The notes under the pieces are model-generated. The model saw only the letters and a program-made list of their open reading frames with translations. It did not search any database and was not told the DNA's origin. From positions 1-51,737 of the forward strand of contig LKMQ01000001.1 in assembly GCA_001564145.1 (NCBI GenBank): a DNA stretch of 51,737 nucleotides, in the 5' to 3' direction. The translations under genes were made by a program, and so were the position numbers. The stretch is from Nanohaloarchaea archaeon B1-Br10_U2g29. GTDB taxonomy: Archaea > Nanohalarchaeota > Nanosalinia > Nanosalinales > Nanosalinaceae. This document shows, one piece after another, positions 1 through 51,737 of this stretch. The stretch's first letter is position 1; every line of letters begins with the position of its first letter.

Positions 1-117
1 AGAGTAGAAGAAGTATCAGGCCAAGAAGGAGTACCAGTTCTAAAAGATCCTAATACTGACACAGTGATGCCAGAGTCAGATGATATTGTAGAGTACTTGG
101 AAGAGCATTATGGCTGA
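1..117 (+). CDS. C-terminal fragment of a thioredoxin-fold (glutaredoxin/GST-N-like) protein; 5' end lies outside the window
   Basis: Frame +1 is open from base 1 to TGA at 115-117: RVEEVSGQEGVPVLKDPNTDTVMPESDDIVEYLEEHYG*. The VPVL...ES..I..YL ending resembles glutaredoxin-type C-termini. Not in the ORF track because there is no start codon in the window. Confidence 0.35.
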   Translation, partial: RVEEVSGQEGVPVLKDPNTDTVMPESDDIVEYLEEHYG

Positions 118-623
118 ACGATGCCAGAATCTAACAGAGATTTAAGAGACTCGTCCAATGCATAAATTCCTTCTTCTTTTTCGTTCAAGGCCTCCTCCTT
201 CAGGTGAGGGAATCTTCCAGGCTGTGATAAGGCCTGCTTAACCTGTTCTGCAGTAAATATCTCAGGTAAACTTCTCCAAACCTCATAGACAGATTCGAGA
301 TGTCCTTCTGGAACAATCAAGTACTCAGTTTCAATATCATAACCCATCGTCTTCATATACATCTCAAAATTATCAAGCTGTTCCTTCGCTTCACAAGCTT
401 TGCCAACTAAAGTCCTCTGATTCAGGCTGCCGCTCTCCTTAACCTCATAGGCCTTCAATCCGTCATCTTTCTGGACTAACAAATCAACCTCCCCAAGATA
501 ATCTTCATTTGGACCAGGATCAATGAATACTCCAGGATAACCTTCCTCCAGAGCTATTACATTCTCTCCATAATATTCAGAAAGTTTCTCAACCTCCTCA
601 GAAGAATTATGACTACTGACCAT
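108..623 (-). CDS. hypothetical protein with PD-(D/E)xK nuclease-like motif (Hjc/restriction-endonuclease-fold candidate)
   Basis: 171-aa ORF. GEVDLLVQKDDGLKAYEVKES fits the D-x(n)-E-x-K core of PD-(D/E)xK nucleases. Acidic composition matches neighbours. Function is inference only. Confidence 0.45.
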   Translation of the reverse strand: MVSSHNSSEEVEKLSEYYGENVIALEEGYPGVFIDPGPNEDYLGEVDLLVQKDDGLKAYEVKESGSLNQRTLVGKACEAKEQLDNFEMYMKTMGYDIETEYLIVPEGHLESVYEVWRSLPEIFTAEQVKQALSQPGRFPHLKEEALNEKEEGIYALDESLKSLLDSGIVQP

Positions 624-661
624 ATAGATTATGACTTAGAAAAAAGAATATTAAGTATGAG

Positions 662-736
662 TGGACCGGGCCAGATTTGAACTGGCGGTCTCCACGTTAT
701 CAGCGTGGCGCTATAACCTGGCTAAGCTACCGGTCC
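662..736 (-). tRNA. tRNA-Ile (anticodon GAU)
   Basis: 75-nt cloverleaf read on the minus strand. Acceptor GGACCGG/CCGGTCC, anticodon stem CCACG/CGTGG with loop CUGAUAA, T-arm GCCAG-TTCAAAT-CTGGC, discriminator A. No intron; CCA not encoded. Confidence 0.9.
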
Positions 737-823
737 CTGTAAGAACTGATTGGCGGGTAAGTATTTTTAATGCATTGTTAGTATCGGAATAACTTTTAAC
801 CAAGGAAACCACATTCATTTTTT

Positions 824-1288
824 ATGTCTGGCCTTGAGAGAAAGGTTAACAAGATTGAACAGAATATAGAGGCTTTAGTTCCTAAGAGCAATCAGGCCCG
901 TTTCAAACTGTTTCTCGATCAGTTCATGCCTGCTGCTTTGATAGGATTAGGCTCGCTACTAACCTTCAATTTCTTAATAACGCCTACCGAACAGGCCTCA
1001 TCAATCATAAATATACTGAATATTACCGTAATCTGTTTTTTCAGTATCAGATTTTTAGTCTCTTTAAGTCTAGCAGAATCAAATAAAGAGTTTCTTAAGG
1101 ATCACTGGTTTGATGCCTTACTTGTTTTACCTGCGTTGACATTGTTGAAGGAAGTCAGACTGCTTTTCATTATTGAGTCTGAAACTGAAGAAAGAGCTTT
1201 GCTAAGCTTCATCTTTGCTAGAAGCACCGTAATTTCTGGGAGAATAACGAGAATGTATACGTGGTTACGTAGAACACTTAGACTCTGA
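824..1288 (+). CDS. small membrane protein resembling an isolated voltage-sensor (S1-S4) domain of Ion_trans channels, no pore domain
   Basis: 154 aa with 3-4 hydrophobic helices. FLKDHWFDALLVLPAL resembles the S3 motif (f..W N/f.D..vv) of voltage-gated cation channels. C-terminal R/K-spaced helix ARSTVISGRITRMYTWLRR. No P-loop/S5-S6 follows; tRNA-Lys lies directly downstream. Confidence 0.45.
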   Translation: MSGLERKVNKIEQNIEALVPKSNQARFKLFLDQFMPAALIGLGSLLTFNFLITPTEQASSIINILNITVICFFSIRFLVSLSLAESNKEFLKDHWFDALLVLPALTLLKEVRLLFIIESETEERALLSFIFARSTVISGRITRMYTWLRRTLRL

Positions 1289-1303
1289 ACAAGTATGTAT
1301 AAA

Positions 1304-1377
1304 TGGGCCCAACGGGATTTGAACCCGCGACGCCCGGCTTAAAAGGCCGGTGCTCTGCCAGACTGAGCTATGGGCCC
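1304..1377 (-). tRNA. tRNA-Lys (anticodon UUU)
   Basis: 74-nt cloverleaf on the minus strand. Acceptor GGGCCCA/TGGGCCC, D-arm GCTC-AGTCTGGCA-GAGC, anticodon stem CCGGC/GCCGG with loop CUUUUAA, T-arm GCGGG-TTCAAAT-CCCGT, discriminator A. No intron. Confidence 0.9.
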
Positions 1378-1395
1378 GCAAAAAAAGAATATTTC

Positions 1396-1617
1396 TTATT
1401 TTTCTACAGTTTCTTCTTCAAAGCTTCCTTCCTGAACTCCTTGAATAGCATTATGAGTTACAGTTAATTTTTCAGCTTTAATTCTCTGGGCGAGGCCTTC
1501 CTCATTTACAATATATGCTTCTTGAATTTCTAGGCCTTTGTCTGTCCACTGATAGTTTTCAGTGGATTCAAGTAGGTAGTCGCCTATCTCTGTTAGGATT
1601 ACTGCTTTGAACTCCAT
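1396..1617 (-). CDS. hypothetical small acidic protein (73 aa), last gene of the Sm-eL37 operon
   Basis: Its ATG (1615-1617) lies 2 nt after the eL37 stop codon (1620-1622), same strand. No recognisable motif. Confidence 0.5.
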   Translation of the reverse strand: MEFKAVILTEIGDYLLESTENYQWTDKGLEIQEAYIVNEEGLAQRIKAEKLTVTHNAIQGVQEGSFEEETVEK

Positions 1618-1619
1618 AT

Positions 1620-1778
1620 TTACTTCTTTCTTTTCTTTCCTTTGGAGTCTTCGCGTTTAGCTGTTTTTCCGAAGCCACATGATGCACATTTTTTCTTTCT
1701 TTTGTGGTATGCTTTCTGTCCACATCTTCTGCATTTTACATGTGTGCTTTTGTTTCGTTTTCCTTTGTTTAATGCCAT
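1620..1778 (-). CDS. rpl37e: 50S ribosomal protein eL37 (L37e), 52 aa
   Basis: Hand translation of the minus strand: [52 protein letters not shown]. This is the classic eL37 C4 zinc ribbon (CRRCG...CASCGF) in a basic protein. It lies directly downstream of the Sm gene, as in many archaea. Missing from the ORF track (below the length cut-off). Confidence 0.85.
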
Positions 1779-1809
1779 TCGCTTTTATTCACCGTTTTTT
1801 GAAAAGTTT

Positions 1810-2049
1810 TTATTCTGGGCTGACGAAGAGAATGTTGTCTCCTCTTAGGAATAGTTTCCCGTACTGAGTTGTACCGTCTTCAGTTTTAACTGAAGCGTTG
1901 TTCAGCCAGATATTGAGGTGTTTATCGAATGCTTGTAGTTCTCCGGAGACTGTAGTAGTTGTTCCTGAGTATCCTTTTAGTTGTACAAGTACATTTCCGT
2001 CTTTTGAACTGTCCAATACGTCGAATGGTCTCCTTCCGTTATTTGCCAT
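1810..2049 (-). CDS. Sm-like (LSm / SmAP) RNA-binding protein
   Basis: 79 aa. Sm1/Sm2 pattern: VLVQLKG...SGELQAFDKHLNIWL (Sm1) and YGKLFLRGDNILFVSP (Sm2, RG.nI). Conserved archaeal Sm-L37e gene pair. Confidence 0.85.
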   Translation of the reverse strand: MANNGRRPFDVLDSSKDGNVLVQLKGYSGTTTTVSGELQAFDKHLNIWLNNASVKTEDGTTQYGKLFLRGDNILFVSPE

Positions 2050-2138
2050 AGATTAACTGCACCTATACTCGAATTACCCTGACAACTTATATAAAGGTGA
2101 ACAAAAGCCTTGCAGAGGAGTTAAACTTGTTCTAACTA

Positions 2139-2146
2139 TTTATAAA
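2139..2146 (+). promoter_or_regulatory. TATA box (TTTATAAA) for rps8e
   Basis: Centre is 26-27 nt upstream of the ATG at 2169. This spacing recurs at other genes in the window and implies a leaderless or near-leaderless mRNA. Confidence 0.45.
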
Positions 2147-2168
2147 TCTTTGATACTTGAAACTTGTT

Positions 2169-2543
2169 ATGGCAGTTTGGCAAGACAGATCTCAGACAAA
2201 GAAAACGGGAGGAAGAACCCGAAGCTACAGAAAGTCCAGAAAATATGATTTAGGTTCAAAGTTTACAGAACCTGAAGTAGGAGAGAAAAGAACCAAGATT
2301 AAGAAGACAAGAGGAGGAAACCAAAAAGCAGTAGCTAAGAGATCAGAAACAGTAAACCTTGCAGTAAACGGAGAAGTCAAAAATGTTGAAATCGACACTG
2401 TAGAAGACAATCCTGCCAACCCTAACTACGTAAGAAGAAGTATCCTGACTAAAGGAACTATTATCACTACTCCTGAAGGAAAGGCAAGAATTACTTCTAG
2501 GCCTGGACAGGAAGGATCAGTCAGCGCCAAGCTGATTGAGTAA
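2169..2543 (+). CDS. rps8e: 30S ribosomal protein eS8 (S8e)
   Basis: MAVWQDRSQTKKTGGR... N-terminus and NPNYVRRSILTKG motif are typical of S8e. I prefer the ATG at 2169 over the track's TTG at 2157. Confidence 0.9.
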   Translation: MAVWQDRSQTKKTGGRTRSYRKSRKYDLGSKFTEPEVGEKRTKIKKTRGGNQKAVAKRSETVNLAVNGEVKNVEIDTVEDNPANPNYVRRSILTKGTIITTPEGKARITSRPGQEGSVSAKLIE

Positions 2544-2677
2544 AAAACCTATTTTTACTTAATTTTACTTCAACACTCTATATTTACTCGCATTTTATGC
2601 ATTAAACTTTTTTGTAATTAGAAATAAAGAGAGAAAAATATGTGTTTTTAAGGCCTTTAAATGCAAATTTTAGGTTT

Positions 2678-2779
2678 TTAGGCCCTTTTGAACTTGTTCA
2701 GCCATCGGGAGATAACTCCTTTATCTTTGAACTCTGCCGGAATATGTCTGCCGGCTTCGTCCATGAAATCGGCTTCCAT
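2678..2779 (-). CDS. candidate 33-aa small protein (MEADFMDEAGRHIPAEFKDKGVISRWLNKFKRA)
   Basis: ATG 2777-2779, TAA 2678-2680. A perfect TTTATAAA sits 26-27 nt upstream (2802-2809), the same element and spacing as at rps8e. No homology recognised. Confidence 0.3.
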   Translation of the reverse strand: MEADFMDEAGRHIPAEFKDKGVISRWLNKFKRA

Positions 2780-2801
2780 AAGTATCTAATCCGAATAAAC
2801 C

Positions 2802-2809
2802 TTTATAAA
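2802..2809 (-). promoter_or_regulatory. TATA box (TTTATAAA) upstream of the 33-aa ORF
   Basis: Palindromic octamer, centre 26.5 nt from the ATG at 2779. Confidence 0.3.
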
Positions 2810-2874
2810 CTCTATCCCGTTAAAAGGTGCTAAACGTTTAGAACTGTTTCTAAACGTTTCTAAATCCTTCTTTT

Positions 2875-3951
2875 TCAAATATGTCTTAAATTTAATTCAA
2901 GAATATCTTCATCCATCAGCACATGTTGAAGGCCTACCTTCTGCTCCGGGAACTTAGAGCTTGGTCCAGTGACTTTAGCCTTTTTGAACCTATCTAACAT
3001 GTTACCTGGGAGCTCCTGAAGAGCCTCTTCAATAGTTACTCCTTCTTCTAAGATCAAAGGTTCGTCCTTGTCAGCATCTTCCCCGCGCTCTTTCATATAA
3101 ACTCTTATTAGACCTAGTCTCTCAAACATTAGATCTTTGAGATCATCCAGATTCCTACCTGATTCGGCTGAAATCAATAGGTCATAGTCTTCAAATTCTG
3201 ACTCATCTTCAATCATATCTGCCTTATTAACTGCTGTAACTGCTGGCGTGTACTTCCGGTTATCCATCAGGCCATCTATAAAACGGTCCAAATCCATTTT
3301 TTCTCTAACAGTCACTTTTGCATTAACAAAACCTTTCTCTCTCAGAAGAGCTTCAATAGTATCTTCCTCAATATCCAAGTCAACTGTTGAAGTTACTTCC
3401 AAGCCTCCACGACCTTTCTTCTCAACTTTCATGTTTGGAGGATGAGAGTTCGTTCTAATCCCTACATTATGAACTTCCTGTTTAATTTCTTCCTCCCTCA
3501 TCTCTTCAGGATCCAGCAAGAATAGTATAAGATCTGCGTTTCTCACCACAGATAGAACCTGTTTCCCGCCGCCTCTACCGTCAGCTGCACCGCCTATAAG
3601 CCCTGGGACATCCAAAATCTGTATATTAGCTCCTTTATGTTTTAGCATCCCCGGCTCTACATCTAAAGTTGTGAACTCGTACTCACCAGTCTCCGAATCG
3701 GCATTAGTTAGCTTATTTAGAAGCGAAGATTTCCCTACTGAAGGAAAACCTACCAAAGCAACTGTCGCATCTCCTTTTTTCTCAACCGCATAACCCGATG
3801 TATCTCCTGTGCCCGAGGCCTTTTTCTGCTTTTCTTCCTCCAACTCTGCGATTCTTGATTTGAGTCGGGCGCGTTCCTTTTCAGTAGCCTTATTTACCGG
3901 AGTTTTCTCCAGTTTATCTTTGACGCTCTGGATTTTATCTTCAATACCCAT
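2875..3951 (-). CDS. DRG-family (Obg/Rbg-like) GTP-binding protein with C-terminal TGS domain
   Basis: G1 GFPSVGKSSLLNKLT, G3 DVPGLI, G4 NKAD. N-terminal coiled KLEKTPVNKATEKERARLK is typical of DRG. Start placed at MGIEDK (3951) rather than the track's 3987. Confidence 0.9.
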   Translation of the reverse strand: MGIEDKIQSVKDKLEKTPVNKATEKERARLKSRIAELEEEKQKKASGTGDTSGYAVEKKGDATVALVGFPSVGKSSLLNKLTNADSETGEYEFTTLDVEPGMLKHKGANIQILDVPGLIGGAADGRGGGKQVLSVVRNADLILFLLDPEEMREEEIKQEVHNVGIRTNSHPPNMKVEKKGRGGLEVTSTVDLDIEEDTIEALLREKGFVNAKVTVREKMDLDRFIDGLMDNRKYTPAVTAVNKADMIEDESEFEDYDLLISAESGRNLDDLKDLMFERLGLIRVYMKERGEDADKDEPLILEEGVTIEEALQELPGNMLDRFKKAKVTGPSSKFPEQKVGLQHVLMDEDILELNLRHI

Positions 3952-4041
3952 GGTGAAAACTTGATTAATGATAATTAAAAGATACAATGAATCTCAGATA
4001 GAATTCTAAGATAAATAGAAAAGATAAGAATATTTGGTTTT

Positions 4042-4057
4042 GATTCAGGCCTGAATC
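4042..4057. repeat. perfect 16-nt palindrome GATTCAGGCCTGAATC centred on AGGCCT
   Basis: Read directly. Lies in the 119-nt spacer between the stop of the OB-fold gene (4071) and the start of the DRG gene (3951). Confidence 0.8.
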
Positions 4058-4070
4058 TACCTGAACTTTT

Positions 4071-4364
4071 TTACTTTGCTTCTATGTTTCCGTCGCGTCC
4101 AATGTTTAACTGGATATCATCGGCCCATTCACGGACGTAAGCTCCAGTGATTTGGACTTCTGCTCCTTCTTCAATCGCGTCGATTTCTTCTTCCCAGAGC
4201 GTCAAATCAATGCTTCCTGTATCGTCTTCAAATACTACTGTAACGATTCTTTTCTGCCCGTAACGGGTTGATACTGCTCTAGGTGTCGGTAGTTCAGCGA
4301 TTTTTCCTTCGATTTCAACATCGTCTGCTTCAGGTCCTAATTCCTTAACTGTCATTTCAGGCAT
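4071..4364 (-). CDS. single OB-fold nucleic-acid-binding protein (SSB/RPA-small-subunit-like)
   Basis: VEIEGKIAEL...RIVTVVFEDDTGSIDLTLWEEE...GAEVQITGAYVREW is the tRNA_anti/RPA-type OB pattern. Start uncertain (4364 MPEM, 4355 MTVK or the track's 4391). Confidence 0.6.
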   Translation of the reverse strand: MPEMTVKELGPEADDVEIEGKIAELPTPRAVSTRYGQKRIVTVVFEDDTGSIDLTLWEEEIDAIEEGAEVQITGAYVREWADDIQLNIGRDGNIEAK

Positions 4365-4456
4365 ATAGTATAACCACTGAATAAACCTCATTTTACCATC
4401 TTTAAATGCATTACGACACCTGCACTACAAAAAACAGGTTAAACAAATAATAAGAT

Positions 4457-5344
4457 ATGAAACTTCCATGGAAAAACGATGAACTGAAGCAGAAAATAGA
4501 TAGTTTAGAGACCACAATTAATAAGAGAGATGAAAAAATAGGGAAACTGGAGAATATGCTTGAGGCCGAGAAAGATAGAAGGAAGAAACATACTAAGGCC
4601 AAACAAGAAGCTCAAGAGAGAGTTAACCGGCTTGAAGACAAAATTGAAGGCCTTACAGAAGGAGAAAATGAATCAGATAGCCACACTGATTTAATTCAAG
4701 ATTCAGATTTAAGTCTGAAGAAATTCAAAGATTCACTAGAAAAAATAGATTCAATTGAATCAAGTAGAGATGATTTGGTAACAGTTTACTCTCCAGGAAA
4801 GCTTTCATCACATTCAAGTATTCAGGAAATAAAGAATAGCATACCTGAAGAAAAGTTAAGGCCTTTAATGAATTCTGAAAATCTTTTAATCTTCTATGAC
4901 CCAGATCTGGGGTTAACAGGTTTCAAGTCCCAGCCTTTCTACGGGGAAAAATTCGTTATTTCTAATGAGTTCGAAGTTGACGAGTTACAAGCCTTCTTCT
5001 CAGACAGAAAGGTTTGGGTGCTTGTTTCTAGAGGGGATACTGAGATCTTCGTGGAAGAAGACGGAATTGTTGACAAAGTTGAAGGATTGAAATCAAGAGT
5101 AAATAGAAAGCACGGTAAAGGAGGGTTTTCCCAAGGCAGATTTGAGAGAAAAAGAGATGAGCAAATAGACCAACATCTAGAAGAAGTGAAGAAATCTCTG
5201 AAAAACAGAGACAACATCTACTTATTAGGGGAAAAAGGTTTATGCAAAGAACTACCCGGTAAAAGAATCGGAGGATTTGATCCTAACCAGGCTCCGCTAA
5301 CTAATTTTTACCGGCCTCGAAGATTAAAAATATCAGCTAACTAA
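4457..5344 (+). CDS. coiled-coil protein with C-terminal Vms1/ANKZF1-like (VLRF1, eRF1-related) domain
   Basis: N-terminal ~75 aa form a heptad-like coiled coil. The C-terminal region contains NRKHGKGGFSQGRFERKRDE, resembling the basic-GG-x-SQ catalytic loop of Vms1-type peptidyl-tRNA hydrolases. Assignment made by eye only. Confidence 0.5.
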   Translation: MKLPWKNDELKQKIDSLETTINKRDEKIGKLENMLEAEKDRRKKHTKAKQEAQERVNRLEDKIEGLTEGENESDSHTDLIQDSDLSLKKFKDSLEKIDSIESSRDDLVTVYSPGKLSSHSSIQEIKNSIPEEKLRPLMNSENLLIFYDPDLGLTGFKSQPFYGEKFVISNEFEVDELQAFFSDRKVWVLVSRGDTEIFVEEDGIVDKVEGLKSRVNRKHGKGGFSQGRFERKRDEQIDQHLEEVKKSLKNRDNIYLLGEKGLCKELPGKRIGGFDPNQAPLTNFYRPRRLKISAN

Positions 5345-5355
5345 CCTGTAATTAT

Positions 5356-6045
5356 ATGTCAGATAATTATGAGAAGAAAATCAGAGAAATCAATCAAAGG
5401 CTGAAAGATTATTATGGTGAACCGGAGAGGCCTACAGATCAGTCTGGTATAGATTATCTTGTTGAAACTATTCTTTCACAAAATACTAATGATATCAACC
5501 GAGATAAAGCGTTCAACCAGTTGAAAGAAAAGTATAGTTCATGGGAAAAAGTCGAAAACGCTGAAAGAGATGAATTAATAGATACTATACGGGTCGCAGG
5601 GTTAGGACCTACAAAGGCAGAAAGAATCCAAAAATCACTGCGAATTGTTAGAGAGGATCAAGGAAAGTATTCGCTAGAGTTTATAGATGAAATGAAAGTA
5701 GAAGAAGCTAAAAAATGGTTGACAGATATACCCGGTATTGGACCTAAAACAGCTGCGATAATTCTCTGTTTTTATTTTGGAAAACCTGTTATGCCGGTCG
5801 ATACGCATGTTCACAGAATAAGTCAAAGACTAGGCCTTATTCCTGAAGGAACTTCTAGGGAAAAAGCCCATGAAATCTTGGAAGAAAGAGTTCCGAATGA
5901 TTTAATCTATGAATTCCATATACTTTTGATTTACCATGGTAGAAAGCACTGTAAGGCCCAGCATGCAACTTGCTGTGAAGGGCCTCTAGCTGACTTATGC
6001 AGTAACTGTGGTGAAATAAGCTATGATGATGAATTAAGAGTCTAA
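5356..6045 (+). CDS. nth: endonuclease III / HhH-GPD DNA glycosylase with Fe-S cluster
   Basis: ILSQNTND, helix-hairpin-helix IPGIGPKTAAIIL, PVDTHVHRI, and the C-terminal Cys cluster CKAQHATCCEGPLADLCSNC. Confidence 0.85.
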   Translation: MSDNYEKKIREINQRLKDYYGEPERPTDQSGIDYLVETILSQNTNDINRDKAFNQLKEKYSSWEKVENAERDELIDTIRVAGLGPTKAERIQKSLRIVREDQGKYSLEFIDEMKVEEAKKWLTDIPGIGPKTAAIILCFYFGKPVMPVDTHVHRISQRLGLIPEGTSREKAHEILEERVPNDLIYEFHILLIYHGRKHCKAQHATCCEGPLADLCSNCGEISYDDELRV

Positions 6046-6109
6046 TTTAGTCGGTAAAATAAAGAGAAAAGAATAATTTGATATGTAGAAAATTAAGTTT
6101 GAGAATCTT

Positions 6110-6340
6110 TTATTCTAGTTCGTCTTCTAGGTCTTCTGGGATGCCGCCTTCAGCTGCTTGAGCTTGCTGTTGCTGCATCTGCTCTACAATATCTTGAGCT
6201 GTCTCGTTAATCTCTTCCTCACTAACAATGTCATTCTCCTGTAGAACGCTCATTAGTGCCTGTACTGTTAATTCCAGGTTACCTAGTTTTTGCTGCATAA
6301 TCTGCATAAACTGCTGCTGATCCATTCCTTCTTGTGCCAT
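6110..6340 (-). CDS. hypothetical Q/E-rich helical protein (76 aa)
   Basis: ORF is co-directional with and 57 nt downstream of aIF2-beta. No motif recognised. Confidence 0.45.
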   Translation of the reverse strand: MAQEGMDQQQFMQIMQQKLGNLELTVQALMSVLQENDIVSEEEINETAQDIVEQMQQQQAQAAEGGIPEDLEDELE

Positions 6341-6397
6341 AGTTTAATTCACCTTGAAAGTAAATTAAGGCCCCGACTTTTAAAAGAAAGATATTTT

Positions 6398-6793
6398 TTA
6401 TACCGGATTCCTAGCGCCACAAGCCTGACACTTCATAATCTCAACGCCTTTCTCTTTCTCCAAAACTGTATCAGGCTTACCGCATTCACTGCAGTAAAGA
6501 TACTTATCAGCATAACTTTCAATACGTGAAGTAATCTGACCTCTCCTAAACTCGCCGTTCAGTACTAGTTCTCCGCCATCTATGTGACCTGCCGTACCTA
6601 ACTCATTCTGAACAAACTTTGAAAGATGCTTCTCATCTCTGTTAAAGGCCTTTACAAACTCAGTAAAGTTTTCGAATACTGTTTTCGAACCATCTCTCCT
6701 GGTATCAACTTCGGGCATCTCAAAACGCTCACCACTACCAAGATCCTCTGGAACCTCATCCTGCGCCTTATCAAGCATGTCATCGTAATCCAT
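6398..6793 (-). CDS. eif2b: translation initiation factor aIF2 beta subunit
   Basis: MDYDDMLDKA... N-terminus, RFEMPEV, and the C-terminal zinc ribbon CSECGKPDT...CQACG. Confidence 0.9.
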   Translation of the reverse strand: MDYDDMLDKAQDEVPEDLGSGERFEMPEVDTRRDGSKTVFENFTEFVKAFNRDEKHLSKFVQNELGTAGHIDGGELVLNGEFRRGQITSRIESYADKYLYCSECGKPDTVLEKEKGVEIMKCQACGARNPV

Positions 6794-6808
6794 AATTAAT
6801 TACCGACC

Positions 6809-7552
6809 TCAAAGCTTCTTAATCTTCCCAGGTTTTGGCTCATAACAAGTGCCCTCAGACAGAAGAGAATTCACAGTGTCCTCTAACTTGTCTTCAGGCT
6901 CGTCAACCTCATCAAGTATATCACTGTAATCTGCGCCATTCCCATCATCTAACTCCTGGATCGCATCAAGTACATCTCTTTCAATGTTCTCTAGGCCTTC
7001 CTCACTGTTTTCCTCAAATTTTTCATTAAAGCTCTGAAGAACAGAGTCTACTTCGTCTGCTGTAAGAGTGCCAGCCATTTCTTTCTCAATTTCATCATGG
7101 CTCTTACCTGATTCATTCAACTGCTCAACAGTATCCCTAATCTGGTTCCATTCTTCTTTCCTTTTCTCTAGCCTTAACTGGTGTAAAAGTTCTTTCTCAG
7201 GCCTAACCTCTCTCAATATCTCTCCATCTAAGTAAATCTGGCCCTGGTACTCCCTAACTTTGCCTACTACTTCTAGAACGTCACCAGTTTCTAAGCCGTC
7301 CATAAGCTCAAGTTCATTGAAGAATTTAATTTGTAAAGTATCGTTTCCATCGTCTAAAGTCAATGATCCGTAGGTTTCATCATCGTTAATGAATCTATCA
7401 ACAACCGTTGCTACTGTTCTTGCCCTTGAAATTCTTCGGCCTTCAGGAGTTAGTAAAAAGTTAGGCTCAAAGCCCTCTCTCTGAAAGTATTTTCCTGAGT
7501 TAAGATGATTAAAATCAACAAGTTTTGCAGTCTGTCTTTTCTGCTGAGCCAT
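6809..7552 (-). CDS. RPA32/Stn1-like protein: OB fold plus C-terminal winged-helix
   Basis: OB pattern RARTVATVVDRFINDDETYGSLTLDDGNDTLQIKFF...GDVLEVVGKVREYQGQIYL. Acidic linker. C-terminal wH-like DVLDAIQELDDG...VNSLLSEGTCYEPKPGKIKKL. Start placed at MAQQKR (7552). Confidence 0.6.
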   Translation of the reverse strand: MAQQKRQTAKLVDFNHLNSGKYFQREGFEPNFLLTPEGRRISRARTVATVVDRFINDDETYGSLTLDDGNDTLQIKFFNELELMDGLETGDVLEVVGKVREYQGQIYLDGEILREVRPEKELLHQLRLEKRKEEWNQIRDTVEQLNESGKSHDEIEKEMAGTLTADEVDSVLQSFNEKFEENSEEGLENIERDVLDAIQELDDGNGADYSDILDEVDEPEDKLEDTVNSLLSEGTCYEPKPGKIKKL

Positions 7553-7609
7553 AATAATATCGGTAAAGTTGAATCTTATGAATGTTACCTCGGAGTAGCT
7601 GTTCAAGGA

Positions 7610-9604
7610 CTAAATCTTCTGGACAAATCCTTGTTTTGGCTCGAACAACTCGCCTTCTCTCTTAAGCTTCTCTATAACTTTTTCAGTCTTTTCAGGAGTT
7701 ATATCCTCTGACTCTGCTCTTTCAATGACTTCCTCAATTTCGGCACTGTTATCATCACCGGAAAGCTCATCTATCAAATGCTTAATAGTCTGGATTCTAT
7801 TCCTTTGAGAGCTTGAAACTCCTGATTCAATACGGTCAATATCGAAGTCACCCGTTTCGGGATCCATACCCACCTGCTCTAACGTGTAAGTTAAAATGTC
7901 AATAGCCCTTTGGGCATCACTCTCATCAACTTCTTCCTTTAACTGGGCGCGCGCAGAGGCCTCAGCAATTCTAACCATTGCCTCCAACTGACGGGCTGTA
8001 ATCGGAACCGAATCCTTATCACCGGAAGAACGCATCGAAACATAAAATTCTTGTATCTTATCTGTTGCCTCCTCCAATAACTGAGGCCTGACATTTTTCT
8101 TAGCATAAGCCACATATCTCCTAAGCTGTTGTTTATCTATCTCTGCATCTTGTTCTTCAGGCTCTCTATGATTTGATAAAATCTGATTAGCCAGTTTAGT
8201 GTCCCTATCTTTATCTGGTTCATCCTTTACTGGGAAGATAAAGTCAAACCTGGAAAGAAGTGTGTCACCAATATTGATTTGTTCTGGAATTGGTTCGTAA
8301 GGGTCAAATCTCCCAAGTTTTGGGTTACCTGCAGCCAAAATAGATGTCTGGGCATTCAGTGTGGCTTGTATATTCGCCTTAGAAACCGAAATCTGCTGCT
8401 GTTCCATCGCTTCGTGCAATGAACTCCTATCCTCAACTGACATCTTATCAATTTCATCAATCGCTGCCATACCTTTATGAGCTAAAACTACGGCTCCTGC
8501 CTCCAGGCTAAATTCGCCTGTAGATTCTTCCTTAACGACAGATGCGGTGAGCCCTGCTCCTGTACTGCTTTTTCCTACTACGTAGCGGCCTTTCGGCGCT
8601 AATTCTCCTGTAAATTTAAGTAGCTGTGATTTACCTGTTCCTGGCTCACCTATCAAAAGTATGTGTAAATCGCCACGGCTTTTCACTCCGTCTTCACGGG
8701 TTTTCCTAACTCCTCCAAATAATTGTAGTGCAATTGCCTCTTTTATTTTATCATGCCCGTAAATACTGGGTGCTATAGACCCTATAATTCTTTCAAATAT
8801 TTTTGGATCTTCAGCCATCTCCTTGATATGCTCTATTTCATCTTCATCGAGTTCAAGCTGTTCAAACTCCTGTTGCCGAGGCTCAACATTATTAGCCTCC
8901 ATAAAAATATCGAACTTCTTACTATTTTTCTTGATAGGTCTCTCACGGACTATGCCGGTGACCTCAACAACATTACCTGGAACCACCTTTTTCTGGAACT
9001 CTGGATCAACTAAATCACCCTCTAATATAACTGACAATGAGCTTGGTTGTTCAGATCCTTCTCTTGACTCCGGATTTTCCTCCAAAGTCACAATCTGTGT
9101 ATCCCTCATATGTTTTTCTAAAGGCTCAAATCTCTTGCTACCGCAGTCACACTTGTAAGGAGATTTAAGCTGTGAAGAGTCCTGGTCTTTCTCATAAGTT
9201 GCACCACACTGGGTACACTCAAATGTGGCTGATACAACTTCAGGCTTGACTTGGGACGCTCTCTTAATCATTCCTTCAACTGGAACAAAACGGCCTATAT
9301 GCTCAGAACGCATGTTCCTAAGCAGAACATAATCCTCTTCAGGCATATTGACGAAACGAACATTCATATCAGTCTCCAAAAGATCAATAGCCATCACCCC
9401 TTCCCTTGCTGCATCTAAGGCCTGCTCAGGGTTATCGCGGATATATTCTGTGACTTCAGGACTGAATAAATCTAATTCCTTAAATTCAACGACTATAGAT
9501 TCGTCTCCACGTTTCTCAGCCTGAAGCACTTCTTCTTCATAACGTTCAGTGAAGAACTCCTCAAACTCAGTTACCGCCTCCCCATAATCCATACATATAC
9601 TCAT
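7610..9604 (-). CDS. mcm: MCM replicative helicase
   Basis: Zn finger CTQCG...CDCG, Walker A GEPGTGKSQLL, Walker B AAIDEIDKM, arginine finger SRFD, C-terminal wH. 660-664 aa, no intein. Alternative start at 9592. Confidence 0.95.
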   Translation of the reverse strand: MSICMDYGEAVTEFEEFFTERYEEEVLQAEKRGDESIVVEFKELDLFSPEVTEYIRDNPEQALDAAREGVMAIDLLETDMNVRFVNMPEEDYVLLRNMRSEHIGRFVPVEGMIKRASQVKPEVVSATFECTQCGATYEKDQDSSQLKSPYKCDCGSKRFEPLEKHMRDTQIVTLEENPESREGSEQPSSLSVILEGDLVDPEFQKKVVPGNVVEVTGIVRERPIKKNSKKFDIFMEANNVEPRQQEFEQLELDEDEIEHIKEMAEDPKIFERIIGSIAPSIYGHDKIKEAIALQLFGGVRKTREDGVKSRGDLHILLIGEPGTGKSQLLKFTGELAPKGRYVVGKSSTGAGLTASVVKEESTGEFSLEAGAVVLAHKGMAAIDEIDKMSVEDRSSLHEAMEQQQISVSKANIQATLNAQTSILAAGNPKLGRFDPYEPIPEQINIGDTLLSRFDFIFPVKDEPDKDRDTKLANQILSNHREPEEQDAEIDKQQLRRYVAYAKKNVRPQLLEEATDKIQEFYVSMRSSGDKDSVPITARQLEAMVRIAEASARAQLKEEVDESDAQRAIDILTYTLEQVGMDPETGDFDIDRIESGVSSSQRNRIQTIKHLIDELSGDDNSAEIEEVIERAESEDITPEKTEKVIEKLKREGELFEPKQGFVQKI

Positions 9605-9647
9605 TGTTAGGAAAAAGTCAAAAACCTACCAGCCACAAATATGTATT

Positions 9648-9947
9648 ATGGCTAATAGTCTTTCTAAAGAAAAAGTAGAGAAATTAATTGAAAACTTGGA
9701 TATATGGGGAGTACAGAACGAAAAACTTGTTACTCGAATAGAGTTCGATGACTACCGTGAGGCCTGTTTCTTTGCCAACACAGTCTTTTCAATAGCGGAA
9801 AAAGAGTTCCATCACCCAAAAGTAGTTGTAGAGTACGGAGCAGTTGAAATCGATTTATGGAGTCACGATGTAGAAGGCCTAACTGAAAGAGACTTTGAAT
9901 TAGCGGAAAAAATTGAAGAGAACGTAAGCAACATAGACTGGAACTGA
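9648..9947 (+). CDS. pterin-4a-carbinolamine dehydratase (PCD/DCoH family)
   Basis: 99 aa. F..A..F...VF..AE.EFHHP...V.Y..V.I.L.SHD pattern, including the EFHHP signature. Confidence 0.8.
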   Translation: MANSLSKEKVEKLIENLDIWGVQNEKLVTRIEFDDYREACFFANTVFSIAEKEFHHPKVVVEYGAVEIDLWSHDVEGLTERDFELAEKIEENVSNIDWN

Positions 9948-10408
9948 TGAGAGTTCCTGATAACGCTGACAGAGACTTTGTAGCAGGAGCATTCGTCATA
10001 AAAGATGCTAAAATACTGTTTTTGAACCACAAAAAGTACGGTATCTGGCTTCAACCAGGAGGCCACATTGAAGATAGAGAAACACCCGATGAAGCAGCTG
10101 TAAGAGAAACAAGGGAGGAAGTGGGAATAGAAATAGAAATACTGGAACGTTACAAGCCTAACAGTTCATACGAAGGTCTTAGTGAAGACTTACCTCAGCC
10201 CTTCAACATTAATCTCCATCAGATAGATGAAGGCCATTGGCATCTTGACTTTCAGTACTTAGCAAGGCCTGTAGGTAAGATTAACGAGAAAGAGTATTCT
10301 GATAGAGATATGAAGTGGTTTACAGAAGAGGAACTTGAAAATGAGCAGTTGGATATGCCTGAAAATGCAAGGAAAACTGCTTTAAAGGCCTTGAAAGAAA
10401 TAAATTAA
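9947..10408 (+). CDS. NUDIX hydrolase
   Basis: Nudix box GGHIEDRETPDEAAVRETREEVGIE. Its start overlaps the PCD stop (TGATG). Confidence 0.8.
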   Translation: MRVPDNADRDFVAGAFVIKDAKILFLNHKKYGIWLQPGGHIEDRETPDEAAVRETREEVGIEIEILERYKPNSSYEGLSEDLPQPFNINLHQIDEGHWHLDFQYLARPVGKINEKEYSDRDMKWFTEEELENEQLDMPENARKTALKALKEIN

Positions 10409-10857
10409 AATTTAAGCTGCTTAATATTTGTTTTTTGAGATCCTATTCTTTCAAAATCATTTATAATCTTAATTATATCGAATCTAAGCTCCAGATTTTT
10501 TATCTCTGACTTAGAGAAATATTTTGCATCCATAATTTCATCATCTTCAACATTTCCTAGTTCGCCTCCTTCTTTTGAGGCCTCGAAAATTATATTTACA
10601 TTCTTTTTATCAGTTCTTTGCGCATTTCTAGTATAGACTCCGATAAGCCCTTCTATTTTTGTTTTAAGACCTGATTCTTCTAATGTTTCCCTGACTGCGG
10701 CTTCTCTGATAGTTTCGTCATAAGCTTCATCTTCTCTTGAATATCCTCCCGTAGGCAGATTCCATTTGCCTTTGACATGTTCCTTGGCTTCCTGTATTAA
10801 CAAGTATTCTCCTTTAGAATTAGTTATGAGGCAACCTGTTCCAAGATGTACTGACAT
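10405..10857 (-). CDS. NUDIX hydrolase
   Basis: Nudix box PTGGYSREDEAYDETIREAAVRETLEESGL. Convergent with the preceding NUDIX gene; the two stop codons share a TTAA. Confidence 0.8.
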   Translation of the reverse strand: MSVHLGTGCLITNSKGEYLLIQEAKEHVKGKWNLPTGGYSREDEAYDETIREAAVRETLEESGLKTKIEGLIGVYTRNAQRTDKKNVNIIFEASKEGGELGNVEDDEIMDAKYFSKSEIKNLELRFDIIKIINDFERIGSQKTNIKQLKF

Positions 10858-10887
10858 AGAGTTAAAGAGAAAAAAGAATATGTGGAG

Positions 10888-11436
10888 CTAAAGCGCTCCG
10901 ATTTCCTTGAGGTTCTCCTCAAGCGCTTCGATTCCTTTTTCGACGTCCTCGTAGGTTCTTCCCCCTGTACAAACCAGGTTTCCTGAACTGAATAATAGGA
11001 ACACAACTTTAGGCTCATCTAGTCTGTAGACTAGGCCTGGGAACTGCTCTGGCTCATACTCTGTTCCGACTAACTCGAAAGCAATCCTGTTTAGGTTAAG
11101 AGTTCCATCTAACTGGCTTGAAGCAACAATGTTCTGTACTGTTACCTCTGGTTTTGTTCCAATTTCTACGTCTGCTTCCCTTAGTTCATCGATTATTTTA
11201 TGAGTGGCTTCTTTCGCTTGTTCTGGAGATTTGGTTCCCGTACAGACTACTTTTCCTGATCCGAATAGTAAAGCTGCTGCCTTCGGATTTTCTAGTCTAT
11301 AGACTAGGCCTGGGAACTGCTCTGGCTCATACTCTGTGTTTTCGAGGTAGATCGCGATTCTGTCGAGAGGGAGTCGCTGATCGAAGGTCGCTGATGCGAC
11401 CACGTTTTGAATTTCAATGTCTTCGTCTTTTACCAT
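10888..11436 (-). CDS. tbp: TATA-box binding protein
   Basis: 182 aa. Two TBP repeats, each with NIVAS...L.L..IA......EYEPEQFPGLVYRL...LLF.SGK/N.VCTG. Confidence 0.95.
   Translation of the reverse strand: MVKDEDIEIQNVVASATFDQRLPLDRIAIYLENTEYEPEQFPGLVYRLENPKAAALLFGSGKVVCTGTKSPEQAKEATHKIIDELREADVEIGTKPEVTVQNIVASSQLDGTLNLNRIAFELVGTEYEPEQFPGLVYRLDEPKVVFLLFSSGNLVCTGGRTYEDVEKGIEALEENLKEIGAL
11018..11064. repeat. 47-nt intragenic direct repeat, copy 1 (TBP repeat 2 coding region)
   Basis: tctagtctGtagactaggcctgggaactgctctggctcatactctgt. 46/47 identical to 11291-11337, offset 273 nt (91 codons). Confidence 0.9.
11291..11337. repeat. 47-nt intragenic direct repeat, copy 2 (TBP repeat 1 coding region)
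   Basis: tctagtctAtagactaggcctgggaactgctctggctcatactctgt. Encodes TEYEPEQFPGLVYRL, as does copy 1. Confidence 0.9.
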
Positions 11437-11506
11437 AGTATTCTATTTTTCACCTTTGGATTCAAGAGCAACAATTTAAAAACTGTTTATATACTCTTAT
11501 CAACCA

Positions 11507-11514
11507 TTTATAAA
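11507..11514 (+). promoter_or_regulatory. TATA box (TTTATAAA)
   Basis: Centre 28-29 nt upstream of the TTG at 11539 that opens the 106-aa ORF. Confidence 0.35.
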
Positions 11515-11538
11515 TAAACTCTTTTAAAAGGCCTCGGT

Positions 11539-11859
11539 TTGTTAAAGTACAAACCGCAAGTATATACTGTGGACGAATTACAACGACAAATCCTGTTATT
11601 AGTGTCAATAATGGTCTTCTTATCAGCAATAACAATATTCCTCATACAGGCATCAAATCCTGAAGAGCCCTCCATACAGGAAGAAGGCGAAAAAAATAAT
11701 ACTTTAACTGACCAAGTAAGAGATATAGAAGTAACTGAGCCCGAAGGAGATAATCTTCTTTCGCAATCAGTTAGAGGCCTAATAGCTCTTTATAGAGATT
11801 TCCAGTCAGGAACCGAGTTATTCTTAGACCTTGATGAAACTAATGAAACTACTGAGTAA
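11539..11859 (+). CDS. hypothetical single-pass membrane protein with acidic C-terminal domain
   Basis: One TM helix (ILLLVSIMVFLSAITIFLI). TTG start supported only by TATA spacing. Alternative ATG at 11611. Confidence 0.4.
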   Translation: MLKYKPQVYTVDELQRQILLLVSIMVFLSAITIFLIQASNPEEPSIQEEGEKNNTLTDQVRDIEVTEPEGDNLLSQSVRGLIALYRDFQSGTELFLDLDETNETTE

Positions 11860-11900
11860 AATAGAATTTGAATTAGAAAAAGTAGATCACAATATGTAAA

Positions 11901-12476
11901 TTATTTGTTCTTACCGTCCTTAGCGTTACCTGAAGGTCTTAGCTTTTCTGCACCTTTTCCTTTGTTTTTCAGGCCTCTGCTCTTTTTGGCTGCTGGAGTG
12001 AGTCCGTTCTGTGCTCGGTTATTTTGTTCGACAATCCAGTTAATGTCATCGTCTGCTTGGATCTCCGGATTTTCTGGATCGACTGTAATTACTTCGAACC
12101 ATCTGTAGTTTCCGTCTTCTGCAACCCAGTAGCTATCCAATACTTCTAAATTAGAGTGGTTGGAGGCTAGCTTCTGTTCTGCTATTACTTGCTTGGATTT
12201 CTTTGAGCTGTAACGAGACTGTCCTGCCTTACTCGGCTTTCTTCCACCGTCAGCTCTTCTTCTTTTTGTTCCTCCTTTTCTTATTCTTACTCTGTATACT
12301 TGGAATCCTTTTTTGGCTTTGTATCCTTTTTGGCGAGCTTTAGGAATTCTTGTTGGACCTTCCTGTTTTTCTATTACTCCTTCTTTTCTCCACTTCTGAA
12401 GTCTTCTCTTCCAAACTTCATCCAGATTCTCTTTTGGTTGTTCGTATTGTTCTCTGGCGTATTTGTAATAACTCAC
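11901..12476 (-). CDS. rpl15e: 50S ribosomal protein eL15 (L15e)
   Basis: (M)SYYKYAREQYEQP..., KARQKGYKAKKGFQVYRVRIRKGG, and LEVLDSYWV..DG.YRWFEVI are diagnostic of L15e. GTG start at 12476. Confidence 0.9.
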   Translation of the reverse strand: MSYYKYAREQYEQPKENLDEVWKRRLQKWRKEGVIEKQEGPTRIPKARQKGYKAKKGFQVYRVRIRKGGTKRRRADGGRKPSKAGQSRYSSKKSKQVIAEQKLASNHSNLEVLDSYWVAEDGNYRWFEVITVDPENPEIQADDDINWIVEQNNRAQNGLTPAAKKSRGLKNKGKGAEKLRPSGNAKDGKNK

Positions 12477-12582
12477 CGTTAATCAGCTCTATATCTGTTT
12501 AGGCGGTGTAAATATTATAAACCCTTTTCAGAATCAAGGTTAGTAATATAAGAGTTTTTTGTCATTGGTTAGTTGTGATAAT

Positions 12583-12933
12583 ATGCATCCAGGAATAAAA
12601 GTAGTATTCGGAGCACTAATGGTAGTACTAGGCGTATATTCTTCGCTGACCTACACCGCAGAACTAGTAAACTTTGTACAGGCAGTAATCGGGCCTCTAC
12701 TAATATTGGTAGGAGCCTTCATAATCTGGCTGGAAAGCGATGAATGGAAACTGAACATGGAAGACAGTAAAGATAGAGGCCTAGACGTACAACAAAGCCT
12801 CAAACCACAGACAGAAACCAAAGAGAAACCTGAAAAAGAAGAAAGTTCAGATAAAATTGCTTGTCCAGACTGCGGAAAAGAGTTCGACACAGAAAGAGGA
12901 ATGAAGATCCACAGAACTCAGAAACACGCCTAA
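12583..12933 (+). CDS. two-TM membrane protein with C-terminal C2H2 zinc finger
   Basis: Hydrophobic helices IKVVFGALMVVLGVYSSL and AVIGPLLILVGAFIIWL, a charged linker, then CPDCGKEFDTERGMKIHRTQKH (C-x2-C-x12-H-x4-H). ATG at 12583 preferred over the track's TTG at 12559. Confidence 0.6.
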   Translation: MHPGIKVVFGALMVVLGVYSSLTYTAELVNFVQAVIGPLLILVGAFIIWLESDEWKLNMEDSKDRGLDVQQSLKPQTETKEKPEKEESSDKIACPDCGKEFDTERGMKIHRTQKHA

Positions 12934-12937
12934 AAAA

Positions 12938-14599
12938 TTACTGAGAATCATACAGATTCTCCAATTTTTCTTTACTATCTGCTTCTTCTTTATCATCTCT
13001 AAAGCTTTTCAGACGAGGGAAACGTAACGCAAAACCAGATTCATAAGTTGGACTTTCTTGAATTTCTTCATACTCAACCTCTACCAATACCTCAGGCCTT
13101 AATTCTACATCACGGCCTTCTTCAGACTTAATTAATGGCTTTAATCTTTCAGTCACTTCTTCAAGCTGCTCATCTGTCAGACCTGAACTCATTCTACCCA
13201 CCATTTCATACTCACCAGTTTCGTCATTCCAGCAGCCCAGCTTTAATCTTCCAAGCCATCCGCTTTTACGGCCTTCACTCCACTGTGCTCCGATAATCGC
13301 TAAGTCCAGTGTCTCCATCACAGGCTTCAACTTAACCATGTAACCTACTCGAGACCCTGGTTTATACTCTGCGTCTAAAGATTTCATCATCACTCCTTCA
13401 TGATTTTCACCTAGCGAGGACTGCTGCATCTCATTAACATCCTCAACAATTGAAGTTTCAATATGGTCTGCCAGTCTAACATCTTCGTTCTCATCTATTA
13501 CTTCTTCAAGTCTCTTCCATCTCTCACTGTAAGGTTTCTCCATCAACGATTCCTCTTCGTAAATAAGGTCAAAAGGCCTTAAATCTACAGGTATCTCATT
13601 TCTCAGTTTTTCAATTTCATACTTCCTTTTAATTCTTTTAGAAAGTCTTTGGAATGGGATGACTTCTCCATCTTTCATTCCTACTATTTCGGAGTCAATT
13701 ATACAGTTTTCTGAATCAACTTGCTTTTCTACATATTTTTTGACATCGGGGAACTGATCTGTAATATTTTCCAATCTTCTGGTGAATATTTTGACTTCTC
13801 CTTCTTTAACATGAATTTGGGCCCTCAAACCATCATACTTGAAGTCAACTGCTGCTGGCTCTCCAACAGTATCAAAACCGTCCTCGATACTCTCTACTTT
13901 TTGCGCTAGCATCGACTTTACAGGTCTGAATAACTGCAAATCAATTTTATCAAGTTCTTCAGTTCCTTTTCTTGAAGCTTTAGCGACCTGTCTAAAGTCG
14001 TTTGAGTAGTCGTAGGCCTGTTGCACAAGCTCTGAATGCTCTCCGTTAAGAAATGCTTGGTCTAATGCATCTCTTACTGTTCCCTCCCCTATACCTATTC
14101 TAAGGTTTTCTAGCATCATTCTGGCCAGATAACGGGCTTCTGCTGGTTCAGCTGAAGACAGTAAATCTGCTAATAACTTCTTCTTTTTATCTTGGCTGAC
14201 GCTTTGGCTTATCCCTTGTTTCTCCATTTCTGAAACTTTTTGAAGCCGGTTCATTACTTTTTCAACAGTCAGTTCTTTCGTCATTAATCTTTGCTGCTTC
14301 TTATTTTCTATCATTTCTTCGGCAGCGTCACCCAGGTCTCCTGAAGTCTTCCAAACTTCTTCAACTTCCTCCTCTTTTCTGCCTGAGGCCATTGCAATTA
14401 TATCTACAACCGATTTACTTGAAATCCCTAAATCTAAATCTTGCCATGCCGGAGAAATCCTACCTAATGATAGCATGACTACATCCTCTAAATGATCTTC
14501 TGACTCTGAGTAAAGGCTCGATAGTATATCTATTTTTTCGAGTGAGGCCTGTGTATTTTCTACTTTTTCTAGATGTTCGACAAGTTTAGAGAACTCCAC
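12938..14599 (-). CDS. lig: ATP-dependent DNA ligase (Lig1 type)
   Basis: Adenylation motif I FKYDGLRAQIH. N-terminal DNA-binding domain plus adenylation and OB domains; 553 aa. GTG start. Confidence 0.95.
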   Translation of the reverse strand: MEFSKLVEHLEKVENTQASLEKIDILSSLYSESEDHLEDVVMLSLGRISPAWQDLDLGISSKSVVDIIAMASGRKEEEVEEVWKTSGDLGDAAEEMIENKKQQRLMTKELTVEKVMNRLQKVSEMEKQGISQSVSQDKKKKLLADLLSSAEPAEARYLARMMLENLRIGIGEGTVRDALDQAFLNGEHSELVQQAYDYSNDFRQVAKASRKGTEELDKIDLQLFRPVKSMLAQKVESIEDGFDTVGEPAAVDFKYDGLRAQIHVKEGEVKIFTRRLENITDQFPDVKKYVEKQVDSENCIIDSEIVGMKDGEVIPFQRLSKRIKRKYEIEKLRNEIPVDLRPFDLIYEEESLMEKPYSERWKRLEEVIDENEDVRLADHIETSIVEDVNEMQQSSLGENHEGVMMKSLDAEYKPGSRVGYMVKLKPVMETLDLAIIGAQWSEGRKSGWLGRLKLGCWNDETGEYEMVGRMSSGLTDEQLEEVTERLKPLIKSEEGRDVELRPEVLVEVEYEEIQESPTYESGFALRFPRLKSFRDDKEEADSKEKLENLYDSQ

Positions 14600-14622
14600 A
14601 AATTGTTTTTGGGCCTGAAAAT

Positions 14623-14630
14623 GTTTAAAC
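14623..14630. promoter_or_regulatory. palindromic TATA-like element GTTTAAAC shared by divergent genes
   Basis: Centre (14626.5) is 27.5 nt from the ligase GTG (14599, minus) and 27.5 nt from the nitroreductase ATG (14654, plus). Confidence 0.4.
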
Positions 14631-14653
14631 TGTTTGAAAGTAATTACTGTATT

Positions 14654-15292
14654 ATGGCAAGGCTGGAAGATTTCAACTCAATCAAAGGGTTTAACACTGC
14701 TAGAGATGAAGTAATTGAGAGAAAGAAAATGGGTAGAATTTTAGAGGCCGGTCGGCATGCTCCCTCACCAGGTAATGTTCACACAGTTGAGTTCGTTGTA
14801 ATTGAAGATCATGAAAAACTTGGACATTTATCAGGTATTGTAGGTGAGAAAACAGTAGAAGAGGCTCCAACATCTGTTGTAGTACTTTGTGACCCTGAGA
14901 GAATGGGACGTAGAGTTGACAATGAAATGGAGGCCTGTTTTGCCGAGGTTTCTGGCTCAGTTCAGAACATGAGGATTTTAGGGAATAGTGAAGGCCTGTG
15001 CAGTAATTTAGTAATGGGTTTTGATCATACTTCTGTGGCTAATTTGATTGATGCCCCTTCTAATAAAGTGCCTTTGGCAGTTTTAACTTTCGCTTATTCA
15101 GATAATCCTACTAAGCCTAGTGACCGTTTTGGCATGAATGAGATCTGTTTCTATGATGAGTATGGTAGCCAAGTTCAGAGTGTGTTTGATGGCTGGGAGT
15201 GGGAAGGTATTCATGAGGAGCGAGAAATCTATTTTAAGAAGATGCGAGGCTTAGTTAAGAAGGTGAAGGAACGGGTTGGAAAGAGTTTATAA
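14654..15292 (+). CDS. nitroreductase-family flavoprotein
   Basis: RHAPSPGNVHTVEFVVIED is the nitroreductase N-terminal motif. Start placed at MARLEDF (14654) because the track start would overlap the ligase 5' end. Confidence 0.7.
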   Translation: MARLEDFNSIKGFNTARDEVIERKKMGRILEAGRHAPSPGNVHTVEFVVIEDHEKLGHLSGIVGEKTVEEAPTSVVVLCDPERMGRRVDNEMEACFAEVSGSVQNMRILGNSEGLCSNLVMGFDHTSVANLIDAPSNKVPLAVLTFAYSDNPTKPSDRFGMNEICFYDEYGSQVQSVFDGWEWEGIHEEREIYFKKMRGLVKKVKERVGKSL

Positions 15293-15415
15293 ATATTCGG
15301 AACCATTGTTTACTTGTTGATGATAACGGATTGTTTTGTGAGTTTCCGGAAAGAAAACCAAGAAAAAGTTTATAACTACTCTAAAGGAAACATTCTCATA
15401 GGTGTATAAAGTAAA

Positions 15416-16252
15416 ATGGTAGCTAGCCAAGAGACTCTCGACAAACTGGAAGACATTGGACTGAACATGTACGAAAGAAAGATTTATTCAGCACTTCTCG
15501 GAAGAGGAATCTCAACCGCAGGAGAACTAAGTGAAATGACAAACGTACCAAGAAGCAGAGCATATGACGTATTAGAGTCTCTGGCAGAAAAAGGCTTCGT
15601 AGTAATCAAATCAAGCCAGCCAATGGAATACGTATCAATCCCTCCACAGCAAGCAATCGAAAACATGAAATCCAGACACGAAGATGAACTGGATGAAAAG
15701 CTCAACAAACTAGACTCAATGAAAAGAAGTGAAGCAGTAACAGAGCTAGAGAACTTGTACGATCAAGGAGTAGAATTAGTAGACCCAGCAGAAATGAGCG
15801 GTTCACTAAAAGGATCAAGACAAGTACACCAACACATGGGCACAATGTTCAAAGACGCAGAAAGCTCAATAAAAATACTAACAAGCGAAAAAGGCCTGAA
15901 TGACCTAAACAATAAACATTCAGACCTTCTCAAAGACGCTAAAGAAAACGGAATAAACGTTCAGGTTCTTTCACCTGTAACAGATTCAAACAGAGAAGCC
16001 TACGAAAACATTGCATCATTCGCAGAAGTAAGACATCTAGACGAAAATGAGATGCCTGCAGTACCTGATGGCAGATTTACGATCGTCGACAACGATGCAG
16101 CTACAGTCTCATTAACTCATGATGATGTACACTCCACACAGGATACTCATCTATGGAGTAAGTCCGATCATATGGCTGAGGCAATGCTAGAACCAATGTT
16201 CGACAATCTTTGGGACCAAGCACCAGAGAAACCGAAAGGCCCTGAAAGATAA
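15416..16252 (+). CDS. TrmB-family transcriptional regulator
   Basis: N-terminal wHTH LGLNMYERKIYSALLGRGISTAGELSEMTNVPRSRAYDVLESLAEKGFV, followed by a coiled linker and a C-terminal effector-like domain. Confidence 0.8.
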   Translation: MVASQETLDKLEDIGLNMYERKIYSALLGRGISTAGELSEMTNVPRSRAYDVLESLAEKGFVVIKSSQPMEYVSIPPQQAIENMKSRHEDELDEKLNKLDSMKRSEAVTELENLYDQGVELVDPAEMSGSLKGSRQVHQHMGTMFKDAESSIKILTSEKGLNDLNNKHSDLLKDAKENGINVQVLSPVTDSNREAYENIASFAEVRHLDENEMPAVPDGRFTIVDNDAATVSLTHDDVHSTQDTHLWSKSDHMAEAMLEPMFDNLWDQAPEKPKGPER

Positions 16253-16342
16253 CATATCACATTTCATTTAATTTTCTCAACCTATTCTATTTTCACTATC
16301 AGAAAAAGTAGAAATAGAAAAAAGTGTTATTTAGCCCTATTA

Positions 16343-17209
16343 TTACATTACTGCTTCTAACGGACTATCTCCTGCACCAATCTCTAGGCCTCCAAAGAAT
16401 AATGATAAAAGATTGAACTCTGGAGTTCTTTGAACTCTTACAGGCTGCAGGTTCATATTTGTCAGGTTCTCAGCTTCATCAATTGCTGCAGTTCTCCCTC
16501 CTAATGAATCGACTAGGCCTAGCTCTTCAGCCTCAGAACCTAAGAATATTTCTCCAGTGCCGACTCTCTCTTCTTGATTAGCAGTCAGGTTTCTGCCTTC
16601 CGATACTTCTGTCAAAAATTCATCCCCAATCAATTGGGATTTATTCGCTAGTACCTCTTTCTGCTCTTCTGTTGGTTCTTGGAACGGGGAGCCAAGTTCT
16701 TTCCTATCACCGGCCGTAATATTAACGTAGGAAACACCTATATCATCCATTAAATCAGAAAACTCTATGTAAGAGCTTGTAACACCTATACTACCCGTTA
16801 TGGATGCTGAATCCGCCACAATAGAATCACAGCCCAAGGCTGCTAAATAAGCGCCCGAAGCTCCAACATCTCTAAAACGACATACCGTAGGCACATCCAC
16901 AGCATCAATATTCCTCTTCAAGTCTTTAGAAGCCACAACAGCACCACCACCCGAGTTAATCTCATACATTATAGCATCAACGTTCTGTTCTTCCGCCTTT
17001 TGATTCAAGTCTCTAATATCTTGAGGAGTTATACCTGCTGAAAACCCTGAGGCCTCAGGAACAATATTTCCCGAAAGCTGGACAATACCAACTTTACCTT
17101 CTTCCTGCTGGAACTCTCCTTGGAATCTATCTATAAAATCTTGAAATGAAAAGGCTGCTGCCCCTGAAATCAATAAAACTGTTGCCAAAAATAACACTGT
17201 TTTCTTCAT
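16343..17209 (-). CDS. sppA: signal peptide peptidase SppA (S49 family, 36K type)
   Basis: N-terminal TM anchor, INSGGGAVVAS, and catalytic-Ser region DVGASGAYLAALGCD. Confidence 0.85.
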   Translation of the reverse strand: MKKTVLFLATVLLISGAAAFSFQDFIDRFQGEFQQEEGKVGIVQLSGNIVPEASGFSAGITPQDIRDLNQKAEEQNVDAIMYEINSGGGAVVASKDLKRNIDAVDVPTVCRFRDVGASGAYLAALGCDSIVADSASITGSIGVTSSYIEFSDLMDDIGVSYVNITAGDRKELGSPFQEPTEEQKEVLANKSQLIGDEFLTEVSEGRNLTANQEERVGTGEIFLGSEAEELGLVDSLGGRTAAIDEAENLTNMNLQPVRVQRTPEFNLLSLFFGGLEIGAGDSPLEAVM

Positions 17210-17263
17210 AGATTAGTTTGAGGCCTGAACTTCTTTTTAACTTTTCCATCATGGAATGTAATT

Positions 17264-18853
17264 ATGTCAGATCTGGAAAACCTTTCAAGAAAAGTAATAG
17301 AAAAAATAGAGTCCGGAGAACTAGAGGACAAGAAAGAAATCGAACAGGAGAAAAAGAATCTTTGCAGAGAGTTAAGCTTTCCTGGAATGCCTAAAAACAG
17401 CGACATATTAGACTTTGCAGAAGAAGATGAGAAAAAGGCACAAAAGCTCCTAACAACGAAGCCTATGAGAACAATTTCAGGAATAGCCAACATAGCAATC
17501 ATGGCTAGGCCTGCGCCCTGTGGCGGCGGCTGCATTTACTGTCCAAAAGGAAAGGATGCTCCACAGAGCTACACAGGTAAGGAGCCAGCAACACGTAGAG
17601 CGATCAGAAACGGCTACGACCCCTTTGACCAGGTCCATGACAGACTTGGCCAGTACGAAAAAAATGGTCATAGCATTGACAAATCCAAATTAATTGTAAT
17701 GGGCGGAACATTTCCTTTCCAAGACCCAGAATACCAAAAAGAATTCCTGAAAGAGGCCTTCAACGGCTTCAACACTTATCCAGAAGATTCCGAAAATGAG
17801 AAAGTTGATTCACTTGAAGAAGCAATCAAAATTAACGAAACAGCTGAAGTCAGGAACGTAGGTGTTACTTTTGAGACAAGGCCTGATATTGCCGAGACTA
17901 AACATATTGACAGAATTCTTGAGATGGGTGGTACACGTGTAGAGATGGGAGTCCAGACAGTATTCGATGAAACACATGAGCGAACAAACAGAGGTCACGG
18001 CATGGAACCTGTTATAGAAGCTACTAAGCGTTTGAAGAACGCAGGTTTCAAAGTTTGCTTCCACCTAATGCTAGGCCTTCCAGGAGAAGGCTACGAAGAA
18101 GATATTGAGAAGTTCAAAGAAGTATTCAGTAACGAAGATTACCAGCCTGATGAGATCAAGATTTATCCTTGTGAAGTTATCCAAGGTACAGAGCTTTACC
18201 GTCAGTATGAGGAAGGGGAGTTTGATCCAATTGATGATGAAGAAGCCAAAAAGCGTTTGAAGAAGGCTCAAAAAGACATTATACCGCCTCATGTACGAGT
18301 GAAGAGAGTTATGCGCGATATCCCTTCTACAGAAGTTGATGCAGGCCCCCAGTTAACTAACATGAGACAGATGGCCTTACAGGAGCTCAGAGAAGAGGGA
18401 GAAAGATGTAGATGCATCCGGTGCCGTGAAGTAGGTCACGTCAAAAGAACACATAATTTGGAGCCCGAAGTAGATAATATTGAGATGGTTGAGAGAGATT
18501 ACAAGGCCTCAGGAGGACAGGAGTATTTCCTCAGCTTTGAAGATACAGAAAACGATATAATTTTAGGCTTCACACGTTTAAGAGCTCCAGATGAGTCTCA
18601 CAGGCCTGAAATAGATGATAATACTTTGATTGTCCGACAGCTCAAAGTTATGGGCTCTGCAACAGATATAGGGGAAGAAGGAGAAACACAACATCAGGGC
18701 TATGGGACAAAATTGATGGAAGCTGCGGAAGAGAAGGCCTTAGAATTAGGGAAAGATAAAGTAGCTGTGATTTCAGCAGTAGGCACAAGAGAATATTACA
18801 GAAAATTCGGCTACGAACTGGAAGGACCTTATATGGTGAAGACCTTAGATTAA
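17264..18853 (+). CDS. elp3: Elp3-like radical-SAM / GNAT acetyltransferase (tRNA U34 modification)
   Basis: Cys cluster PCGGGCIYCP, radical-SAM core, C-terminal GNAT (QHQGYGTKLMEAAE). 529 aa. Confidence 0.9.
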   Translation: MSDLENLSRKVIEKIESGELEDKKEIEQEKKNLCRELSFPGMPKNSDILDFAEEDEKKAQKLLTTKPMRTISGIANIAIMARPAPCGGGCIYCPKGKDAPQSYTGKEPATRRAIRNGYDPFDQVHDRLGQYEKNGHSIDKSKLIVMGGTFPFQDPEYQKEFLKEAFNGFNTYPEDSENEKVDSLEEAIKINETAEVRNVGVTFETRPDIAETKHIDRILEMGGTRVEMGVQTVFDETHERTNRGHGMEPVIEATKRLKNAGFKVCFHLMLGLPGEGYEEDIEKFKEVFSNEDYQPDEIKIYPCEVIQGTELYRQYEEGEFDPIDDEEAKKRLKKAQKDIIPPHVRVKRVMRDIPSTEVDAGPQLTNMRQMALQELREEGERCRCIRCREVGHVKRTHNLEPEVDNIEMVERDYKASGGQEYFLSFEDTENDIILGFTRLRAPDESHRPEIDDNTLIVRQLKVMGSATDIGEEGETQHQGYGTKLMEAAEEKALELGKDKVAVISAVGTREYYRKFGYELEGPYMVKTLD

Positions 18854-19233
18854 TTTGATATTATTCTTTTCTCAAGTTCTATTTCTAAAGTTTCACAGGC
18901 ATTTTTGATAAGTTTGAAGTAAGGTATTCTCTGCCCCTTTACTTCTCTAGTGTGGTATATTACCTTGTTGACGTTATTTGATTCTAGGAAGTTTCCGACG
19001 TCCGTAATAAGTCTTGTAATATCTCTTTCTCTCATTAATTCATCATAAAAAGGAATGTTTTCATCTGGATCAATAAGCCCATATTTCCCAGATAGTATCG
19101 CAAATCTCTCATCTTTTTCATCCGTTATGGCTTTTACATGTTTGATTCTCTTTGATTTGTAACTCTCTATAGCGGGGAGATCTTTCCTCGTTCTATCTTT
19201 TTCTTTTGAGCAGTATGTAATGTGCAGCTTCAT
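18850..19233 (-). CDS. hypothetical protein (possible DUF6884-like)
   Basis: MKLHITYCSKEKD...FAILSGKYGLIDPDENIPFYD pattern. I start it at MKLH (19233); the track's extra 46 N-terminal residues look like translated intergenic sequence. Confidence 0.45.
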   Translation of the reverse strand: MKLHITYCSKEKDRTRKDLPAIESYKSKRIKHVKAITDEKDERFAILSGKYGLIDPDENIPFYDELMRERDITRLITDVGNFLESNNVNKVIYHTREVKGQRIPYFKLIKNACETLEIELEKRIISN

Positions 19234-19337
19234 TTCTAGGCCTCTTTTCTGTAAGGAAAAAGAAAGAGAAAAAATTGGTTGGCTTTTTTGTTCCCCTCCC
19301 CTGAGATGTATGCTTGCTGACTTTTTTTGGGAATCCT

Positions 19338-19619
19338 TCAGTTGGAATGTGTCTGTTTGAGTGTCTGCCACTCTTCGGAAAATTCGTCTTTCATTTCTTC
19401 AAGTGCTATTCTTTCTTCATCGGTTAGTTCGTTAGATTCTACTATGTTTCTGAAGATCTTGTAAGGATGAGTCGGGACTTCTTCATTCATGTTTTTTCTA
19501 AATCGGTCCGCGAACTTTTCCCTGTGTTTCTGTACTTTGTCTTCTAAAACGCCGTTGTCTTCCCATTCGTCAGCGAGCTTCTCTTTTCTGCTCTTACCTA
19601 TATCCCAGAGGCTCGCCAT
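19338..19619 (-). CDS. hypothetical charged helical protein (93 aa)
   Basis: ORF with composition like its neighbours. No motif recognised. Confidence 0.45.
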   Translation of the reverse strand: MASLWDIGKSRKEKLADEWEDNGVLEDKVQKHREKFADRFRKNMNEEVPTHPYKIFRNIVESNELTDEERIALEEMKDEFSEEWQTLKQTHSN

Positions 19620-19760
19620 AAGACCAAGAACTAGTTTAATTCTTATTAACCTTTCCCTATAGGCCTCTAAAACACCGTAATAGACACCGATTATTGTTTT
19701 CCTTCCGGTAGTAACACGTTAAGAGTTTTTTAACCTACAGTACATTAAATCAATTATAGA

Positions 19761-20462
19761 ATGACTCTTATTGAACTGGTTAAAGAATCCGCCTTAGAAC
19801 TGAAAGAAAGACCTACAATGTTCCTTCCAAAGATAATTACCAGTTTAATAAGCAGTATATGGATGATCCTACTACTCCACTCAGCCGAAACCATGAATTT
19901 CCAGTATATGTATTTAGGCCTGTTCTTGTTCATACCAGTATTTTTCTTAGGAGTCTGGAGTCCTGTAATTGTAGCTGAAATGATAAAGAAAAACTCCAGC
20001 CTACTAAATTCAGTGAAATCTACTTTTAGTTACCTTCCTAAACTTGTCGCCGTATCAATAATGCTACTAGTCGGCATGACCACAAGTCTACTACCATTCT
20101 ACCTTGGTGCAGGCCTACATATCTTAACCGGAAGCTTCGTAGGCATTATTATAGGCAGTCTAATATCTTTGATGGCTGTTATCACCTTTGTTTATGGAAT
20201 TTACTTCTTACCTATAGCACTAACAGAGAATGAAACAGTAAAAAGCTTCAAAAAATCGTTTAAAGCCTCAGGAACAAACAAAAAGGAAGTCACAATACTA
20301 CTACTATTTTCATTCACACTGCTAGGAATTGCAGCAGCCTCAAGCGGCGTGCTAAGAGGCCTAGGGATTGCAGGATTCATTATAGGAAGAGCATTTTCCT
20401 CAATTGTATCAACTTACACAGTTATAATCAGCCCAAAATACTATCTGCAAAACGAAAAATAA
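19761..20462 (+). CDS. hypothetical polytopic membrane protein (about 6 TM)
   Basis: 233 aa with repeated hydrophobic helices. No family recognised. Confidence 0.6.
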   Translation: MTLIELVKESALELKERPTMFLPKIITSLISSIWMILLLHSAETMNFQYMYLGLFLFIPVFFLGVWSPVIVAEMIKKNSSLLNSVKSTFSYLPKLVAVSIMLLVGMTTSLLPFYLGAGLHILTGSFVGIIIGSLISLMAVITFVYGIYFLPIALTENETVKSFKKSFKASGTNKKEVTILLLFSFTLLGIAAASSGVLRGLGIAGFIIGRAFSSIVSTYTVIISPKYYLQNEK

Positions 20463-20477
20463 AGAAAAAAGAGAGTT

Positions 20478-21044
20478 TTAGGCCTTCAAAGTTTTAACAA
20501 GCTCTTCTGCAGCCCTCTCAGCCTTACCATCAGGATTCTCAATAATCTTAAGGTAAGCTCCTGTCAAAACTGAACCTGTTGAGGCCATTTCACGGGCAAC
20601 ATGCTGATATTCGGCTATACCACTTGCTGATTCATGTTCTCTGTCACGGTCATCATCTTCTTGAACACGGTTCCAGATTTCCTCAGGCTTAGCAGTTAAC
20701 ATTATGATTTTATCTGGATCTAACTGTTCAATACTCCATTTTGGCAGGCCCGGAATATATCCGTGAGGTGATTTAATTGCTGCATGTGTATCTACAATAA
20801 TATTACTATCTTCTGCCATTTCGAAGATCTTTTCTGCAGCTTCTGCCTGTATACCTTTGTAAGTTTCAACATCCAACTCTTTCATCTCACCGCGGTTCTC
20901 AACCCCATGGCTTTCTCTGGCTGTTTCCATCATTTTATCACCATAGTTTACTACTTCATATTCTTGATCGGATAACAGCATTGCCTCTTCTAGTACTGTT
21001 CCTTTTCCTACACCTGAAAGACCTATTACAATGTTTAAGCTCAT
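20478..21044 (-). CDS. adkA: archaeal-type adenylate kinase
   Basis: P-loop IGLSGVGKGT. Length and IVDTHA...P..GY.PGLP pattern match AdkA. ATGA overlap with the cca stop. Confidence 0.85.
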   Translation of the reverse strand: MSLNIVIGLSGVGKGTVLEEAMLLSDQEYEVVNYGDKMMETARESHGVENRGEMKELDVETYKGIQAEAAEKIFEMAEDSNIIVDTHAAIKSPHGYIPGLPKWSIEQLDPDKIIMLTAKPEEIWNRVQEDDDRDREHESASGIAEYQHVAREMASTGSVLTGAYLKIIENPDGKAERAAEELVKTLKA

Positions 21045-22366
21045 TTTATTTCACAGTTGAATTTTTTGAAGAGATACTTTAACCATTTATCCCCTCCATT
21101 TAATGGGTCAACAAATTTGAACTCTTCAACTTTGGAAGCCAAATGATTAGGAACTCCCTTCATTTTTAGCTGTGAGGCCTCATCATCAAGTAAATCCTTG
21201 ATAAATTTCTGCGCATCAGTGAACTCTCTAACTGTTTTAGCGCAGACACGATTACCTTCTACAAAAACATTATCATACTTTTCAGTGAACTGATCTAAGT
21301 GTTTAGTATTATGGAAAACCTGTGGGCCTTTAACGATTTTATTCTCAGGTAAATGTCGTTCAAGCTCAATAAATATTCTACAGGCCTCATTGTCTATATG
21401 TTCTCCTGAACTGTAGATTCTGAAATCAGCCTTCTCCAGTTTATTTAAAATCAATTTTTTCAACTTCCTAAGCTGAGGATAAAGAATATCATTAACCTGT
21501 TCAGGCCTTTCAAACTGTAGAACCAGCAGATCCCCTCTCCGATCAATTTCTTTCTTTAACTCAAACTCGCTGAAATCTGAATCCTGTTCAAAACTTGAAT
21601 AACTTGGACCTTTTTTCAACTTGTAGGCCTCGAAAATAAATTTTGCATAATTTTCTTCAGTCATCACTGCGGCAACATTTCTACCAGGATCAACAGGATC
21701 GACAACAACAAAGCTTGACTGGAACTCTTCACCAGAGTTATCAAAGTCTATGCGTTTTTCTTCAATCCAGTCAGAAGCTTCCTCAATTAGTTCTTCAAAG
21801 CTTCCATAGTAAGATACCAGTATTTCACATAGATAACCTGAAAATCCTTGAACTTCGAGTGAAGAACCATACAAATCGTTAGCCTGTAAAAAGGCCTTTA
21901 ACATAACTACGTCTTTTCTCTGCTTGCTGTCTAAATTATTTTTTGCCCAGCGAGTATGGTGAGGTGTTCTGTCTACTGCGCTCCTGATTTTCTCCGGGTC
22001 AGTATCAATACAAGGAACTATCTCTACTTCATGTCCTTCAAAATGGCCTTTGGTGTATGGGTGCTCAGCATATTCCACGTGATGGTCTTCCCCCATTTCT
22101 TCAAACACTTTTTTCCCGATTTCTAGGCCTGTCTCTTCAAGTTCTCTTCTTTCAGTTTCTTCCGGGAAAAGTATGAATACGTCAATATCTTTATCTCCCG
22201 TCATACACGTGCCTCTAGATGCCGAGCCTGCAAAATGTGAGTCAAGTCCGTACTCTTCTTGGATAAAGGCTTCTATCTTCTCAAATATTCTTTGAGATTC
22301 CTGTAGCTCTTCCTCATCCGGATAGAATTCCTTTATTGCTCTCTGCCTTAATTTCTCTAGCTCCAT
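21041..22366 (-). CDS. cca: CCA-adding enzyme (class I archaeal tRNA nucleotidyltransferase)
   Basis: GSASRGTCMTGDKDIDVFILF polymerase-beta-type motif. 441 aa; RTPHHTRW motif. Confidence 0.9.
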   Translation of the reverse strand: MELEKLRQRAIKEFYPDEEELQESQRIFEKIEAFIQEEYGLDSHFAGSASRGTCMTGDKDIDVFILFPEETERRELEETGLEIGKKVFEEMGEDHHVEYAEHPYTKGHFEGHEVEIVPCIDTDPEKIRSAVDRTPHHTRWAKNNLDSKQRKDVVMLKAFLQANDLYGSSLEVQGFSGYLCEILVSYYGSFEELIEEASDWIEEKRIDFDNSGEEFQSSFVVVDPVDPGRNVAAVMTEENYAKFIFEAYKLKKGPSYSSFEQDSDFSEFELKKEIDRRGDLLVLQFERPEQVNDILYPQLRKLKKLILNKLEKADFRIYSSGEHIDNEACRIFIELERHLPENKIVKGPQVFHNTKHLDQFTEKYDNVFVEGNRVCAKTVREFTDAQKFIKDLLDDEASQLKMKGVPNHLASKVEEFKFVDPLNGGDKWLKYLFKKFNCEIK

Positions 22367-22439
22367 AAAGAATTGTTTAGATTAAATTGAAGATAAAAAG
22401 TAGGGGTAAAAAACTGGGGAAAAGAGATTTAGTAGTTAT

Positions 22440-22820
22440 TTACTTCTTTCCTTTGACCAGGACTCTGTCATCAACTACCCAGAACTTGATGTTTTCTCCT
22501 TCTCCAACATCGAGGTCTTCTGGAAGCTCCATTTCCTCTGTCTCATAGGTGTCCATGTCCATTACTTGTGCAATGTTACTGTCTTTTGAGACAATCTGGC
22601 CTTCTTTCTTGTCTACGTCTGGAGAAATCATTGTAGAGTCTCCAGGCTTTGTGATGTGGCGGTCTTTACCATCGAAGATTCCACGGGCTTTAATCTTACA
22701 TTTAGCCGATCCATGTTTTCCCGGGCTTGATTTACTCATTGAACGGACTTCGCATGGTTCTCCCTCAATCATAACCATTGATCCGCTTCTAACCGATGAT
22801 GCTTCGATCTGTTTAGGCAT
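22440..22820 (-). CDS. eif5a: translation initiation factor aIF5A
   Basis: Hypusination loop SSPGKHGSAKCK. Start at MPKQIEAS (22820), 1 nt after the histone stop. Confidence 0.9.
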   Translation of the reverse strand: MPKQIEASSVRSGSMVMIEGEPCEVRSMSKSSPGKHGSAKCKIKARGIFDGKDRHITKPGDSTMISPDVDKKEGQIVSKDSNIAQVMDMDTYETEEMELPEDLDVGEGENIKFWVVDDRVLVKGKK

Positions 22821-22821
22821 A

Positions 22822-23022
22822 TCAGTGCTGCACCGCCATGTCGACATCTTCTTTTTTTACAGTGTTTCTATCTGCGTAATCCGCAAACTTTGCGCTGTCT
22901 GAAGCCACTTCTTCAGCCAGGTCTTCTACTGCATCTTTTAGTTCTTCTACTGCGTCGCCGGAAACTCTTTCTGCTCCAGCACCTCTAATTATTCTTTCAA
23001 TAGCTGCTTTAGGTAAACTCAT
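22822..23022 (-). CDS. archaeal histone (HMf family)
   Basis: 66 aa. LPKAAIERIIRGAGAERVSGDAVEELKDAVEDLAEEVASDSAKFADYADRNTVKKEDVDMAV aligns by eye to HMfB. Confidence 0.9.
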   Translation of the reverse strand: MSLPKAAIERIIRGAGAERVSGDAVEELKDAVEDLAEEVASDSAKFADYADRNTVKKEDVDMAVQH

Positions 23023-23087
23023 AGATTAATCACAGTAATTAATCAGTTAACAAGATTTTTTAACTATAGCCACTTCAAAACGCGAAT

Positions 23088-23525
23088 GTGAAAGCAGTAG
23101 ATGCCAATGTCATAATACATGGCCGAGGCCTAAATGAGGATTTAATTACAGTACCTGGAGTAATGGAAGAGTTAAAGAGTAGGAAAGCTTCTACTTCAGT
23201 CCACAGCTTCCAGATAGAAACATACACAGCTTCAGACGAGAGTTTTGAAAAGGTGAATGAGAAGGCTGAAGAGATTAATTCAGAGGCCTCAAAAGTTGAT
23301 CAGAAGCTATTAGCACTTGCTCTCGACAAAAATGTTGAGCTGATAACAGATGATAAAGAGTTACAGAATCTCGGGCTTCATTTGGATGCTAAAGTTTCAG
23401 GCTTTCTAGACCCGGTTACAACTGAGAAAATGAGTTGGAAACTAGTTTGCCCCAGCTGTGGAGCCAATAACTGTAACTGTGGTGTCAGTCCTGTCCGGAA
23501 ACTAGATCAGCGTAGTTCAGTATAA
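23088..23525 (+). CDS. nob1: Nob1-like endonuclease (PIN domain plus zinc ribbon)
   Basis: VDANVIIHG and LITDDKELQN (PIN acidic residues). C-terminal CPSCG...CNCG ribbon. GTG start. Confidence 0.7.
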   Translation: MKAVDANVIIHGRGLNEDLITVPGVMEELKSRKASTSVHSFQIETYTASDESFEKVNEKAEEINSEASKVDQKLLALALDKNVELITDDKELQNLGLHLDAKVSGFLDPVTTEKMSWKLVCPSCGANNCNCGVSPVRKLDQRSSV

Positions 23526-24519
23526 ACTGTTTTGTCAGTATCAACATTAATGGTCCAATTATTATTCCTTTAACGCCAAATACCAATGGACCTGCAATAA
23601 AGCCTATGAAAATAATTAAAGGGTGCTCATTCAGATTTCTTGACCCAACCCAAGGCCTAAACAGGATTTCAGGCAGAATTTGTAGTACTATAATGCCGTA
23701 AAGGAATATCATTGAACCTTTCAAGGGTTCAGCTGCCACTAAATAGTAAAGTGCAAGAGGCGTATAGACCATAAAAGCTGCGATTATCGGTATAATTGCG
23801 AATACTCCAATAAGTAAGGCCCATAATGGTACTAAAGGTATTGGAGTTGTAAGAGAGCCTATAATATAGAATCCTGCTGCTGCCAGAACAGCCATTATAC
23901 CGGCTACCATCATCTGTGTGAGGAATACTCCTCTAAATATCTGGTCTATTGATTCGACTATAGATCTTATGATCCGTGACTCTGTCTCAGGCAGATCATC
24001 AATTAACTCATCGAATGCAGTGTAAATCCTTTTCCTGTCTTTATAGATATAGATTGAAGCAACCAGAAATATACCAGTTTGAATCAGGAAATACGGCATT
24101 GAAGTGAATAAACCCAGTAGAAAGTCTGTTGTAAAGCTTGAGGCCTGGCTGAAGAAATCGCTTATATTACTGGATATGTATGGCGGAAGGTTCAATGGTT
24201 CTATAGTTGAAAGGAAGAGCTCTTCCATTGAGTCAGTGAAAACATTTAGTCTCTGAATTATTTCAAAAATATTTGAGAAAAAGAGGTATATTCCTCCTGA
24301 TATAGTTGCTAAAAGGCCTGAAATAATGACTACTGTTGATAGTAACTCACTCTTAATGTAATGTGTCAGGTTTTCGTGAAGCATTGAGAGCAGATAAGCT
24401 GTGACAACTGCCAAGATTATCGCGTCAAGGAATGGGAATATAATGAATATGCTGCCTAGAATTAGTGCAATAGCTACAAGCAGTATCTCCCTCTTTGCTC
24501 TCAAGGTTTCACTTGTCAT
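23485..24519 (-). CDS. AI-2E/PerM (UPF0118) family membrane transporter
   Basis: 344 aa, about 8 TM, topology and length typical of PerM-like permeases. The 3' end overlaps nob1 by 41 nt (convergent). Confidence 0.7.
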   Translation of the reverse strand: MTSETLRAKREILLVAIALILGSIFIIFPFLDAIILAVVTAYLLSMLHENLTHYIKSELLSTVVIISGLLATISGGIYLFFSNIFEIIQRLNVFTDSMEELFLSTIEPLNLPPYISSNISDFFSQASSFTTDFLLGLFTSMPYFLIQTGIFLVASIYIYKDRKRIYTAFDELIDDLPETESRIIRSIVESIDQIFRGVFLTQMMVAGIMAVLAAAGFYIIGSLTTPIPLVPLWALLIGVFAIIPIIAAFMVYTPLALYYLVAAEPLKGSMIFLYGIIVLQILPEILFRPWVGSRNLNEHPLIIFIGFIAGPLVFGVKGIIIGPLMLILTKQFILNYADLVSGQD

Positions 24520-24640
24520 ACTGTAATGTTATGCGCCCCCAGTTAAATTACCACTGATAGGTGTGAGAAAACAAAAAATCTTATTGTAACTACTGAAAAG
24601 TCATTCAAGACAGCGAAAGATATATAAAAGTACGGGAAAT

Positions 24641-24650
24641 CTTTATATTA
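24641..24650 (+). promoter_or_regulatory. TATA box (CTTTATATTA) for tfb
   Basis: Centre about 29 nt upstream of the ATG at 24675. Confidence 0.4.
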
Positions 24651-24674
24651 TATTACGAGGTTTAATTCTAAAAA

Positions 24675-25772
24675 ATGAGTGAAGATTCTGTAGAGAACAT
24701 TCCTAGGAGACAGATCGATGAATACGACATCCCTGAGGAATGGAAAGAAGAACAAGAAAACGAAGACCAAAAAGAAGGAGAAGAGGAAGTAACAGATGAA
24801 GAACAACTCGAAGAAGGAGACGAAGGCTACGAAGTAGTCCAAGAGGAAGCCGAAGAAGGAGACACAGTACTAACCTGTCCAGAATGTGAATCACAACGGT
24901 TCGAAGAAGACAGCGCAAAAGGAGAACTCATCTGTATCGAATGTGGATACGTAATGGACGAAGACCGTATCGACGAAAGTGCAGAATGGAGAGCATTCAA
25001 CGCAGCAGAAAAAGAAAAGAAAGCAAGAGCCGGACAACCACTAACATACACCAAACACGACATGGGAATCTCCACAGAAATCGGAAAAGGATCAGGAGAA
25101 CTATACAAAGTAAGCGGAAACAAACGTGCCCAATACTACAGACTGCGTAAATGGCACAAAAGACTAACCAAAAGTAAAGACAGAAACCTGGGCTTCGCAC
25201 TAAGCGAGCTCAACTCCATGATCTCCAACTTGAATTTACCAGAGTCAGTGCATGAAGAAACAGCAAGACTATACGAAAAAGCAGTAGACCAAGGCCTAGT
25301 AAGAGGACGAAGCATGGAGTCAATCATTTCAGCACTGATCTACATCGTCGCAAGAAAACAAGGAACACCAAGAACACTCGACGAAATCAGCGACGCCTCC
25401 GGGATTGAAAAAAGAGAGATCGGACGCGCATACCGTTACGTAGCAAGAGAACTAGGTCTCAGGATTTTACCTGCAAAGCCTCAGGACTACGTACCAAGAT
25501 TCGCCGGAAAACTCCAACTTTCAGGAGAAGTCCAGGCACGAGCAAGAAACATTCTCAAAGAAGCAAGGGAAAGAGACCTACTATCCGGAAAAGGACCAAC
25601 AGGCCTCGCAGCTGCGGCACTCTACATCGCAGCAGTCCTAGAAGGAGAAAAACGAACACAGAGAGAAGTAGCAGACGTAGTAGGAGTAACAGAAGTCACA
25701 ATCAGAAACCGCTACAAAGAACTCGCAGAAAAACTAGGCCTAGAAGACGAACTAGAAGAAAAAAGCAACTAA
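24675..25772 (+). CDS. tfb: transcription initiation factor TFB with ~65-aa acidic N-terminal extension
   Basis: Zn ribbon CPECES...CIECG, B-reader/linker, two cyclin repeats, HTH RTQREVADVVGVTEVTIRNRYKEL. Confidence 0.95.
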   Translation: MSEDSVENIPRRQIDEYDIPEEWKEEQENEDQKEGEEEVTDEEQLEEGDEGYEVVQEEAEEGDTVLTCPECESQRFEEDSAKGELICIECGYVMDEDRIDESAEWRAFNAAEKEKKARAGQPLTYTKHDMGISTEIGKGSGELYKVSGNKRAQYYRLRKWHKRLTKSKDRNLGFALSELNSMISNLNLPESVHEETARLYEKAVDQGLVRGRSMESIISALIYIVARKQGTPRTLDEISDASGIEKREIGRAYRYVARELGLRILPAKPQDYVPRFAGKLQLSGEVQARARNILKEARERDLLSGKGPTGLAAAALYIAAVLEGEKRTQREVADVVGVTEVTIRNRYKELAEKLGLEDELEEKSN

Positions 25773-25775
25773 AAC

Positions 25776-25809
25776 GCCTCCAATCACGGAGAGCGGCACA
25801 CGAGGAGGC
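25776..25809 (+). terminator. GC-rich stem-loop just downstream of the tfb stop
   Basis: GCCTCC-N22-GGAGGC, 4 nt after the TAA (25770-25772), followed by two AGGCCT copies and a T-rich tract. Confidence 0.25.
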
Positions 25810-25862
25810 CTTAACAGGCCTCTAACCAACATTTTATTAAATAACTCTACTAAGATCTTTCT

Positions 25863-26525
25863 ATGAGAGGATATCTTTTTCTAACAGTTCTTGTTTTAGT
25901 ATTTTCAACTGCTGTAACAGCATATCAAGAACCTAATATTACTGAGGTTAGTGATAATTTCGGTGAAACTTACGAAGTCGAAGAAGTAGGTGTTTTGAGC
26001 AAAGCAATATCTGATAAAGAGATTAAATTTGGAGAAAATCGAAGCATTGAAATGTGTGTTGAAGAAGTAGAGCATGAAGAAAGTGCTGAACTAAATTATT
26101 ATGAGGGCATATCGCACCCAAATTATAGATTGGAAGAAGATGACCCTTGTATAACTAGAAAAATACCGAAATCCTCTTATTCAGATACAGTTAGCCTGTC
26201 TATTGTAGTACAGGACAGCAATCCTTCAAGAAATCTAACTAGCATGACGAAACTTGAATATTCTAACACAGTAGACCCAATAGAAAATGATGGAGGCCAA
26301 AAAACTTCTACAGAGTACGATTATACCTTGATTGAAACAGAGCGTAAGAATGAGCTCGAAGGACGCGTATCGGAGCTAAATAGTACTGTTAAAGACCAGG
26401 AATCTGAGATAGAGAGTTTAGAAAGTGAGATTTCAGATAAAGATGAACAACTAGAAAACCTAAAGCAAGAATTATCAGAATTAAAATCTGGAATTTCGGG
26501 GACAATAATCTCTATATTCTCATAA
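25863..26525 (+). CDS. hypothetical secreted acidic protein with C-terminal coiled coil
   Basis: Signal-peptide-like MRGYLFLTVLVLVFSTAVTAYQ. C-terminal heptads (LESEISDKDEQLENLKQELSELK). Confidence 0.55.
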   Translation: MRGYLFLTVLVLVFSTAVTAYQEPNITEVSDNFGETYEVEEVGVLSKAISDKEIKFGENRSIEMCVEEVEHEESAELNYYEGISHPNYRLEEDDPCITRKIPKSSYSDTVSLSIVVQDSNPSRNLTSMTKLEYSNTVDPIENDGGQKTSTEYDYTLIETERKNELEGRVSELNSTVKDQESEIESLESEISDKDEQLENLKQELSELKSGISGTIISIFS

Positions 26526-26621
26526 ATTAGGCAATCGTCTTTTTCTTGTCTAATTCTATAGATTAATTTTTTAGAGCTTTAGAACCTTTCGAAATAAAAC
26601 TAAATAAAAATTTTGTATTTG

Positions 26622-27140
26622 CTACGATACTTTTTCTTCCAGCTTATCAAGAATACCTCTAGAAAATTCTAGGTTTAATTTTTCTCTAATATTTTTGATA
26701 TCCTCCCAATTTTCTTCATTTATCTTACCTCCGACTTTATTTGATAATCCAATCAAGTCTCCTGATGATTCATCTATTTTATGTTTATTTGGTATTAAAC
26801 CTAGTCGAGCCCAAAATCCGTAGAATATAACCCTATGAGCAGCTCCCAATAAATCAGCAGCATCTTTTCTCAACTGATCCCTAACTTCCTCGCTATCCTT
26901 TTCATCAATCACTCCAGTATTTGCTGCTTTATTACCATAGTATACCAAGTTACTTGCAATTCTCCCTCTCATTTTAGAAATTTCATGAATTGGCTCAACA
27001 ATGACTCTCACAATTAATCTGCCTGCCACATACACACTAACACCAGCCATAATAGTTAGAAAGATTTCATTACTAACTAGATTAGATAAAAATCCAAAAA
27101 ACTGTGAAAAGAGACTATAGAAATAACCAGATAAAGCCAT
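26622..27140 (-). CDS. hypothetical membrane-anchored protein
   Basis: 172 aa, N-terminal hydrophobic segments, downstream of trm1 on the same strand. Confidence 0.5.
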   Translation of the reverse strand: MALSGYFYSLFSQFFGFLSNLVSNEIFLTIMAGVSVYVAGRLIVRVIVEPIHEISKMRGRIASNLVYYGNKAANTGVIDEKDSEEVRDQLRKDAADLLGAAHRVIFYGFWARLGLIPNKHKIDESSGDLIGLSNKVGGKINEENWEDIKNIREKLNLEFSRGILDKLEEKVS

Positions 27141-27168
27141 ATTGGTCTAGTTACAATATAATTATAAA

Positions 27169-28263
27169 TTAATTTTGTTTATTTGATCTAATAATCTCTA
27201 GAATATCTTCCAGTGGTGCATCCGTCCTTATCCCTGTGGGCCCAAAATGTGTTCTTGAAACTGGGTAGCCTTTTTCATCTAAGGCCTCTATGACTTTGTC
27301 TCTTTTTGGGACAGATACGTCGTGGCGTGAAGCTAGTTCATGGAGGTCGTAGAATGGTGTTACTATTTCTGATTCTGCGTGGACTTTTTCGAGTATTTCT
27401 TTTGAGGCCTCCCATTCGCCTGGAATATTTTCGAGCATTTTTTCTGTGAATCTTGAGTCTGCTATTTTTCCTGTCCATAGAGGGCCTGCGTGTTCTACAT
27501 CTTTTCCACAATGCCCACATTCTTGGACTCTTTCTAGTTTTCTCCATCCACAGCTGTCACAGTAACTTAGATAACCAATGTTTTCTAGATTCTTGTTGGT
27601 TCTTTTCTTGGATTCTGTGACTCTGCCCATTACGCGTGTATAATGTTTGAATTGGTAGCAGAACTTGGGATCGAAGCATTTGTCGTAACGTGCAAGGTTC
27701 CTGAAAACCTCTTTCAAGTAGATCCTTAATGCGGTTTCGTGCATGAACCCGTTTTTCAGAGGTTTGCTGCCGTATCTTCTTTCGCATACTGTTGGGTAGC
27801 TTCCGGTCGGCGCCGAGTTATCAGTCGCTGTCAGGCCTACAAATGAGTTGTAGTTTGCTGCTCGAGCTGTCGAGTCAAGAAACGGTGTGAAAGGCCCGTA
27901 AGGATCAACATCGATAAAATGGAAGAACCCTGGTTTTCCAGACAAGAATACATTGGCATCTTTGTTCTCTACTGAGGCCTCTACACTGTTTTCTTTCAGT
28001 GCTTTTTCTGTGGCCTCTACTGCGTTAGGATTTGCATCATTCAGGTATAAATCTCCTAGGTCTGCGTATCGTAGGCCTCTGATCCCTGTTCCAGTTAATA
28101 GGTCGGCGATGTTTGGGTTCTCTATATCTATTTTTTGGAAGAATGTTTTTGCTGCTATCTGTGAGAGGTCTCTGTTTTCCAGCATCTCTGGATTGAAGAA
28201 GACCTGGTCGTCCATCTTGGGTTCTCCTTCTGGCGCATAGATTTTGAGGTCTCTTTCTTTCAT
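27169..28263 (-). CDS. trm1: tRNA (guanine26-N2)-dimethyltransferase Trm1
   Basis: FIDVDPYGPFTPFLD SAM-MTase motif. Zn cluster CDSCGW...CGHCG. 364 aa. Confidence 0.9.
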   Translation of the reverse strand: MKERDLKIYAPEGEPKMDDQVFFNPEMLENRDLSQIAAKTFFQKIDIENPNIADLLTGTGIRGLRYADLGDLYLNDANPNAVEATEKALKENSVEASVENKDANVFLSGKPGFFHFIDVDPYGPFTPFLDSTARAANYNSFVGLTATDNSAPTGSYPTVCERRYGSKPLKNGFMHETALRIYLKEVFRNLARYDKCFDPKFCYQFKHYTRVMGRVTESKKRTNKNLENIGYLSYCDSCGWRKLERVQECGHCGKDVEHAGPLWTGKIADSRFTEKMLENIPGEWEASKEILEKVHAESEIVTPFYDLHELASRHDVSVPKRDKVIEALDEKGYPVSRTHFGPTGIRTDAPLEDILEIIRSNKQN

Positions 28264-28357
28264 AAGGCAGAATTTTTGTTTTATACTTATTAGTTGTGAA
28301 TTACTCAGGGAACTACAACAACTTTTTTAAAGAGGCCTTGGTTTTGTCTTGTGGTCG

Positions 28358-28367
28358 TTTTTATAAG
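28358..28367 (+). promoter_or_regulatory. TATA box (TTTTTATAAG) of the ATP synthase operon
   Basis: Centre about 30 nt upstream of the atpH ATG at 28393. Confidence 0.45.
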
Positions 28368-28392
28368 CTTTTCAAAGGATTCTTTTTGTACG

Positions 28393-28713
28393 ATGGCTGA
28401 CGTAGTGAAAAAAGTGCAGAGTGCGGAGACTGACGCAGAGGAAATTGTCGAAGAGGCAAAAGAGACTAAAAAGGATATTATCCGCAAAGCAGAAGAAAAA
28501 GCCGAAAAAATAATTGAAGAGGCAGAAAATACTGCTGAAGAGAAAAAGAGAACTGAGCTGAAAAAGTTTGAAGAAAAAATTGAGGAAGAGAAACAAGAGC
28601 TTCTAGATGAAGCAGAAGATACTTCCTCAGATTTAAGGAGTCAGGCCTCAGAGAACCGTGACGAAGCGGTTGAATTCCTAAATAATAAGTTTGAAGAAGA
28701 GTTCTTAGGGTGA
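28393..28713 (+). CDS. atpH: A-type ATP synthase subunit H
   Basis: 106-aa E/K-rich helical protein, first in the canonical HIKECFABD order. Start at MADVVKK. Confidence 0.8.
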   Translation: MADVVKKVQSAETDAEEIVEEAKETKKDIIRKAEEKAEKIIEEAENTAEEKKRTELKKFEEKIEEEKQELLDEAEDTSSDLRSQASENRDEAVEFLNNKFEEEFLG

Positions 28714-28736
28714 ATTAATTTATCAGGCCTGAAGAT

Positions 28737-30500
28737 ATGACTAAAGTTTCAGTAACTGCTCCAAAGACACAGATGGAGAACGTAGTAAACAGTCTCCATG
28801 ATTTAGGTCTGATGGATTTTAACCAGTACGACGGCGAGTTAGAGACCGGAAGCCCTATGGAAGGTTCAGAAGAAATTTCCCAGCTACTCGTAGATATCAG
28901 AGCAGTTTTATCCAAAATAAATGTTAACTCCACTAAAGAAGCCTCAGTTGAAGAAATAAGAGAAAACATTTCTAACATAAATAAACAAGTTAAAGATGCT
29001 GAGTCCAATATAAGCTCCTTAGAGGCAGAGAAAGAAAATTTAATACAGAAAAAGAAGACTTTTACAAAACTTTCAGGCGCAAATGTTGATCTAAGAGAAC
29101 TTGAGGAAACTAAGTCACTTGATTACCGTATCCTAAAGTTTGATGAGCAAAAATTCAAGGAAATCTACGGCTCACGAAACTACGAAATATTCCATGGAAA
29201 AGAGGCCTCAGTACTTGCATACATGTCTAAAGAAGAAAAAAATGTAGAAGAATCACTGCAAGGCCTTATCAAGAAAGAATACGACGTACCTGTTGAATCA
29301 GGGACCCCTGATCAGATAATCAGTTCAGTTGACTCCCAAATTTCAGAAATCGAAGAACAAATTAGATCAACTGAAAACGTTATAGAAGATATAGAGACTA
29401 ATTGGGGTCAGAAACTAAACTATGTTGAAAACTTTCTATCTCAGAAAATAGAGAAAGCTGAAGCACCATTAAGCTTTGCTACCACAAAGAAGAGCTTCAT
29501 AGTTGAAGGATGGATCCCATCAGAGAAAGAAGGACAGTTCAAGAAATCAGTTACAGCTTCAACGGACAACAAAGTACATATAGAAATAGAGGAAGATGGA
29601 GAGAACCCTCCAGTAAAATACGATAACAACAGTGTGGTTCAGCCGTTTGAAAGCCTGACAAGTTTGATGTCTAGGCCTAAATATGGTGAGCTTGACCCAA
29701 GTTTCCTGATTCTGCTGACGTTCCCATTGTTTTTCGGATTTATGATTGGTGACGCAGGATACGGTCTTACAACAGCAATAGTATTCCTCGCAGGAATGAA
29801 ACTGTTCCCACAAGCCGCAGACCTGTTCAAAGCACTGCTTTGGACTTCAGCAGCAACATTCATCTTCGGCCTAATTTACGGAGAAATGTTCGGCTTCCAA
29901 ATCTACGAGTCACCATTTTACAGAGCTGACTGGTGGGCAGAAATATTCTACATAACAATAGGAATAGGCGTAGCACACGTCAACCTAGGACTACTGATTG
30001 GAGCATACAACGAATACATCCACCACGGCGTCATGGAAGCAATCTTCACAAAAATATCTTGGATTTTCCTACAGATAGCAGCCGTAGCAGCATATTTCAC
30101 AGCAACAACATTTGGAACAACACCGGGATACCTAGTAGGCCTAGGAATCGGTATCCCAACGTTAATTATGATGTACAAGGGAGAAGGAATTGAAGCATTA
30201 GTAGAAATCCCAAGCCTTGTATCAAACATCCTATCCTACCTCCGACTGTTCGGAGTATGTATGGCGGCCTACACATTGGCAGGAACAGTTAACGCCATCG
30301 CAGGCCCAGCACTTGCATCAGGAACACTAGCAGGCCTAGCAGGAGGAACATTAATCCTAATCGTAGGACACATAATCTTAACATTCATCAAAATCATGGA
30401 AGGATTCCTCCAGGGAATCCGACTCCACTACGTAGAACAGTTCGGATGGTTCTACGAAGGCGGAGGAAGAAAATACAGTCCATTCGGAGGCAGTAACTAA
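28737..30500 (+). CDS. atpI: A-type ATP synthase subunit I (a-subunit, stator/proton channel)
   Basis: Soluble N-terminal coiled domain plus a C-terminal polytopic domain with SYLRLFGV / RLHYVE motifs. Confidence 0.9.
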   Translation: MTKVSVTAPKTQMENVVNSLHDLGLMDFNQYDGELETGSPMEGSEEISQLLVDIRAVLSKINVNSTKEASVEEIRENISNINKQVKDAESNISSLEAEKENLIQKKKTFTKLSGANVDLRELEETKSLDYRILKFDEQKFKEIYGSRNYEIFHGKEASVLAYMSKEEKNVEESLQGLIKKEYDVPVESGTPDQIISSVDSQISEIEEQIRSTENVIEDIETNWGQKLNYVENFLSQKIEKAEAPLSFATTKKSFIVEGWIPSEKEGQFKKSVTASTDNKVHIEIEEDGENPPVKYDNNSVVQPFESLTSLMSRPKYGELDPSFLILLTFPLFFGFMIGDAGYGLTTAIVFLAGMKLFPQAADLFKALLWTSAATFIFGLIYGEMFGFQIYESPFYRADWWAEIFYITIGIGVAHVNLGLLIGAYNEYIHHGVMEAIFTKISWIFLQIAAVAAYFTATTFGTTPGYLVGLGIGIPTLIMMYKGEGIEALVEIPSLVSNILSYLRLFGVCMAAYTLAGTVNAIAGPALASGTLAGLAGGTLILIVGHIILTFIKIMEGFLQGIRLHYVEQFGWFYEGGGRKYSPFGGSN

Positions 30501-30514
30501 ATGGTCTCCACAGG

Positions 30515-30532
30515 GAAGGCCTTGACGCCTTC
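30515..30532 (+). promoter_or_regulatory. RNA stem-loop upstream of atpK (GAAGGC-cttgac-GCCTTC)
   Basis: 6-bp stem read directly, in the 67-nt atpI-atpK spacer. Followed by the SD-like GAGGTGA at 30549-30555. Confidence 0.3.
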
Positions 30533-30567
30533 AACAAATCTATATTTCGAGGTGAAAACCTAAAACA

Positions 30568-30786
30568 ATGGCACTAGAACTTGGCGCAGCACTAGGCGCA
30601 GCAATCGCGATCGCCGTCGCAGCCCTCGCAACTGCTTGGGCGCAGGCAAAGATCGGGACAGCAGGAATCGGAGCACTAGCCGAAGACGACAGTCTTTTCG
30701 GTAAAGTCCTGATTCTTGTAGCTATTCCGGAAACAATTGTAATTTTCGGATTAGTTGTCGCACTAGTCATCGCAGGATTCATTTAA
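30568..30786 (+). CDS. atpK: A-type ATP synthase subunit K (c proteolipid, single hairpin)
   Basis: 72 aa, two TM helices, ion-binding carboxylate in IPETIVIFG. SD GAGGTGA lies 13 nt upstream. Confidence 0.9.
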   Translation: MALELGAALGAAIAIAVAALATAWAQAKIGTAGIGALAEDDSLFGKVLILVAIPETIVIFGLVVALVIAGFI

Positions 30787-30798
30787 ACCAACTTAAAT

Positions 30799-30819
30799 GA
30801 GGCCCTTTCAAGGGGCCTC
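30799..30819 (+). promoter_or_regulatory. GC-rich RNA stem-loop immediately downstream of atpK (GAGGCCC-tttcaag-GGGCCTC)
   Basis: 7-bp stem (6 G:C pairs), 12 nt after the atpK stop, inside the operon. Confidence 0.4.
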
Positions 30820-30854
30820 CAACACTTACTATTCAACACAAAAAAGAGGATATT

Positions 30855-31391
30855 ATGGGACTTCAACAGGTAACAGACGAAATCTTGGACGAAGCAGAGC
30901 AAAAAGCTGAAGAAATAAGAGAAGAAGGAGAATCTGAAAGAGATAAAATTATTGAAGAAGCTGAAGAGCAAGCCGAAAAAATTAATGAAAGAACAGAATC
31001 CGAGATAGAGGAAGAGAAAAAGGCCTTGAGGAAAAAAGAGATTTCCAAGACCAAAATGGATTCAAAGAAAAAAGTCCAGGAAACAAAGCAGTCCGAGATA
31101 GATGAAGTATTCACAGAGTTTAGAGAGAAACTATCTGACCTGTCGGAAGATAAGAGAGAGTCAATGGTAAAGTCAGCAATTGATTCCGCTAACTTTGAGG
31201 TAGGCCTGGTTAAGGGTTCTAAAGACTTTGAAGCTGTTGTAAACCAGGATTTTGAGGAGATTGAAGATGAAGGGTTTATTCTTGAGTCAGAGAACAGTGA
31301 GAAATCTATCAATCTTACCTTTGATAGAATTGAGCAAGAGTTCAAGAATGATCATCGTGGAGAGGTGGCTAAGTTATTATTCGATCAGTAA
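30855..31391 (+). CDS. atpE: A-type ATP synthase subunit E
   Basis: 178 aa. N-terminal long helix, C-terminal globular domain, operon position. Confidence 0.85.
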   Translation: MGLQQVTDEILDEAEQKAEEIREEGESERDKIIEEAEEQAEKINERTESEIEEEKKALRKKEISKTKMDSKKKVQETKQSEIDEVFTEFREKLSDLSEDKRESMVKSAIDSANFEVGLVKGSKDFEAVVNQDFEEIEDEGFILESENSEKSINLTFDRIEQEFKNDHRGEVAKLLFDQ

Positions 31392-31411
31392 TACCTAAAG
31401 ACTATCCTTAC

Positions 31412-32365
31412 ATGTATGCAAGGGTTTCAGCTAAAAAGAAGAAACTATTCACTGAAAGAGAATACGATAACTTGCTGAAAATGGATGTTAACCAGATTTC
31501 CCGTAAAATGGAGGAAGGGAGTTACAAAAAAGAAATCAATGAATTAGGTGGAGAATACGATGGTGCTGCCTTGATTGAAAGGGCACTTAATCTAAACCTA
31601 GCAAATACTTACGAAAATTTGATGAAGATCTCATCAGAAGACGCTAAGCCTTTAATCCGTGTATACCTGAGGCGTTTTGATATAACCAATATTAAGAGAA
31701 TTATTAGATGGAAAGATACAGACCAAACACAGAATATTGAACAAATTCTTTATCCTATTGGAACATTAGGCCTCAGCTTTGAAGAAATAAGAGAAGACTC
31801 AAAAGAAGAGTTAATTAGTAAACTAGATTTCAGTGATTCTGACTTCAATTATAAAGAAGAAATTGAAGAATGTGAAACAGTGAAAGAAATTGAAGACTGC
31901 CTTGACAGAGTTTATTCTGAAGAACTAAGAGCCTTAGCTGAAAATTCAGGAAGCAAAGAGTTCCAAAGATTTGTTGAAGAAGAGCAGTTCAACCAAGATC
32001 TGCAGCTAGCGCTAAGAATGAAAAAATACGATGTAGATACAGAAGGAATCAAGTCAAGACTGTTTAATCACAAAGAAGAGCTACAGGAACTGCTTGAAAC
32101 TGATTTCGAACAGGCCTTAGATATTGCTGAGAATCTTACAGAAGTACAGGCAGATAACTTAGAAGAGTTTGAGACAAAAATAAAGCAAGATAGACTGGAA
32201 AGAGCTTTACAATCACTGCACAGAGAGCCTTTAGGCCTTTCATCAGTGATAGGATATATTGTTGCTAAAGAAATTGAGATAGATAACTTGAGGATTATTT
32301 CTAGAGCAAAGGAAACCGGAATCCAAAACAATGATACAATCAGAAACAACTTGGTGACTGTCTAA
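31412..32365 (+). CDS. atpC: A-type ATP synthase subunit C
   Basis: 317 aa helical protein. YARVSAKKKKLFTEREY N-terminus is typical of AtpC (V-ATPase d-like). Operon position. Confidence 0.85.
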   Translation: MYARVSAKKKKLFTEREYDNLLKMDVNQISRKMEEGSYKKEINELGGEYDGAALIERALNLNLANTYENLMKISSEDAKPLIRVYLRRFDITNIKRIIRWKDTDQTQNIEQILYPIGTLGLSFEEIREDSKEELISKLDFSDSDFNYKEEIEECETVKEIEDCLDRVYSEELRALAENSGSKEFQRFVEEEQFNQDLQLALRMKKYDVDTEGIKSRLFNHKEELQELLETDFEQALDIAENLTEVQADNLEEFETKIKQDRLERALQSLHREPLGLSSVIGYIVAKEIEIDNLRIISRAKETGIQNNDTIRNNLVTV

Positions 32366-32368
32366 AAA

Positions 32369-32680
32369 ATGGATAAGGAACAGAAAAAGGAGATAGCAGT
32401 TATAGGCTCAGAAGAGTTTACATTAGGTTTCAGACTAGCTGGTATAAAGAAAAGCTATGTTCCAGAAAACTTTGACGATAAAATAGCCGAATGCCTAGAA
32501 AAGGAGGAACTTGGAATAATTATCACTGAAGAACGTCTTATCACAGAATCATCAAGAAAGACACAAAACTTAATTGAAACATCAGTCGATCCAATCGTAA
32601 TAGGTCTTTCGGAAGAAGCAGAAAGCGAAAGACTTCAACAGAAAATCAAGAGAGCGATTGGCGCAGACATAACAGGTTAA
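32369..32680 (+). CDS. atpF: A-type ATP synthase subunit F
   Basis: 103 aa. IAVIGSEEFTLGFRLAGI is the typical AtpF N-terminus. Confidence 0.85.
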   Translation: MDKEQKKEIAVIGSEEFTLGFRLAGIKKSYVPENFDDKIAECLEKEELGIIITEERLITESSRKTQNLIETSVDPIVIGLSEEAESERLQQKIKRAIGADITG

Positions 32681-32701
32681 ACAGAGGGAAAAAACAATAC
32701 T

Positions 32702-34462
32702 ATGGCACAACAATCAGAACTTAAAAAAGAGAACGCAGACGGCGAAATCTACAAGGTCGCAGGACCTGTAGTCATCGCAACCGACATGCAGCCACAGATG
32801 TACGACGTGGTCTATGTTGGAGACGAAGGCCTGATGGGAGAAGTAATCCAGATCGAAGGGGACAAATCCTACATCCAGGTCTACGAAGACACAACAGGAG
32901 TAAAACCAGGAGAACCAGTAGAAAACACAGAACAACCACTATCCGTAGAGCTCGGTCCAGGACTTCTGGGAAGCATTTATGACGGGCTTCAGAGGCCTTT
33001 GGAAGAGCTTCAGAAAATAAGTGGAGACTTCATCGAGAGAGGAGAAGATGCACCAGGAATCAGTCCAGATAAAGAATATGACTTCTCACCTCGTGTAGAA
33101 GAAGGAGACACAGTAGAGTCAGGAGACGTAATTGGAACAGTAGAAGTAGATTACGGAAAGCACAAAGTAATGGTTCCCCCAAATTCAGAAGGTGGAGAAG
33201 TAAAGGATGTAGAGTCTGGTGAACACACAGTCAAGCAAACAGTAGTTGAGCTTGACTCAGGCGAAGAAATCTCTATGAGACAGGAATGGCCTATTAGAGA
33301 CTCAAGGCCTGCAAGAGAAGACTTGAAGCCAGAAGTACCGCTTGTAACAGGACAGAGAGTGCTTGACGGGTTATTCCCGCTGGCTAAAGGAGGTACTGCA
33401 GCAGTACCTGGGGGATTCGGAACAGGAAAGACAGTAACACAACAAAGCCTGGCAAAGTTCTCAGACGCAGACATCATTGTATACATCGGATGCGGAGAAC
33501 GTGGGAACGAGATGACAGAAGTACTGGAAGAGTTCCCAGAACTGGAAGACCCACAGACAGGAGATAAAATCATTAATCGTACAGTACTAATTGCAAACAC
33601 ATCCAACATGCCTGTAGCAGCTAGAGAGGCCTCAATTTATACTGGAGTTACAATTGCAGAGTACTTCAGAGACATGGGTCTCGACGTTGCACTGATGGCA
33701 GACTCAACGAGCCGTTGGGCAGAAGCAATGCGTGAAGTATCCGCAAGACTGGAAGAGATGCCCGGAGAAAGAGGATATCCAGCATATCTATCCTCAAGAC
33801 TTGCAGAGTTCTATGAAAGAGCAGGAAGAGTTGAACCCCTAGGCGTAGAAGAACCGGGTTCAGTCTCAATTGTTGGAGCAGTCAGCCCACCTGGAGGCGA
33901 CTTCTCGGAGCCGGTAACTCAAAACACTTTAAGAGTGGTGAAAAACTTCTGGGCGCTTGACTCCGACCTAGCTGAGAAGCGGCACTTCCCATCTATTAAC
34001 TGGGATGACAGCTATTCAGGATACAAAGATAAATTAGCTGATCACTTTGAAGATGAAGTAAATGAAGACTGGCAGTCTAACATCCAAAGAATGAGAGACA
34101 TTCTGCAGAAGGACGGAGAGCTACAGGAAACAGTACAGCTTGTTGGAAAGGACGCATTACCTGACAGAGAAAGACTAACTCTAGAAGTCGGTACAATGGT
34201 TAAACAGTTCTACCTACAACAGAATGCCTTCCATCCAGTTGATGAGTACAGCCCTCCAGAAAAGACATTCCATATACTGGAGACGATTCTTGATTGGGCT
34301 GATGAGGCCTACGATGCACTAGAAGATGGGGCGATGGTCGAGGATATCATCTCATTGAGCAGTAAGAACCAGATCAGTGAGTTAGCGACCAGTGAAGACT
34401 TCCTAGATGTAAAGGAAGAAATCAAAAATCAGATGAACGAAGAGTTTGAGGAGGTAAGATAA
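32702..34462 (+). CDS. atpA: A-type ATP synthase catalytic subunit A
   Basis: Walker [11 protein letters not shown], non-homologous-region insert, 586 aa, no intein. Confidence 0.95.
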
Positions 34463-34463
34463 A

Positions 34464-35849
34464 ATGGTACAACAAGAATACAAGACAATTAGCGAAGTTA
34501 AAGGCCCTCTAGTCTTTGTAGAAAAGACCGAGGATATCGCCTACGGAGATATTGTAGAAATCGAAACACCTGACGGAAACGTCAAACAAGGAGAAGTCCT
34601 AGAAACTTCTAAAGACGTTGTAATTATCCAAGTCTACGAAGAGACACAGGGAATTGGCCAAGATGCCAAAGTACGTTTTATGAATGAAAACGTAAAGATG
34701 CCTGTAACCGAAGACCTACTAGGAAGAGTACTGGATGGTAAAGGCCAGCCAATCGACAACGGGCCAGAAGTAATCCCAGATGAAGAAAGAGATATTGTCG
34801 GAGAAGCAATCAACCCATCCAGCAGAGAACTACCAGAAGACTTCATCCAGACAGGCGTTTCAACAATCGACGTCATGAACACATTAGTCCGAGGACAGAA
34901 ACTCCCAATATTCTCAGGATCAGGCCTACCGCACAACGAACTTGCAATGCAAATCGCACGACAGGCAGATATTAAAGGAGACAAAGAGTTCGCTGTAGTA
35001 TTCGCAGGAATGGGAATTACAGAAGAAGAAAGCCAAGAGTTCATCGAAGAACTTGAAAGTACTGGAGCGCTTGAAAGAAGCGTAATGTTCCTGAACAAGG
35101 CCTCAGATCCAGCACCGGAGAGAATTATTACCCCGCGTATGGCTTTGACAACTGCAGAGTACCTGGCATATGAGAAGGGAATGGAAGTACTTGTAATTAT
35201 GACCGATATGACCAACTACTGTAACGCACTTAGAGAGGTAAGTGCAGCACGTGAAGAAGTACCTGGTAGAAGAGGATACCCAGGATACATGTATACAGAC
35301 CTTGCAAACCTTTACGAGAGAGCAGGGATTATTGATGGCCGTGAGGGAAGTGTTACACAGTTGCCAATCTTGACGATGGTTGGAGACGATATGACACACC
35401 CTATTCCTGACCTTACAGGATATATTACAGAAGGCCAGATTGTAGTTGACAGAGACCTCGACAACCAAGATATAGCACCTCCAATCGATGTGCTTCCAAG
35501 CCTTTCCAGACTGATGGACAATGGTATAGGAGAAGGTTACACTCGAGGCGACCATGGAGACGTCAAGGACCAACTATATGCTTTGTATGCAGAAGGACAG
35601 GACCTGAGAGATCTTGTAGCAATCGTTGGAGAAGACGCTCTTTCAGATAGAGATGAGAAAATCCTCAAGTTCACCAATATGTACGAAAAACATTTCGTGG
35701 ATCAGGGATTCAATGGCAACCGTCAGATTGAAGAGTCTCTTGAACTCGCATGGGACTTACTCTCAATCGTTCCAATGGATGAACTAACAAGAATCGACAG
35801 AGAACTCAGAGAAGAAAAACTGGAAGACAGAAACCCAGAGTTCAACTAG
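34464..35849 (+). CDS. atpB: A-type ATP synthase subunit B
   Basis: 461 aa. [15 protein letters not shown] and SRLMD motifs. Start is 1 nt after the atpA stop. Confidence 0.95.
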
Positions 35850-35862
35850 AGGGCTTAAAAAT

Positions 35863-36495
35863 ATGAGTCAAGACGTAAAACCTACAAGAAGTGAAGAACT
35901 CCGGTTAAAAGAGAGAATTGACTTAGCGGAAAACGGTCACTCAATTCTTGAGCAGAAAAGAGATGGCCTTATCCATGAGTTCATGGAAGTAGTTGGCGAA
36001 GCTAAAAACGTCAATGAAGAACTCGCCAACTTATACAGCCAAGCCAGGCTTAAACTTCTTCTCACAGAGGTATACGATGGAGAGGCCTCAATCCAAGCCA
36101 ATGCATTGAACACTGAAAATGGCTCGGAAATCGAACTTGAATCACAGAATATAATGGGTGTAAAAGTACCTGAAATTGAGTCAATACAGGTCAGCAGAGG
36201 CTTAATGGAAAGAGAGTACGGTCTTACAGATTCTTCTGCAAGGATAGATGCAACGGCAGAGAAATTCGAAGAACTTTTAGAGAAAGTCGTAGATGCAGCA
36301 GAGACGCAGACTAAGATTATGAGGTTGCTAAATGAAATAGAGAAGACAAAGAGACGAGTAAACGCTTTAGAACACAAAATCATTCCGGAAATGCAGGAAG
36401 GCCTTGATAAGGTATCGCAGCTACTTGAGGAAAGAGAAAGAGAAGAGACTTTCCGTATGAAGAAGATTAAGGAAATGCAGGAAGAAGAGGCCTAG
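35863..36495 (+). CDS. atpD: A-type ATP synthase subunit D (central stalk)
   Basis: 210 aa. VKPTRSEELRLKERI N-terminus and RRVNALEHKIIPE motif. Confidence 0.9.
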   Translation: MSQDVKPTRSEELRLKERIDLAENGHSILEQKRDGLIHEFMEVVGEAKNVNEELANLYSQARLKLLLTEVYDGEASIQANALNTENGSEIELESQNIMGVKVPEIESIQVSRGLMEREYGLTDSSARIDATAEKFEELLEKVVDAAETQTKIMRLLNEIEKTKRRVNALEHKIIPEMQEGLDKVSQLLEEREREETFRMKKIKEMQEEEA

Positions 36496-37463
36496 AGACC
36501 TACATCTCTTATTCTTTTAATTAAGTCCTCTCTAAATTCTTTTCTAGTTTCTTCATCAAATCTTGAACCCCAATTAGGGAATCCTGCAATTATCCAGATA
36601 ACTGTTAATTTTCTGTAAAACTGTCTTCTCACATTAAATCCTTCTCTATCGATACTTTTTTCACTTTCATAGGCCTCGTAAAGAATCCCTCTAAGCTTGT
36701 CTTTCTTTTCACCGGAAAGGAAGTCTAAATCGTAGTCAATCAGAAGATACTCTGCCCGCACTATATCATATTCATGATGTCCGGCTTCAGGATGACTCCA
36801 GTCAAGAAATGCTGTTACCTTTTCTCCGTCTACCAGCAAATTATCAAGCCTGTTATCTAGATGGAGAAGAACGGATTCAGGCCTTTCAGGAAGCTTCTCT
36901 CTGATTTCACTGTTTTCAGGAAAATTAATTTCCGGCGGATTATCCCAACCCTTAGTTATCAAATCCTCTAGTTCATCTAAATCCTCAATAATAGATGAAC
37001 TCCATTTTTCATTCGAATAGACATTATCGAGCTCTCCTTGGAATCCTCCAAGCATTCCATAATCTTCGAAACCTGTGTTTGAATGAATTAAACCAAGAAT
37101 TCTGCCAATTTCCTTAATTATAGATTTCAAAACTTTGTAATCAATTTCTTTTTTGAAGCCTTCAGGGTTAACTCCATCAAGCTTTTCCATTACAAAGAAG
37201 GGATTACCTTGTCCTGGCTGAGGCTTAGAAAAAACCACTCGGGGTGACGGAATACTTAGTTTGTGAAGTTCTTGGTAGATTAATGGTTCAGCTCTGAACC
37301 ATTCAATATCATTTCTCTGATTCGTTCGTTCCTTAACAATAAAATCTCCTTTTGAGGCCTTGATTCTGTAAATAGAGTTCAGGCCTTCGTCAATCTCCTC
37401 AAAAGATTCTATAGAACCGATTCCCCCATTATTTGTTATCTCTTCTATTAAATTATCTCTCAT
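36492..37463 (-). CDS. APH/choline-kinase-family phosphotransferase
   Basis: Catalytic loop LLHLDNRLDNLLV (HxDxxxxN) and metal-binding FLDWS. 323 aa. Shares a CTAG stop tetramer with convergent atpD. Confidence 0.75.
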   Translation of the reverse strand: MRDNLIEEITNNGGIGSIESFEEIDEGLNSIYRIKASKGDFIVKERTNQRNDIEWFRAEPLIYQELHKLSIPSPRVVFSKPQPGQGNPFFVMEKLDGVNPEGFKKEIDYKVLKSIIKEIGRILGLIHSNTGFEDYGMLGGFQGELDNVYSNEKWSSSIIEDLDELEDLITKGWDNPPEINFPENSEIREKLPERPESVLLHLDNRLDNLLVDGEKVTAFLDWSHPEAGHHEYDIVRAEYLLIDYDLDFLSGEKKDKLRGILYEAYESEKSIDREGFNVRRQFYRKLTVIWIIAGFPNWGSRFDEETRKEFREDLIKRIRDVGL

Positions 37464-37845
37464 CTATTTGTTTGACCTCTTCTTCTATTCTCTCGAAGGC
37501 TCTATCGTAATCAGTATCTGGATGGTTGGGATCTTCAATATTCCATACTTCAACATTATTTGGGCTTAGATCAAAGTTTCTCTTAACAAATTCTGAATGT
37601 TTTGGCATCATACATACTATCCTGTCTGCTTGAGTTATTGCCCGCTGAGAAACCTTGTCAGGAACAGGCTTCAGATATTCCAAGGCCTCGCTCTTCTCAA
37701 GCTGATCTTGTGTGATTTCAGCTACTTTGTCACTAGGATGGACTCCAGCTGATTCAACTTCATAATTAGAATAATACTTTCTAATTAAGGCCTCAGCTAA
37801 GGGGCTTCTGTAAGAGTTACCTGTGCAGATAAAAAGGATTCTCAC
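37453..37845 (-). CDS. low-molecular-weight protein-tyrosine phosphatase / ArsC-like
   Basis: P-loop ILFICTGNSYRS (C-x5-R-S). I prefer the GTG at 37845 (MRILFICTGN; TATA-like element ~29 nt upstream). The track's TTG at 37884 is the alternative. The 3' end overlaps the kinase start by 11 nt. Confidence 0.75.
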   Translation of the reverse strand: MRILFICTGNSYRSPLAEALIRKYYSNYEVESAGVHPSDKVAEITQDQLEKSEALEYLKPVPDKVSQRAITQADRIVCMMPKHSEFVKRNFDLSPNNVEVWNIEDPNHPDTDYDRAFERIEEEVKQIDER

Positions 37846-37868
37846 GTTCAGTATTTGTGATAACAAGG

Positions 37869-37880
37869 CTTTAACTTTAA
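37869..37880. promoter_or_regulatory. AT-rich TATA-like element (CTTTAACTTTAA) between divergent genes
   Basis: Centre is 29.5 nt from the GTG at 37845 (minus) and 25.5 nt from the ATG at 37900 (plus). Confidence 0.35.
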
Positions 37881-37899
37881 CCAAGCTCCAGTAGAGTTC

Positions 37900-38334
37900 A
37901 TGAAACTAGTTAGAAAAATCATCAAAGGACCTGTTGAGAGACTAATTTTAATGAGATTCATTGGAAAGTTTCTCTGGGCACCAGTAAGCGTAGCAGTATT
38001 AGCAGAGGGAAAACACGACGACTACCTGGTCCTGAACTCAGACCCACATTACGAACTACCTGGAGGCCTCATAAAATCAGGCGAAAAGTTGCGTGAAGCC
38101 GCTAAAAGAGAAGTAAAGGAAGAAACCGGTTTCAACGTAGAGCTCGGTGACTTACTAGATATACATAATCATGGAGGCATCACATTTTTCTTTCACGGAA
38201 AAGTAACTGGCGGAGAAAAAAGCGGTAGCTGGGAAGGAAAACCTGAATTTATTAAGAAAGAAGAAATGAAAGAAAAGGCCTGGAAACTGGAGCACTCCCA
38301 TGTCCACGACTATTTATTCCCAGAAGAAAACTAA
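37900..38334 (+). CDS. NUDIX hydrolase
   Basis: Nudix box LPGGLIKSGEKLREAAKREVKEETGF. Confidence 0.75.
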   Translation: MKLVRKIIKGPVERLILMRFIGKFLWAPVSVAVLAEGKHDDYLVLNSDPHYELPGGLIKSGEKLREAAKREVKEETGFNVELGDLLDIHNHGGITFFFHGKVTGGEKSGSWEGKPEFIKKEEMKEKAWKLEHSHVHDYLFPEEN

Positions 38335-38337
38335 GGC

Positions 38338-39552
38338 CTATTTCTCCTCTGGTTCTGCATCTTTAGCATCAGGCATTTTCTTGTCGCCAGCATCCTTTGC
38401 TATCTTTGAAGGATCCATATTTGGAGCTATTTTTTCAGCTTCATCTTCCTTCATATCCCTTAAATCTTTACCAACCTGGGAAATGAAGTCCCTGGAATCT
38501 GATTTAAGTTCGTAAAGCTCTTTCTCACCAACGTCATCCAACTCTTTCTCCTTAATCTTTGAGATTACTTGATCCCATTTTTCAAACATTTCAACATGTT
38601 CCTCATCTACATCAAGGTTGTCAGCTACAGCCTTTGGAAGATCCTCCTTATCTTCTGGAGGCTCTACATCCTGTGATTTAAGCGCTGCAACATTAGCTTT
38701 CAGGAACTTTTTGTAGTCTTCCACTATGTTCTGGACCTTTTTTCTTGCACCCATTTGAGATACGAGTTCATGCATCCTTCTGATAAACTTATCAGTCTTC
38801 TCAAGATGTTCGTCTACAGCTTTACCTGTTACATCTTCAGGATTTTTTTCTCCTAAATCTCCGAAGTCATAGATGTCCTGAGCGATCTCAACGTATTCCT
38901 GTTCAAGCATATCATCTACAAACATGTCCTCTAAGACGTTAGGTACGTTTTCTTTAGCTGGAGGGTTCTTCCCTGCTAACATGATTGGTGCTTGTCCTGC
39001 ACTAGCCATCGCTTGTTCAAGTTTATGAGGTATTGAGGATTTAACTGTCTGTTCTGCTTTCTTATATCCTGCTGCGCCAGTTCTTAATCTTTTTCTGACT
39101 GACTCCTGTGTTCCAGAAATTCTACCTCTCTGAAGAAGCCGTTTAGCAGGCATAAAAATCCCTGTATCATATACAGGCTCTCCATTACGCACTGCTTCAA
39201 TAGCTAGTGGCTCTCCTTTTCTAAGAGAATCCCAGAAATCTGTCAGGAATGGGAAATACTGAATAGTAATTCTATCATCTGTTTCCTTCGCCAAACTTGT
39301 AACTTTCTTTCTGATCTTCTGTTTGGCATCGTCAGGAACATCTTTCTCTAATTTAGTATCATCTAATACAACTAAAGTATCTATATCGCTGTCATGGCCA
39401 TGCTCTCCTTTCGCAACACTACCCCACACGGCTACTACTTTAACCTTATCACCTAGTTTGTCAACCAGTTTATCGGAGAACTCTTGAGCAGCCTCCATCC
39501 TTCTCTCTTTTGACTTCTCTCTCATATCCTGAAGTTTATCCTTTGAACTCAT
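38338..39552 (-). CDS. polymerase-beta-superfamily nucleotidyltransferase fused to a helical (HEPN/KNTase_C-like) domain and a charged C-terminal tail
   Basis: VVAVWGSVAKGEHGHDSDIDTLVV is the GS-x(n)-DxD minimal NTase motif. The following ~150 aa are helical, and the last ~130 aa are K/E/D-rich. Confidence 0.65.
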   Translation of the reverse strand: MSSKDKLQDMREKSKERRMEAAQEFSDKLVDKLGDKVKVVAVWGSVAKGEHGHDSDIDTLVVLDDTKLEKDVPDDAKQKIRKKVTSLAKETDDRITIQYFPFLTDFWDSLRKGEPLAIEAVRNGEPVYDTGIFMPAKRLLQRGRISGTQESVRKRLRTGAAGYKKAEQTVKSSIPHKLEQAMASAGQAPIMLAGKNPPAKENVPNVLEDMFVDDMLEQEYVEIAQDIYDFGDLGEKNPEDVTGKAVDEHLEKTDKFIRRMHELVSQMGARKKVQNIVEDYKKFLKANVAALKSQDVEPPEDKEDLPKAVADNLDVDEEHVEMFEKWDQVISKIKEKELDDVGEKELYELKSDSRDFISQVGKDLRDMKEDEAEKIAPNMDPSKIAKDAGDKKMPDAKDAEPEEK

Positions 39553-39573
39553 TAGGCCTCACGAAAATTATTT

Positions 39574-40161
39574 ATGGAAACAGACTTAAAAACTTTCCCA
39601 TATATTTGTTACTTGAAGGTACTAATGAGTGAAGAATATTATCCGATGTGGGATGAAGGCAAACTTCGTGGAGATTACATAGGGAGATTTGACTCATATC
39701 AAACATTAGTAGAAGAAAGCAGCCCTGACATAATCTACCTCAATGGAGCTCCTGAAGACGAGATAGATGATAGAGCTGATTGGTCATTGGTACATGAAAG
39801 CAATCTAATAGAGTACGGAAATATGTCAGAACATGAAATACATTTTTTTGGCCCAGAAGAAGAATTATCAAAAGTGAAAGGCAAAATGAGGCATGAGAAT
39901 TTACCTCCAACAATGTTATTGGACGGCCAAAAAAACAGGTTAGAAGAATATAAGGAACTAAGAGATAATATTGACGGAGATGAAAAGATTCATTTTATCG
40001 GTAGCGATTACACAATAGAGCAAGATAGAATACTACAGGAACATGTTTTACCTAATATTCAAGCAGAATTTATAGGGGCAGAAACTGGCAAAGATAGTTC
40101 AACTGAAAGAATTAAACGTAGACTATATGCTGAAGCACTTAAACTCGCTGATAGATTTTAA
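39574..40161 (+). CDS. hypothetical protein
   Basis: 195-aa ORF. A more likely start is MSEEYYPMW at 39625 (AT-rich element ~22-34 nt upstream). No motif recognised. Confidence 0.5.
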   Translation: METDLKTFPYICYLKVLMSEEYYPMWDEGKLRGDYIGRFDSYQTLVEESSPDIIYLNGAPEDEIDDRADWSLVHESNLIEYGNMSEHEIHFFGPEEELSKVKGKMRHENLPPTMLLDGQKNRLEEYKELRDNIDGDEKIHFIGSDYTIEQDRILQEHVLPNIQAEFIGAETGKDSSTERIKRRLYAEALKLADRF

Positions 40162-42771
40162 TTAACGGTACTCTTCACCTGAAAATTCCTGAGGATTATT
40201 ATCTGCCTTGAGCGAAGCTGTACTAGTCCAAGTATAATTGAAATTAGTAGCCTCTAGAAGACCTTCCAAGGGATCAAACGCATGCTGCTCAATCTTCGCC
40301 CATTCCCGGTTAAATGAAGGCCTATCCATTCCGAAGAATCTCGCCATTAATGCTTCTTCCTCGTCCCTATACTCGCTTCCAGGATCAACTCTTGCAGGAT
40401 CAAGATCTTCAGGAGAAATTCCAAGCTCAATCATATTCATCGACAGCTTAGCCTTCTGAACAGTTCCAGACATCTCTCCACCGACTTCATACATAATCGA
40501 AGCTCTCTCATCACTTTGGGTAAACCCGTTCTGCACCATATCATGCAGCCAAGTGTAAAGCTGTGTATCTCCCCATCGGAAAGGCCCATGTATATGCCCT
40601 GTTCCCTGGCTACTTTCATGACCTGGTTTTGTAAGGTGGTACATCCTCACCATTTGAGCCAAAGGCCTGTCTTCATCTACAGGCACACCATAATCATTGT
40701 TTTGCGCAAGCCACTCCTCCTGTTCGACTAATTTTTCCATCTGCTTCCAAGGATCAACTCCAAAACTTGCAGTATGCTCCATATCTATAGTGAACTTCAA
40801 AGGACACCCATAAAGATCATCATGAAGTTCGCCAATCTCATTTCTAGCCGTGATATTCACCGCTCTACAAGCTGCAACCATATCTTTAGGCCTCCACAAC
40901 TTGAAATGCGAATTAGCACTACCGTTCATCGCCTCAAAATTAACTCCAATACCATAATCATTCATCCATTCAATCCAAGTACACCCTTTTCTAGAATCTT
41001 CCTCCACATATTGGTTTCCATCCATATGAAACTCTGACTCAATCTGAGTAAAATGGCTCCAAACAACCACTGCAGCAGAAGCAGCCGAAACATCCTTTTT
41101 GAAAGCCTCATTGCTCTCTAACCTCTGAATATAGTCTCCGCCAAAATCAACTTCCCCATGCTTACTTTCAACAAGTATCTCCCAAATGAACTCTGGGGCT
41201 TCCCATCCTTCATGAACGACTTGTTCTCCTACAGATTCTTTAATATTAGAAGTACACATCCAAGCTGGGATAATCTTATGGAACAAGTTAGACTCCATCC
41301 ATAAGGCCTGCTCAAAACTATTAATCAACTGCTTCAAAAGATCCTGATGCTTCCTTTCAGGAGACTTTGTCTCAGCACCTTCAGCCTCAAAATAGTCTGG
41401 GTTACCTCTCATTACTTTCTCAGCATGTTTGGCCAAGCTATATTTTTCATCAAATCCTTGGGCTCTTTCCTGTATTTGGGTCTGTGTAATATCAAGTCGA
41501 CTTTGAAGAACTCCTAGTTTAGTATCTACAGATATAAAGAATTCATCATCTCCATTCCCCTCCCAAAGTTTGTCCATGGATTCTTCAGCCAATTGCAAGA
41601 ATTGCTTTTTTAGGTTCTGTTCGCTAGGCAAATTAAGTTCTTGAATTTTCTCTTCAATGTCATTATTTTCTATATCCTCTCTATCTCTTAATATACCCCG
41701 AACTCTTTTCTCGATTTGAACTCCGTTCTTATTTAATTCATAAATCAATTCTCCTATCCTATTTAAATCATCTCCAGACCTTACTCTATTAGCTTGTTGG
41801 AATAGATCGGCCAGATCTGTTATCCTTGATATCTCAAACATATCTGAAAGTTCTGATAATTCTGATAGTTCGTCCGGCAAAATCTCCGTCAAATCTATTG
41901 GTTCTTCTAACTCAAGTTTGTTGTGATCTTCAATTAGCTCTCGCCATTTTAGGCCTGAACCCCTGTCCTGCATACTTACAGACTGTAGCATTGCAGCTTT
42001 CTCCAAAAGCTGATCTTCAGGATCTACTCCTTCTAGTTCTGACAAGTTATTCCAAAAATCGTCAGCAGCCTCAGACTGTGCCCTTCTCCAAGCTCTTCTA
42101 AATTTTGGCGAAAATCTCTGGAACAATCCATAAATTTGATACTCGTCATCTACTTCTGAAAGAATGAAGGCCTTGTAGAAGTTCTCCAAGAACTCTTTAT
42201 TCCTGAACATGTTCTTCCCTGACTGATCTCGCATCTCTCTAAATTCTTCATTATATTCGCTGATTGGGAATCCGAATGGATCTAGGCCTACGTCCTGCGC
42301 CATTCTTTCTTTTAGCGGTGGTTCTTCATCAGTTGAGATATGAGGGTTAATTCTTGAGATTCTGAAGTCTAAGTCGGTTCTTTCCTCTTTTTCTTTTTTG
42401 AATGAAGCGAATTCTTGAAGATAGTTTGTGAAATAGTTGTGAGTTACGTCAAATCCTCTTCCTTGACCTGTTTTGTAAGCTGAGGTAAACCCTACATTAG
42501 GGTCAGCGTGGAAAGATACGTCAAGTCCTAAATCCTGTATAGTACTGTAGAGATCTGCTCTATCAATATGATATGTAGTAGGGTTTTCTACCTGTATCTC
42601 CATTTCACCGCCTCCTCGCTGAGCAAGCTCTCCAACTCTTCTGGCGAGCTCTGCAGGAACCTGCCCAATGTCAAGGCCTGAAGTATTTCCAACTTTGTAG
42701 TTAAGTTCCTGAGGATTAATTTCTTTATCTTCTGATTCAAATTTTTCTTTGAGTTTATCCATCAGGTACAT
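40162..42771 (-). CDS. large (869 aa) uncharacterised cytoplasmic protein; possible xylose-isomerase-like TIM barrel split by a long helical insert
   Basis: Ordered candidate metal ligands: VSFHADPN (H88), INPHIS (H144), VNFEAMNG (E613), FTIDMEHTASFG (D663/H666), MYHLTKP (H712), GHIHGPF, IMYEVGGE (E762). No TM helix, signal peptide or P-loop. Alternative start at 42762. Confidence 0.6.
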   Translation of the reverse strand: MYLMDKLKEKFESEDKEINPQELNYKVGNTSGLDIGQVPAELARRVGELAQRGGGEMEIQVENPTTYHIDRADLYSTIQDLGLDVSFHADPNVGFTSAYKTGQGRGFDVTHNYFTNYLQEFASFKKEKEERTDLDFRISRINPHISTDEEPPLKERMAQDVGLDPFGFPISEYNEEFREMRDQSGKNMFRNKEFLENFYKAFILSEVDDEYQIYGLFQRFSPKFRRAWRRAQSEAADDFWNNLSELEGVDPEDQLLEKAAMLQSVSMQDRGSGLKWRELIEDHNKLELEEPIDLTEILPDELSELSELSDMFEISRITDLADLFQQANRVRSGDDLNRIGELIYELNKNGVQIEKRVRGILRDREDIENNDIEEKIQELNLPSEQNLKKQFLQLAEESMDKLWEGNGDDEFFISVDTKLGVLQSRLDITQTQIQERAQGFDEKYSLAKHAEKVMRGNPDYFEAEGAETKSPERKHQDLLKQLINSFEQALWMESNLFHKIIPAWMCTSNIKESVGEQVVHEGWEAPEFIWEILVESKHGEVDFGGDYIQRLESNEAFKKDVSAASAAVVVWSHFTQIESEFHMDGNQYVEEDSRKGCTWIEWMNDYGIGVNFEAMNGSANSHFKLWRPKDMVAACRAVNITARNEIGELHDDLYGCPLKFTIDMEHTASFGVDPWKQMEKLVEQEEWLAQNNDYGVPVDEDRPLAQMVRMYHLTKPGHESSQGTGHIHGPFRWGDTQLYTWLHDMVQNGFTQSDERASIMYEVGGEMSGTVQKAKLSMNMIELGISPEDLDPARVDPGSEYRDEEEALMARFFGMDRPSFNREWAKIEQHAFDPLEGLLEATNFNYTWTSTASLKADNNPQEFSGEEYR

Positions 42772-42780
42772 AATTATTTT

Positions 42781-44460
42781 TTATTTCATTGTGTTCATTC
42801 CGAATCCGATTTTGTAGTCGAAGTAGAATTCGAATCTGAACTCTGTGATCATATCTTGTATTGCCGTATTTTGTTCGCTGCCATCTAAATAAAATTGGTC
42901 GGTTTGGCCTGTGAACTTTGCTAGTTCTTTATTTACTCCTTTAAGCATTTTTGAATCTTTATCGCTGCTTTCTCCTAAATCGATATCTAATACTTCTTTT
43001 AAGGCCTCAAGGTGTTCTTCTGAGAAGTCTTCCGATATACTTTCTACTGTGTCAAGTCCGTCTTCTACTCTCCTTAGCTTGGAAGAAAATTCTATTGCCA
43101 CTCGCTCATCTAGCTCTTCTTCAATCATTTCCCTAAGTTCTCTGATAGATATCTCCTGTTCCTTTCTAGCTTCCTTAATTTTCTGATTATCTTCATGGAC
43201 ATTGAAATCGCCGACGTATTCGCTGTGCATCTCCTCTACTAGCTCCTCTGCTTCTTCAATCTTAGGTTCAAAGAAGTTTTCAAAGACGTGTTTGCATACT
43301 ACCGCAGGCCTCCAAAATACCACTCCTGTTGAGCTTCCGCCCGGCTGATTCGGTTGCTCGCCCTTCGCTGTAACTACGTGAACGCCAAATATGTGCATAA
43401 TTCTGTAATGAGTAATCTTGTCGTCGTCACTTTCTGGAACTAGTCTTCCGTTTTCTTTCTTGAATCCTTTGTGGCAAATAAATTCAAGTTGTCTTTCCAT
43501 TGAGGAGTAGCCTTTCCATTCGTAGTATTTGGTTAAATCACCTTGTTGGTCGCCCATCTCATTTATCATCACTACATCTCTAACATAAGGCTCTAACCAG
43601 TCTTTTGTTTTCTCAATACTTTGTTCGATGTTCCTTAGCTGTGCTTTTAACTCTTTAAGCCGGCGGTTTACCTCACTACCATACATATCCTTCCATTTCT
43701 CATACATCGTGTATTTCTTACGAAGAATAGCCTTCTCATTTCTCGGTAGATCTGCTAAAGCACCGTCATTAAAGTCATCAGCAGTCTTATCGTCTTTCCC
43801 TTCAGCCATCTGCTTTGCGGTCTTCAGGTCATTAACTGAGTCCATCTCCATGAAATCTGCGACAATCGTCGGATAGATATTCTGGTCTCTGAGGAATCTC
43901 AAGGCCTGTTCATCTGCTCCTTGGCCTCCAGCTCCAGCTCCGTCTACAAGCTGGACAAAATCTCCTTTAAGCATATCTTCATCATGTGAGTTGAAGGATT
44001 CTGCCCGGCTTCTTAACTTTCTGATATCATGCTCAAGTAAGTGCTTGGTTTCGAGAATATCTGAGAAATTGCTTAAAGTCTGGTTTACACGTTGCTCAGC
44101 CTGTTGTTTTCTCTGCATGAACTCATCATGCAACTGGCTTTGTGGGGAAACAAATATTGATTCTGTAACGCGACTAACATTGTAACCTAAATCGTCATCA
44201 TATTTGTCAGGTGCTGTTAAAACAACTCCATATCCTGTTCCTTGTCCTCCAGACTTACCTTTCAGCTTTCTGATAGGTTGCCCCATTATCTTCATTATGG
44301 ATCCTCCTTCTTCACGGAGCTCGTCCAGATTGGAAATCTTTCCCTTCTTGATATCATTCACTAAGTCTGCTGCTTCTCCTGAAACACCGCCACCATGACT
44401 GTCAAAATGGACGAACGTATGGCCAAACTTGCAGGTTTCAGAATCTCCGCCCGAGGACAT
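42781..44460 (-). CDS. large (559 aa) uncharacterised cytoplasmic protein, operon partner of the 869-aa protein
   Basis: Stops 9 nt before the next gene's start. Gly-rich loops SHGGGVSGE, GKSGGQGTGYG, GAGAGGQGAD. Central coiled coil (RRLKELKAQLRNIEQSIEKTKDW). No family recognised. Confidence 0.6.
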   Translation of the reverse strand: MSSGGDSETCKFGHTFVHFDSHGGGVSGEAADLVNDIKKGKISNLDELREEGGSIMKIMGQPIRKLKGKSGGQGTGYGVVLTAPDKYDDDLGYNVSRVTESIFVSPQSQLHDEFMQRKQQAEQRVNQTLSNFSDILETKHLLEHDIRKLRSRAESFNSHDEDMLKGDFVQLVDGAGAGGQGADEQALRFLRDQNIYPTIVADFMEMDSVNDLKTAKQMAEGKDDKTADDFNDGALADLPRNEKAILRKKYTMYEKWKDMYGSEVNRRLKELKAQLRNIEQSIEKTKDWLEPYVRDVVMINEMGDQQGDLTKYYEWKGYSSMERQLEFICHKGFKKENGRLVPESDDDKITHYRIMHIFGVHVVTAKGEQPNQPGGSSTGVVFWRPAVVCKHVFENFFEPKIEEAEELVEEMHSEYVGDFNVHEDNQKIKEARKEQEISIRELREMIEEELDERVAIEFSSKLRRVEDGLDTVESISEDFSEEHLEALKEVLDIDLGESSDKDSKMLKGVNKELAKFTGQTDQFYLDGSEQNTAIQDMITEFRFEFYFDYKIGFGMNTMK

Positions 44461-44485
44461 ATAGCTTATTTGAAATAGATTCTAC

Positions 44486-44494
44486 TTAAAAATA
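44486..44494 (-). promoter_or_regulatory. TATA-like element (minus-strand TATTTTTAA) for the 559/869-aa operon
   Basis: Centre about 30 nt upstream of the ATG at 44460. Confidence 0.3.
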
Positions 44495-44537
44495 GCTCCA
44501 GGGTATTAAATCTTAGCAAAACCCAATAATATTAGAG

Positions 44538-45005
44538 ATGGATTTCCTACTGAAAAGAAGATTAAACCCTTTCCTCCTACTAACCACAGTCGTAGGCCTA
44601 TCACTATTAGTAGGGTTATCTATAGTATATCAAACCCAGTTTGAGGAAATAGCAGGAGAAAGATCCGACAAAGAAACAGAAATACAAGAGCTAAACAACA
44701 AAATAGATAGTTTAAACCAAAACAATACAATTTTGACAGAAAGAAACGAAGAGCTGGAGAATAGAACTATTGAATTGGAAGATGAGATAGAGAGTATAGA
44801 GTCGGAAGAGTCAGGCCTGGAGGAACAGGTTGGAAACTTGCAGAATCAGACAGATCAGTTGAGAGAGGAGAGAAATGAGTATAGAGATGATTTTGAAAGT
44901 ATACAGCTAGATATAAGGCAGTTGTGCGAACAAGAAGACTTGCAGGAAGACAGTTCTGAAACTATATGCGACATCTGGGCTGAGGGTTGGGACGATGAGA
45001 ATTGA
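44538..45005 (+). CDS. membrane-anchored coiled-coil protein
   Basis: N-terminal TM (FLLLTTVVGLSLLVGLSIVY), then ~100 aa of heptad repeats. First gene of the MoxR cluster. Confidence 0.6.
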   Translation: MDFLLKRRLNPFLLLTTVVGLSLLVGLSIVYQTQFEEIAGERSDKETEIQELNNKIDSLNQNNTILTERNEELENRTIELEDEIESIESEESGLEEQVGNLQNQTDQLREERNEYRDDFESIQLDIRQLCEQEDLQEDSSETICDIWAEGWDDEN

Positions 45006-45729
45006 AGGCCTGCTTAAACGTTTGAAGAGGGAGTACTGGAAAGTTAAAGTATTGCAGAGTAGTTTGGATACGTTAATTTTAGTGCTTGTACTGAATTTTT
45101 TTGCTTTCTTAGCAAGCTATAGCTATGATTTCAGAATCCTTGGAGGAGTCGCCGGGATATTCTTCATAGCTAATCTATTTTATAGAACAAGAGATTACTC
45201 TGTTGAAATATATGAACAGGAAAACTCCGAGCTCCAGGAACTGTTAAGAACTGCTAGAGACAACCTTGATAAACGCGATGAAGTATCCGAGGCCTTATTC
45301 GGTGATGTAATGGACCGTGCAAGAACTGTTACTTCTGAAAGCATTATACCCAGTGAGATACTCGTTCAGAAACTTTTCTTGATTGGTGGTTTGGCGATAC
45401 TGACTGCTATCTCAGGCCTAGTAGTCCCTGCTATTGATGTTGATACTTCAGGAGTCTACAGTAGTTTTGATAATCTAGTCGATTTTGAAGACGATAGTTC
45501 TGATGATTTCAGGGGAAACGTCTCAGATGTAATAGGAGAGGAGTCGGATCTTGATGATACGGGTTCAAATGTTGATATAGACATTGTAGGTGAGGGAGAA
45601 AGCTTTGAGGAAAATATATTGAGAGGTTTTGAAGGAGATACAGAGCTACGTTATGAATCCTCACCTGAAACAACCGGCGATGAAGAGTTGATGAGAGAGT
45701 ACAGTCTCAGGATTAGAGACCTCGAATAA
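44995..45729 (+). CDS. hypothetical 3-TM membrane protein with acidic C-terminal tail
   Basis: Its start overlaps the upstream gene by 11 nt. Hydrophobic helices at aa ~25-60 and ~125-145. D/E-rich tail. Confidence 0.6.
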   Translation: MRIEGLLKRLKREYWKVKVLQSSLDTLILVLVLNFFAFLASYSYDFRILGGVAGIFFIANLFYRTRDYSVEIYEQENSELQELLRTARDNLDKRDEVSEALFGDVMDRARTVTSESIIPSEILVQKLFLIGGLAILTAISGLVVPAIDVDTSGVYSSFDNLVDFEDDSSDDFRGNVSDVIGEESDLDDTGSNVDIDIVGEGESFEENILRGFEGDTELRYESSPETTGDEELMREYSLRIRDLE

Positions 45730-45736
45730 ATTATTA
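45727..45736 (+). promoter_or_regulatory. possible internal TATA-like element upstream of moxR
   Basis: ATAAATTATT, centre about 29 nt upstream of the ATG at 45760. Overlaps the stop of the preceding gene. Confidence 0.25.
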
Positions 45737-45759
45737 ATGAACAGTATCTAATAGTAGTT

Positions 45760-46722
45760 ATGAAGTTGACCGGTAAAGGATCAGTAAAGTATGAGAAAGT
45801 AAATGAAAAACTGGCAGAAATCAAAAACGAAGTATCTAAAGTCATAGTTGGACAGGAAGACGTCATTGACCAGGTACTAACCTGTATGTTATGTGATGGA
45901 AACATATTACTGGAATCTAACCCTGGAATGGGTAAGACAAAGATGGCTTCAACAATCTCACAGAGCATAGGACTAGAATTTTCACGTATCCAGTCAACCC
46001 CTGATTTAATGCCTTCAGATATTACCGGAACACATATTATCGACGAATCTTCAGGTAAAGCAGAGTTCGAGTTCCAGGAAGGCCCAATCTTTGCGAACAT
46101 GGTTTTAGCAGATGAAATCAACAGAGCCACGCCTAAAACCCAGTCAGCTTTGTTGGAAGCGATGCAAGAGAAACAGGTGACAGTGGGTAACAGATCATAT
46201 GAGCTTGAAAGGCCTTTCTTCTTGATTGCAACTCAGAACCCGATTGAGCAAGAAGGTACCTATCCTTTACCTGAGGCGCAGAGAGACCGCTTCATGATGA
46301 AAATTAAACTTGACTTCCCTGAACATGAGGAAGAACAAAAGATTGTGAAAAGATTCACAGAAGAACTGGACTTTGAGCCTGAATTAAACAAAGTTATCTC
46401 AAAGGCCTCGCTTGTCAAGTTACAGGAGTTTACACGGCAGGTTCCAATAGCAGATGACATACTGAATGATGTTGTCAATATTGTGCGGGCTACAAGGAAA
46501 AAACAGGAACTTGATTATGGTGCTTCACCACGTGCCTCGATTAACTTGGTTTTAGCAGCTAAAGGCCATGCGTTAATTAATAACCGGAACCACGTTTCTC
46601 AGAAGGACGTAAATTCTATGGCTAAGCCTGTTTTAAGGCATAGAATTGGTTTAAGCTTTGCAGCTGAGAAAAAAGGTTTGACAGAGGACGACATAGTAGA
46701 GGATATAGTGGATGATGTATGA
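45760..46722 (+). CDS. moxR: MoxR-family AAA+ ATPase
   Basis: Walker A ESNPGMGKTKM, Walker B VLADEINRATPKTQSALLEAMQEKQVTV (a MoxR hallmark). 320 aa. Confidence 0.9.
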   Translation: MKLTGKGSVKYEKVNEKLAEIKNEVSKVIVGQEDVIDQVLTCMLCDGNILLESNPGMGKTKMASTISQSIGLEFSRIQSTPDLMPSDITGTHIIDESSGKAEFEFQEGPIFANMVLADEINRATPKTQSALLEAMQEKQVTVGNRSYELERPFFLIATQNPIEQEGTYPLPEAQRDRFMMKIKLDFPEHEEEQKIVKRFTEELDFEPELNKVISKASLVKLQEFTRQVPIADDILNDVVNIVRATRKKQELDYGASPRASINLVLAAKGHALINNRNHVSQKDVNSMAKPVLRHRIGLSFAAEKKGLTEDDIVEDIVDDV

Positions 46723-47576
46723 TAGAAGCAGAATTCCTTAAAGAATTAGAGCAGTTCCAAGTAGCGTTAGAGAAGAACTCTTCAGAGATGAAACAAGGAG
46801 AGCAGCAGAGCAACTTTTCAGGTCAAGGAATGATATTCAAAGACCACAAAGAGTATGTCCCAGGAGATGATATTAGAAGAATTGACTGGAAAGCCTATGC
46901 CCGGACCAAAGAGTTCTTCATCAAACGTTACGACGAAGAGAGAAACGTAACATTACATATAGTTCTTGACAGAAGCAGTTCGATGGATTTTGGCGATATA
47001 AACAAGTATGAATACGGCGGTAAAATAGGCCTTGGATTAGCTTATATGACGATGAAGACTAATGATCGTTTCAAATACTCTGTTTTTTCCGAGACATTGA
47101 CAGATTTAACTTCCGCAAGAAAGAACGGAAATTTAGTGCAGCTGATTGATACATTAAACGGTATGAGGAAAACCCCTGAGAGCCGTGTAGAACACTGTAT
47201 AACAGAGTACAGTTCAAGGATTAAAAACAAGTCTGTGGTCGTTATTATTTCAGATTTCCTAACTGATTTAGAGCAGATTGAGTCAAGTCTTCAGGCCTTA
47301 AAAGGCAGCCAAGTAATTCTAGTTAACATTTTTGATGAAGAGGAGCTTGACCCATCTTTTTCTGGAGATACTATTTTGGAAGATCCTGAATCTGATTCTA
47401 CATTGAGGGCCTATCTTTCAAGAAGCACTAAATCAAGTTACAAATCCAAACTGAAGAAGCATACTGAAGAGATAGAGGAGTTATGTGACAAATATCAGGC
47501 CTCTTATTATATGATGTCAACTGGTGAAGATTTTTTCGATTCTTTTATAGATATCTGGGAACATGTTAACCAGTGA
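46719..47576 (+). CDS. DUF58-family (vWA-like) protein, MoxR partner
   Basis: GDDIRRIDWKAYARTKEFFIKRYDEERNVTLHIVLDRSSSMDFG is the DUF58 signature. ATGA overlap with moxR. Confidence 0.85.
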   Translation: MIEAEFLKELEQFQVALEKNSSEMKQGEQQSNFSGQGMIFKDHKEYVPGDDIRRIDWKAYARTKEFFIKRYDEERNVTLHIVLDRSSSMDFGDINKYEYGGKIGLGLAYMTMKTNDRFKYSVFSETLTDLTSARKNGNLVQLIDTLNGMRKTPESRVEHCITEYSSRIKNKSVVVIISDFLTDLEQIESSLQALKGSQVILVNIFDEEELDPSFSGDTILEDPESDSTLRAYLSRSTKSSYKSKLKKHTEEIEELCDKYQASYYMMSTGEDFFDSFIDIWEHVNQ

Positions 47577-48295
47577 CAGATTTCGAAATAGTGGGTAACT
47601 ATCCTGCAGTATACTTTCCAGGACTAGATCTTATAGCAGTTGCAGACCTGCATCTAGGCCTTGAAGCAAGTATGACTTCAAGAGGGAATTATATCCCAGA
47701 GTTCCAGTTAGAGCAGATTTTAGATGAACTAGAACAGATTAAGGAGGAGACAGGATGTAGCAGGATACTGGTAAACGGCGATTTGAAGAACCAGTACTCC
47801 ACTAGTTACAGTGAAAAAAAGGAGATTGATGAGTTACTTGGTTTTTTGACTGATAACTTTGAAGATGTAATAATTATTCAGGGTAACCATGATACTTTTA
47901 CTGAATCATTATTGGAAGAACATGGGTTAAGGCCTCTTGACAGTTATGAAACAAAAGGAGTTCTCTTTACACACGGCCATGAAACTCCTGACAAAGAGTG
48001 GAAAACTATTGTTATCGGTCACGAGCATCCGGCATTAGCTCTCGACGATCAAATAGGAGTGACTGAAAAGGTTGACTGCCTACTTCATTTCGAAGGGGAA
48101 AAAGAAGTATTTGTTCTACCAGCTTACTCACCAATCTCTAATGGATCAGAGATAAACCGGATGAATAGCTCAGAACTACTCTCTCCAATTCTTAAACAGT
48201 TTAATTTAGATGAATTCCAGGCCTATGCTATCTCTCGGGAAGCCGGAGTATTCGATTTTGGTACAATTCAAGCCCTCAACAAGGCGATGGAATAA
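47573..48295 (+). CDS. calcineurin-like metallophosphoesterase (SbcD/Mre11-related, archaeal TIGR00024-like)
   Basis: AVADLHLG, NGDLKN, IIQGNHD, THGHE and IGHEHP motifs in canonical order. The GTG start overlaps the DUF58 stop (GTGA). Confidence 0.8.
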   Translation: MTDFEIVGNYPAVYFPGLDLIAVADLHLGLEASMTSRGNYIPEFQLEQILDELEQIKEETGCSRILVNGDLKNQYSTSYSEKKEIDELLGFLTDNFEDVIIIQGNHDTFTESLLEEHGLRPLDSYETKGVLFTHGHETPDKEWKTIVIGHEHPALALDDQIGVTEKVDCLLHFEGEKEVFVLPAYSPISNGSEINRMNSSELLSPILKQFNLDEFQAYAISREAGVFDFGTIQALNKAME

Positions 48296-49443
48296 ACCAT
48301 TATTATACCTGATATGGCTGCAGCAAAACCAAAGCTGACTGAGAGGCTGAAGACTGATGCCACTGATCCTGCCATTATAGGGCCTATTAACTGGCCAAAA
48401 TGTTTGAAGTTTTCCAGAAAACCTACTAGTTCACTTTCTACTTCTTTTGGAGCTACTTGATCAAACATTGCATGAATAGCTGGAGACATTCCATTCGTGA
48501 ACGCCGAAGCAAAGAAGAATAACACACCTAATAAGACTATGCTCTGAACGTAGAACATTGCCAAGAGTATTGGCGTTAAAACCAGTGAAAGGCCTAACAG
48601 CGTCTTTATTCTACCAAATTTGTCTGCAATATCTCCGAAAATATACTGGAAAACTGAGGGTAATGCTGCCAAACCAAAAATCAGTCCCATCTCAACGAAT
48701 GAAGCACCTAATTCTTCCAGTGCTAACGGCACTGCGAGCCAGAAAAAACCGAATATTATCGAAAACAGGAACATTAGTGTATAAACAGGCCTCAAATCAG
48801 TCCAGTGTTCTTTCAAATGTTTGAAATCGTTACGGTAGGTTTTAGATTTGAAAAGCTGTTCAAAGCTTTGAATTCTGTCAGCTTTACTTGAGGTCCCAAT
48901 ATAGCTTACGAAGACTAAGACAGAGATTACTGAAGTCATGAACCATAGCATGAAAACCAAGTTAAATCCATGGACCATAATCAAATATCCTCCGATCACA
49001 GGGCCAATTACTGCTGCTAAGTTCACCCCTAATAGGAATATTGATACTGATTCGCTTTCTGATTCTTCATCAGAGCTTTTTAATGAAAGACTCCAACCAC
49101 TGTTCCAAATAAAGCTTTTTGTCACTCCTTCAGTAAGCTTTCCAGCGAACAGAAAAACTGGTGTTGCAACAATATACATTAAAGCAGGTAAAGCGCCTGC
49201 AATCAGGCCTGAAAAGAACACAAATTTTTCCCCTACTCTCTGGATATAATTACTTACCGGTATATCCATAAACAAGGTTACTAATGCCGGAAGAGACGTC
49301 AAAATACCTATAATAAATACGCTTTGAATATGTGTTTCAAAATAAACTGGTAGGAAGTTCCATACCATGTTTCTACCAAGAAATCCGAAGAGCATTACAA
49401 CAGACAGATACTTTGCTATCTTAGGTACTTCCTGTAAAGCCAT
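48268..49443 (-). CDS. MFS transporter
   Basis: 391 aa, about 12 TM, motif-A-like GDIADKFGRIKTL. Confidence 0.8.
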   Translation of the reverse strand: MALQEVPKIAKYLSVVMLFGFLGRNMVWNFLPVYFETHIQSVFIIGILTSLPALVTLFMDIPVSNYIQRVGEKFVFFSGLIAGALPALMYIVATPVFLFAGKLTEGVTKSFIWNSGWSLSLKSSDEESESESVSIFLLGVNLAAVIGPVIGGYLIMVHGFNLVFMLWFMTSVISVLVFVSYIGTSSKADRIQSFEQLFKSKTYRNDFKHLKEHWTDLRPVYTLMFLFSIIFGFFWLAVPLALEELGASFVEMGLIFGLAALPSVFQYIFGDIADKFGRIKTLLGLSLVLTPILLAMFYVQSIVLLGVLFFFASAFTNGMSPAIHAMFDQVAPKEVESELVGFLENFKHFGQLIGPIMAGSVASVFSLSVSFGFAAAISGIIMVYSIALLRA

Positions 49444-49450
49444 AAAATAA

Positions 49451-49720
49451 TCAATGAGTTACAAATGTTTCAGAATCAGTATCTTCCTGCTCTTCTTCTT
49501 TTTCTACTTCTTTTCTTTCCTTCTCTTTTCTTTTCTGTTTCTCAATATACTCTTCTTTAGCCTCTTCCTTTAACTCTTCAAAACGTTTCTTTGCAAGATC
49601 TTGGTCATCAGTCCCGGCCTCTTCCTTCTTCAGCTTCTCGTAACGGTCAGTCGAGTCATCTTCCTTATCCCTGTTCTTCTTACTTTTAGAGGCTTTTGCA
49701 GCTTCCAAAAAATCATTCAT
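49451..49720 (-). CDS. hypothetical K/E-rich low-complexity protein (89 aa)
   Basis: ATGA overlap with the upstream 72-aa ORF; stops 7 nt before the MFS start. Could be spurious, given the purine-rich bias. Confidence 0.4.
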   Translation of the reverse strand: MNDFLEAAKASKSKKNRDKEDDSTDRYEKLKKEEAGTDDQDLAKKRFEELKEEAKEEYIEKQKRKEKERKEVEKEEEQEDTDSETFVTH

Positions 49721-49935
49721 TTATCCCTACCTCCAATGAAAGGCAGAAGCTTGCCCCATCTAACTGATTTCTCTACTGCTTCAGCAGTGGACTCAACCGA
49801 TTCAACGGAGTGTTCAGCTTTCTCTACGAACTCATTGAAATTCTTCAACAAGAACATAAAGTAGCCAAGTAAAACTATCGCCATCGTCTTCAGTATTACA
49901 TCCAGAAACGCATTTAGAGTTCCAAGTTCTATCAT
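49717..49935 (-). CDS. hypothetical small membrane protein (72 aa)
   Basis: One TM helix (MAIVLLGYFMFLL). First gene of a minus-strand trio ending in the MFS gene. Confidence 0.45.
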   Translation of the reverse strand: MIELGTLNAFLDVILKTMAIVLLGYFMFLLKNFNEFVEKAEHSVESVESTAEAVEKSVRWGKLLPFIGGRDK

Positions 49936-50021
49936 AACTCCATTTTGTATAGGCCTGGGTTTATAACTTGCGGTTTCGGCAAGAGTTAAAAGCCTGTAAC
50001 CCGAATTTTCTATGTGATAAC

Positions 50022-50363
50022 ATGGTTGAAGTACCTGAAGACATTGAAATAGAAGACTTACCTTTCACCCACGCAAGAATCAAAAGAATGATTAGAGATG
50101 AGGCAAGCGACGGACAATACGTAAGAGGAAACGTATATTACGGATTAAACCTGTTACTGGGTCAGATAGCGGAAGAAATAATTTCAAGCATGATGGAAAC
50201 CGAAGCAGCATATGTCGAGAAACACCATCTTGACCATGCCGCCAGAAAGTATGAGAAAGTAGAAAACATCATTAAGGAGAAAGAAAGAGTAAGCAGAAAA
50301 TTAGAGGCCTTAAGCGCTGATATCGAGAAATTAAGCAGAGAAGTACAGCAGAGCGACCTCTAA
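50022..50363 (+). CDS. histone-fold-like protein with C-terminal coiled coil
   Basis: LPFTHARIKRMIRDEASDGQYVRGNVYYGLNLLLGQIAEEIISSMMETEAAYVEKHHLDHAARKY fits a1-L1-a2-L2-a3 of the histone fold (NF-Y/NC2/DUF1931-like). It is followed by KEKERVSRKLEALSADIEKLSREV. ATG at 50022 preferred over the track's TTG at 49968. Confidence 0.45.
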   Translation: MVEVPEDIEIEDLPFTHARIKRMIRDEASDGQYVRGNVYYGLNLLLGQIAEEIISSMMETEAAYVEKHHLDHAARKYEKVENIIKEKERVSRKLEALSADIEKLSREVQQSDL

Positions 50364-50451
50364 AAAACCGGTTTTAAAATAAACATATCTCTTCTTTTTA
50401 TTGTAGGCCTAGACAACAGTATTTAAGAGTTATAACCCCGTTATATTTTTT

Positions 50452-50793
50452 ATGGACTTTGAATCCGAAATAATTACTAGAGACTTCTTACCGGCAGCCC
50501 GGTCACTTCTGGCAGAAACACTCTCAGACGAATACGGGCTGTACCAAAAAGAAATCGGGGAAAAAATGGATATCACACAGCCTGCAGTAAGCCAGTACCT
50601 CAACAAGAAACGAGCAAGCAAAAAAACACTTAGAAAATTCAGAGATGACCACCAAATAATGCTTCTGATAGATGAAGCCGCATCAAAAGCAGCCAAAGAC
50701 GAAACTTACATCCACGAGTTCAGACAGATACTGGAAACAGTCAGATCCAAAGGCCTAATGGGGGAAAAGTTCAGAGACACAGAAAAACTGTAA
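50452..50793 (+). CDS. small HTH (XRE-like) transcriptional regulator
   Basis: YQKEIGEKMDITQPAVSQYLNKKR helix-turn-helix. 113 aa. Confidence 0.6.
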   Translation: MDFESEIITRDFLPAARSLLAETLSDEYGLYQKEIGEKMDITQPAVSQYLNKKRASKKTLRKFRDDHQIMLLIDEAASKAAKDETYIHEFRQILETVRSKGLMGEKFRDTEKL

Positions 50794-50807
50794 AAAAATA
50801 AAATATT

Positions 50808-51737
50808 CTACTTGAATTCATACTCAGGCTCATCATCTTCTTCCGAACCTCTTAAATCCTCAACCCTACCCCTTATTCTATCAATAGCTGATATTTCCTC
50901 TTCCTCATCAGAGTGAGAGTAACCCTCATCATCTTCACTTTCTGAAGATCCAATATCCATATCCTTCAAACTATCAATATCAAGCTCGTAATCATCACTA
51001 TACAGAACAAATCCTGCCCCTCCACCAGCTAATAACAGTAAGAAAAACAAACCAGCAATAATGTACCTATTTCTCATCGCAGTCTCATGTTCATCTTTTA
51101 CTTCCTCAAAAGTAGATTCAGCCGACTGAAGAGAACTTGCAAGGCCTTCTAAAATCTGATCAGCCTCGTAATATCTGCCTTCTTCAATAGCTTGCTGAGC
51201 TTCATCAAAACTAGCTTCAAACTCCTCAACCTCAGAGTCGACTCTCGACTCCCTATCATCATTGAAAGAGTTCCTCATATCCTCAAAACGGGACTCAAGA
51301 TCACTGTACTCATTGGAAATCTGTTCAACCTCTGACTCAATTTCTTCCTGCTGCTCATCATCAGCCCTTACAAGAAGCTCAACACTCACAGATGCATCAG
51401 CGGTTGAGGCCTCAAAAGTAACATTTGACTCTCCTAAATCATTTTCAGGAGAGATCTGTAAAACAACAGTCTCAGAATCACCGGGAACCATTTCACCATA
51501 TTCACCGGATTCGATAAAGGATTCAGATCCAGTAACTTCTCCTTCACTGACAACAATATCCCCAGTATTTTCAAGTACTATTTCAAAGTCAACTGTCTCA
51601 CCTGAAGTCACTTCAACAGACTCGCCAGCAGTCATGGAAAGCTCAGGATTTGCATCAGGCAAGTACTCAAACTCAAAGCTTTCAGAACTACCCCATTTAT
51701 CTAAATTGTCTTTAGCCCTCAGAAATACTTCATGACT
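50808..51737 (-). CDS. acidic type-I membrane/surface protein with Ig-like (CARDB-like) ectodomain; 5' end outside the window
   Basis: The reading frame stays open from 51662 to the window edge (…SHEVFLRAKDNLDKWGSSESFEFEYLPDANPE…). GESVEVTSGETVDFEIVLENTGD is a CARDB-like strand pattern. Coiled coil, a TM helix (YIIAGLFFLLLLAGGGAGFVLY), and an acidic cytoplasmic tail. Confidence 0.6.
   Translation of the reverse strand, partial: SHEVFLRAKDNLDKWGSSESFEFEYLPDANPELSMTAGESVEVTSGETVDFEIVLENTGDIVVSEGEVTGSESFIESGEYGEMVPGDSETVVLQISPENDLGESNVTFEASTADASVSVELLVRADDEQQEEIESEVEQISNEYSDLESRFEDMRNSFNDDRESRVDSEVEEFEASFDEAQQAIEEGRYYEADQILEGLASSLQSAESTFEEVKDEHETAMRNRYIIAGLFFLLLLAGGGAGFVLYSDDYELDIDSLKDMDIGSSESEDDEGYSHSDEEEEISAIDRIRGRVEDLRGSEEDDEPEYEFK

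Follow-up and report, generated by a model that had tools for sequence, protein, structure and literature searches.

The palindromic hexamer AGGCCT is found about 13 to 20 times more often than expected by chance in DNA of an uncultured nanohaloarchaeon (DPANN), and the excess is due to a DNA-level, frame-independent process, not to codon or dipeptide effects. The window, which is the whole stretch of 51,737 bp that was analysed, contains 144 exact copies (one per 359 bp), more than of any other hexamer. A first-pass annotation had put the number at about 140, one per about 365 bp, and the enrichment at roughly 15-fold with 8–9 copies expected; the exact count is close to this, base composition predicts 7.4 copies, and the excess holds under a codon-aware null. 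No earlier report of AGGCCT over-representation in nanohaloarchaea was found in the literature.

Abundance, placement and coding contexts

The copies and the individual sites mentioned below are as follows (coordinates, strand, description):

1..51737, strandless: AGGCCT, 144 dispersed copies with no flanking consensus, starting at 188 230 449 993 1493 1532 2499 2651 2930 3816 4047 4648 4859 5428 5832 6646 6993 7199 7957 8084 9418 9760 9875 10265 10386 10578 11033 11306 11529 11775 11971 12777 13094 13574 14014 14545 14931 14992 15892 16386 16515 17050 17221 17507 17754 17879 18073 18504 18602 18735 19238 19661 19916 20111 20357 20480 21175 21382 21503 21625 21892 22125 23126 23284 23653 24141 24314 25292 25601 25736 25806 25816 27282 27405 27833 27975 28073 28333 28643 28725 29203 29261 29673 30137 30332 30517 31021 31202 31768 32112 32233 32827 32993 33305 33627 34305 34922 35098 36083 36399 36488 36671 36879 37355 37381 37683 37788 38064 38276 38334 39554 40318 40663 40888 41304 41951 42168 42284 42674 43002 43306 43902 44594 44813 45006 45290 45414 46210 46403 47027 47293 47497 47656 47930 48219 48590 48787 49205 49951 50305 50405 50751 51142 51407
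32993..32998, plus: AGG-CCT, Arg-Pro in atpA, frame 0 (offset 291 from the atpA start at 32702)
33627..33632, plus: xAG-GCC-Txx, Glu-Ala-Ser in atpA, frame 1 (offset 925)
32827..32832, plus: xxA-GGC-CTx, Glu-Gly-Leu in atpA, frame 2 (offset 125)
4042..4057, strandless: copy between genes, part of a perfect palindrome of 16 nt (palindrome extension count)
17046..17059, strandless: copy within the gene for the S49 peptidase, part of a palindrome of 14 nt (same count)
51404..51415, strandless: copy extended to a 12-nt palindrome (same count)
25806..25821, strandless: closest pair of copies, 10 bp apart, non-coding, downstream of the TFB gene (spacing analysis)

A first-order Markov model predicts 11.4 copies, and 100 dinucleotide-preserving shuffles gave 11.15 ± 3.98 (maximum 25). 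When codons were shuffled synonymously within genes (500 shuffles), 30.8 ± 3.7 copies were obtained (maximum 42; z = 30), a figure that takes in the 13 fixed non-coding copies. The maximal-order Markov count proposed in the annotation was also run and gives 132, but this carries no information, as the two pentamers AGGCC and GGCCT are found almost solely within AGGCCT. No other 6-bp palindrome in the window exceeds an O/E of 2.5, and permuted hexamers, which the annotation had suggested as a control, are not similarly enriched: the 180 permutations have a median count of 5, the top ones (36) being words that overlap AGGCCT. The A...T flanks are present on 144 of the 221 GGCC tetramers of the window (65%, with about 9% expected), so the excess noted earlier stands, with slightly different figures (about 70% against about 8%). 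Density is equal in independent same-species assemblies (ENA, NCBI, JGI and Logan); the excess is therefore not an assembly artefact.

As the annotation had described, the motif is found in all three codon phases (25 copies as AGG-CCT, 53 as xAG-GCC-Txx and 53 as xxA-GGC-CTx), on genes of both strands (69 plus, 62 minus) and in non-coding DNA (13), where it is denser (4.5/kb, against 2.7/kb in coding DNA); its three atpA examples are in the frames it gave. Flank positions of the 144 copies carry no consensus (at most 0.06 bit each), while every base of the hexamer, the outer A and T included, is 77–85% specified given the other five. Sharp specification of six bases without flank information is characteristic of a Type II-like reader. 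The longer palindromes are present where they had been reported, although such extensions are about as frequent as random flanks yield (105, 28, 6, 3, 1 and 1 copies with palindromes of 6, 8, 10, 12, 14 and 16 nt). Short spacings are deficient in the window: 4 gaps are below 50 bp, with 18 expected from a uniform null and 9.5 from a context-aware null, against which the spacing is even (CV 0.75, P = 0.003). Pooled over loci, 56 such gaps compare with 102 expected; the even spacing is significant in some enriched loci, not in all.

AGGCCT fills 129 of the 212 amino-acid contexts of the window in which it is synonymously possible, where 13 would be expected. Arg-Pro dipeptides are encoded by it in 25 of 31 cases (2.4 expected from codon usage), [EKQ]-Ala-[FLSYCW] contexts in 51 of 87 (4.5 expected) and x-Gly-Leu contexts in 53 of 94 (6.0 expected), and the GCC share of alanine codons is 93% in the AG_T context and 11–23% elsewhere. 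On the same orthologous genes, five enriched genomes have an occupancy of 0.56–0.75, L088, which is intermediate, has 0.28, and three non-enriched genomes have 0–0.06. The motif is used at about 60–80% of synonymously permitted places. Conserved proteins are also pushed towards AGGCCT-compatible peptides, which are about 50% commoner in them in enriched lineages: relative to composition, compatible contexts are at 1.20–1.37 times expectation in enriched and at 0.75–0.93 times in non-enriched lineages, while for eight control hexamers this ratio is flat across both.

There is a negligible probability that the excess merely follows from the usage of codons, dipeptides or dinucleotides, that a dispersed repeat or mobile element carries it, or that assembly errors produced it. 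All that speaks for such an origin is the trivial nearness of the maximal-order Markov expectation to the observed count. The synonymous shuffles, the presence in all frames and higher density in non-coding DNA, the lack of flank conservation, the flat counts of permutations and other palindromes, the independent assemblies and the lack of AGGCCT in orthologues from sister lineages of comparable GC and amino-acid content all contradict it; neither codon or dipeptide usage nor repeat elements can account for the excess.

Distribution and turnover among nanohaloarchaea

The trait is patchy within the phylum and is present or absent among close relatives, as the comparison with sister genomes suggested in the annotation reveals. 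AGGCCT has an O/E of 11–20 in the window, L087, L089, L094, L097, L147 (Haloredivivus G17-type), SG9, L111 and Nanosalina VS9-1, of 4–9 in L088, L118, L096, L107, L122 and L129, and of 2 or less in Nanohalobium constans, L090, L091, L099–L104, L113 and others. N. constans is the sister of the enriched SG9. Enriched genomes have one copy per 230–410 bp. Non-enriched relatives often avoid GGCC (O/E down to 0.05 in sister nanohaloarchaea), and no replacement palindrome was found in lineages lacking the enrichment. We read the four- to nine-fold enrichment of some close relatives as a decaying state. In haloarchaeal host-type DNA, a comparison also proposed earlier, the motif is at chance level (0.156/kb, O/E 1.06, against 2.8/kb here, an 18-fold difference).

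Between enriched species, AGGCCT is kept about three-fold better than neutral sequence: 14 motif-position differences separate the window from L094 (49 expected) and 19 separate SG9 from L111 (52 expected). Against the low-density L107, the 15 differences are neutral (18.4 expected), and close relatives that have lost the enrichment show neutral-rate decay, largely C-to-T; decayed sites in L088 are mainly AGGTCT, AGACCT, AGGCTT and AAGCTT. Two enriched genomes share occupied places as often as the product of their occupancies predicts, so individual locations are not conserved as such. Within the species, motif-position differences are the same as background (12, with 12.0 expected), an observation that speaks against strong selection at each site, although most sites lost within the species sit in locally divergent, probably recombined tracts. 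Transitions account for 5 of these 12, a share no higher than a background transition:transversion ratio of 1.8 would give. The strains are mosaic: 170 of 1,035 site pairs fail the four-gamete test, so homologous exchange occurs among them.

The longest stretch without the motif is the following:

25822..27281, strandless: 1,460 bp, GC 0.33, a strain-specific insertion of two hypothetical genes (gap analysis and strain comparison)

Same-species contigs L081–L083 have a GNAT acetyltransferase gene in its place. About 4 copies would be expected there at genome density and none is found, consistent with recently acquired DNA that has yet to accumulate the motif.

Possible readers of the motif

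In the reading we favour, AGGCCT would be a highly iterated palindrome (HIP) kept by a trans-acting reader, likeliest an orphan methyltransferase, together with a bias that favours sites; we give this about an even chance of being right. A DNA-level process indifferent to frame, strand and location would maintain the motif genome-wide in some Nanohaloarchaeota. The on/off pattern in sister lineages implies that this process needs a factor that reads the exact 6-bp palindrome and is dispensable, gainable and losable. The StuI-identical, sharp, all-or-none, dimer-like specificity and the cognate methyltransferases of HIPs point by analogy to an orphan AGGCCT methyltransferase, or possibly to one with a partner recognising methylated AGGCCT. 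Alleles bearing the motif would be favoured over those lacking it, either by weak selection for site density or by a methylation-guided repair or recombination bias, and sites would accumulate until halted by the limits that coding sets and by the falling gain from closely spaced copies. Points against this reading are the missing methyltransferase gene, the background-level motif differences within the species, the co-occupancy at independence and the sole published nanohaloarchaeal methylome, of Ca. Nanohalococcus SVXNc, whose genome may or may not be AGGCCT-rich and in which the only motif is GDGCHC (PMC11001535).

Two genes of the window bear on the alternatives:

5356-6045, strand not given: HhH-GPD glycosylase gene (window annotation)
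22822-23022, strand not given: histone gene, the sole one in the window, also present in non-enriched lineages

The search proposed in the annotation for a StuI-like methyltransferase or Vsr gene yielded neither, nor a restriction enzyme gene, in the 52-kb window or the nanohaloarchaeal loci examined, which is weak evidence because all of these cover one syntenic region. With E = 1e-40 to D. radiodurans EndoIII-1 and 1e-10 to Mig.MthI, the glycosylase is an ordinary EndoIII.

We consider it unlikely, though well worth weighing, that AGGCCT is a self-DNA signal for which methylation is not needed, read by a USS/DUS-like or Chi-like machine that takes up or recombines DNA or attenuates a nuclease; DNA of the same species would be preferred in uptake or recombination or would escape degradation, and molecular drive would spread the motif. 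Such a signal suits a symbiont without nucleotide synthesis that is cytoplasmically bridged to a GC-rich host, in whose type of DNA the motif is 18-fold rarer. Frame independence, saturation of synonymous sites and the peptide shift are all USS-like, the deficit of short spacings, the motif-free island and the exchange among mosaic strains fit, and gain and loss resemble those of a receptor-dependent trait. Methylated HIP1 raises transformation, and uptake-signal and Chi-like roles have been proposed for it (bioRxiv 10.1101/2024.09.10.611283; 10.64898/2026.06.24.733823). However, six bases without flank consensus are poorly specific compared with the 9–12-nt asymmetric USS/DUS cores, a palindrome is unable to carry Chi-like orientation, and the even spacing lacks significance in some enriched loci. 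We also know of no competence or uptake system in nanohaloarchaea.

Very-short-patch-type repair, in which an AGGCCT m5C methyltransferase and a Vsr- or Mig-like T:G enzyme over-correcting towards C would create sites, appears improbable, and the annotation's proposal of it lacks support as a cause that would suffice alone. C-to-T and G-to-A changes at the four central positions predominate in decayed sites and in one-off variants at contexts that the motif does not fill, an HhH-GPD glycosylase is encoded in the window, and Elhai's ratchet model for HIPs is of the same general kind (PMC4390886). Yet the deamination-product words AGGTCT, AGACCT, AGGCTT and AAGCCT are not depleted (75, with 74 expected), T:G repair cannot drive the outer A and T, which are as sharply specified as the cytosines, and the excess of about 130 sites is larger than the entire baseline pool of transition neighbours. 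The within-species share of transitions and the EndoIII-like affinity of the glycosylase also count against it, as does the lack of the required genes in the window. An abundant sequence-specific architectural or chromosome-organising protein, with selection for dense and roughly even coverage, seems equally doubtful. The dense, fairly even placement with short-range repulsion, the higher non-coding density and the fact that density matters and location does not would agree with it, but none of the known archaeal chromatin proteins has a 6-bp palindrome as its specific target, the histone gene is shared with non-enriched lineages, such all-or-none specificity would be unusual, and frequent evolutionary loss disfavours an essential structural role.

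Comparison with known systems

The nearest known phenomenon appears to be cyanobacterial HIP1 (GCGATCGC) and the alternate HIPs such as GGCGCC, GCCGGC and GCsGC (Elhai 2015, PMC4390886; Xu et al. 2018, PMC5861425), each of which has a cognate orphan methyltransferase (PMC4390886, PMC5861425). HIP1 and AGGCCT are both short GC-rich perfect palindromes at least 15-fold over-represented, present both between genes and, in every frame, within them, lineage-specific with some relatives lacking them, and retained between species above neutral sequence; the candidate mechanisms are the same three for both, namely selection, a repair ratchet linked to a methyltransferase, and a role in uptake or one like that of Chi. 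AGGCCT differs in belonging to DPANN archaea with symbiont genomes of roughly 1 Mb, in being a 6-mer at one per 230–410 bp where the 8-mer HIP1 is at about 1 per kb (about three times the density), and in that its cognate methyltransferase is only inferred. Lineages without it have no substitute palindrome, its orthologous co-occupancy is no higher than independence given amino-acid context, and repeated recent decay is visible among close relatives. This precedent, the on/off switching in close relatives and the reshaping of proteins are three points beyond the first-pass annotation.

The Haemophilus USS and Neisseria DUS likewise occur genome-wide at one or more copies per kb, are tolerated within genes whatever the frame, where they affect peptide usage, and are lineage-specific, rare in foreign DNA and rather evenly spaced. 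Their 9–12-nt asymmetric cores have flanking preferences, a known receptor and competence machinery, whereas AGGCCT is a 6-bp palindrome without flanks in an organism without a known competence system. Dcm/Vsr (CCWGG, E. coli) and Mig.MthI with M.MthTI (GGCC, Methanothermobacter) also involve cytosine-containing palindromes whose frequency is shaped by DNA-level repair bias and whose main loss route is C-to-T; in contrast, the AGGCCT effect is an order of magnitude larger, deamination words are not depleted, non-cytosine positions are equally driven, and the sole glycosylase of the window is EndoIII-like.

The target of StuI-type Type II systems is identical to AGGCCT, with the same palindromic, sharp, dimer-like specificity, and such a system, methylating AgGCcT, is documented and active in Alcanivorax borkumensis (PMC12128166). 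In sister nanohaloarchaea, GGCC-type words are clearly under a pressure like that of restriction-modification. A genome normally avoids the targets of its own restriction enzymes or is neutral towards them, whereas AGGCCT is the commonest hexamer here, so an orphan methyltransferase or non-restriction reader fits better than an active restriction enzyme. As a HIP-type palindrome kept by such a reader, AGGCCT would be an archaeal equivalent of the unexplained HIPs of cyanobacteria.

Abundance and sequence context of AGGCCT

The hexamer AGGCCT occurs 144 times in the 51,737 bp of the window (exact count), or once per 359 bp, and ranks first among all 4,096 hexamers; the first-pass annotation, counting by eye, had arrived at about 140. 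Base composition (order 0) predicts 7.4 copies and a first-order Markov model 11.4, while dinucleotide-preserving shuffles (n = 100) yield 11.15 ± 3.98 copies, with a maximum of 25. The maximal-order Markov expectation is 132, a figure that is uninformative because the pentamers AGGCC and GGCCT scarcely occur apart from AGGCCT. All other 6-bp palindromes of the window have an observed-to-expected ratio (O/E) of 2.5 or less. Nor is the excess common to permutations of the motif: the median count among the 180 words made of its letters is 5, and the few with 20–36 copies overlap AGGCCT. The A...T flanks, which had been put on about 70% of GGCC tetramers, are present on 65%. A JGI brine-metagenome contig (SL_5KL_010_BRINEDRAFT_10000017) is 100% identical to the window over 10.6 kb, and its 5.4 kb past the window hold 16 further copies against 1.0 expected; the excess holds likewise in other contigs of the same species.

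In the window, 67 genes were called, covering 94% of its length, and synonymous codons were shuffled within each gene 500 times. This gave 30.8 ± 3.7 copies (maximum 42), including 13 non-coding copies held fixed, as against the 144 observed (z about 30). Codon or dipeptide usage, the ordinary explanation that the first-pass annotation had set against its own observation, therefore clearly fails to account for the excess. The 131 coding copies are distributed over the frames as 25 AGG/CCT, 53 xAG/GCC/Txx and 53 xxA/GGC/CTx, with 69 and 62 copies on genes of the two strands, and the density is 4.5 copies/kb in non-coding DNA (the 13 copies) versus 2.7/kb in coding DNA, which bears out the earlier statement that the motif is found in all three codon phases, on genes of both strands and between genes. 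Arg-Pro is spelled AGGCCT in 25 of 31 contexts, [EKQ]-Ala-[FLSYCW] in 51 of 87 and x-Gly-Leu in 53 of 94. Altogether, 129 of 212 contexts able to encode the motif synonymously are filled by it, where codon usage predicts 13. The codon GCC makes up 93% of the alanine codons between AG and T, and 11–23% elsewhere. The synonymous sites of the genome are close to saturation with AGGCCT.

Outside the six bases, the copies in the window carry at most 0.06 bit of information per position, and the motif is therefore not part of a longer element; the commonest 10-mer that contains it occurs five times. Each of the six positions, A1 and T6 included, is 77–85% specified given the other five. A dispersed repeat, MITE or REP element, or an extended consensus, was ruled out, there being no flank conservation among copies. 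The 16-, 14- and 12-nt palindromes that had been noticed around certain copies do exist, but they are about as frequent as random flanks would give and were rejected as a special feature. Copies in the window are spaced more evenly than by chance: the coefficient of variation (CV) is 0.75, where uniform placement gives 0.99 and a random draw from the available contexts gives 0.89 (P = 0.003), and gaps under 100 bp are deficient. When eight enriched loci are pooled, 56 gaps under 50 bp are found where 102 are expected, the individual loci not all being significant. The longest AGGCCT-free stretch of the window is a strain-specific insertion of 1.46 kb with a GC content of 0.33.

Distribution and turnover in the nanohaloarchaea

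The window carries housekeeping genes of archaeal type (MCM, ATP-dependent DNA ligase, TBP, TFB, histone and the A-type ATP synthase operon). Among genomes, its nearest relative is Nanohaloarchaea archaeon SG9 (AtpA 79% identical), and homologues of ATPase subunit I form a graded series from Ca. Haloredivivus G17 (61% identity) to Ca. Nanosalina VS9-1, Ca. Nanohalobium constans and Ca. Nanohalovita (45–46%). The window thus belongs to an uncultured member of the nanohaloarchaea (DPANN), in the Haloredivivus-like family.

The corresponding syntenic stretch of about 20 kb was taken from each of many nanohaloarchaea (comparison loci are given L-numbers); look-ups with the Nanohalovita ATPase subunit I and with the final gene of the window yielded no contig. 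An O/E of 11–20, or 2.4–4.3 copies/kb, is found in the window and its strains, L087, L089, L094, L097, the G17-type loci L147/L148, SG9, L111, L112 and Nanosalina VS9-1. Intermediate values of 4–9 are found in L088/L118/L096, L107, L122 and L129, and values of 2 or less in Nanohalobium constans, L090, L091, L099–L104, L109, L110, L113, L115 and others. In these non-enriched lineages GGCC itself is often depleted, with L103 as the extreme (one copy in 16.5 kb), and no alternative palindrome rises above about 5-fold in them. Among accessioned genomes, CP012986 (SG9), CP180230 (VS9-1), Haloredivivus G17 and LKMJ01000002 are enriched, CP040089 (LC1Nh), JALDAJ01 and Nha. antarcticus are not, and LFCJ01000007 and LFFM01005296 are intermediate. 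In a tree of nine concatenated proteins, the enriched SG9 adjoins the non-enriched N. constans. L107, of the same family as the window, differs from it by 17% at the DNA level, yet has less than half its density of AGGCCT. In haloarchaea, which are the hosts, there are 0.156 copies/kb (O/E 1.06), compared with 2.8/kb in the window, and AGGCCT is unremarkable in seventy-odd other archaeal and bacterial loci. The comparison with sister genomes and hosts that had been proposed thus gives a patchy pattern in the former and background values in the latter. In L129 (Ga0102936_1000205) and L122, AGGCCN and NGGCCT are raised too, and GGCC overall is 2–2.6-fold over-represented, perhaps because the outer positions are decaying or because the reader is less specific.

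On orthologous genes, the fraction of contexts occupied is 0.56–0.75 in five enriched genomes, 0.28 in the intermediate L088 and 0–0.06 in three non-enriched genomes. In nine universally shared proteins, peptide contexts compatible with AGGCCT are present at 1.20–1.37 times the composition expectation in enriched lineages versus 0.75–0.93 times in non-enriched ones, a split that is absent for eight control hexamers. The pressure extends to protein sequence.

Where two enriched genomes share a context, the motif fills it in both as often as the product of their separate occupancies predicts (for example 14 versus 13.0 for the window and SG9); the location of single sites is irrelevant as such. 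Relative to background positions of the same codon class, motif positions differ much less between enriched species (14 differences where 49 are expected in the comparison of the window with L094, and 19 where 52 are expected in that of SG9 with L111), a retention about 3-fold above neutral. Between the window and the low-density L107, motif positions differ at the neutral rate (15 versus 18.4). In L088, sites that are kept in relatives have mostly turned into AGGTCT, AGACCT, AGGCTT or AAGCTT, the cytosines having decayed by transition.

The window is 96–97.5% identical to five more contigs of its species. In this comparison, motif positions differ like background (12 versus 12.0 expected), with eight sites confined to the window and two to the other contig (L081). 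At face value, this rate speaks against strong purifying selection per site. Divergence between window positions 31448–37480 and L081, L084, L085 and L086 forms a mosaic, with values between 0 and 6.8% per 500 bp, and 170 of 1,035 site pairs fail the four-gamete test. This is evidence either of homologous exchange within the population or of chimeric consensus sequences of the metagenome-assembled genomes. Most changed motifs fall in locally divergent tracts and were therefore probably imported by recombination, not mutated in place. Polarising the gains and losses with outgroups is ambiguous, outgroup occupancy being high whatever the ancestry and most changed sites falling in the divergent tracts; the apparent AGGCCT gains of 2 and 3 nt are not isolated events. 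The within-species data show that sites turn over and that homologous exchange occurs; they do not bear on the kind of force involved.

Several loci of the region vary between strains or stand out for other reasons:
Window 25863–27140 (L081 4009–4485): slot flanked by the TFB and Trm1 genes, with content that varies among strains
L270 514–2080: intein of 1.57 kb (Intein_splicing and LAGLIDADG), aligning between window positions 8542 and 8550 in the MCM gene (7610–9604)
Window 40162–42771 and 42781–44460, minus strand: two adjacent proteins of 869 and 559 amino acids, no Pfam match
Window 661–736 and 1304–1377, minus strand: tRNA-Ile(GAT) and tRNA-Lys(TTT), from Rfam/ARAGORN

In the window, the slot holds two hypothetical genes (220 amino acids, coiled-coil-like, and 172 amino acids; GC 0.33), in same-species contigs a GNAT acetyltransferase gene and in other genera yet other genes. 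The intein is present in one same-species strain and missing from the window, and is not motif-free, because it contains three AGGCCT copies. The 869- and 559-residue proteins keep their position in all nanohaloarchaeal loci examined, enriched and non-enriched. The two tRNA genes, neither of which contains AGGCCT, are the only RNA genes found in the window by Rfam or ARAGORN. A scan of IMG/VR for AGGCCT-dense viral contigs gave at least 120 hits, and among the matches listed nearly all of the dense ones are tandem-repeat arrays. A temperate-virus contig with an integrase (L184, IMGVR_UViG_3300047319_000951, 23248–32960) has 29 dispersed copies in 9.7 kb, about 22-fold the expectation, and also carries 37 copies of CGATCG.

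Candidate readers and mechanisms

The process behind the excess acts at the DNA level, genome-wide and blind to position; it overrides codon preference and biases protein sequence, and its presence is evolutionarily labile. As this lability is seen among sisters of similar GC and amino-acid composition, we infer a dispensable trans-acting factor. Equal sharpness at six positions and nothing outside them is the pattern expected of a dimeric Type II-like enzyme, and AGGCCT is identical to a known Type II recognition site, that of StuI. A StuI-type active system methylating AgGCcT has been described in Alcanivorax (PMC12128166), and every highly iterated palindrome (HIP) of cyanobacteria has a cognate orphan methyltransferase (PMC4390886). 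The best explanation, and one that may well be right, is an orphan AGGCCT methyltransferase, or a methyltransferase with a reader, combined with a bias toward site-bearing alleles. Such a methyltransferase, alone or with its reader, would act on AGGCCT, and alleles bearing the motif would be favoured.

The gene search that had been suggested, for a StuI-like methyltransferase or a Vsr-like endonuclease, came out empty: a Pfam scan of nearly all 67 open reading frames of the window and a motif scan of the same region in all nanohaloarchaeal loci compared revealed no gene for a methyltransferase, a restriction enzyme or Vsr. The genome credited with one orphan m4C methyltransferase in a REBASE survey is M3_22, not the enriched SG9, and the link to SG9 was dropped. 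In a genome that carries the active endonuclease its target is normally avoided or neutral, whereas AGGCCT is 13–20-fold enriched. Genuine avoidance in the window is seen for CTTAAG (4 versus 24.9, O/E 0.16), CTCGAG (3 versus 11.2, O/E 0.27), GTGCAC (0 versus 4.3) and GGTACC (1 versus 3.5), and GATC and CTAG have an O/E of 0.6. GDGCHC, which includes GTGCAC, is methylated in Ca. Nanohalococcus SVXNc (PMC10266531); PacBio sequencing picked up a single motif there, although the genome has two Dcm-like methyltransferases. The avoided words suggest that ordinary restriction-avoidance pressure operates beside the AGGCCT excess. Near-absent tetramers differ between lineages, with GGCC once in 16.5 kb of L103 (SL_4KL_010_BRINEDRAFT_10000818), ACGT once in 10.8 kb of L102 and CTAG once in 15 kb of L128; these lineages are therefore under very different restriction-type pressures.

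Composition, repeats and artefacts are excluded as explanations. The first-pass annotation had offered very-short-patch repair bias coupled to a C5-methyltransferase. A pure bias of this Vsr type, repairing T:G mismatches at m5C sites, predicts depletion of the deamination words, but these are undepleted in the window: AGGTCT, AGACCT, AGGCTT and AAGCCT occur 15, 19, 17 and 24 times versus 16.2, 19.3, 17.8 and 20.6 expected, or 75 versus 74 in sum. The drive is not confined to a methylated cytosine either, the outer A and T being as strongly specified as the cytosines. The window contains one glycosylase:
Window 5356–6045, plus strand: HhH-GPD DNA glycosylase (Deinococcus EndoIII-1, E = 1e-40; Mig.MthI, E = 1e-10)
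It is far closer to EndoIII-1 than to Mig.MthI, and was rejected as a Mig-like T:G enzyme in favour of an ordinary EndoIII type. A pure repair bias of this type is not supported.

An architectural binding site is possible, although it would be unprecedented at such sharpness. A mark of self DNA, serving uptake, recombination or sparing from nucleases, fits the contrast in density with host DNA (2.8/kb versus 0.156/kb), the even spacing, the motif-free island and the evidence for recombination, and agrees with current thinking on HIP1; against it, a six-base palindrome has little in common with the established uptake sequences, and no machinery for such a role is known. In its most far-reaching form, which we consider unlikely, AGGCCT would be the self-DNA mark of an obligate archaeal symbiont, perhaps recognised when methylated, and archaea would have their first counterpart of an uptake sequence or Chi. 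The nanohaloarchaeon, which depends on host nucleic acids and is joined through its cytoplasm to a GC-rich haloarchaeon, would tell its own chromosome (one site per about 300 bp) from host DNA (one per about 6 kb). Scavenging nucleases would leave its own DNA alone, or that DNA would be favoured in recombination; molecular drive would spread the motif, and lineages losing the reader would decay to background.

Relation to known motifs and significance

Uptake sequences of Haemophilus and Neisseria (USS/DUS) have an asymmetric 9–12-nt core with flanking preferences, unlike the 6-bp palindrome AGGCCT with its at most 0.06 bit per flank position. Like them, AGGCCT is present at one copy/kb or more, genic and intergenic, and is rare in foreign DNA (2.8/kb in the window, 0.156/kb in haloarchaeal loci and no copy in the 1.46-kb strain-specific island). 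Chi and KOPS motifs are asymmetric with a strand or orientation bias; AGGCCT is its own reverse complement and therefore can carry no orientation.

The AGGCCT phenomenon is of the HIP kind. It shares with HIPs a short, GC-rich perfect palindrome over-represented at least 15-fold (144 copies versus 7.4 or 11.4), presence in all frames (25/53/53) and in intergenic DNA (13 copies) beyond codon usage (30.8 ± 3.7), and restriction to certain lineages with relatives lacking the motif (O/E 11–20, 4–9, and 2 or less). As to conservation of orthologous sites above neutral, retention is about 3-fold between species, co-occupancy equals independence given the amino-acid context, and within-species differences equal background. 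It differs from HIPs in being archaeal, a 6-mer and about three times as dense; lineages without it have no replacement motif, and the nanohaloarchaeal genomes, of only about 1 Mb, range naturally from enriched through decaying to naive. To our knowledge, palindromes this abundant have for 30 years been a puzzle of cyanobacteria alone, and full-text searches, in which subscription journals are thinly covered, found no earlier paper joining AGGCCT or over-represented palindromes with nanohaloarchaea.

A HIP-type signature is now present in another domain of life, in genomes of about 1 Mb with very few genes. Close relatives that are fully enriched, visibly decaying or wholly without the motif form a natural on/off series, so that it becomes directly testable which gene produces such palindromes or depends on them, methylome reads of some co-cultures being available already; the main interest is that the old HIP question is made tractable. 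For hypersaline metagenomes, AGGCCT density is a sharp signal for binning and host assignment of nanohaloarchaeal contigs, plasmids and viruses, and flags recently acquired DNA. The motif also skews the codon-usage and peptide statistics of these genomes. If AGGCCT does mark self DNA in a symbiont that feeds on the DNA of its host, this would add a new layer to the biology of DPANN archaea and their hosts.

Follow-up and report, generated by a model that had tools for sequence, protein, structure and literature searches.

Organization of the gene pair

Two adjacent genes on the 51,737-nt stretch of DNA from a halophilic Nanohaloarchaeon analysed here (the window) encode large proteins of 559 and 869 amino acids, and the question that they raise is what such a pair does. 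An earlier note, made from the sequence alone, had described both proteins as family-less and the larger one as a split, xylose-isomerase-like TIM barrel with an obligate partner. The coordinates and lengths given there for the two minus-strand reading frames agreed exactly with the ORF list. The features of the locus are:

38338..39552, minus strand, downstream and co-directional: 404-aa Pol-beta-superfamily nucleotidyltransferase (PF01909, E 7.7e-10)
40162-42771, minus strand: 869-aa barrel protein (ORF list, ATG start)
42772..42780, minus strand: spacer of 9 nt from the partner stop codon to the barrel-gene ATG (from coordinates)
42781..44460, minus strand: 559-aa partner protein (ORF list, ATG start)
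44484..44493, minus strand: TATA-like element ATTTTTAAGT (read from sequence)

The spacer has the length reported earlier and is consistent with co-transcription and coupled translation of the partner and barrel genes; the corresponding gaps in five other Nanohaloarchaea range from -1 to 25 nt. The A/T-rich element ATTTTTAAGT lies within a divergent intergenic region of 77 nt, 24-33 nt upstream of the partner ATG, in agreement with the distance of about 30 nt given before, and is a putative promoter. The G+C content of the gene pair (0.40-0.41) was like that of the remaining window. Maximum 19-aa hydropathy was 0.86 and 0.79 in the two proteins, so neither has a TM helix, and a Walker A motif was not found in either; both absences had been noted previously.

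The 869-aa protein is modelled as a split TIM barrel

The AlphaFold2 model of the 869-aa protein (pLDDT 82.6, pTM 0.80) contained blocks above 90 in both halves of the barrel. Its eight strands follow TIM-barrel order with the named residues at strand ends, which bears out the split barrel that had been proposed. The motifs quoted in that proposal (VSFHADPN, INPHIS, VNFEAMNG, FTIDMEHTASFG, MYHLTKP, GHIHGPF and IMYEVGGE) were all present in the translation. The model divides the gene as follows:

42322..42714, minus strand: N-terminal half-barrel, residues ~20-150, strands 1-4 (model secondary structure)
41050..42321, minus strand: helical insert, ~425 aa (residues ~151-574), within the loop that follows strand 4 (model and alignment; approximate boundaries)
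40372..41049, minus strand: C-terminal half-barrel, residues ~575-800, strands 5-8 (model; region aligned to epimerases and endonuclease IV)
40162..40371, minus strand: C-terminal tail, residues ~801-869, and stop codon (model and conservation)

Strand 3 ends with H88 and strand 4 with H144, and the C-terminal half-barrel bears E613, D663/E665/H666, H712, H726/H728 and E762. The insert varies in length and sequence, with W530 and H573 conserved at its end; in the Aenigmatarchaeota relatives, whole proteins of ~600 aa, it comprises about 250 aa. An (ELS)3 repeat singled out earlier does exist (ELSELSELS, residues 301-309), but it is not conserved, and the portion of the insert in which it falls is variable and modelled with low confidence. 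Residues 828-869 of the tail had pLDDT values below 50 and were modelled as disordered. The tail carries the conserved elements EHAFDPL (H830, D833, P834) and a terminal W..EEY(R/K), and is a candidate docking segment.

Sequence relatives point to endonuclease IV

Neither protein had a direct match near threshold in Pfam, NCBIfam or the PDB sequences, and the 869-aa protein's own family profile did not directly match endonuclease IV (Endo IV) or PF01261. The label family-less holds for the curated libraries, but not beyond them, since the barrel protein belongs to a large family of more than 300 members in Nanohaloarchaeota and Aenigmatarchaeota. An HMM of the Nanohaloarchaeal proteins retrieved relatives of ~500-750 aa, the named ones all from Aenigmatarchaeota, and most of the Aenigmatarchaeota relatives gave faint, sub-threshold matches to PF01261. 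When the profile of these relatives was compared to 177,635 PDB sequences, only three significant matches were obtained, all of them AP endonucleases: two entries for T. maritima Endo IV, 2x7v and 4hno, to which both halves aligned in the proper order (E 4e-4), and the ASFV enzyme 6khy (E 9e-4). D-tagatose epimerase scored E 0.25 in the same search.

Alignment by hhalign of the relatives, minus insert, to Nfo plus APN1 gave E 1.1e-5 (probability 82%) over 249 columns covering Nfo residues 3-283. Single-sequence comparators gave 1.9e-4 for Nfo, 1e-3 for UlaE (267 columns), 0.095 for Hyi and 0.78 for XylA, and reversed-sequence controls fell between 0.07 and 0.42. The link between the 869-aa protein and Endo IV is transitive, by way of the Aenigmatarchaeota relatives. 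In Foldseek searches the best PDB matches of the model were L-ribulose, D-psicose and D-tagatose 3-epimerases and Endo IV (8axy, 3aal), the epimerases slightly above Endo IV; probabilities were 0.9-1.0 but E values weak (0.06-0.5), and the alignments spanned ~100-140 columns of the C-terminal half only.

These results show the fold of the 869-aa protein and its superfamily, the common (beta/alpha)8 barrel superfamily of Endo IV (Nfo, APN1, ASFV pE296R; class II AP endonucleases, PF01261 AP_endonuc_2). The earlier assignment to the xylose-isomerase-like/AP-endonuclease-2 superfamily is upheld by the relatives' sub-threshold PF01261 matches and significant Endo IV structure matches. Its ligand pattern was likewise found in the correct order, but the comparison with XylA was the weakest of all and the set is of the Endo IV type.

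Conservation of the metal-ligand positions

The order of the ligands in the 869-aa protein, and the strands that they follow, are the same as in Endo IV: strands 3 and 4 are each followed by a His, strand 5 by a Glu, strand 6 by D-x-x-H and strand 7 by a His, with a further His in the next loop and a Glu behind strand 8. In one Endo IV-family enzyme the ligands of the three bound Zn are His78, His115, Glu142, Asp179, His182, Asp231, His233 and Glu271 (PMC7076025). The family H, H, E, D..H, H, H, E aligned to Nfo H69, H109, E145, D179/H182, H216, H231 and E261; the register was set in P0240 numbering, with the 869-aa protein equivalents taken from a 66-sequence alignment that spans two phyla at only ~20% overall identity. 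Among these 66 homologs H88, H144, E613, D663 and E762 were identical in all 66, H728 in 65, H712 in 64 and H666 in 60, so that eight of the nine Endo IV metal-ligand positions were 91-100% conserved. The ninth (Nfo D229) is variable in the family and was His in only 34/66 sequences. Within the alignment, the ligands and their register are thus conserved, and conservation of the family's motifs is far beyond chance.

UlaE shares only the E-D-H-E ligands and lacks the four extra His; the set is specifically of the Endo IV trinuclear type rather than the four-ligand sugar-isomerase type. Judged solely by strand positions and alignment, the ligand residues would cluster in space. In place of the DNA-gating Tyr (H-x-x-Y), which is highly conserved and is Y72 in EcNfo (PMC7076025), the Nanohaloarchaea have Pro (Pro91) and the Aenigmatarchaeota Leu. 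Endo IV is moreover a compact barrel of ~285 aa, to which the 869-aa protein adds the insert of ~425 aa (about 250 aa in Aenigmatarchaeota), the conserved tail EHAFDPL ... EEY[R/K] and an obligate ~550-aa partner. Unlike Endo IV, the family scores below the Pfam threshold, and AP-endonuclease activity is putative.

The partner protein and gene linkage

In its model (pLDDT 76) the partner begins with an alpha/beta domain, has long helices (109-157 and 240-298) and an antiparallel sheet of four strands (319-389), and is helical towards the C-terminus. The three Gly-rich stretches ascribed to it were located at about residues 21-28, 67-79 and 172-181. The model had no meaningful match in PDB or viral structures, the protein had none among PDB sequences, and Pfam yielded only marginal coiled-coil-type matches (PspA, apolipoprotein and dynamin-like helical domains). 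At least 186 full-length homologs were found. The partner families of the two phyla matched with an hhalign probability of 98% and share an invariant core of H144, D145, R147, D173, P197, I199, D202, F203, E242, L246, K249, W256 and P291.

The barrel and partner genes are linked, as the proposal of an obligate partner had anticipated. A partner homolog was identified by HMM upstream of the barrel gene in 69/71 Aenigmatarchaeota loci; in 62 of these the two genes share a strand and are adjacent, with a gap between -60 and +200 nt, and the partner adjoins the barrel gene in 6/6 Nanohaloarchaea loci. Conservation of the two genes as a pair extends over two archaeal phyla, and no previous study of them is known. 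The 404-aa nucleotidyltransferase, which has a full-length Aenigmatarchaeota ortholog (BLASTP E 4e-43), lies downstream in 6/6 Nanohaloarchaea loci, and a nucleotidyltransferase was present within 1.5 kb downstream in 33/65 Aenigmatarchaeota loci; the module often includes it as a third component.

Two further neighbours were observed. A DNA ligase gene was found near the barrel gene in 12 loci. In 46/63 Aenigmatarchaeota loci the ORF just upstream codes for a small two-TM protein, a hint that the pair may act at the membrane and possibly not on DNA; such ORFs were absent from the Nanohaloarchaea loci.

Proposed function and alternatives

The reading that we favour, with moderate confidence, is that the 869-aa protein represents a highly diverged AP_endonuc_2 barrel, closest to Endo IV, that acts as a trinuclear phosphoesterase in complex with its partner and in association with the nucleotidyltransferase. 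In the model, strands 1-4 (residues ~20-150) and strands 5-8 (residues ~575-800) together build the barrel, with the insert after strand 4. Metal content, chemistry, physical complex and substrate are those that we infer as follows. By analogy with Endo IV, metal site 1 would consist of H88, H144 and E613, site 2 of E613, D663, H712 and E762, and site 3 of H666, H728 and, less certainly, H726. Retention of an Endo IV-type trinuclear site would imply hydrolysis of a phosphate ester or diester by metal-activated water. Because the loops following the strands form the catalytic face of TIM barrels, the insert probably gives the substrate site its form or covers it like a lid, and its size may exclude duplex DNA. 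The 869-aa protein and the co-translated 559-aa coiled-coil partner would form a stoichiometric complex, functionally linked to the 404-aa Pol-beta-type nucleotidyltransferase. The substrate class would most likely be nucleic acid, with abasic sites, or DNA or RNA ends that are damaged or blocked, as candidates. Several observations weigh against this reading: the transitive link to Endo IV, the weak Foldseek values with epimerases slightly ahead, the replaced gating Tyr, the variable ninth ligand position, the very large insert and the two-TM protein encoded upstream.

It is unlikely that the protein is instead a sugar or sugar-phosphate isomerase/epimerase, whose E-D-H-E site would transfer protons on a ketose, with a regulatory or assembly role for the insert and partner. 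Ketose 3-epimerases do top the Foldseek ranking, and many relatives were auto-annotated 'sugar phosphate isomerase/epimerase' by JGI. E613-D663-H712-E762 also corresponds to the epimerase metal site, the tetrad on strands 5-8 in common with the ketose 3-epimerases/UlaE (D-psicose, D-tagatose, L-ribulose), and UlaE aligned over 267 columns at E 1e-3. However, those enzymes are mononuclear, of ~290 aa, lack insert, partner and the four further His ligands, and show weaker sequence-profile similarity to the family than Endo IV; H88, H144, H666 and H728 have no UlaE counterpart and match Endo IV ligands. AP endonucleases were the only significant PDB sequence matches, as against E 0.25 for D-tagatose epimerase, Hyi and XylA were at noise level, and the neighbours encode a nucleotidyltransferase and, in the 12 loci, DNA ligase rather than sugar kinases, transporters or aldolases.

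In MNIO enzymes (DUF692, MbnB type) a ligand set of the Endo IV type also serves for oxidative chemistry; these are Endo IV-related TIM barrels that have a similar His/Asp/Glu tri-metal site and depend on a partner protein. The gene pair is like MbnB-MbnC in its barrel, predicted multinuclear site and required adjacent-gene partner, and we consider it improbable that it forms such a multinuclear iron oxidase acting on a peptide or other substrate. The nearly universal partner and the small ORF before it in 46/63 Aenigmatarchaeota loci fit this possibility, but these ORFs, which are absent from Nanohaloarchaea, encode hydrophobic two-helix hairpins and not peptides of the usual precursor kind, and the window contains no precursor-peptide gene. 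None of the scanned members matched DUF692/PF05114, no MNIO structure appeared among the PDB sequence matches or the top 50 Foldseek matches, and the ~550-aa coiled-coil partner, without detectable similarity to known proteins, is unrelated in size and architecture to that of MNIO systems. Least probable, and very doubtful, is a catalytically dead scaffold within a structural or cytoskeletal coiled-coil assembly, for which enzyme ancestry would be irrelevant. Long helices dominate the partner, its marginal Pfam matches are all of coiled-coil type and the insert is a large helical domain; yet dead enzymes lose their ligands, whereas here eight positions are 91-100% conserved at ~20% identity across two phyla.

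The gene pair and its families

The two genes were found exactly where the earlier note had placed them, behind a TATA-like element:

24-33 nt upstream of the partner ATG, minus strand: A/T-rich element ATTTTTAAGT, read from the sequence
42781-44460, minus strand: 559-aa open reading frame, the partner
40162-42771, minus strand: 869-aa open reading frame, the barrel protein

The genes are separated by 9 nt, as read from the sequence, and have the same G+C content as the remainder of the window. Every motif previously quoted for the 869-aa protein was present in its translation, and neither protein contained a Walker A motif or a hydrophobic segment. Their description as family-less agreed with the curated libraries, since neither gave a Pfam or NCBIfam match near threshold, and the 869-aa window protein gave no match to PF01261 (gathering score 31.1 bits). 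PDB sequences were searched for both window proteins with single sequences and with family profiles, and returned no match or only noise.

Full-length homologs number 51 for the 869-aa protein (39-99% identity) and more than 186 for the partner (44-100% identity); the named homologs of both are all Nanohaloarchaea (Nanohalobium, Nanosalina, Nanohalococcus and SG9). In an alignment of 43 sequences of the 869-aa family, H88, H144, E613, D663, H666, H712 and E762 were invariant, as were N142, P143, E665 and H728, and residues ~170 to ~500 varied strongly both in sequence and in length. When this Nanohaloarchaeal profile was used in an exhaustive HMM search, it returned close orthologs and a tail of ~500-750-aa proteins that matched mainly over its C-terminal third (E = 1e-18 to 1e-4). 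Common architecture and synteny also tie the profile to these relatives, which are from Aenigmatarchaeota. Sub-threshold matches to PF01261 were detected on the N-terminal ~90 residues of 5 of the 10 relatives sampled (15.8-20.8 bits, profile positions 7-89 only). A profile built from the sampled relatives retrieved more than 229 proteins, most of which carry precomputed PF01261 matches marked 'faint' and of which the named ones are all Aenigmatarchaeota; JGI names for the relatives are 'sugar phosphate isomerase/epimerase' and, in one case, 'endonuclease IV'. An alignment of 66 sequences from both phyla (~20% identity), which was too divergent for a genome scan, showed near-universal conservation of the putative ligands and of W530, H573, E665, H830, D833 and P834.

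The C-terminus of the 869-aa protein (residues ~831-869; window 40165-40281, minus strand) was modelled as disordered, yet the two phyla share a conserved sequence here. EHAFDPL.GLL comes first and W..EE(Y/L/F)(R/K) forms the end, and the segment looks like a short linear docking motif.

Predicted fold of the 869-aa protein

An AlphaFold2 model of the 869-aa protein was generated from the 43-sequence alignment (mean pLDDT 82.6, pTM 0.80, 420 residues at pLDDT of at least 90). The model contains eight strands in barrel order (residues 25-30, 56-60, 84-88, ~138-144, 610-613, 658-663, 708-712 and 757-761), most of them followed by a helix, as in a (beta/alpha)8 barrel. At the C-terminal ends of strands 3 to 8 lie the conserved His, Glu and Asp residues, and the topology and alignment suggest that these cluster in space. 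Residues ~150 to ~575 are all helical and form an insert of ~425 aa that leaves the barrel at the loop after strand 4, which in TIM barrels lies on the catalytic face. The top Foldseek matches in the PDB were L-ribulose, D-psicose and D-tagatose 3-epimerases and endonuclease IV (8axy, 3aal), with probabilities of 0.9-1.0 and weak E values (0.06-0.5). The alignments were limited to 100-140 columns of the C-terminal half, as would be expected when a 425-aa insert divides the barrel. By itself the Foldseek result is not decisive; together, the strand order and the superfamily membership of the top matches support the xylose-isomerase-like TIM barrel proposed in the earlier note.

Sequence similarity to endonuclease IV

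A plain hmmsearch of all PDB sequences with the Aenigmatarchaeota profile gave only three significant matches. Two were to Thermotoga maritima endonuclease IV (E = 4e-4), covering its N- and C-terminal halves in order, and the third was to the African swine fever virus (ASFV) AP endonuclease (6khy, E = 9e-4); the next match was D-tagatose 3-epimerase at E = 0.25. When the insert columns were removed and the profile was compared by hhalign with E. coli endonuclease IV (Nfo) plus APN1, 249 columns aligned with Nfo residues 3-283 (E = 1.1e-5, probability 82%). Against single sequences the E values were 1.9e-4 for Nfo, 1e-3 for UlaE, 0.095 for Hyi and 0.78 for XylA, with reversed-sequence controls at 0.07-0.42. 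The similarity to endonuclease IV is therefore significant for the Aenigmatarchaeota relatives and not for the Nanohaloarchaeal profile itself, which gave only noise against Nfo, UlaE, Hyi and XylA because the diversity of its alignment is too low (Neff ~2.2-2.9).

Register of the putative metal ligands

The trinuclear site of Nfo comprises nine residues, H69, H109, E145, D179, H182, H216, D229, H231 and E261. Eight of the nine positions were in register and conserved in 60-66 of the 66 sequences.

Conserved residues of the 869-aa protein and their equivalents in Nfo
H88, end of strand 3: Nfo H69
H144, end of strand 4: Nfo H109
E613, end of strand 5: Nfo E145
D663 and H666, D-x-x-H after strand 6: Nfo D179 and H182
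H712, end of strand 7: Nfo H216
H728, loop after strand 7: Nfo H231
E762, end of strand 8: Nfo E261

E613, D663 and E762 were present in all 66 sequences and H712 in 64. At the equivalent of Nfo D229 (H726 in the window) only 34 of the 66 sequences have His, and the alignment of this loop is uncertain. The ASFV enzyme, a member of the endonuclease IV family, binds three Zn ions through the corresponding residues His78, His115, Glu142, Asp179, His182, Asp231, His233 and Glu271 (PMC7076025). The equivalents of E613, D663, H712 and E762 in the relatives also align with E155, D185, H211 and E251 of the epimerase UlaE. Because UlaE shares only this E-D-H-E set and has non-ligand residues at the four further His positions, the metal centre looks trinuclear and endonuclease IV-like rather than sugar-isomerase-like. 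The fold reading of the earlier note is supported and can be sharpened from a xylose-isomerase-like barrel to one with a putative endonuclease IV-like trinuclear centre.

The protein also differs from endonuclease IV. The DNA-gating Tyr of the H-x-x-Y motif (Y72 in E. coli Nfo, Y81 in the ASFV enzyme) is highly conserved in endonuclease IV (PMC7076025), whereas the window protein has H88-A-D-P91, with P91 nearly invariant in the Nanohaloarchaeal alignment, and the Aenigmatarchaeota relatives have an invariant H-G-S-L. Endonuclease IV is a compact single-domain barrel of ~285 aa that acts alone, in contrast to an 869-aa protein with a ~425-aa insert and an adjacent partner gene. No canonical endonuclease IV was found in the 52 kb of the window, which is part of the genome.

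Conservation of the gene module

Downstream of the pair in the window is a gene for a Pol-beta-type nucleotidyltransferase:

38338-39552, minus strand: 404-aa nucleotidyltransferase (PF01909)

In Nanohalobium constans the two genes of the pair are 8 nt apart and have the same neighbours as in the window, and four further Nanohaloarchaea (43-72% identity) have the order partner, barrel gene, small opposite-strand ORF and nucleotidyltransferase. On three Aenigmatarchaeota contigs the barrel gene is preceded by a Pfam-less gene of 478-586 aa whose product is a partner homolog (hhalign probability 98%, E = 1e-13 to 1e-15). A scan of GTDB species representatives yielded 75 loci; from these and the compared loci L001-L004, the 71 with at least 1.5 kb upstream were counted. 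A partner homolog was present in 69, adjacent and on the same strand in 62, so that the pairing, which the earlier note had called obligate, is nearly universal. Complete genomes with the pair include CP040089, CP070804, CP070801 and CP070662. In the non-halophilic Aenigmatarchaeota the two proteins measure ~600 and ~550 aa. A full-length ortholog of the nucleotidyltransferase exists in Aenigmatarchaeota (E = 4e-43); its gene is found there no further than 1.5 kb downstream of the pair at 33 of 65 loci, and in Nanohaloarchaea it is downstream at 6 of 6.

In 46 of 63 Aenigmatarchaeota loci a gene for a 52-63-aa two-TM hairpin precedes the partner gene by at most 120 nt:

L003:4983-5144 and L004:5109-5300, and 44 other Aenigmatarchaeota loci, same strand as the partner: two-TM mini-protein

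A short P..(E/H)Q loop connects its two hydrophobic helices, and it is a possible membrane tether for the complex. The window has no such mini-protein. Divergently upstream of the operon lie tandem paralogs of ~175 aa:

L003:3721-4893 and L004:3987-5041, minus strand, and about 50 other Aenigmatarchaeota loci: ~175-aa tandem paralogs

These have a conserved YSGPNP and no Pfam match, and number 109 copies in 55 loci. They were rejected as members of the module, being confined to Aenigmatarchaeota and found neither in the window nor in Nanohalobium. The region upstream of the Aenigmatarchaeota operon was also considered as the site of a conserved RNA gene, which was rejected, with no tRNA or Rfam family found there; the best explanation for the conserved pseudo-ORFs in this region is that they are the conserved ~175-aa genes of the opposite strand read in other frames.

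Neither protein of the pair nor its Aenigmatarchaeota orthologs matched PADLOC or PHROGs models, and a defence-system or phage origin was rejected on this basis; the nucleotidyltransferase matched generic minimal-nucleotidyltransferase models only. In Aenigmatarchaeota the median pI is 6.3 for the barrel protein and 8.8 for the partner against a background of 9.0, and by these values net charge is uninformative as a clue to DNA binding.

The partner protein

In the model of the partner (pLDDT 76) the N-terminus forms an alpha/beta domain and the C-terminus is helical; very long helices and a sheet of four strands are also present. Structure comparison with the PDB and with viral structures gave coiled-coil noise only (probability at most 0.38), and a cross-phylum partner profile had no match in the PDB. 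The core that is invariant across phyla is in the central helical region and consists of H144, D145, R147, D173, P197, I199, D202, F203, E242, L246, K249, W256 and P291. A candidate Zn site, C10/H14 with C389/H391, was discarded because it is conserved within Nanohaloarchaea only. Marginal matches to PspA/ESCRT-III-like proteins in 4 of 48 members are typical coiled-coil cross-matches. Public names of partner orthologs include 'helix-turn-helix domain-containing', 'multiprotein-bridging factor 1 family' and 'ribosome-binding protein aMBF1'. These names look unfounded, as only 1 of 48 members had a match to HTH_31, and a marginal one (E = 0.012), and the partner was not assigned to the HTH or MBF1 proteins.

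Possible function of the module

With this fold and superfamily, ligands of this identity and conservation, and this gene linkage, the best-supported reading of the barrel protein would be a trinuclear-metal phosphoesterase from the endonuclease IV lineage, whose metal content and hydrolytic chemistry we infer. The large helical insert would remodel the catalytic face of the barrel, and the enzyme and its coiled-coil partner would form an obligate complex, with a functional tie to the nucleotidyltransferase. Nucleic acid would be the most natural substrate class because of the endonuclease IV ancestry and the nucleotidyltransferase linkage. The name AP endonuclease calls for caution, because the gating Tyr is lost, the insert lies on the catalytic face and Aenigmatarchaeota have the membrane mini-protein.

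Three other readings are less well supported. Against a sugar isomerase or epimerase speak the four extra His ligands and the ranking of the PDB matches; the current annotation of the pair is only 'hypothetical' or 'sugar phosphate isomerase', and the latter name is probably wrong. An MNIO-like oxidase with its partner would likewise be a metalloenzyme encoded beside a second protein, but there was no match to PF05114 (DUF692) and no MNIO among the PDB profile matches or the top 50 Foldseek matches. The protein might instead be a dead structural scaffold, against which the invariance of the ligands speaks.

Beyond the phosphoesterase reading, the partner, the barrel metalloenzyme and the nucleotidyltransferase, joined in Aenigmatarchaeota by the two-TM mini-protein, could conceivably form an unrecognised machine that cuts and re-tailors a phosphodiester polymer, specific to Nanohaloarchaeota and Aenigmatarchaeota and possibly membrane-associated, although we consider this unlikely. 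In these host-dependent, biosynthetically poor archaea such a machine might, for example, process nucleic acid that is damaged or comes from the host. If true, this would be a new functional system on an old catalytic core and not a housekeeping AP endonuclease. The core belongs to a known superfamily and so is not categorically new; the literature searched contains no description of the insert architecture, the obligate partner, the conserved three-gene module or the confinement to two DPANN phyla.

DPANN archaea have genomes of ~1 Mb, and a gene pair of 3.5-4.3 kb is kept in nearly every Nanohaloarchaeon and Aenigmatarchaeon examined, so it is probably important to their biology. The named ligand residues make the trinuclear-metal phosphoesterase a testable catalytic hypothesis. 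It would also be an unusual case of enzyme evolution, in which an endonuclease IV-type barrel tolerates an insert of 250-425 aa on its catalytic face and gains an obligate partner. A nucleic acid substrate would imply an unrecognised repair or processing activity in genome-reduced symbionts, and any other substrate would extend the chemistry of the endonuclease IV metal centre.

Other features of the neighbourhood

Further features were recorded around the pair:

39574-40161, plus strand: ORF between the barrel and nucleotidyltransferase genes
44538-47576, plus strand, divergent from the partner: TM-plus-coiled-coil protein (155 aa), DUF7502 (244 aa), MoxR-type AAA+ ATPase (320 aa) and DUF58/vWA-like protein (285 aa)
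32702-36495, plus strand: ORFs of 586, 461 and 210 aa
662-736 and 1304-1377, minus strand: tRNA genes

All six Nanohaloarchaeal loci examined have an opposite-strand ORF of 163-210 aa between the barrel and nucleotidyltransferase genes. Its position is conserved and its sequence evolves fast; it matches nothing in Pfam or NCBIfam and falls into two sequence groups, one of the window and L085 (58% identical) and one of the mutually related L001, L084, L086 and L087. The four-gene cluster at 44538-47576 lies beside the pair in 5 of 6 Nanohaloarchaeal loci (the window, L001, L084, L085 and L086), and not in L087 or Aenigmatarchaeota. The ORFs at 32702-36495 are putatively the A, B and D subunit genes of an A-type ATP synthase, because in length and relative position they match the genes with this annotation close to the pair in other Nanohaloarchaea. 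The two tRNA genes matched Rfam RF00005 at 70 and 71 bits, respectively.
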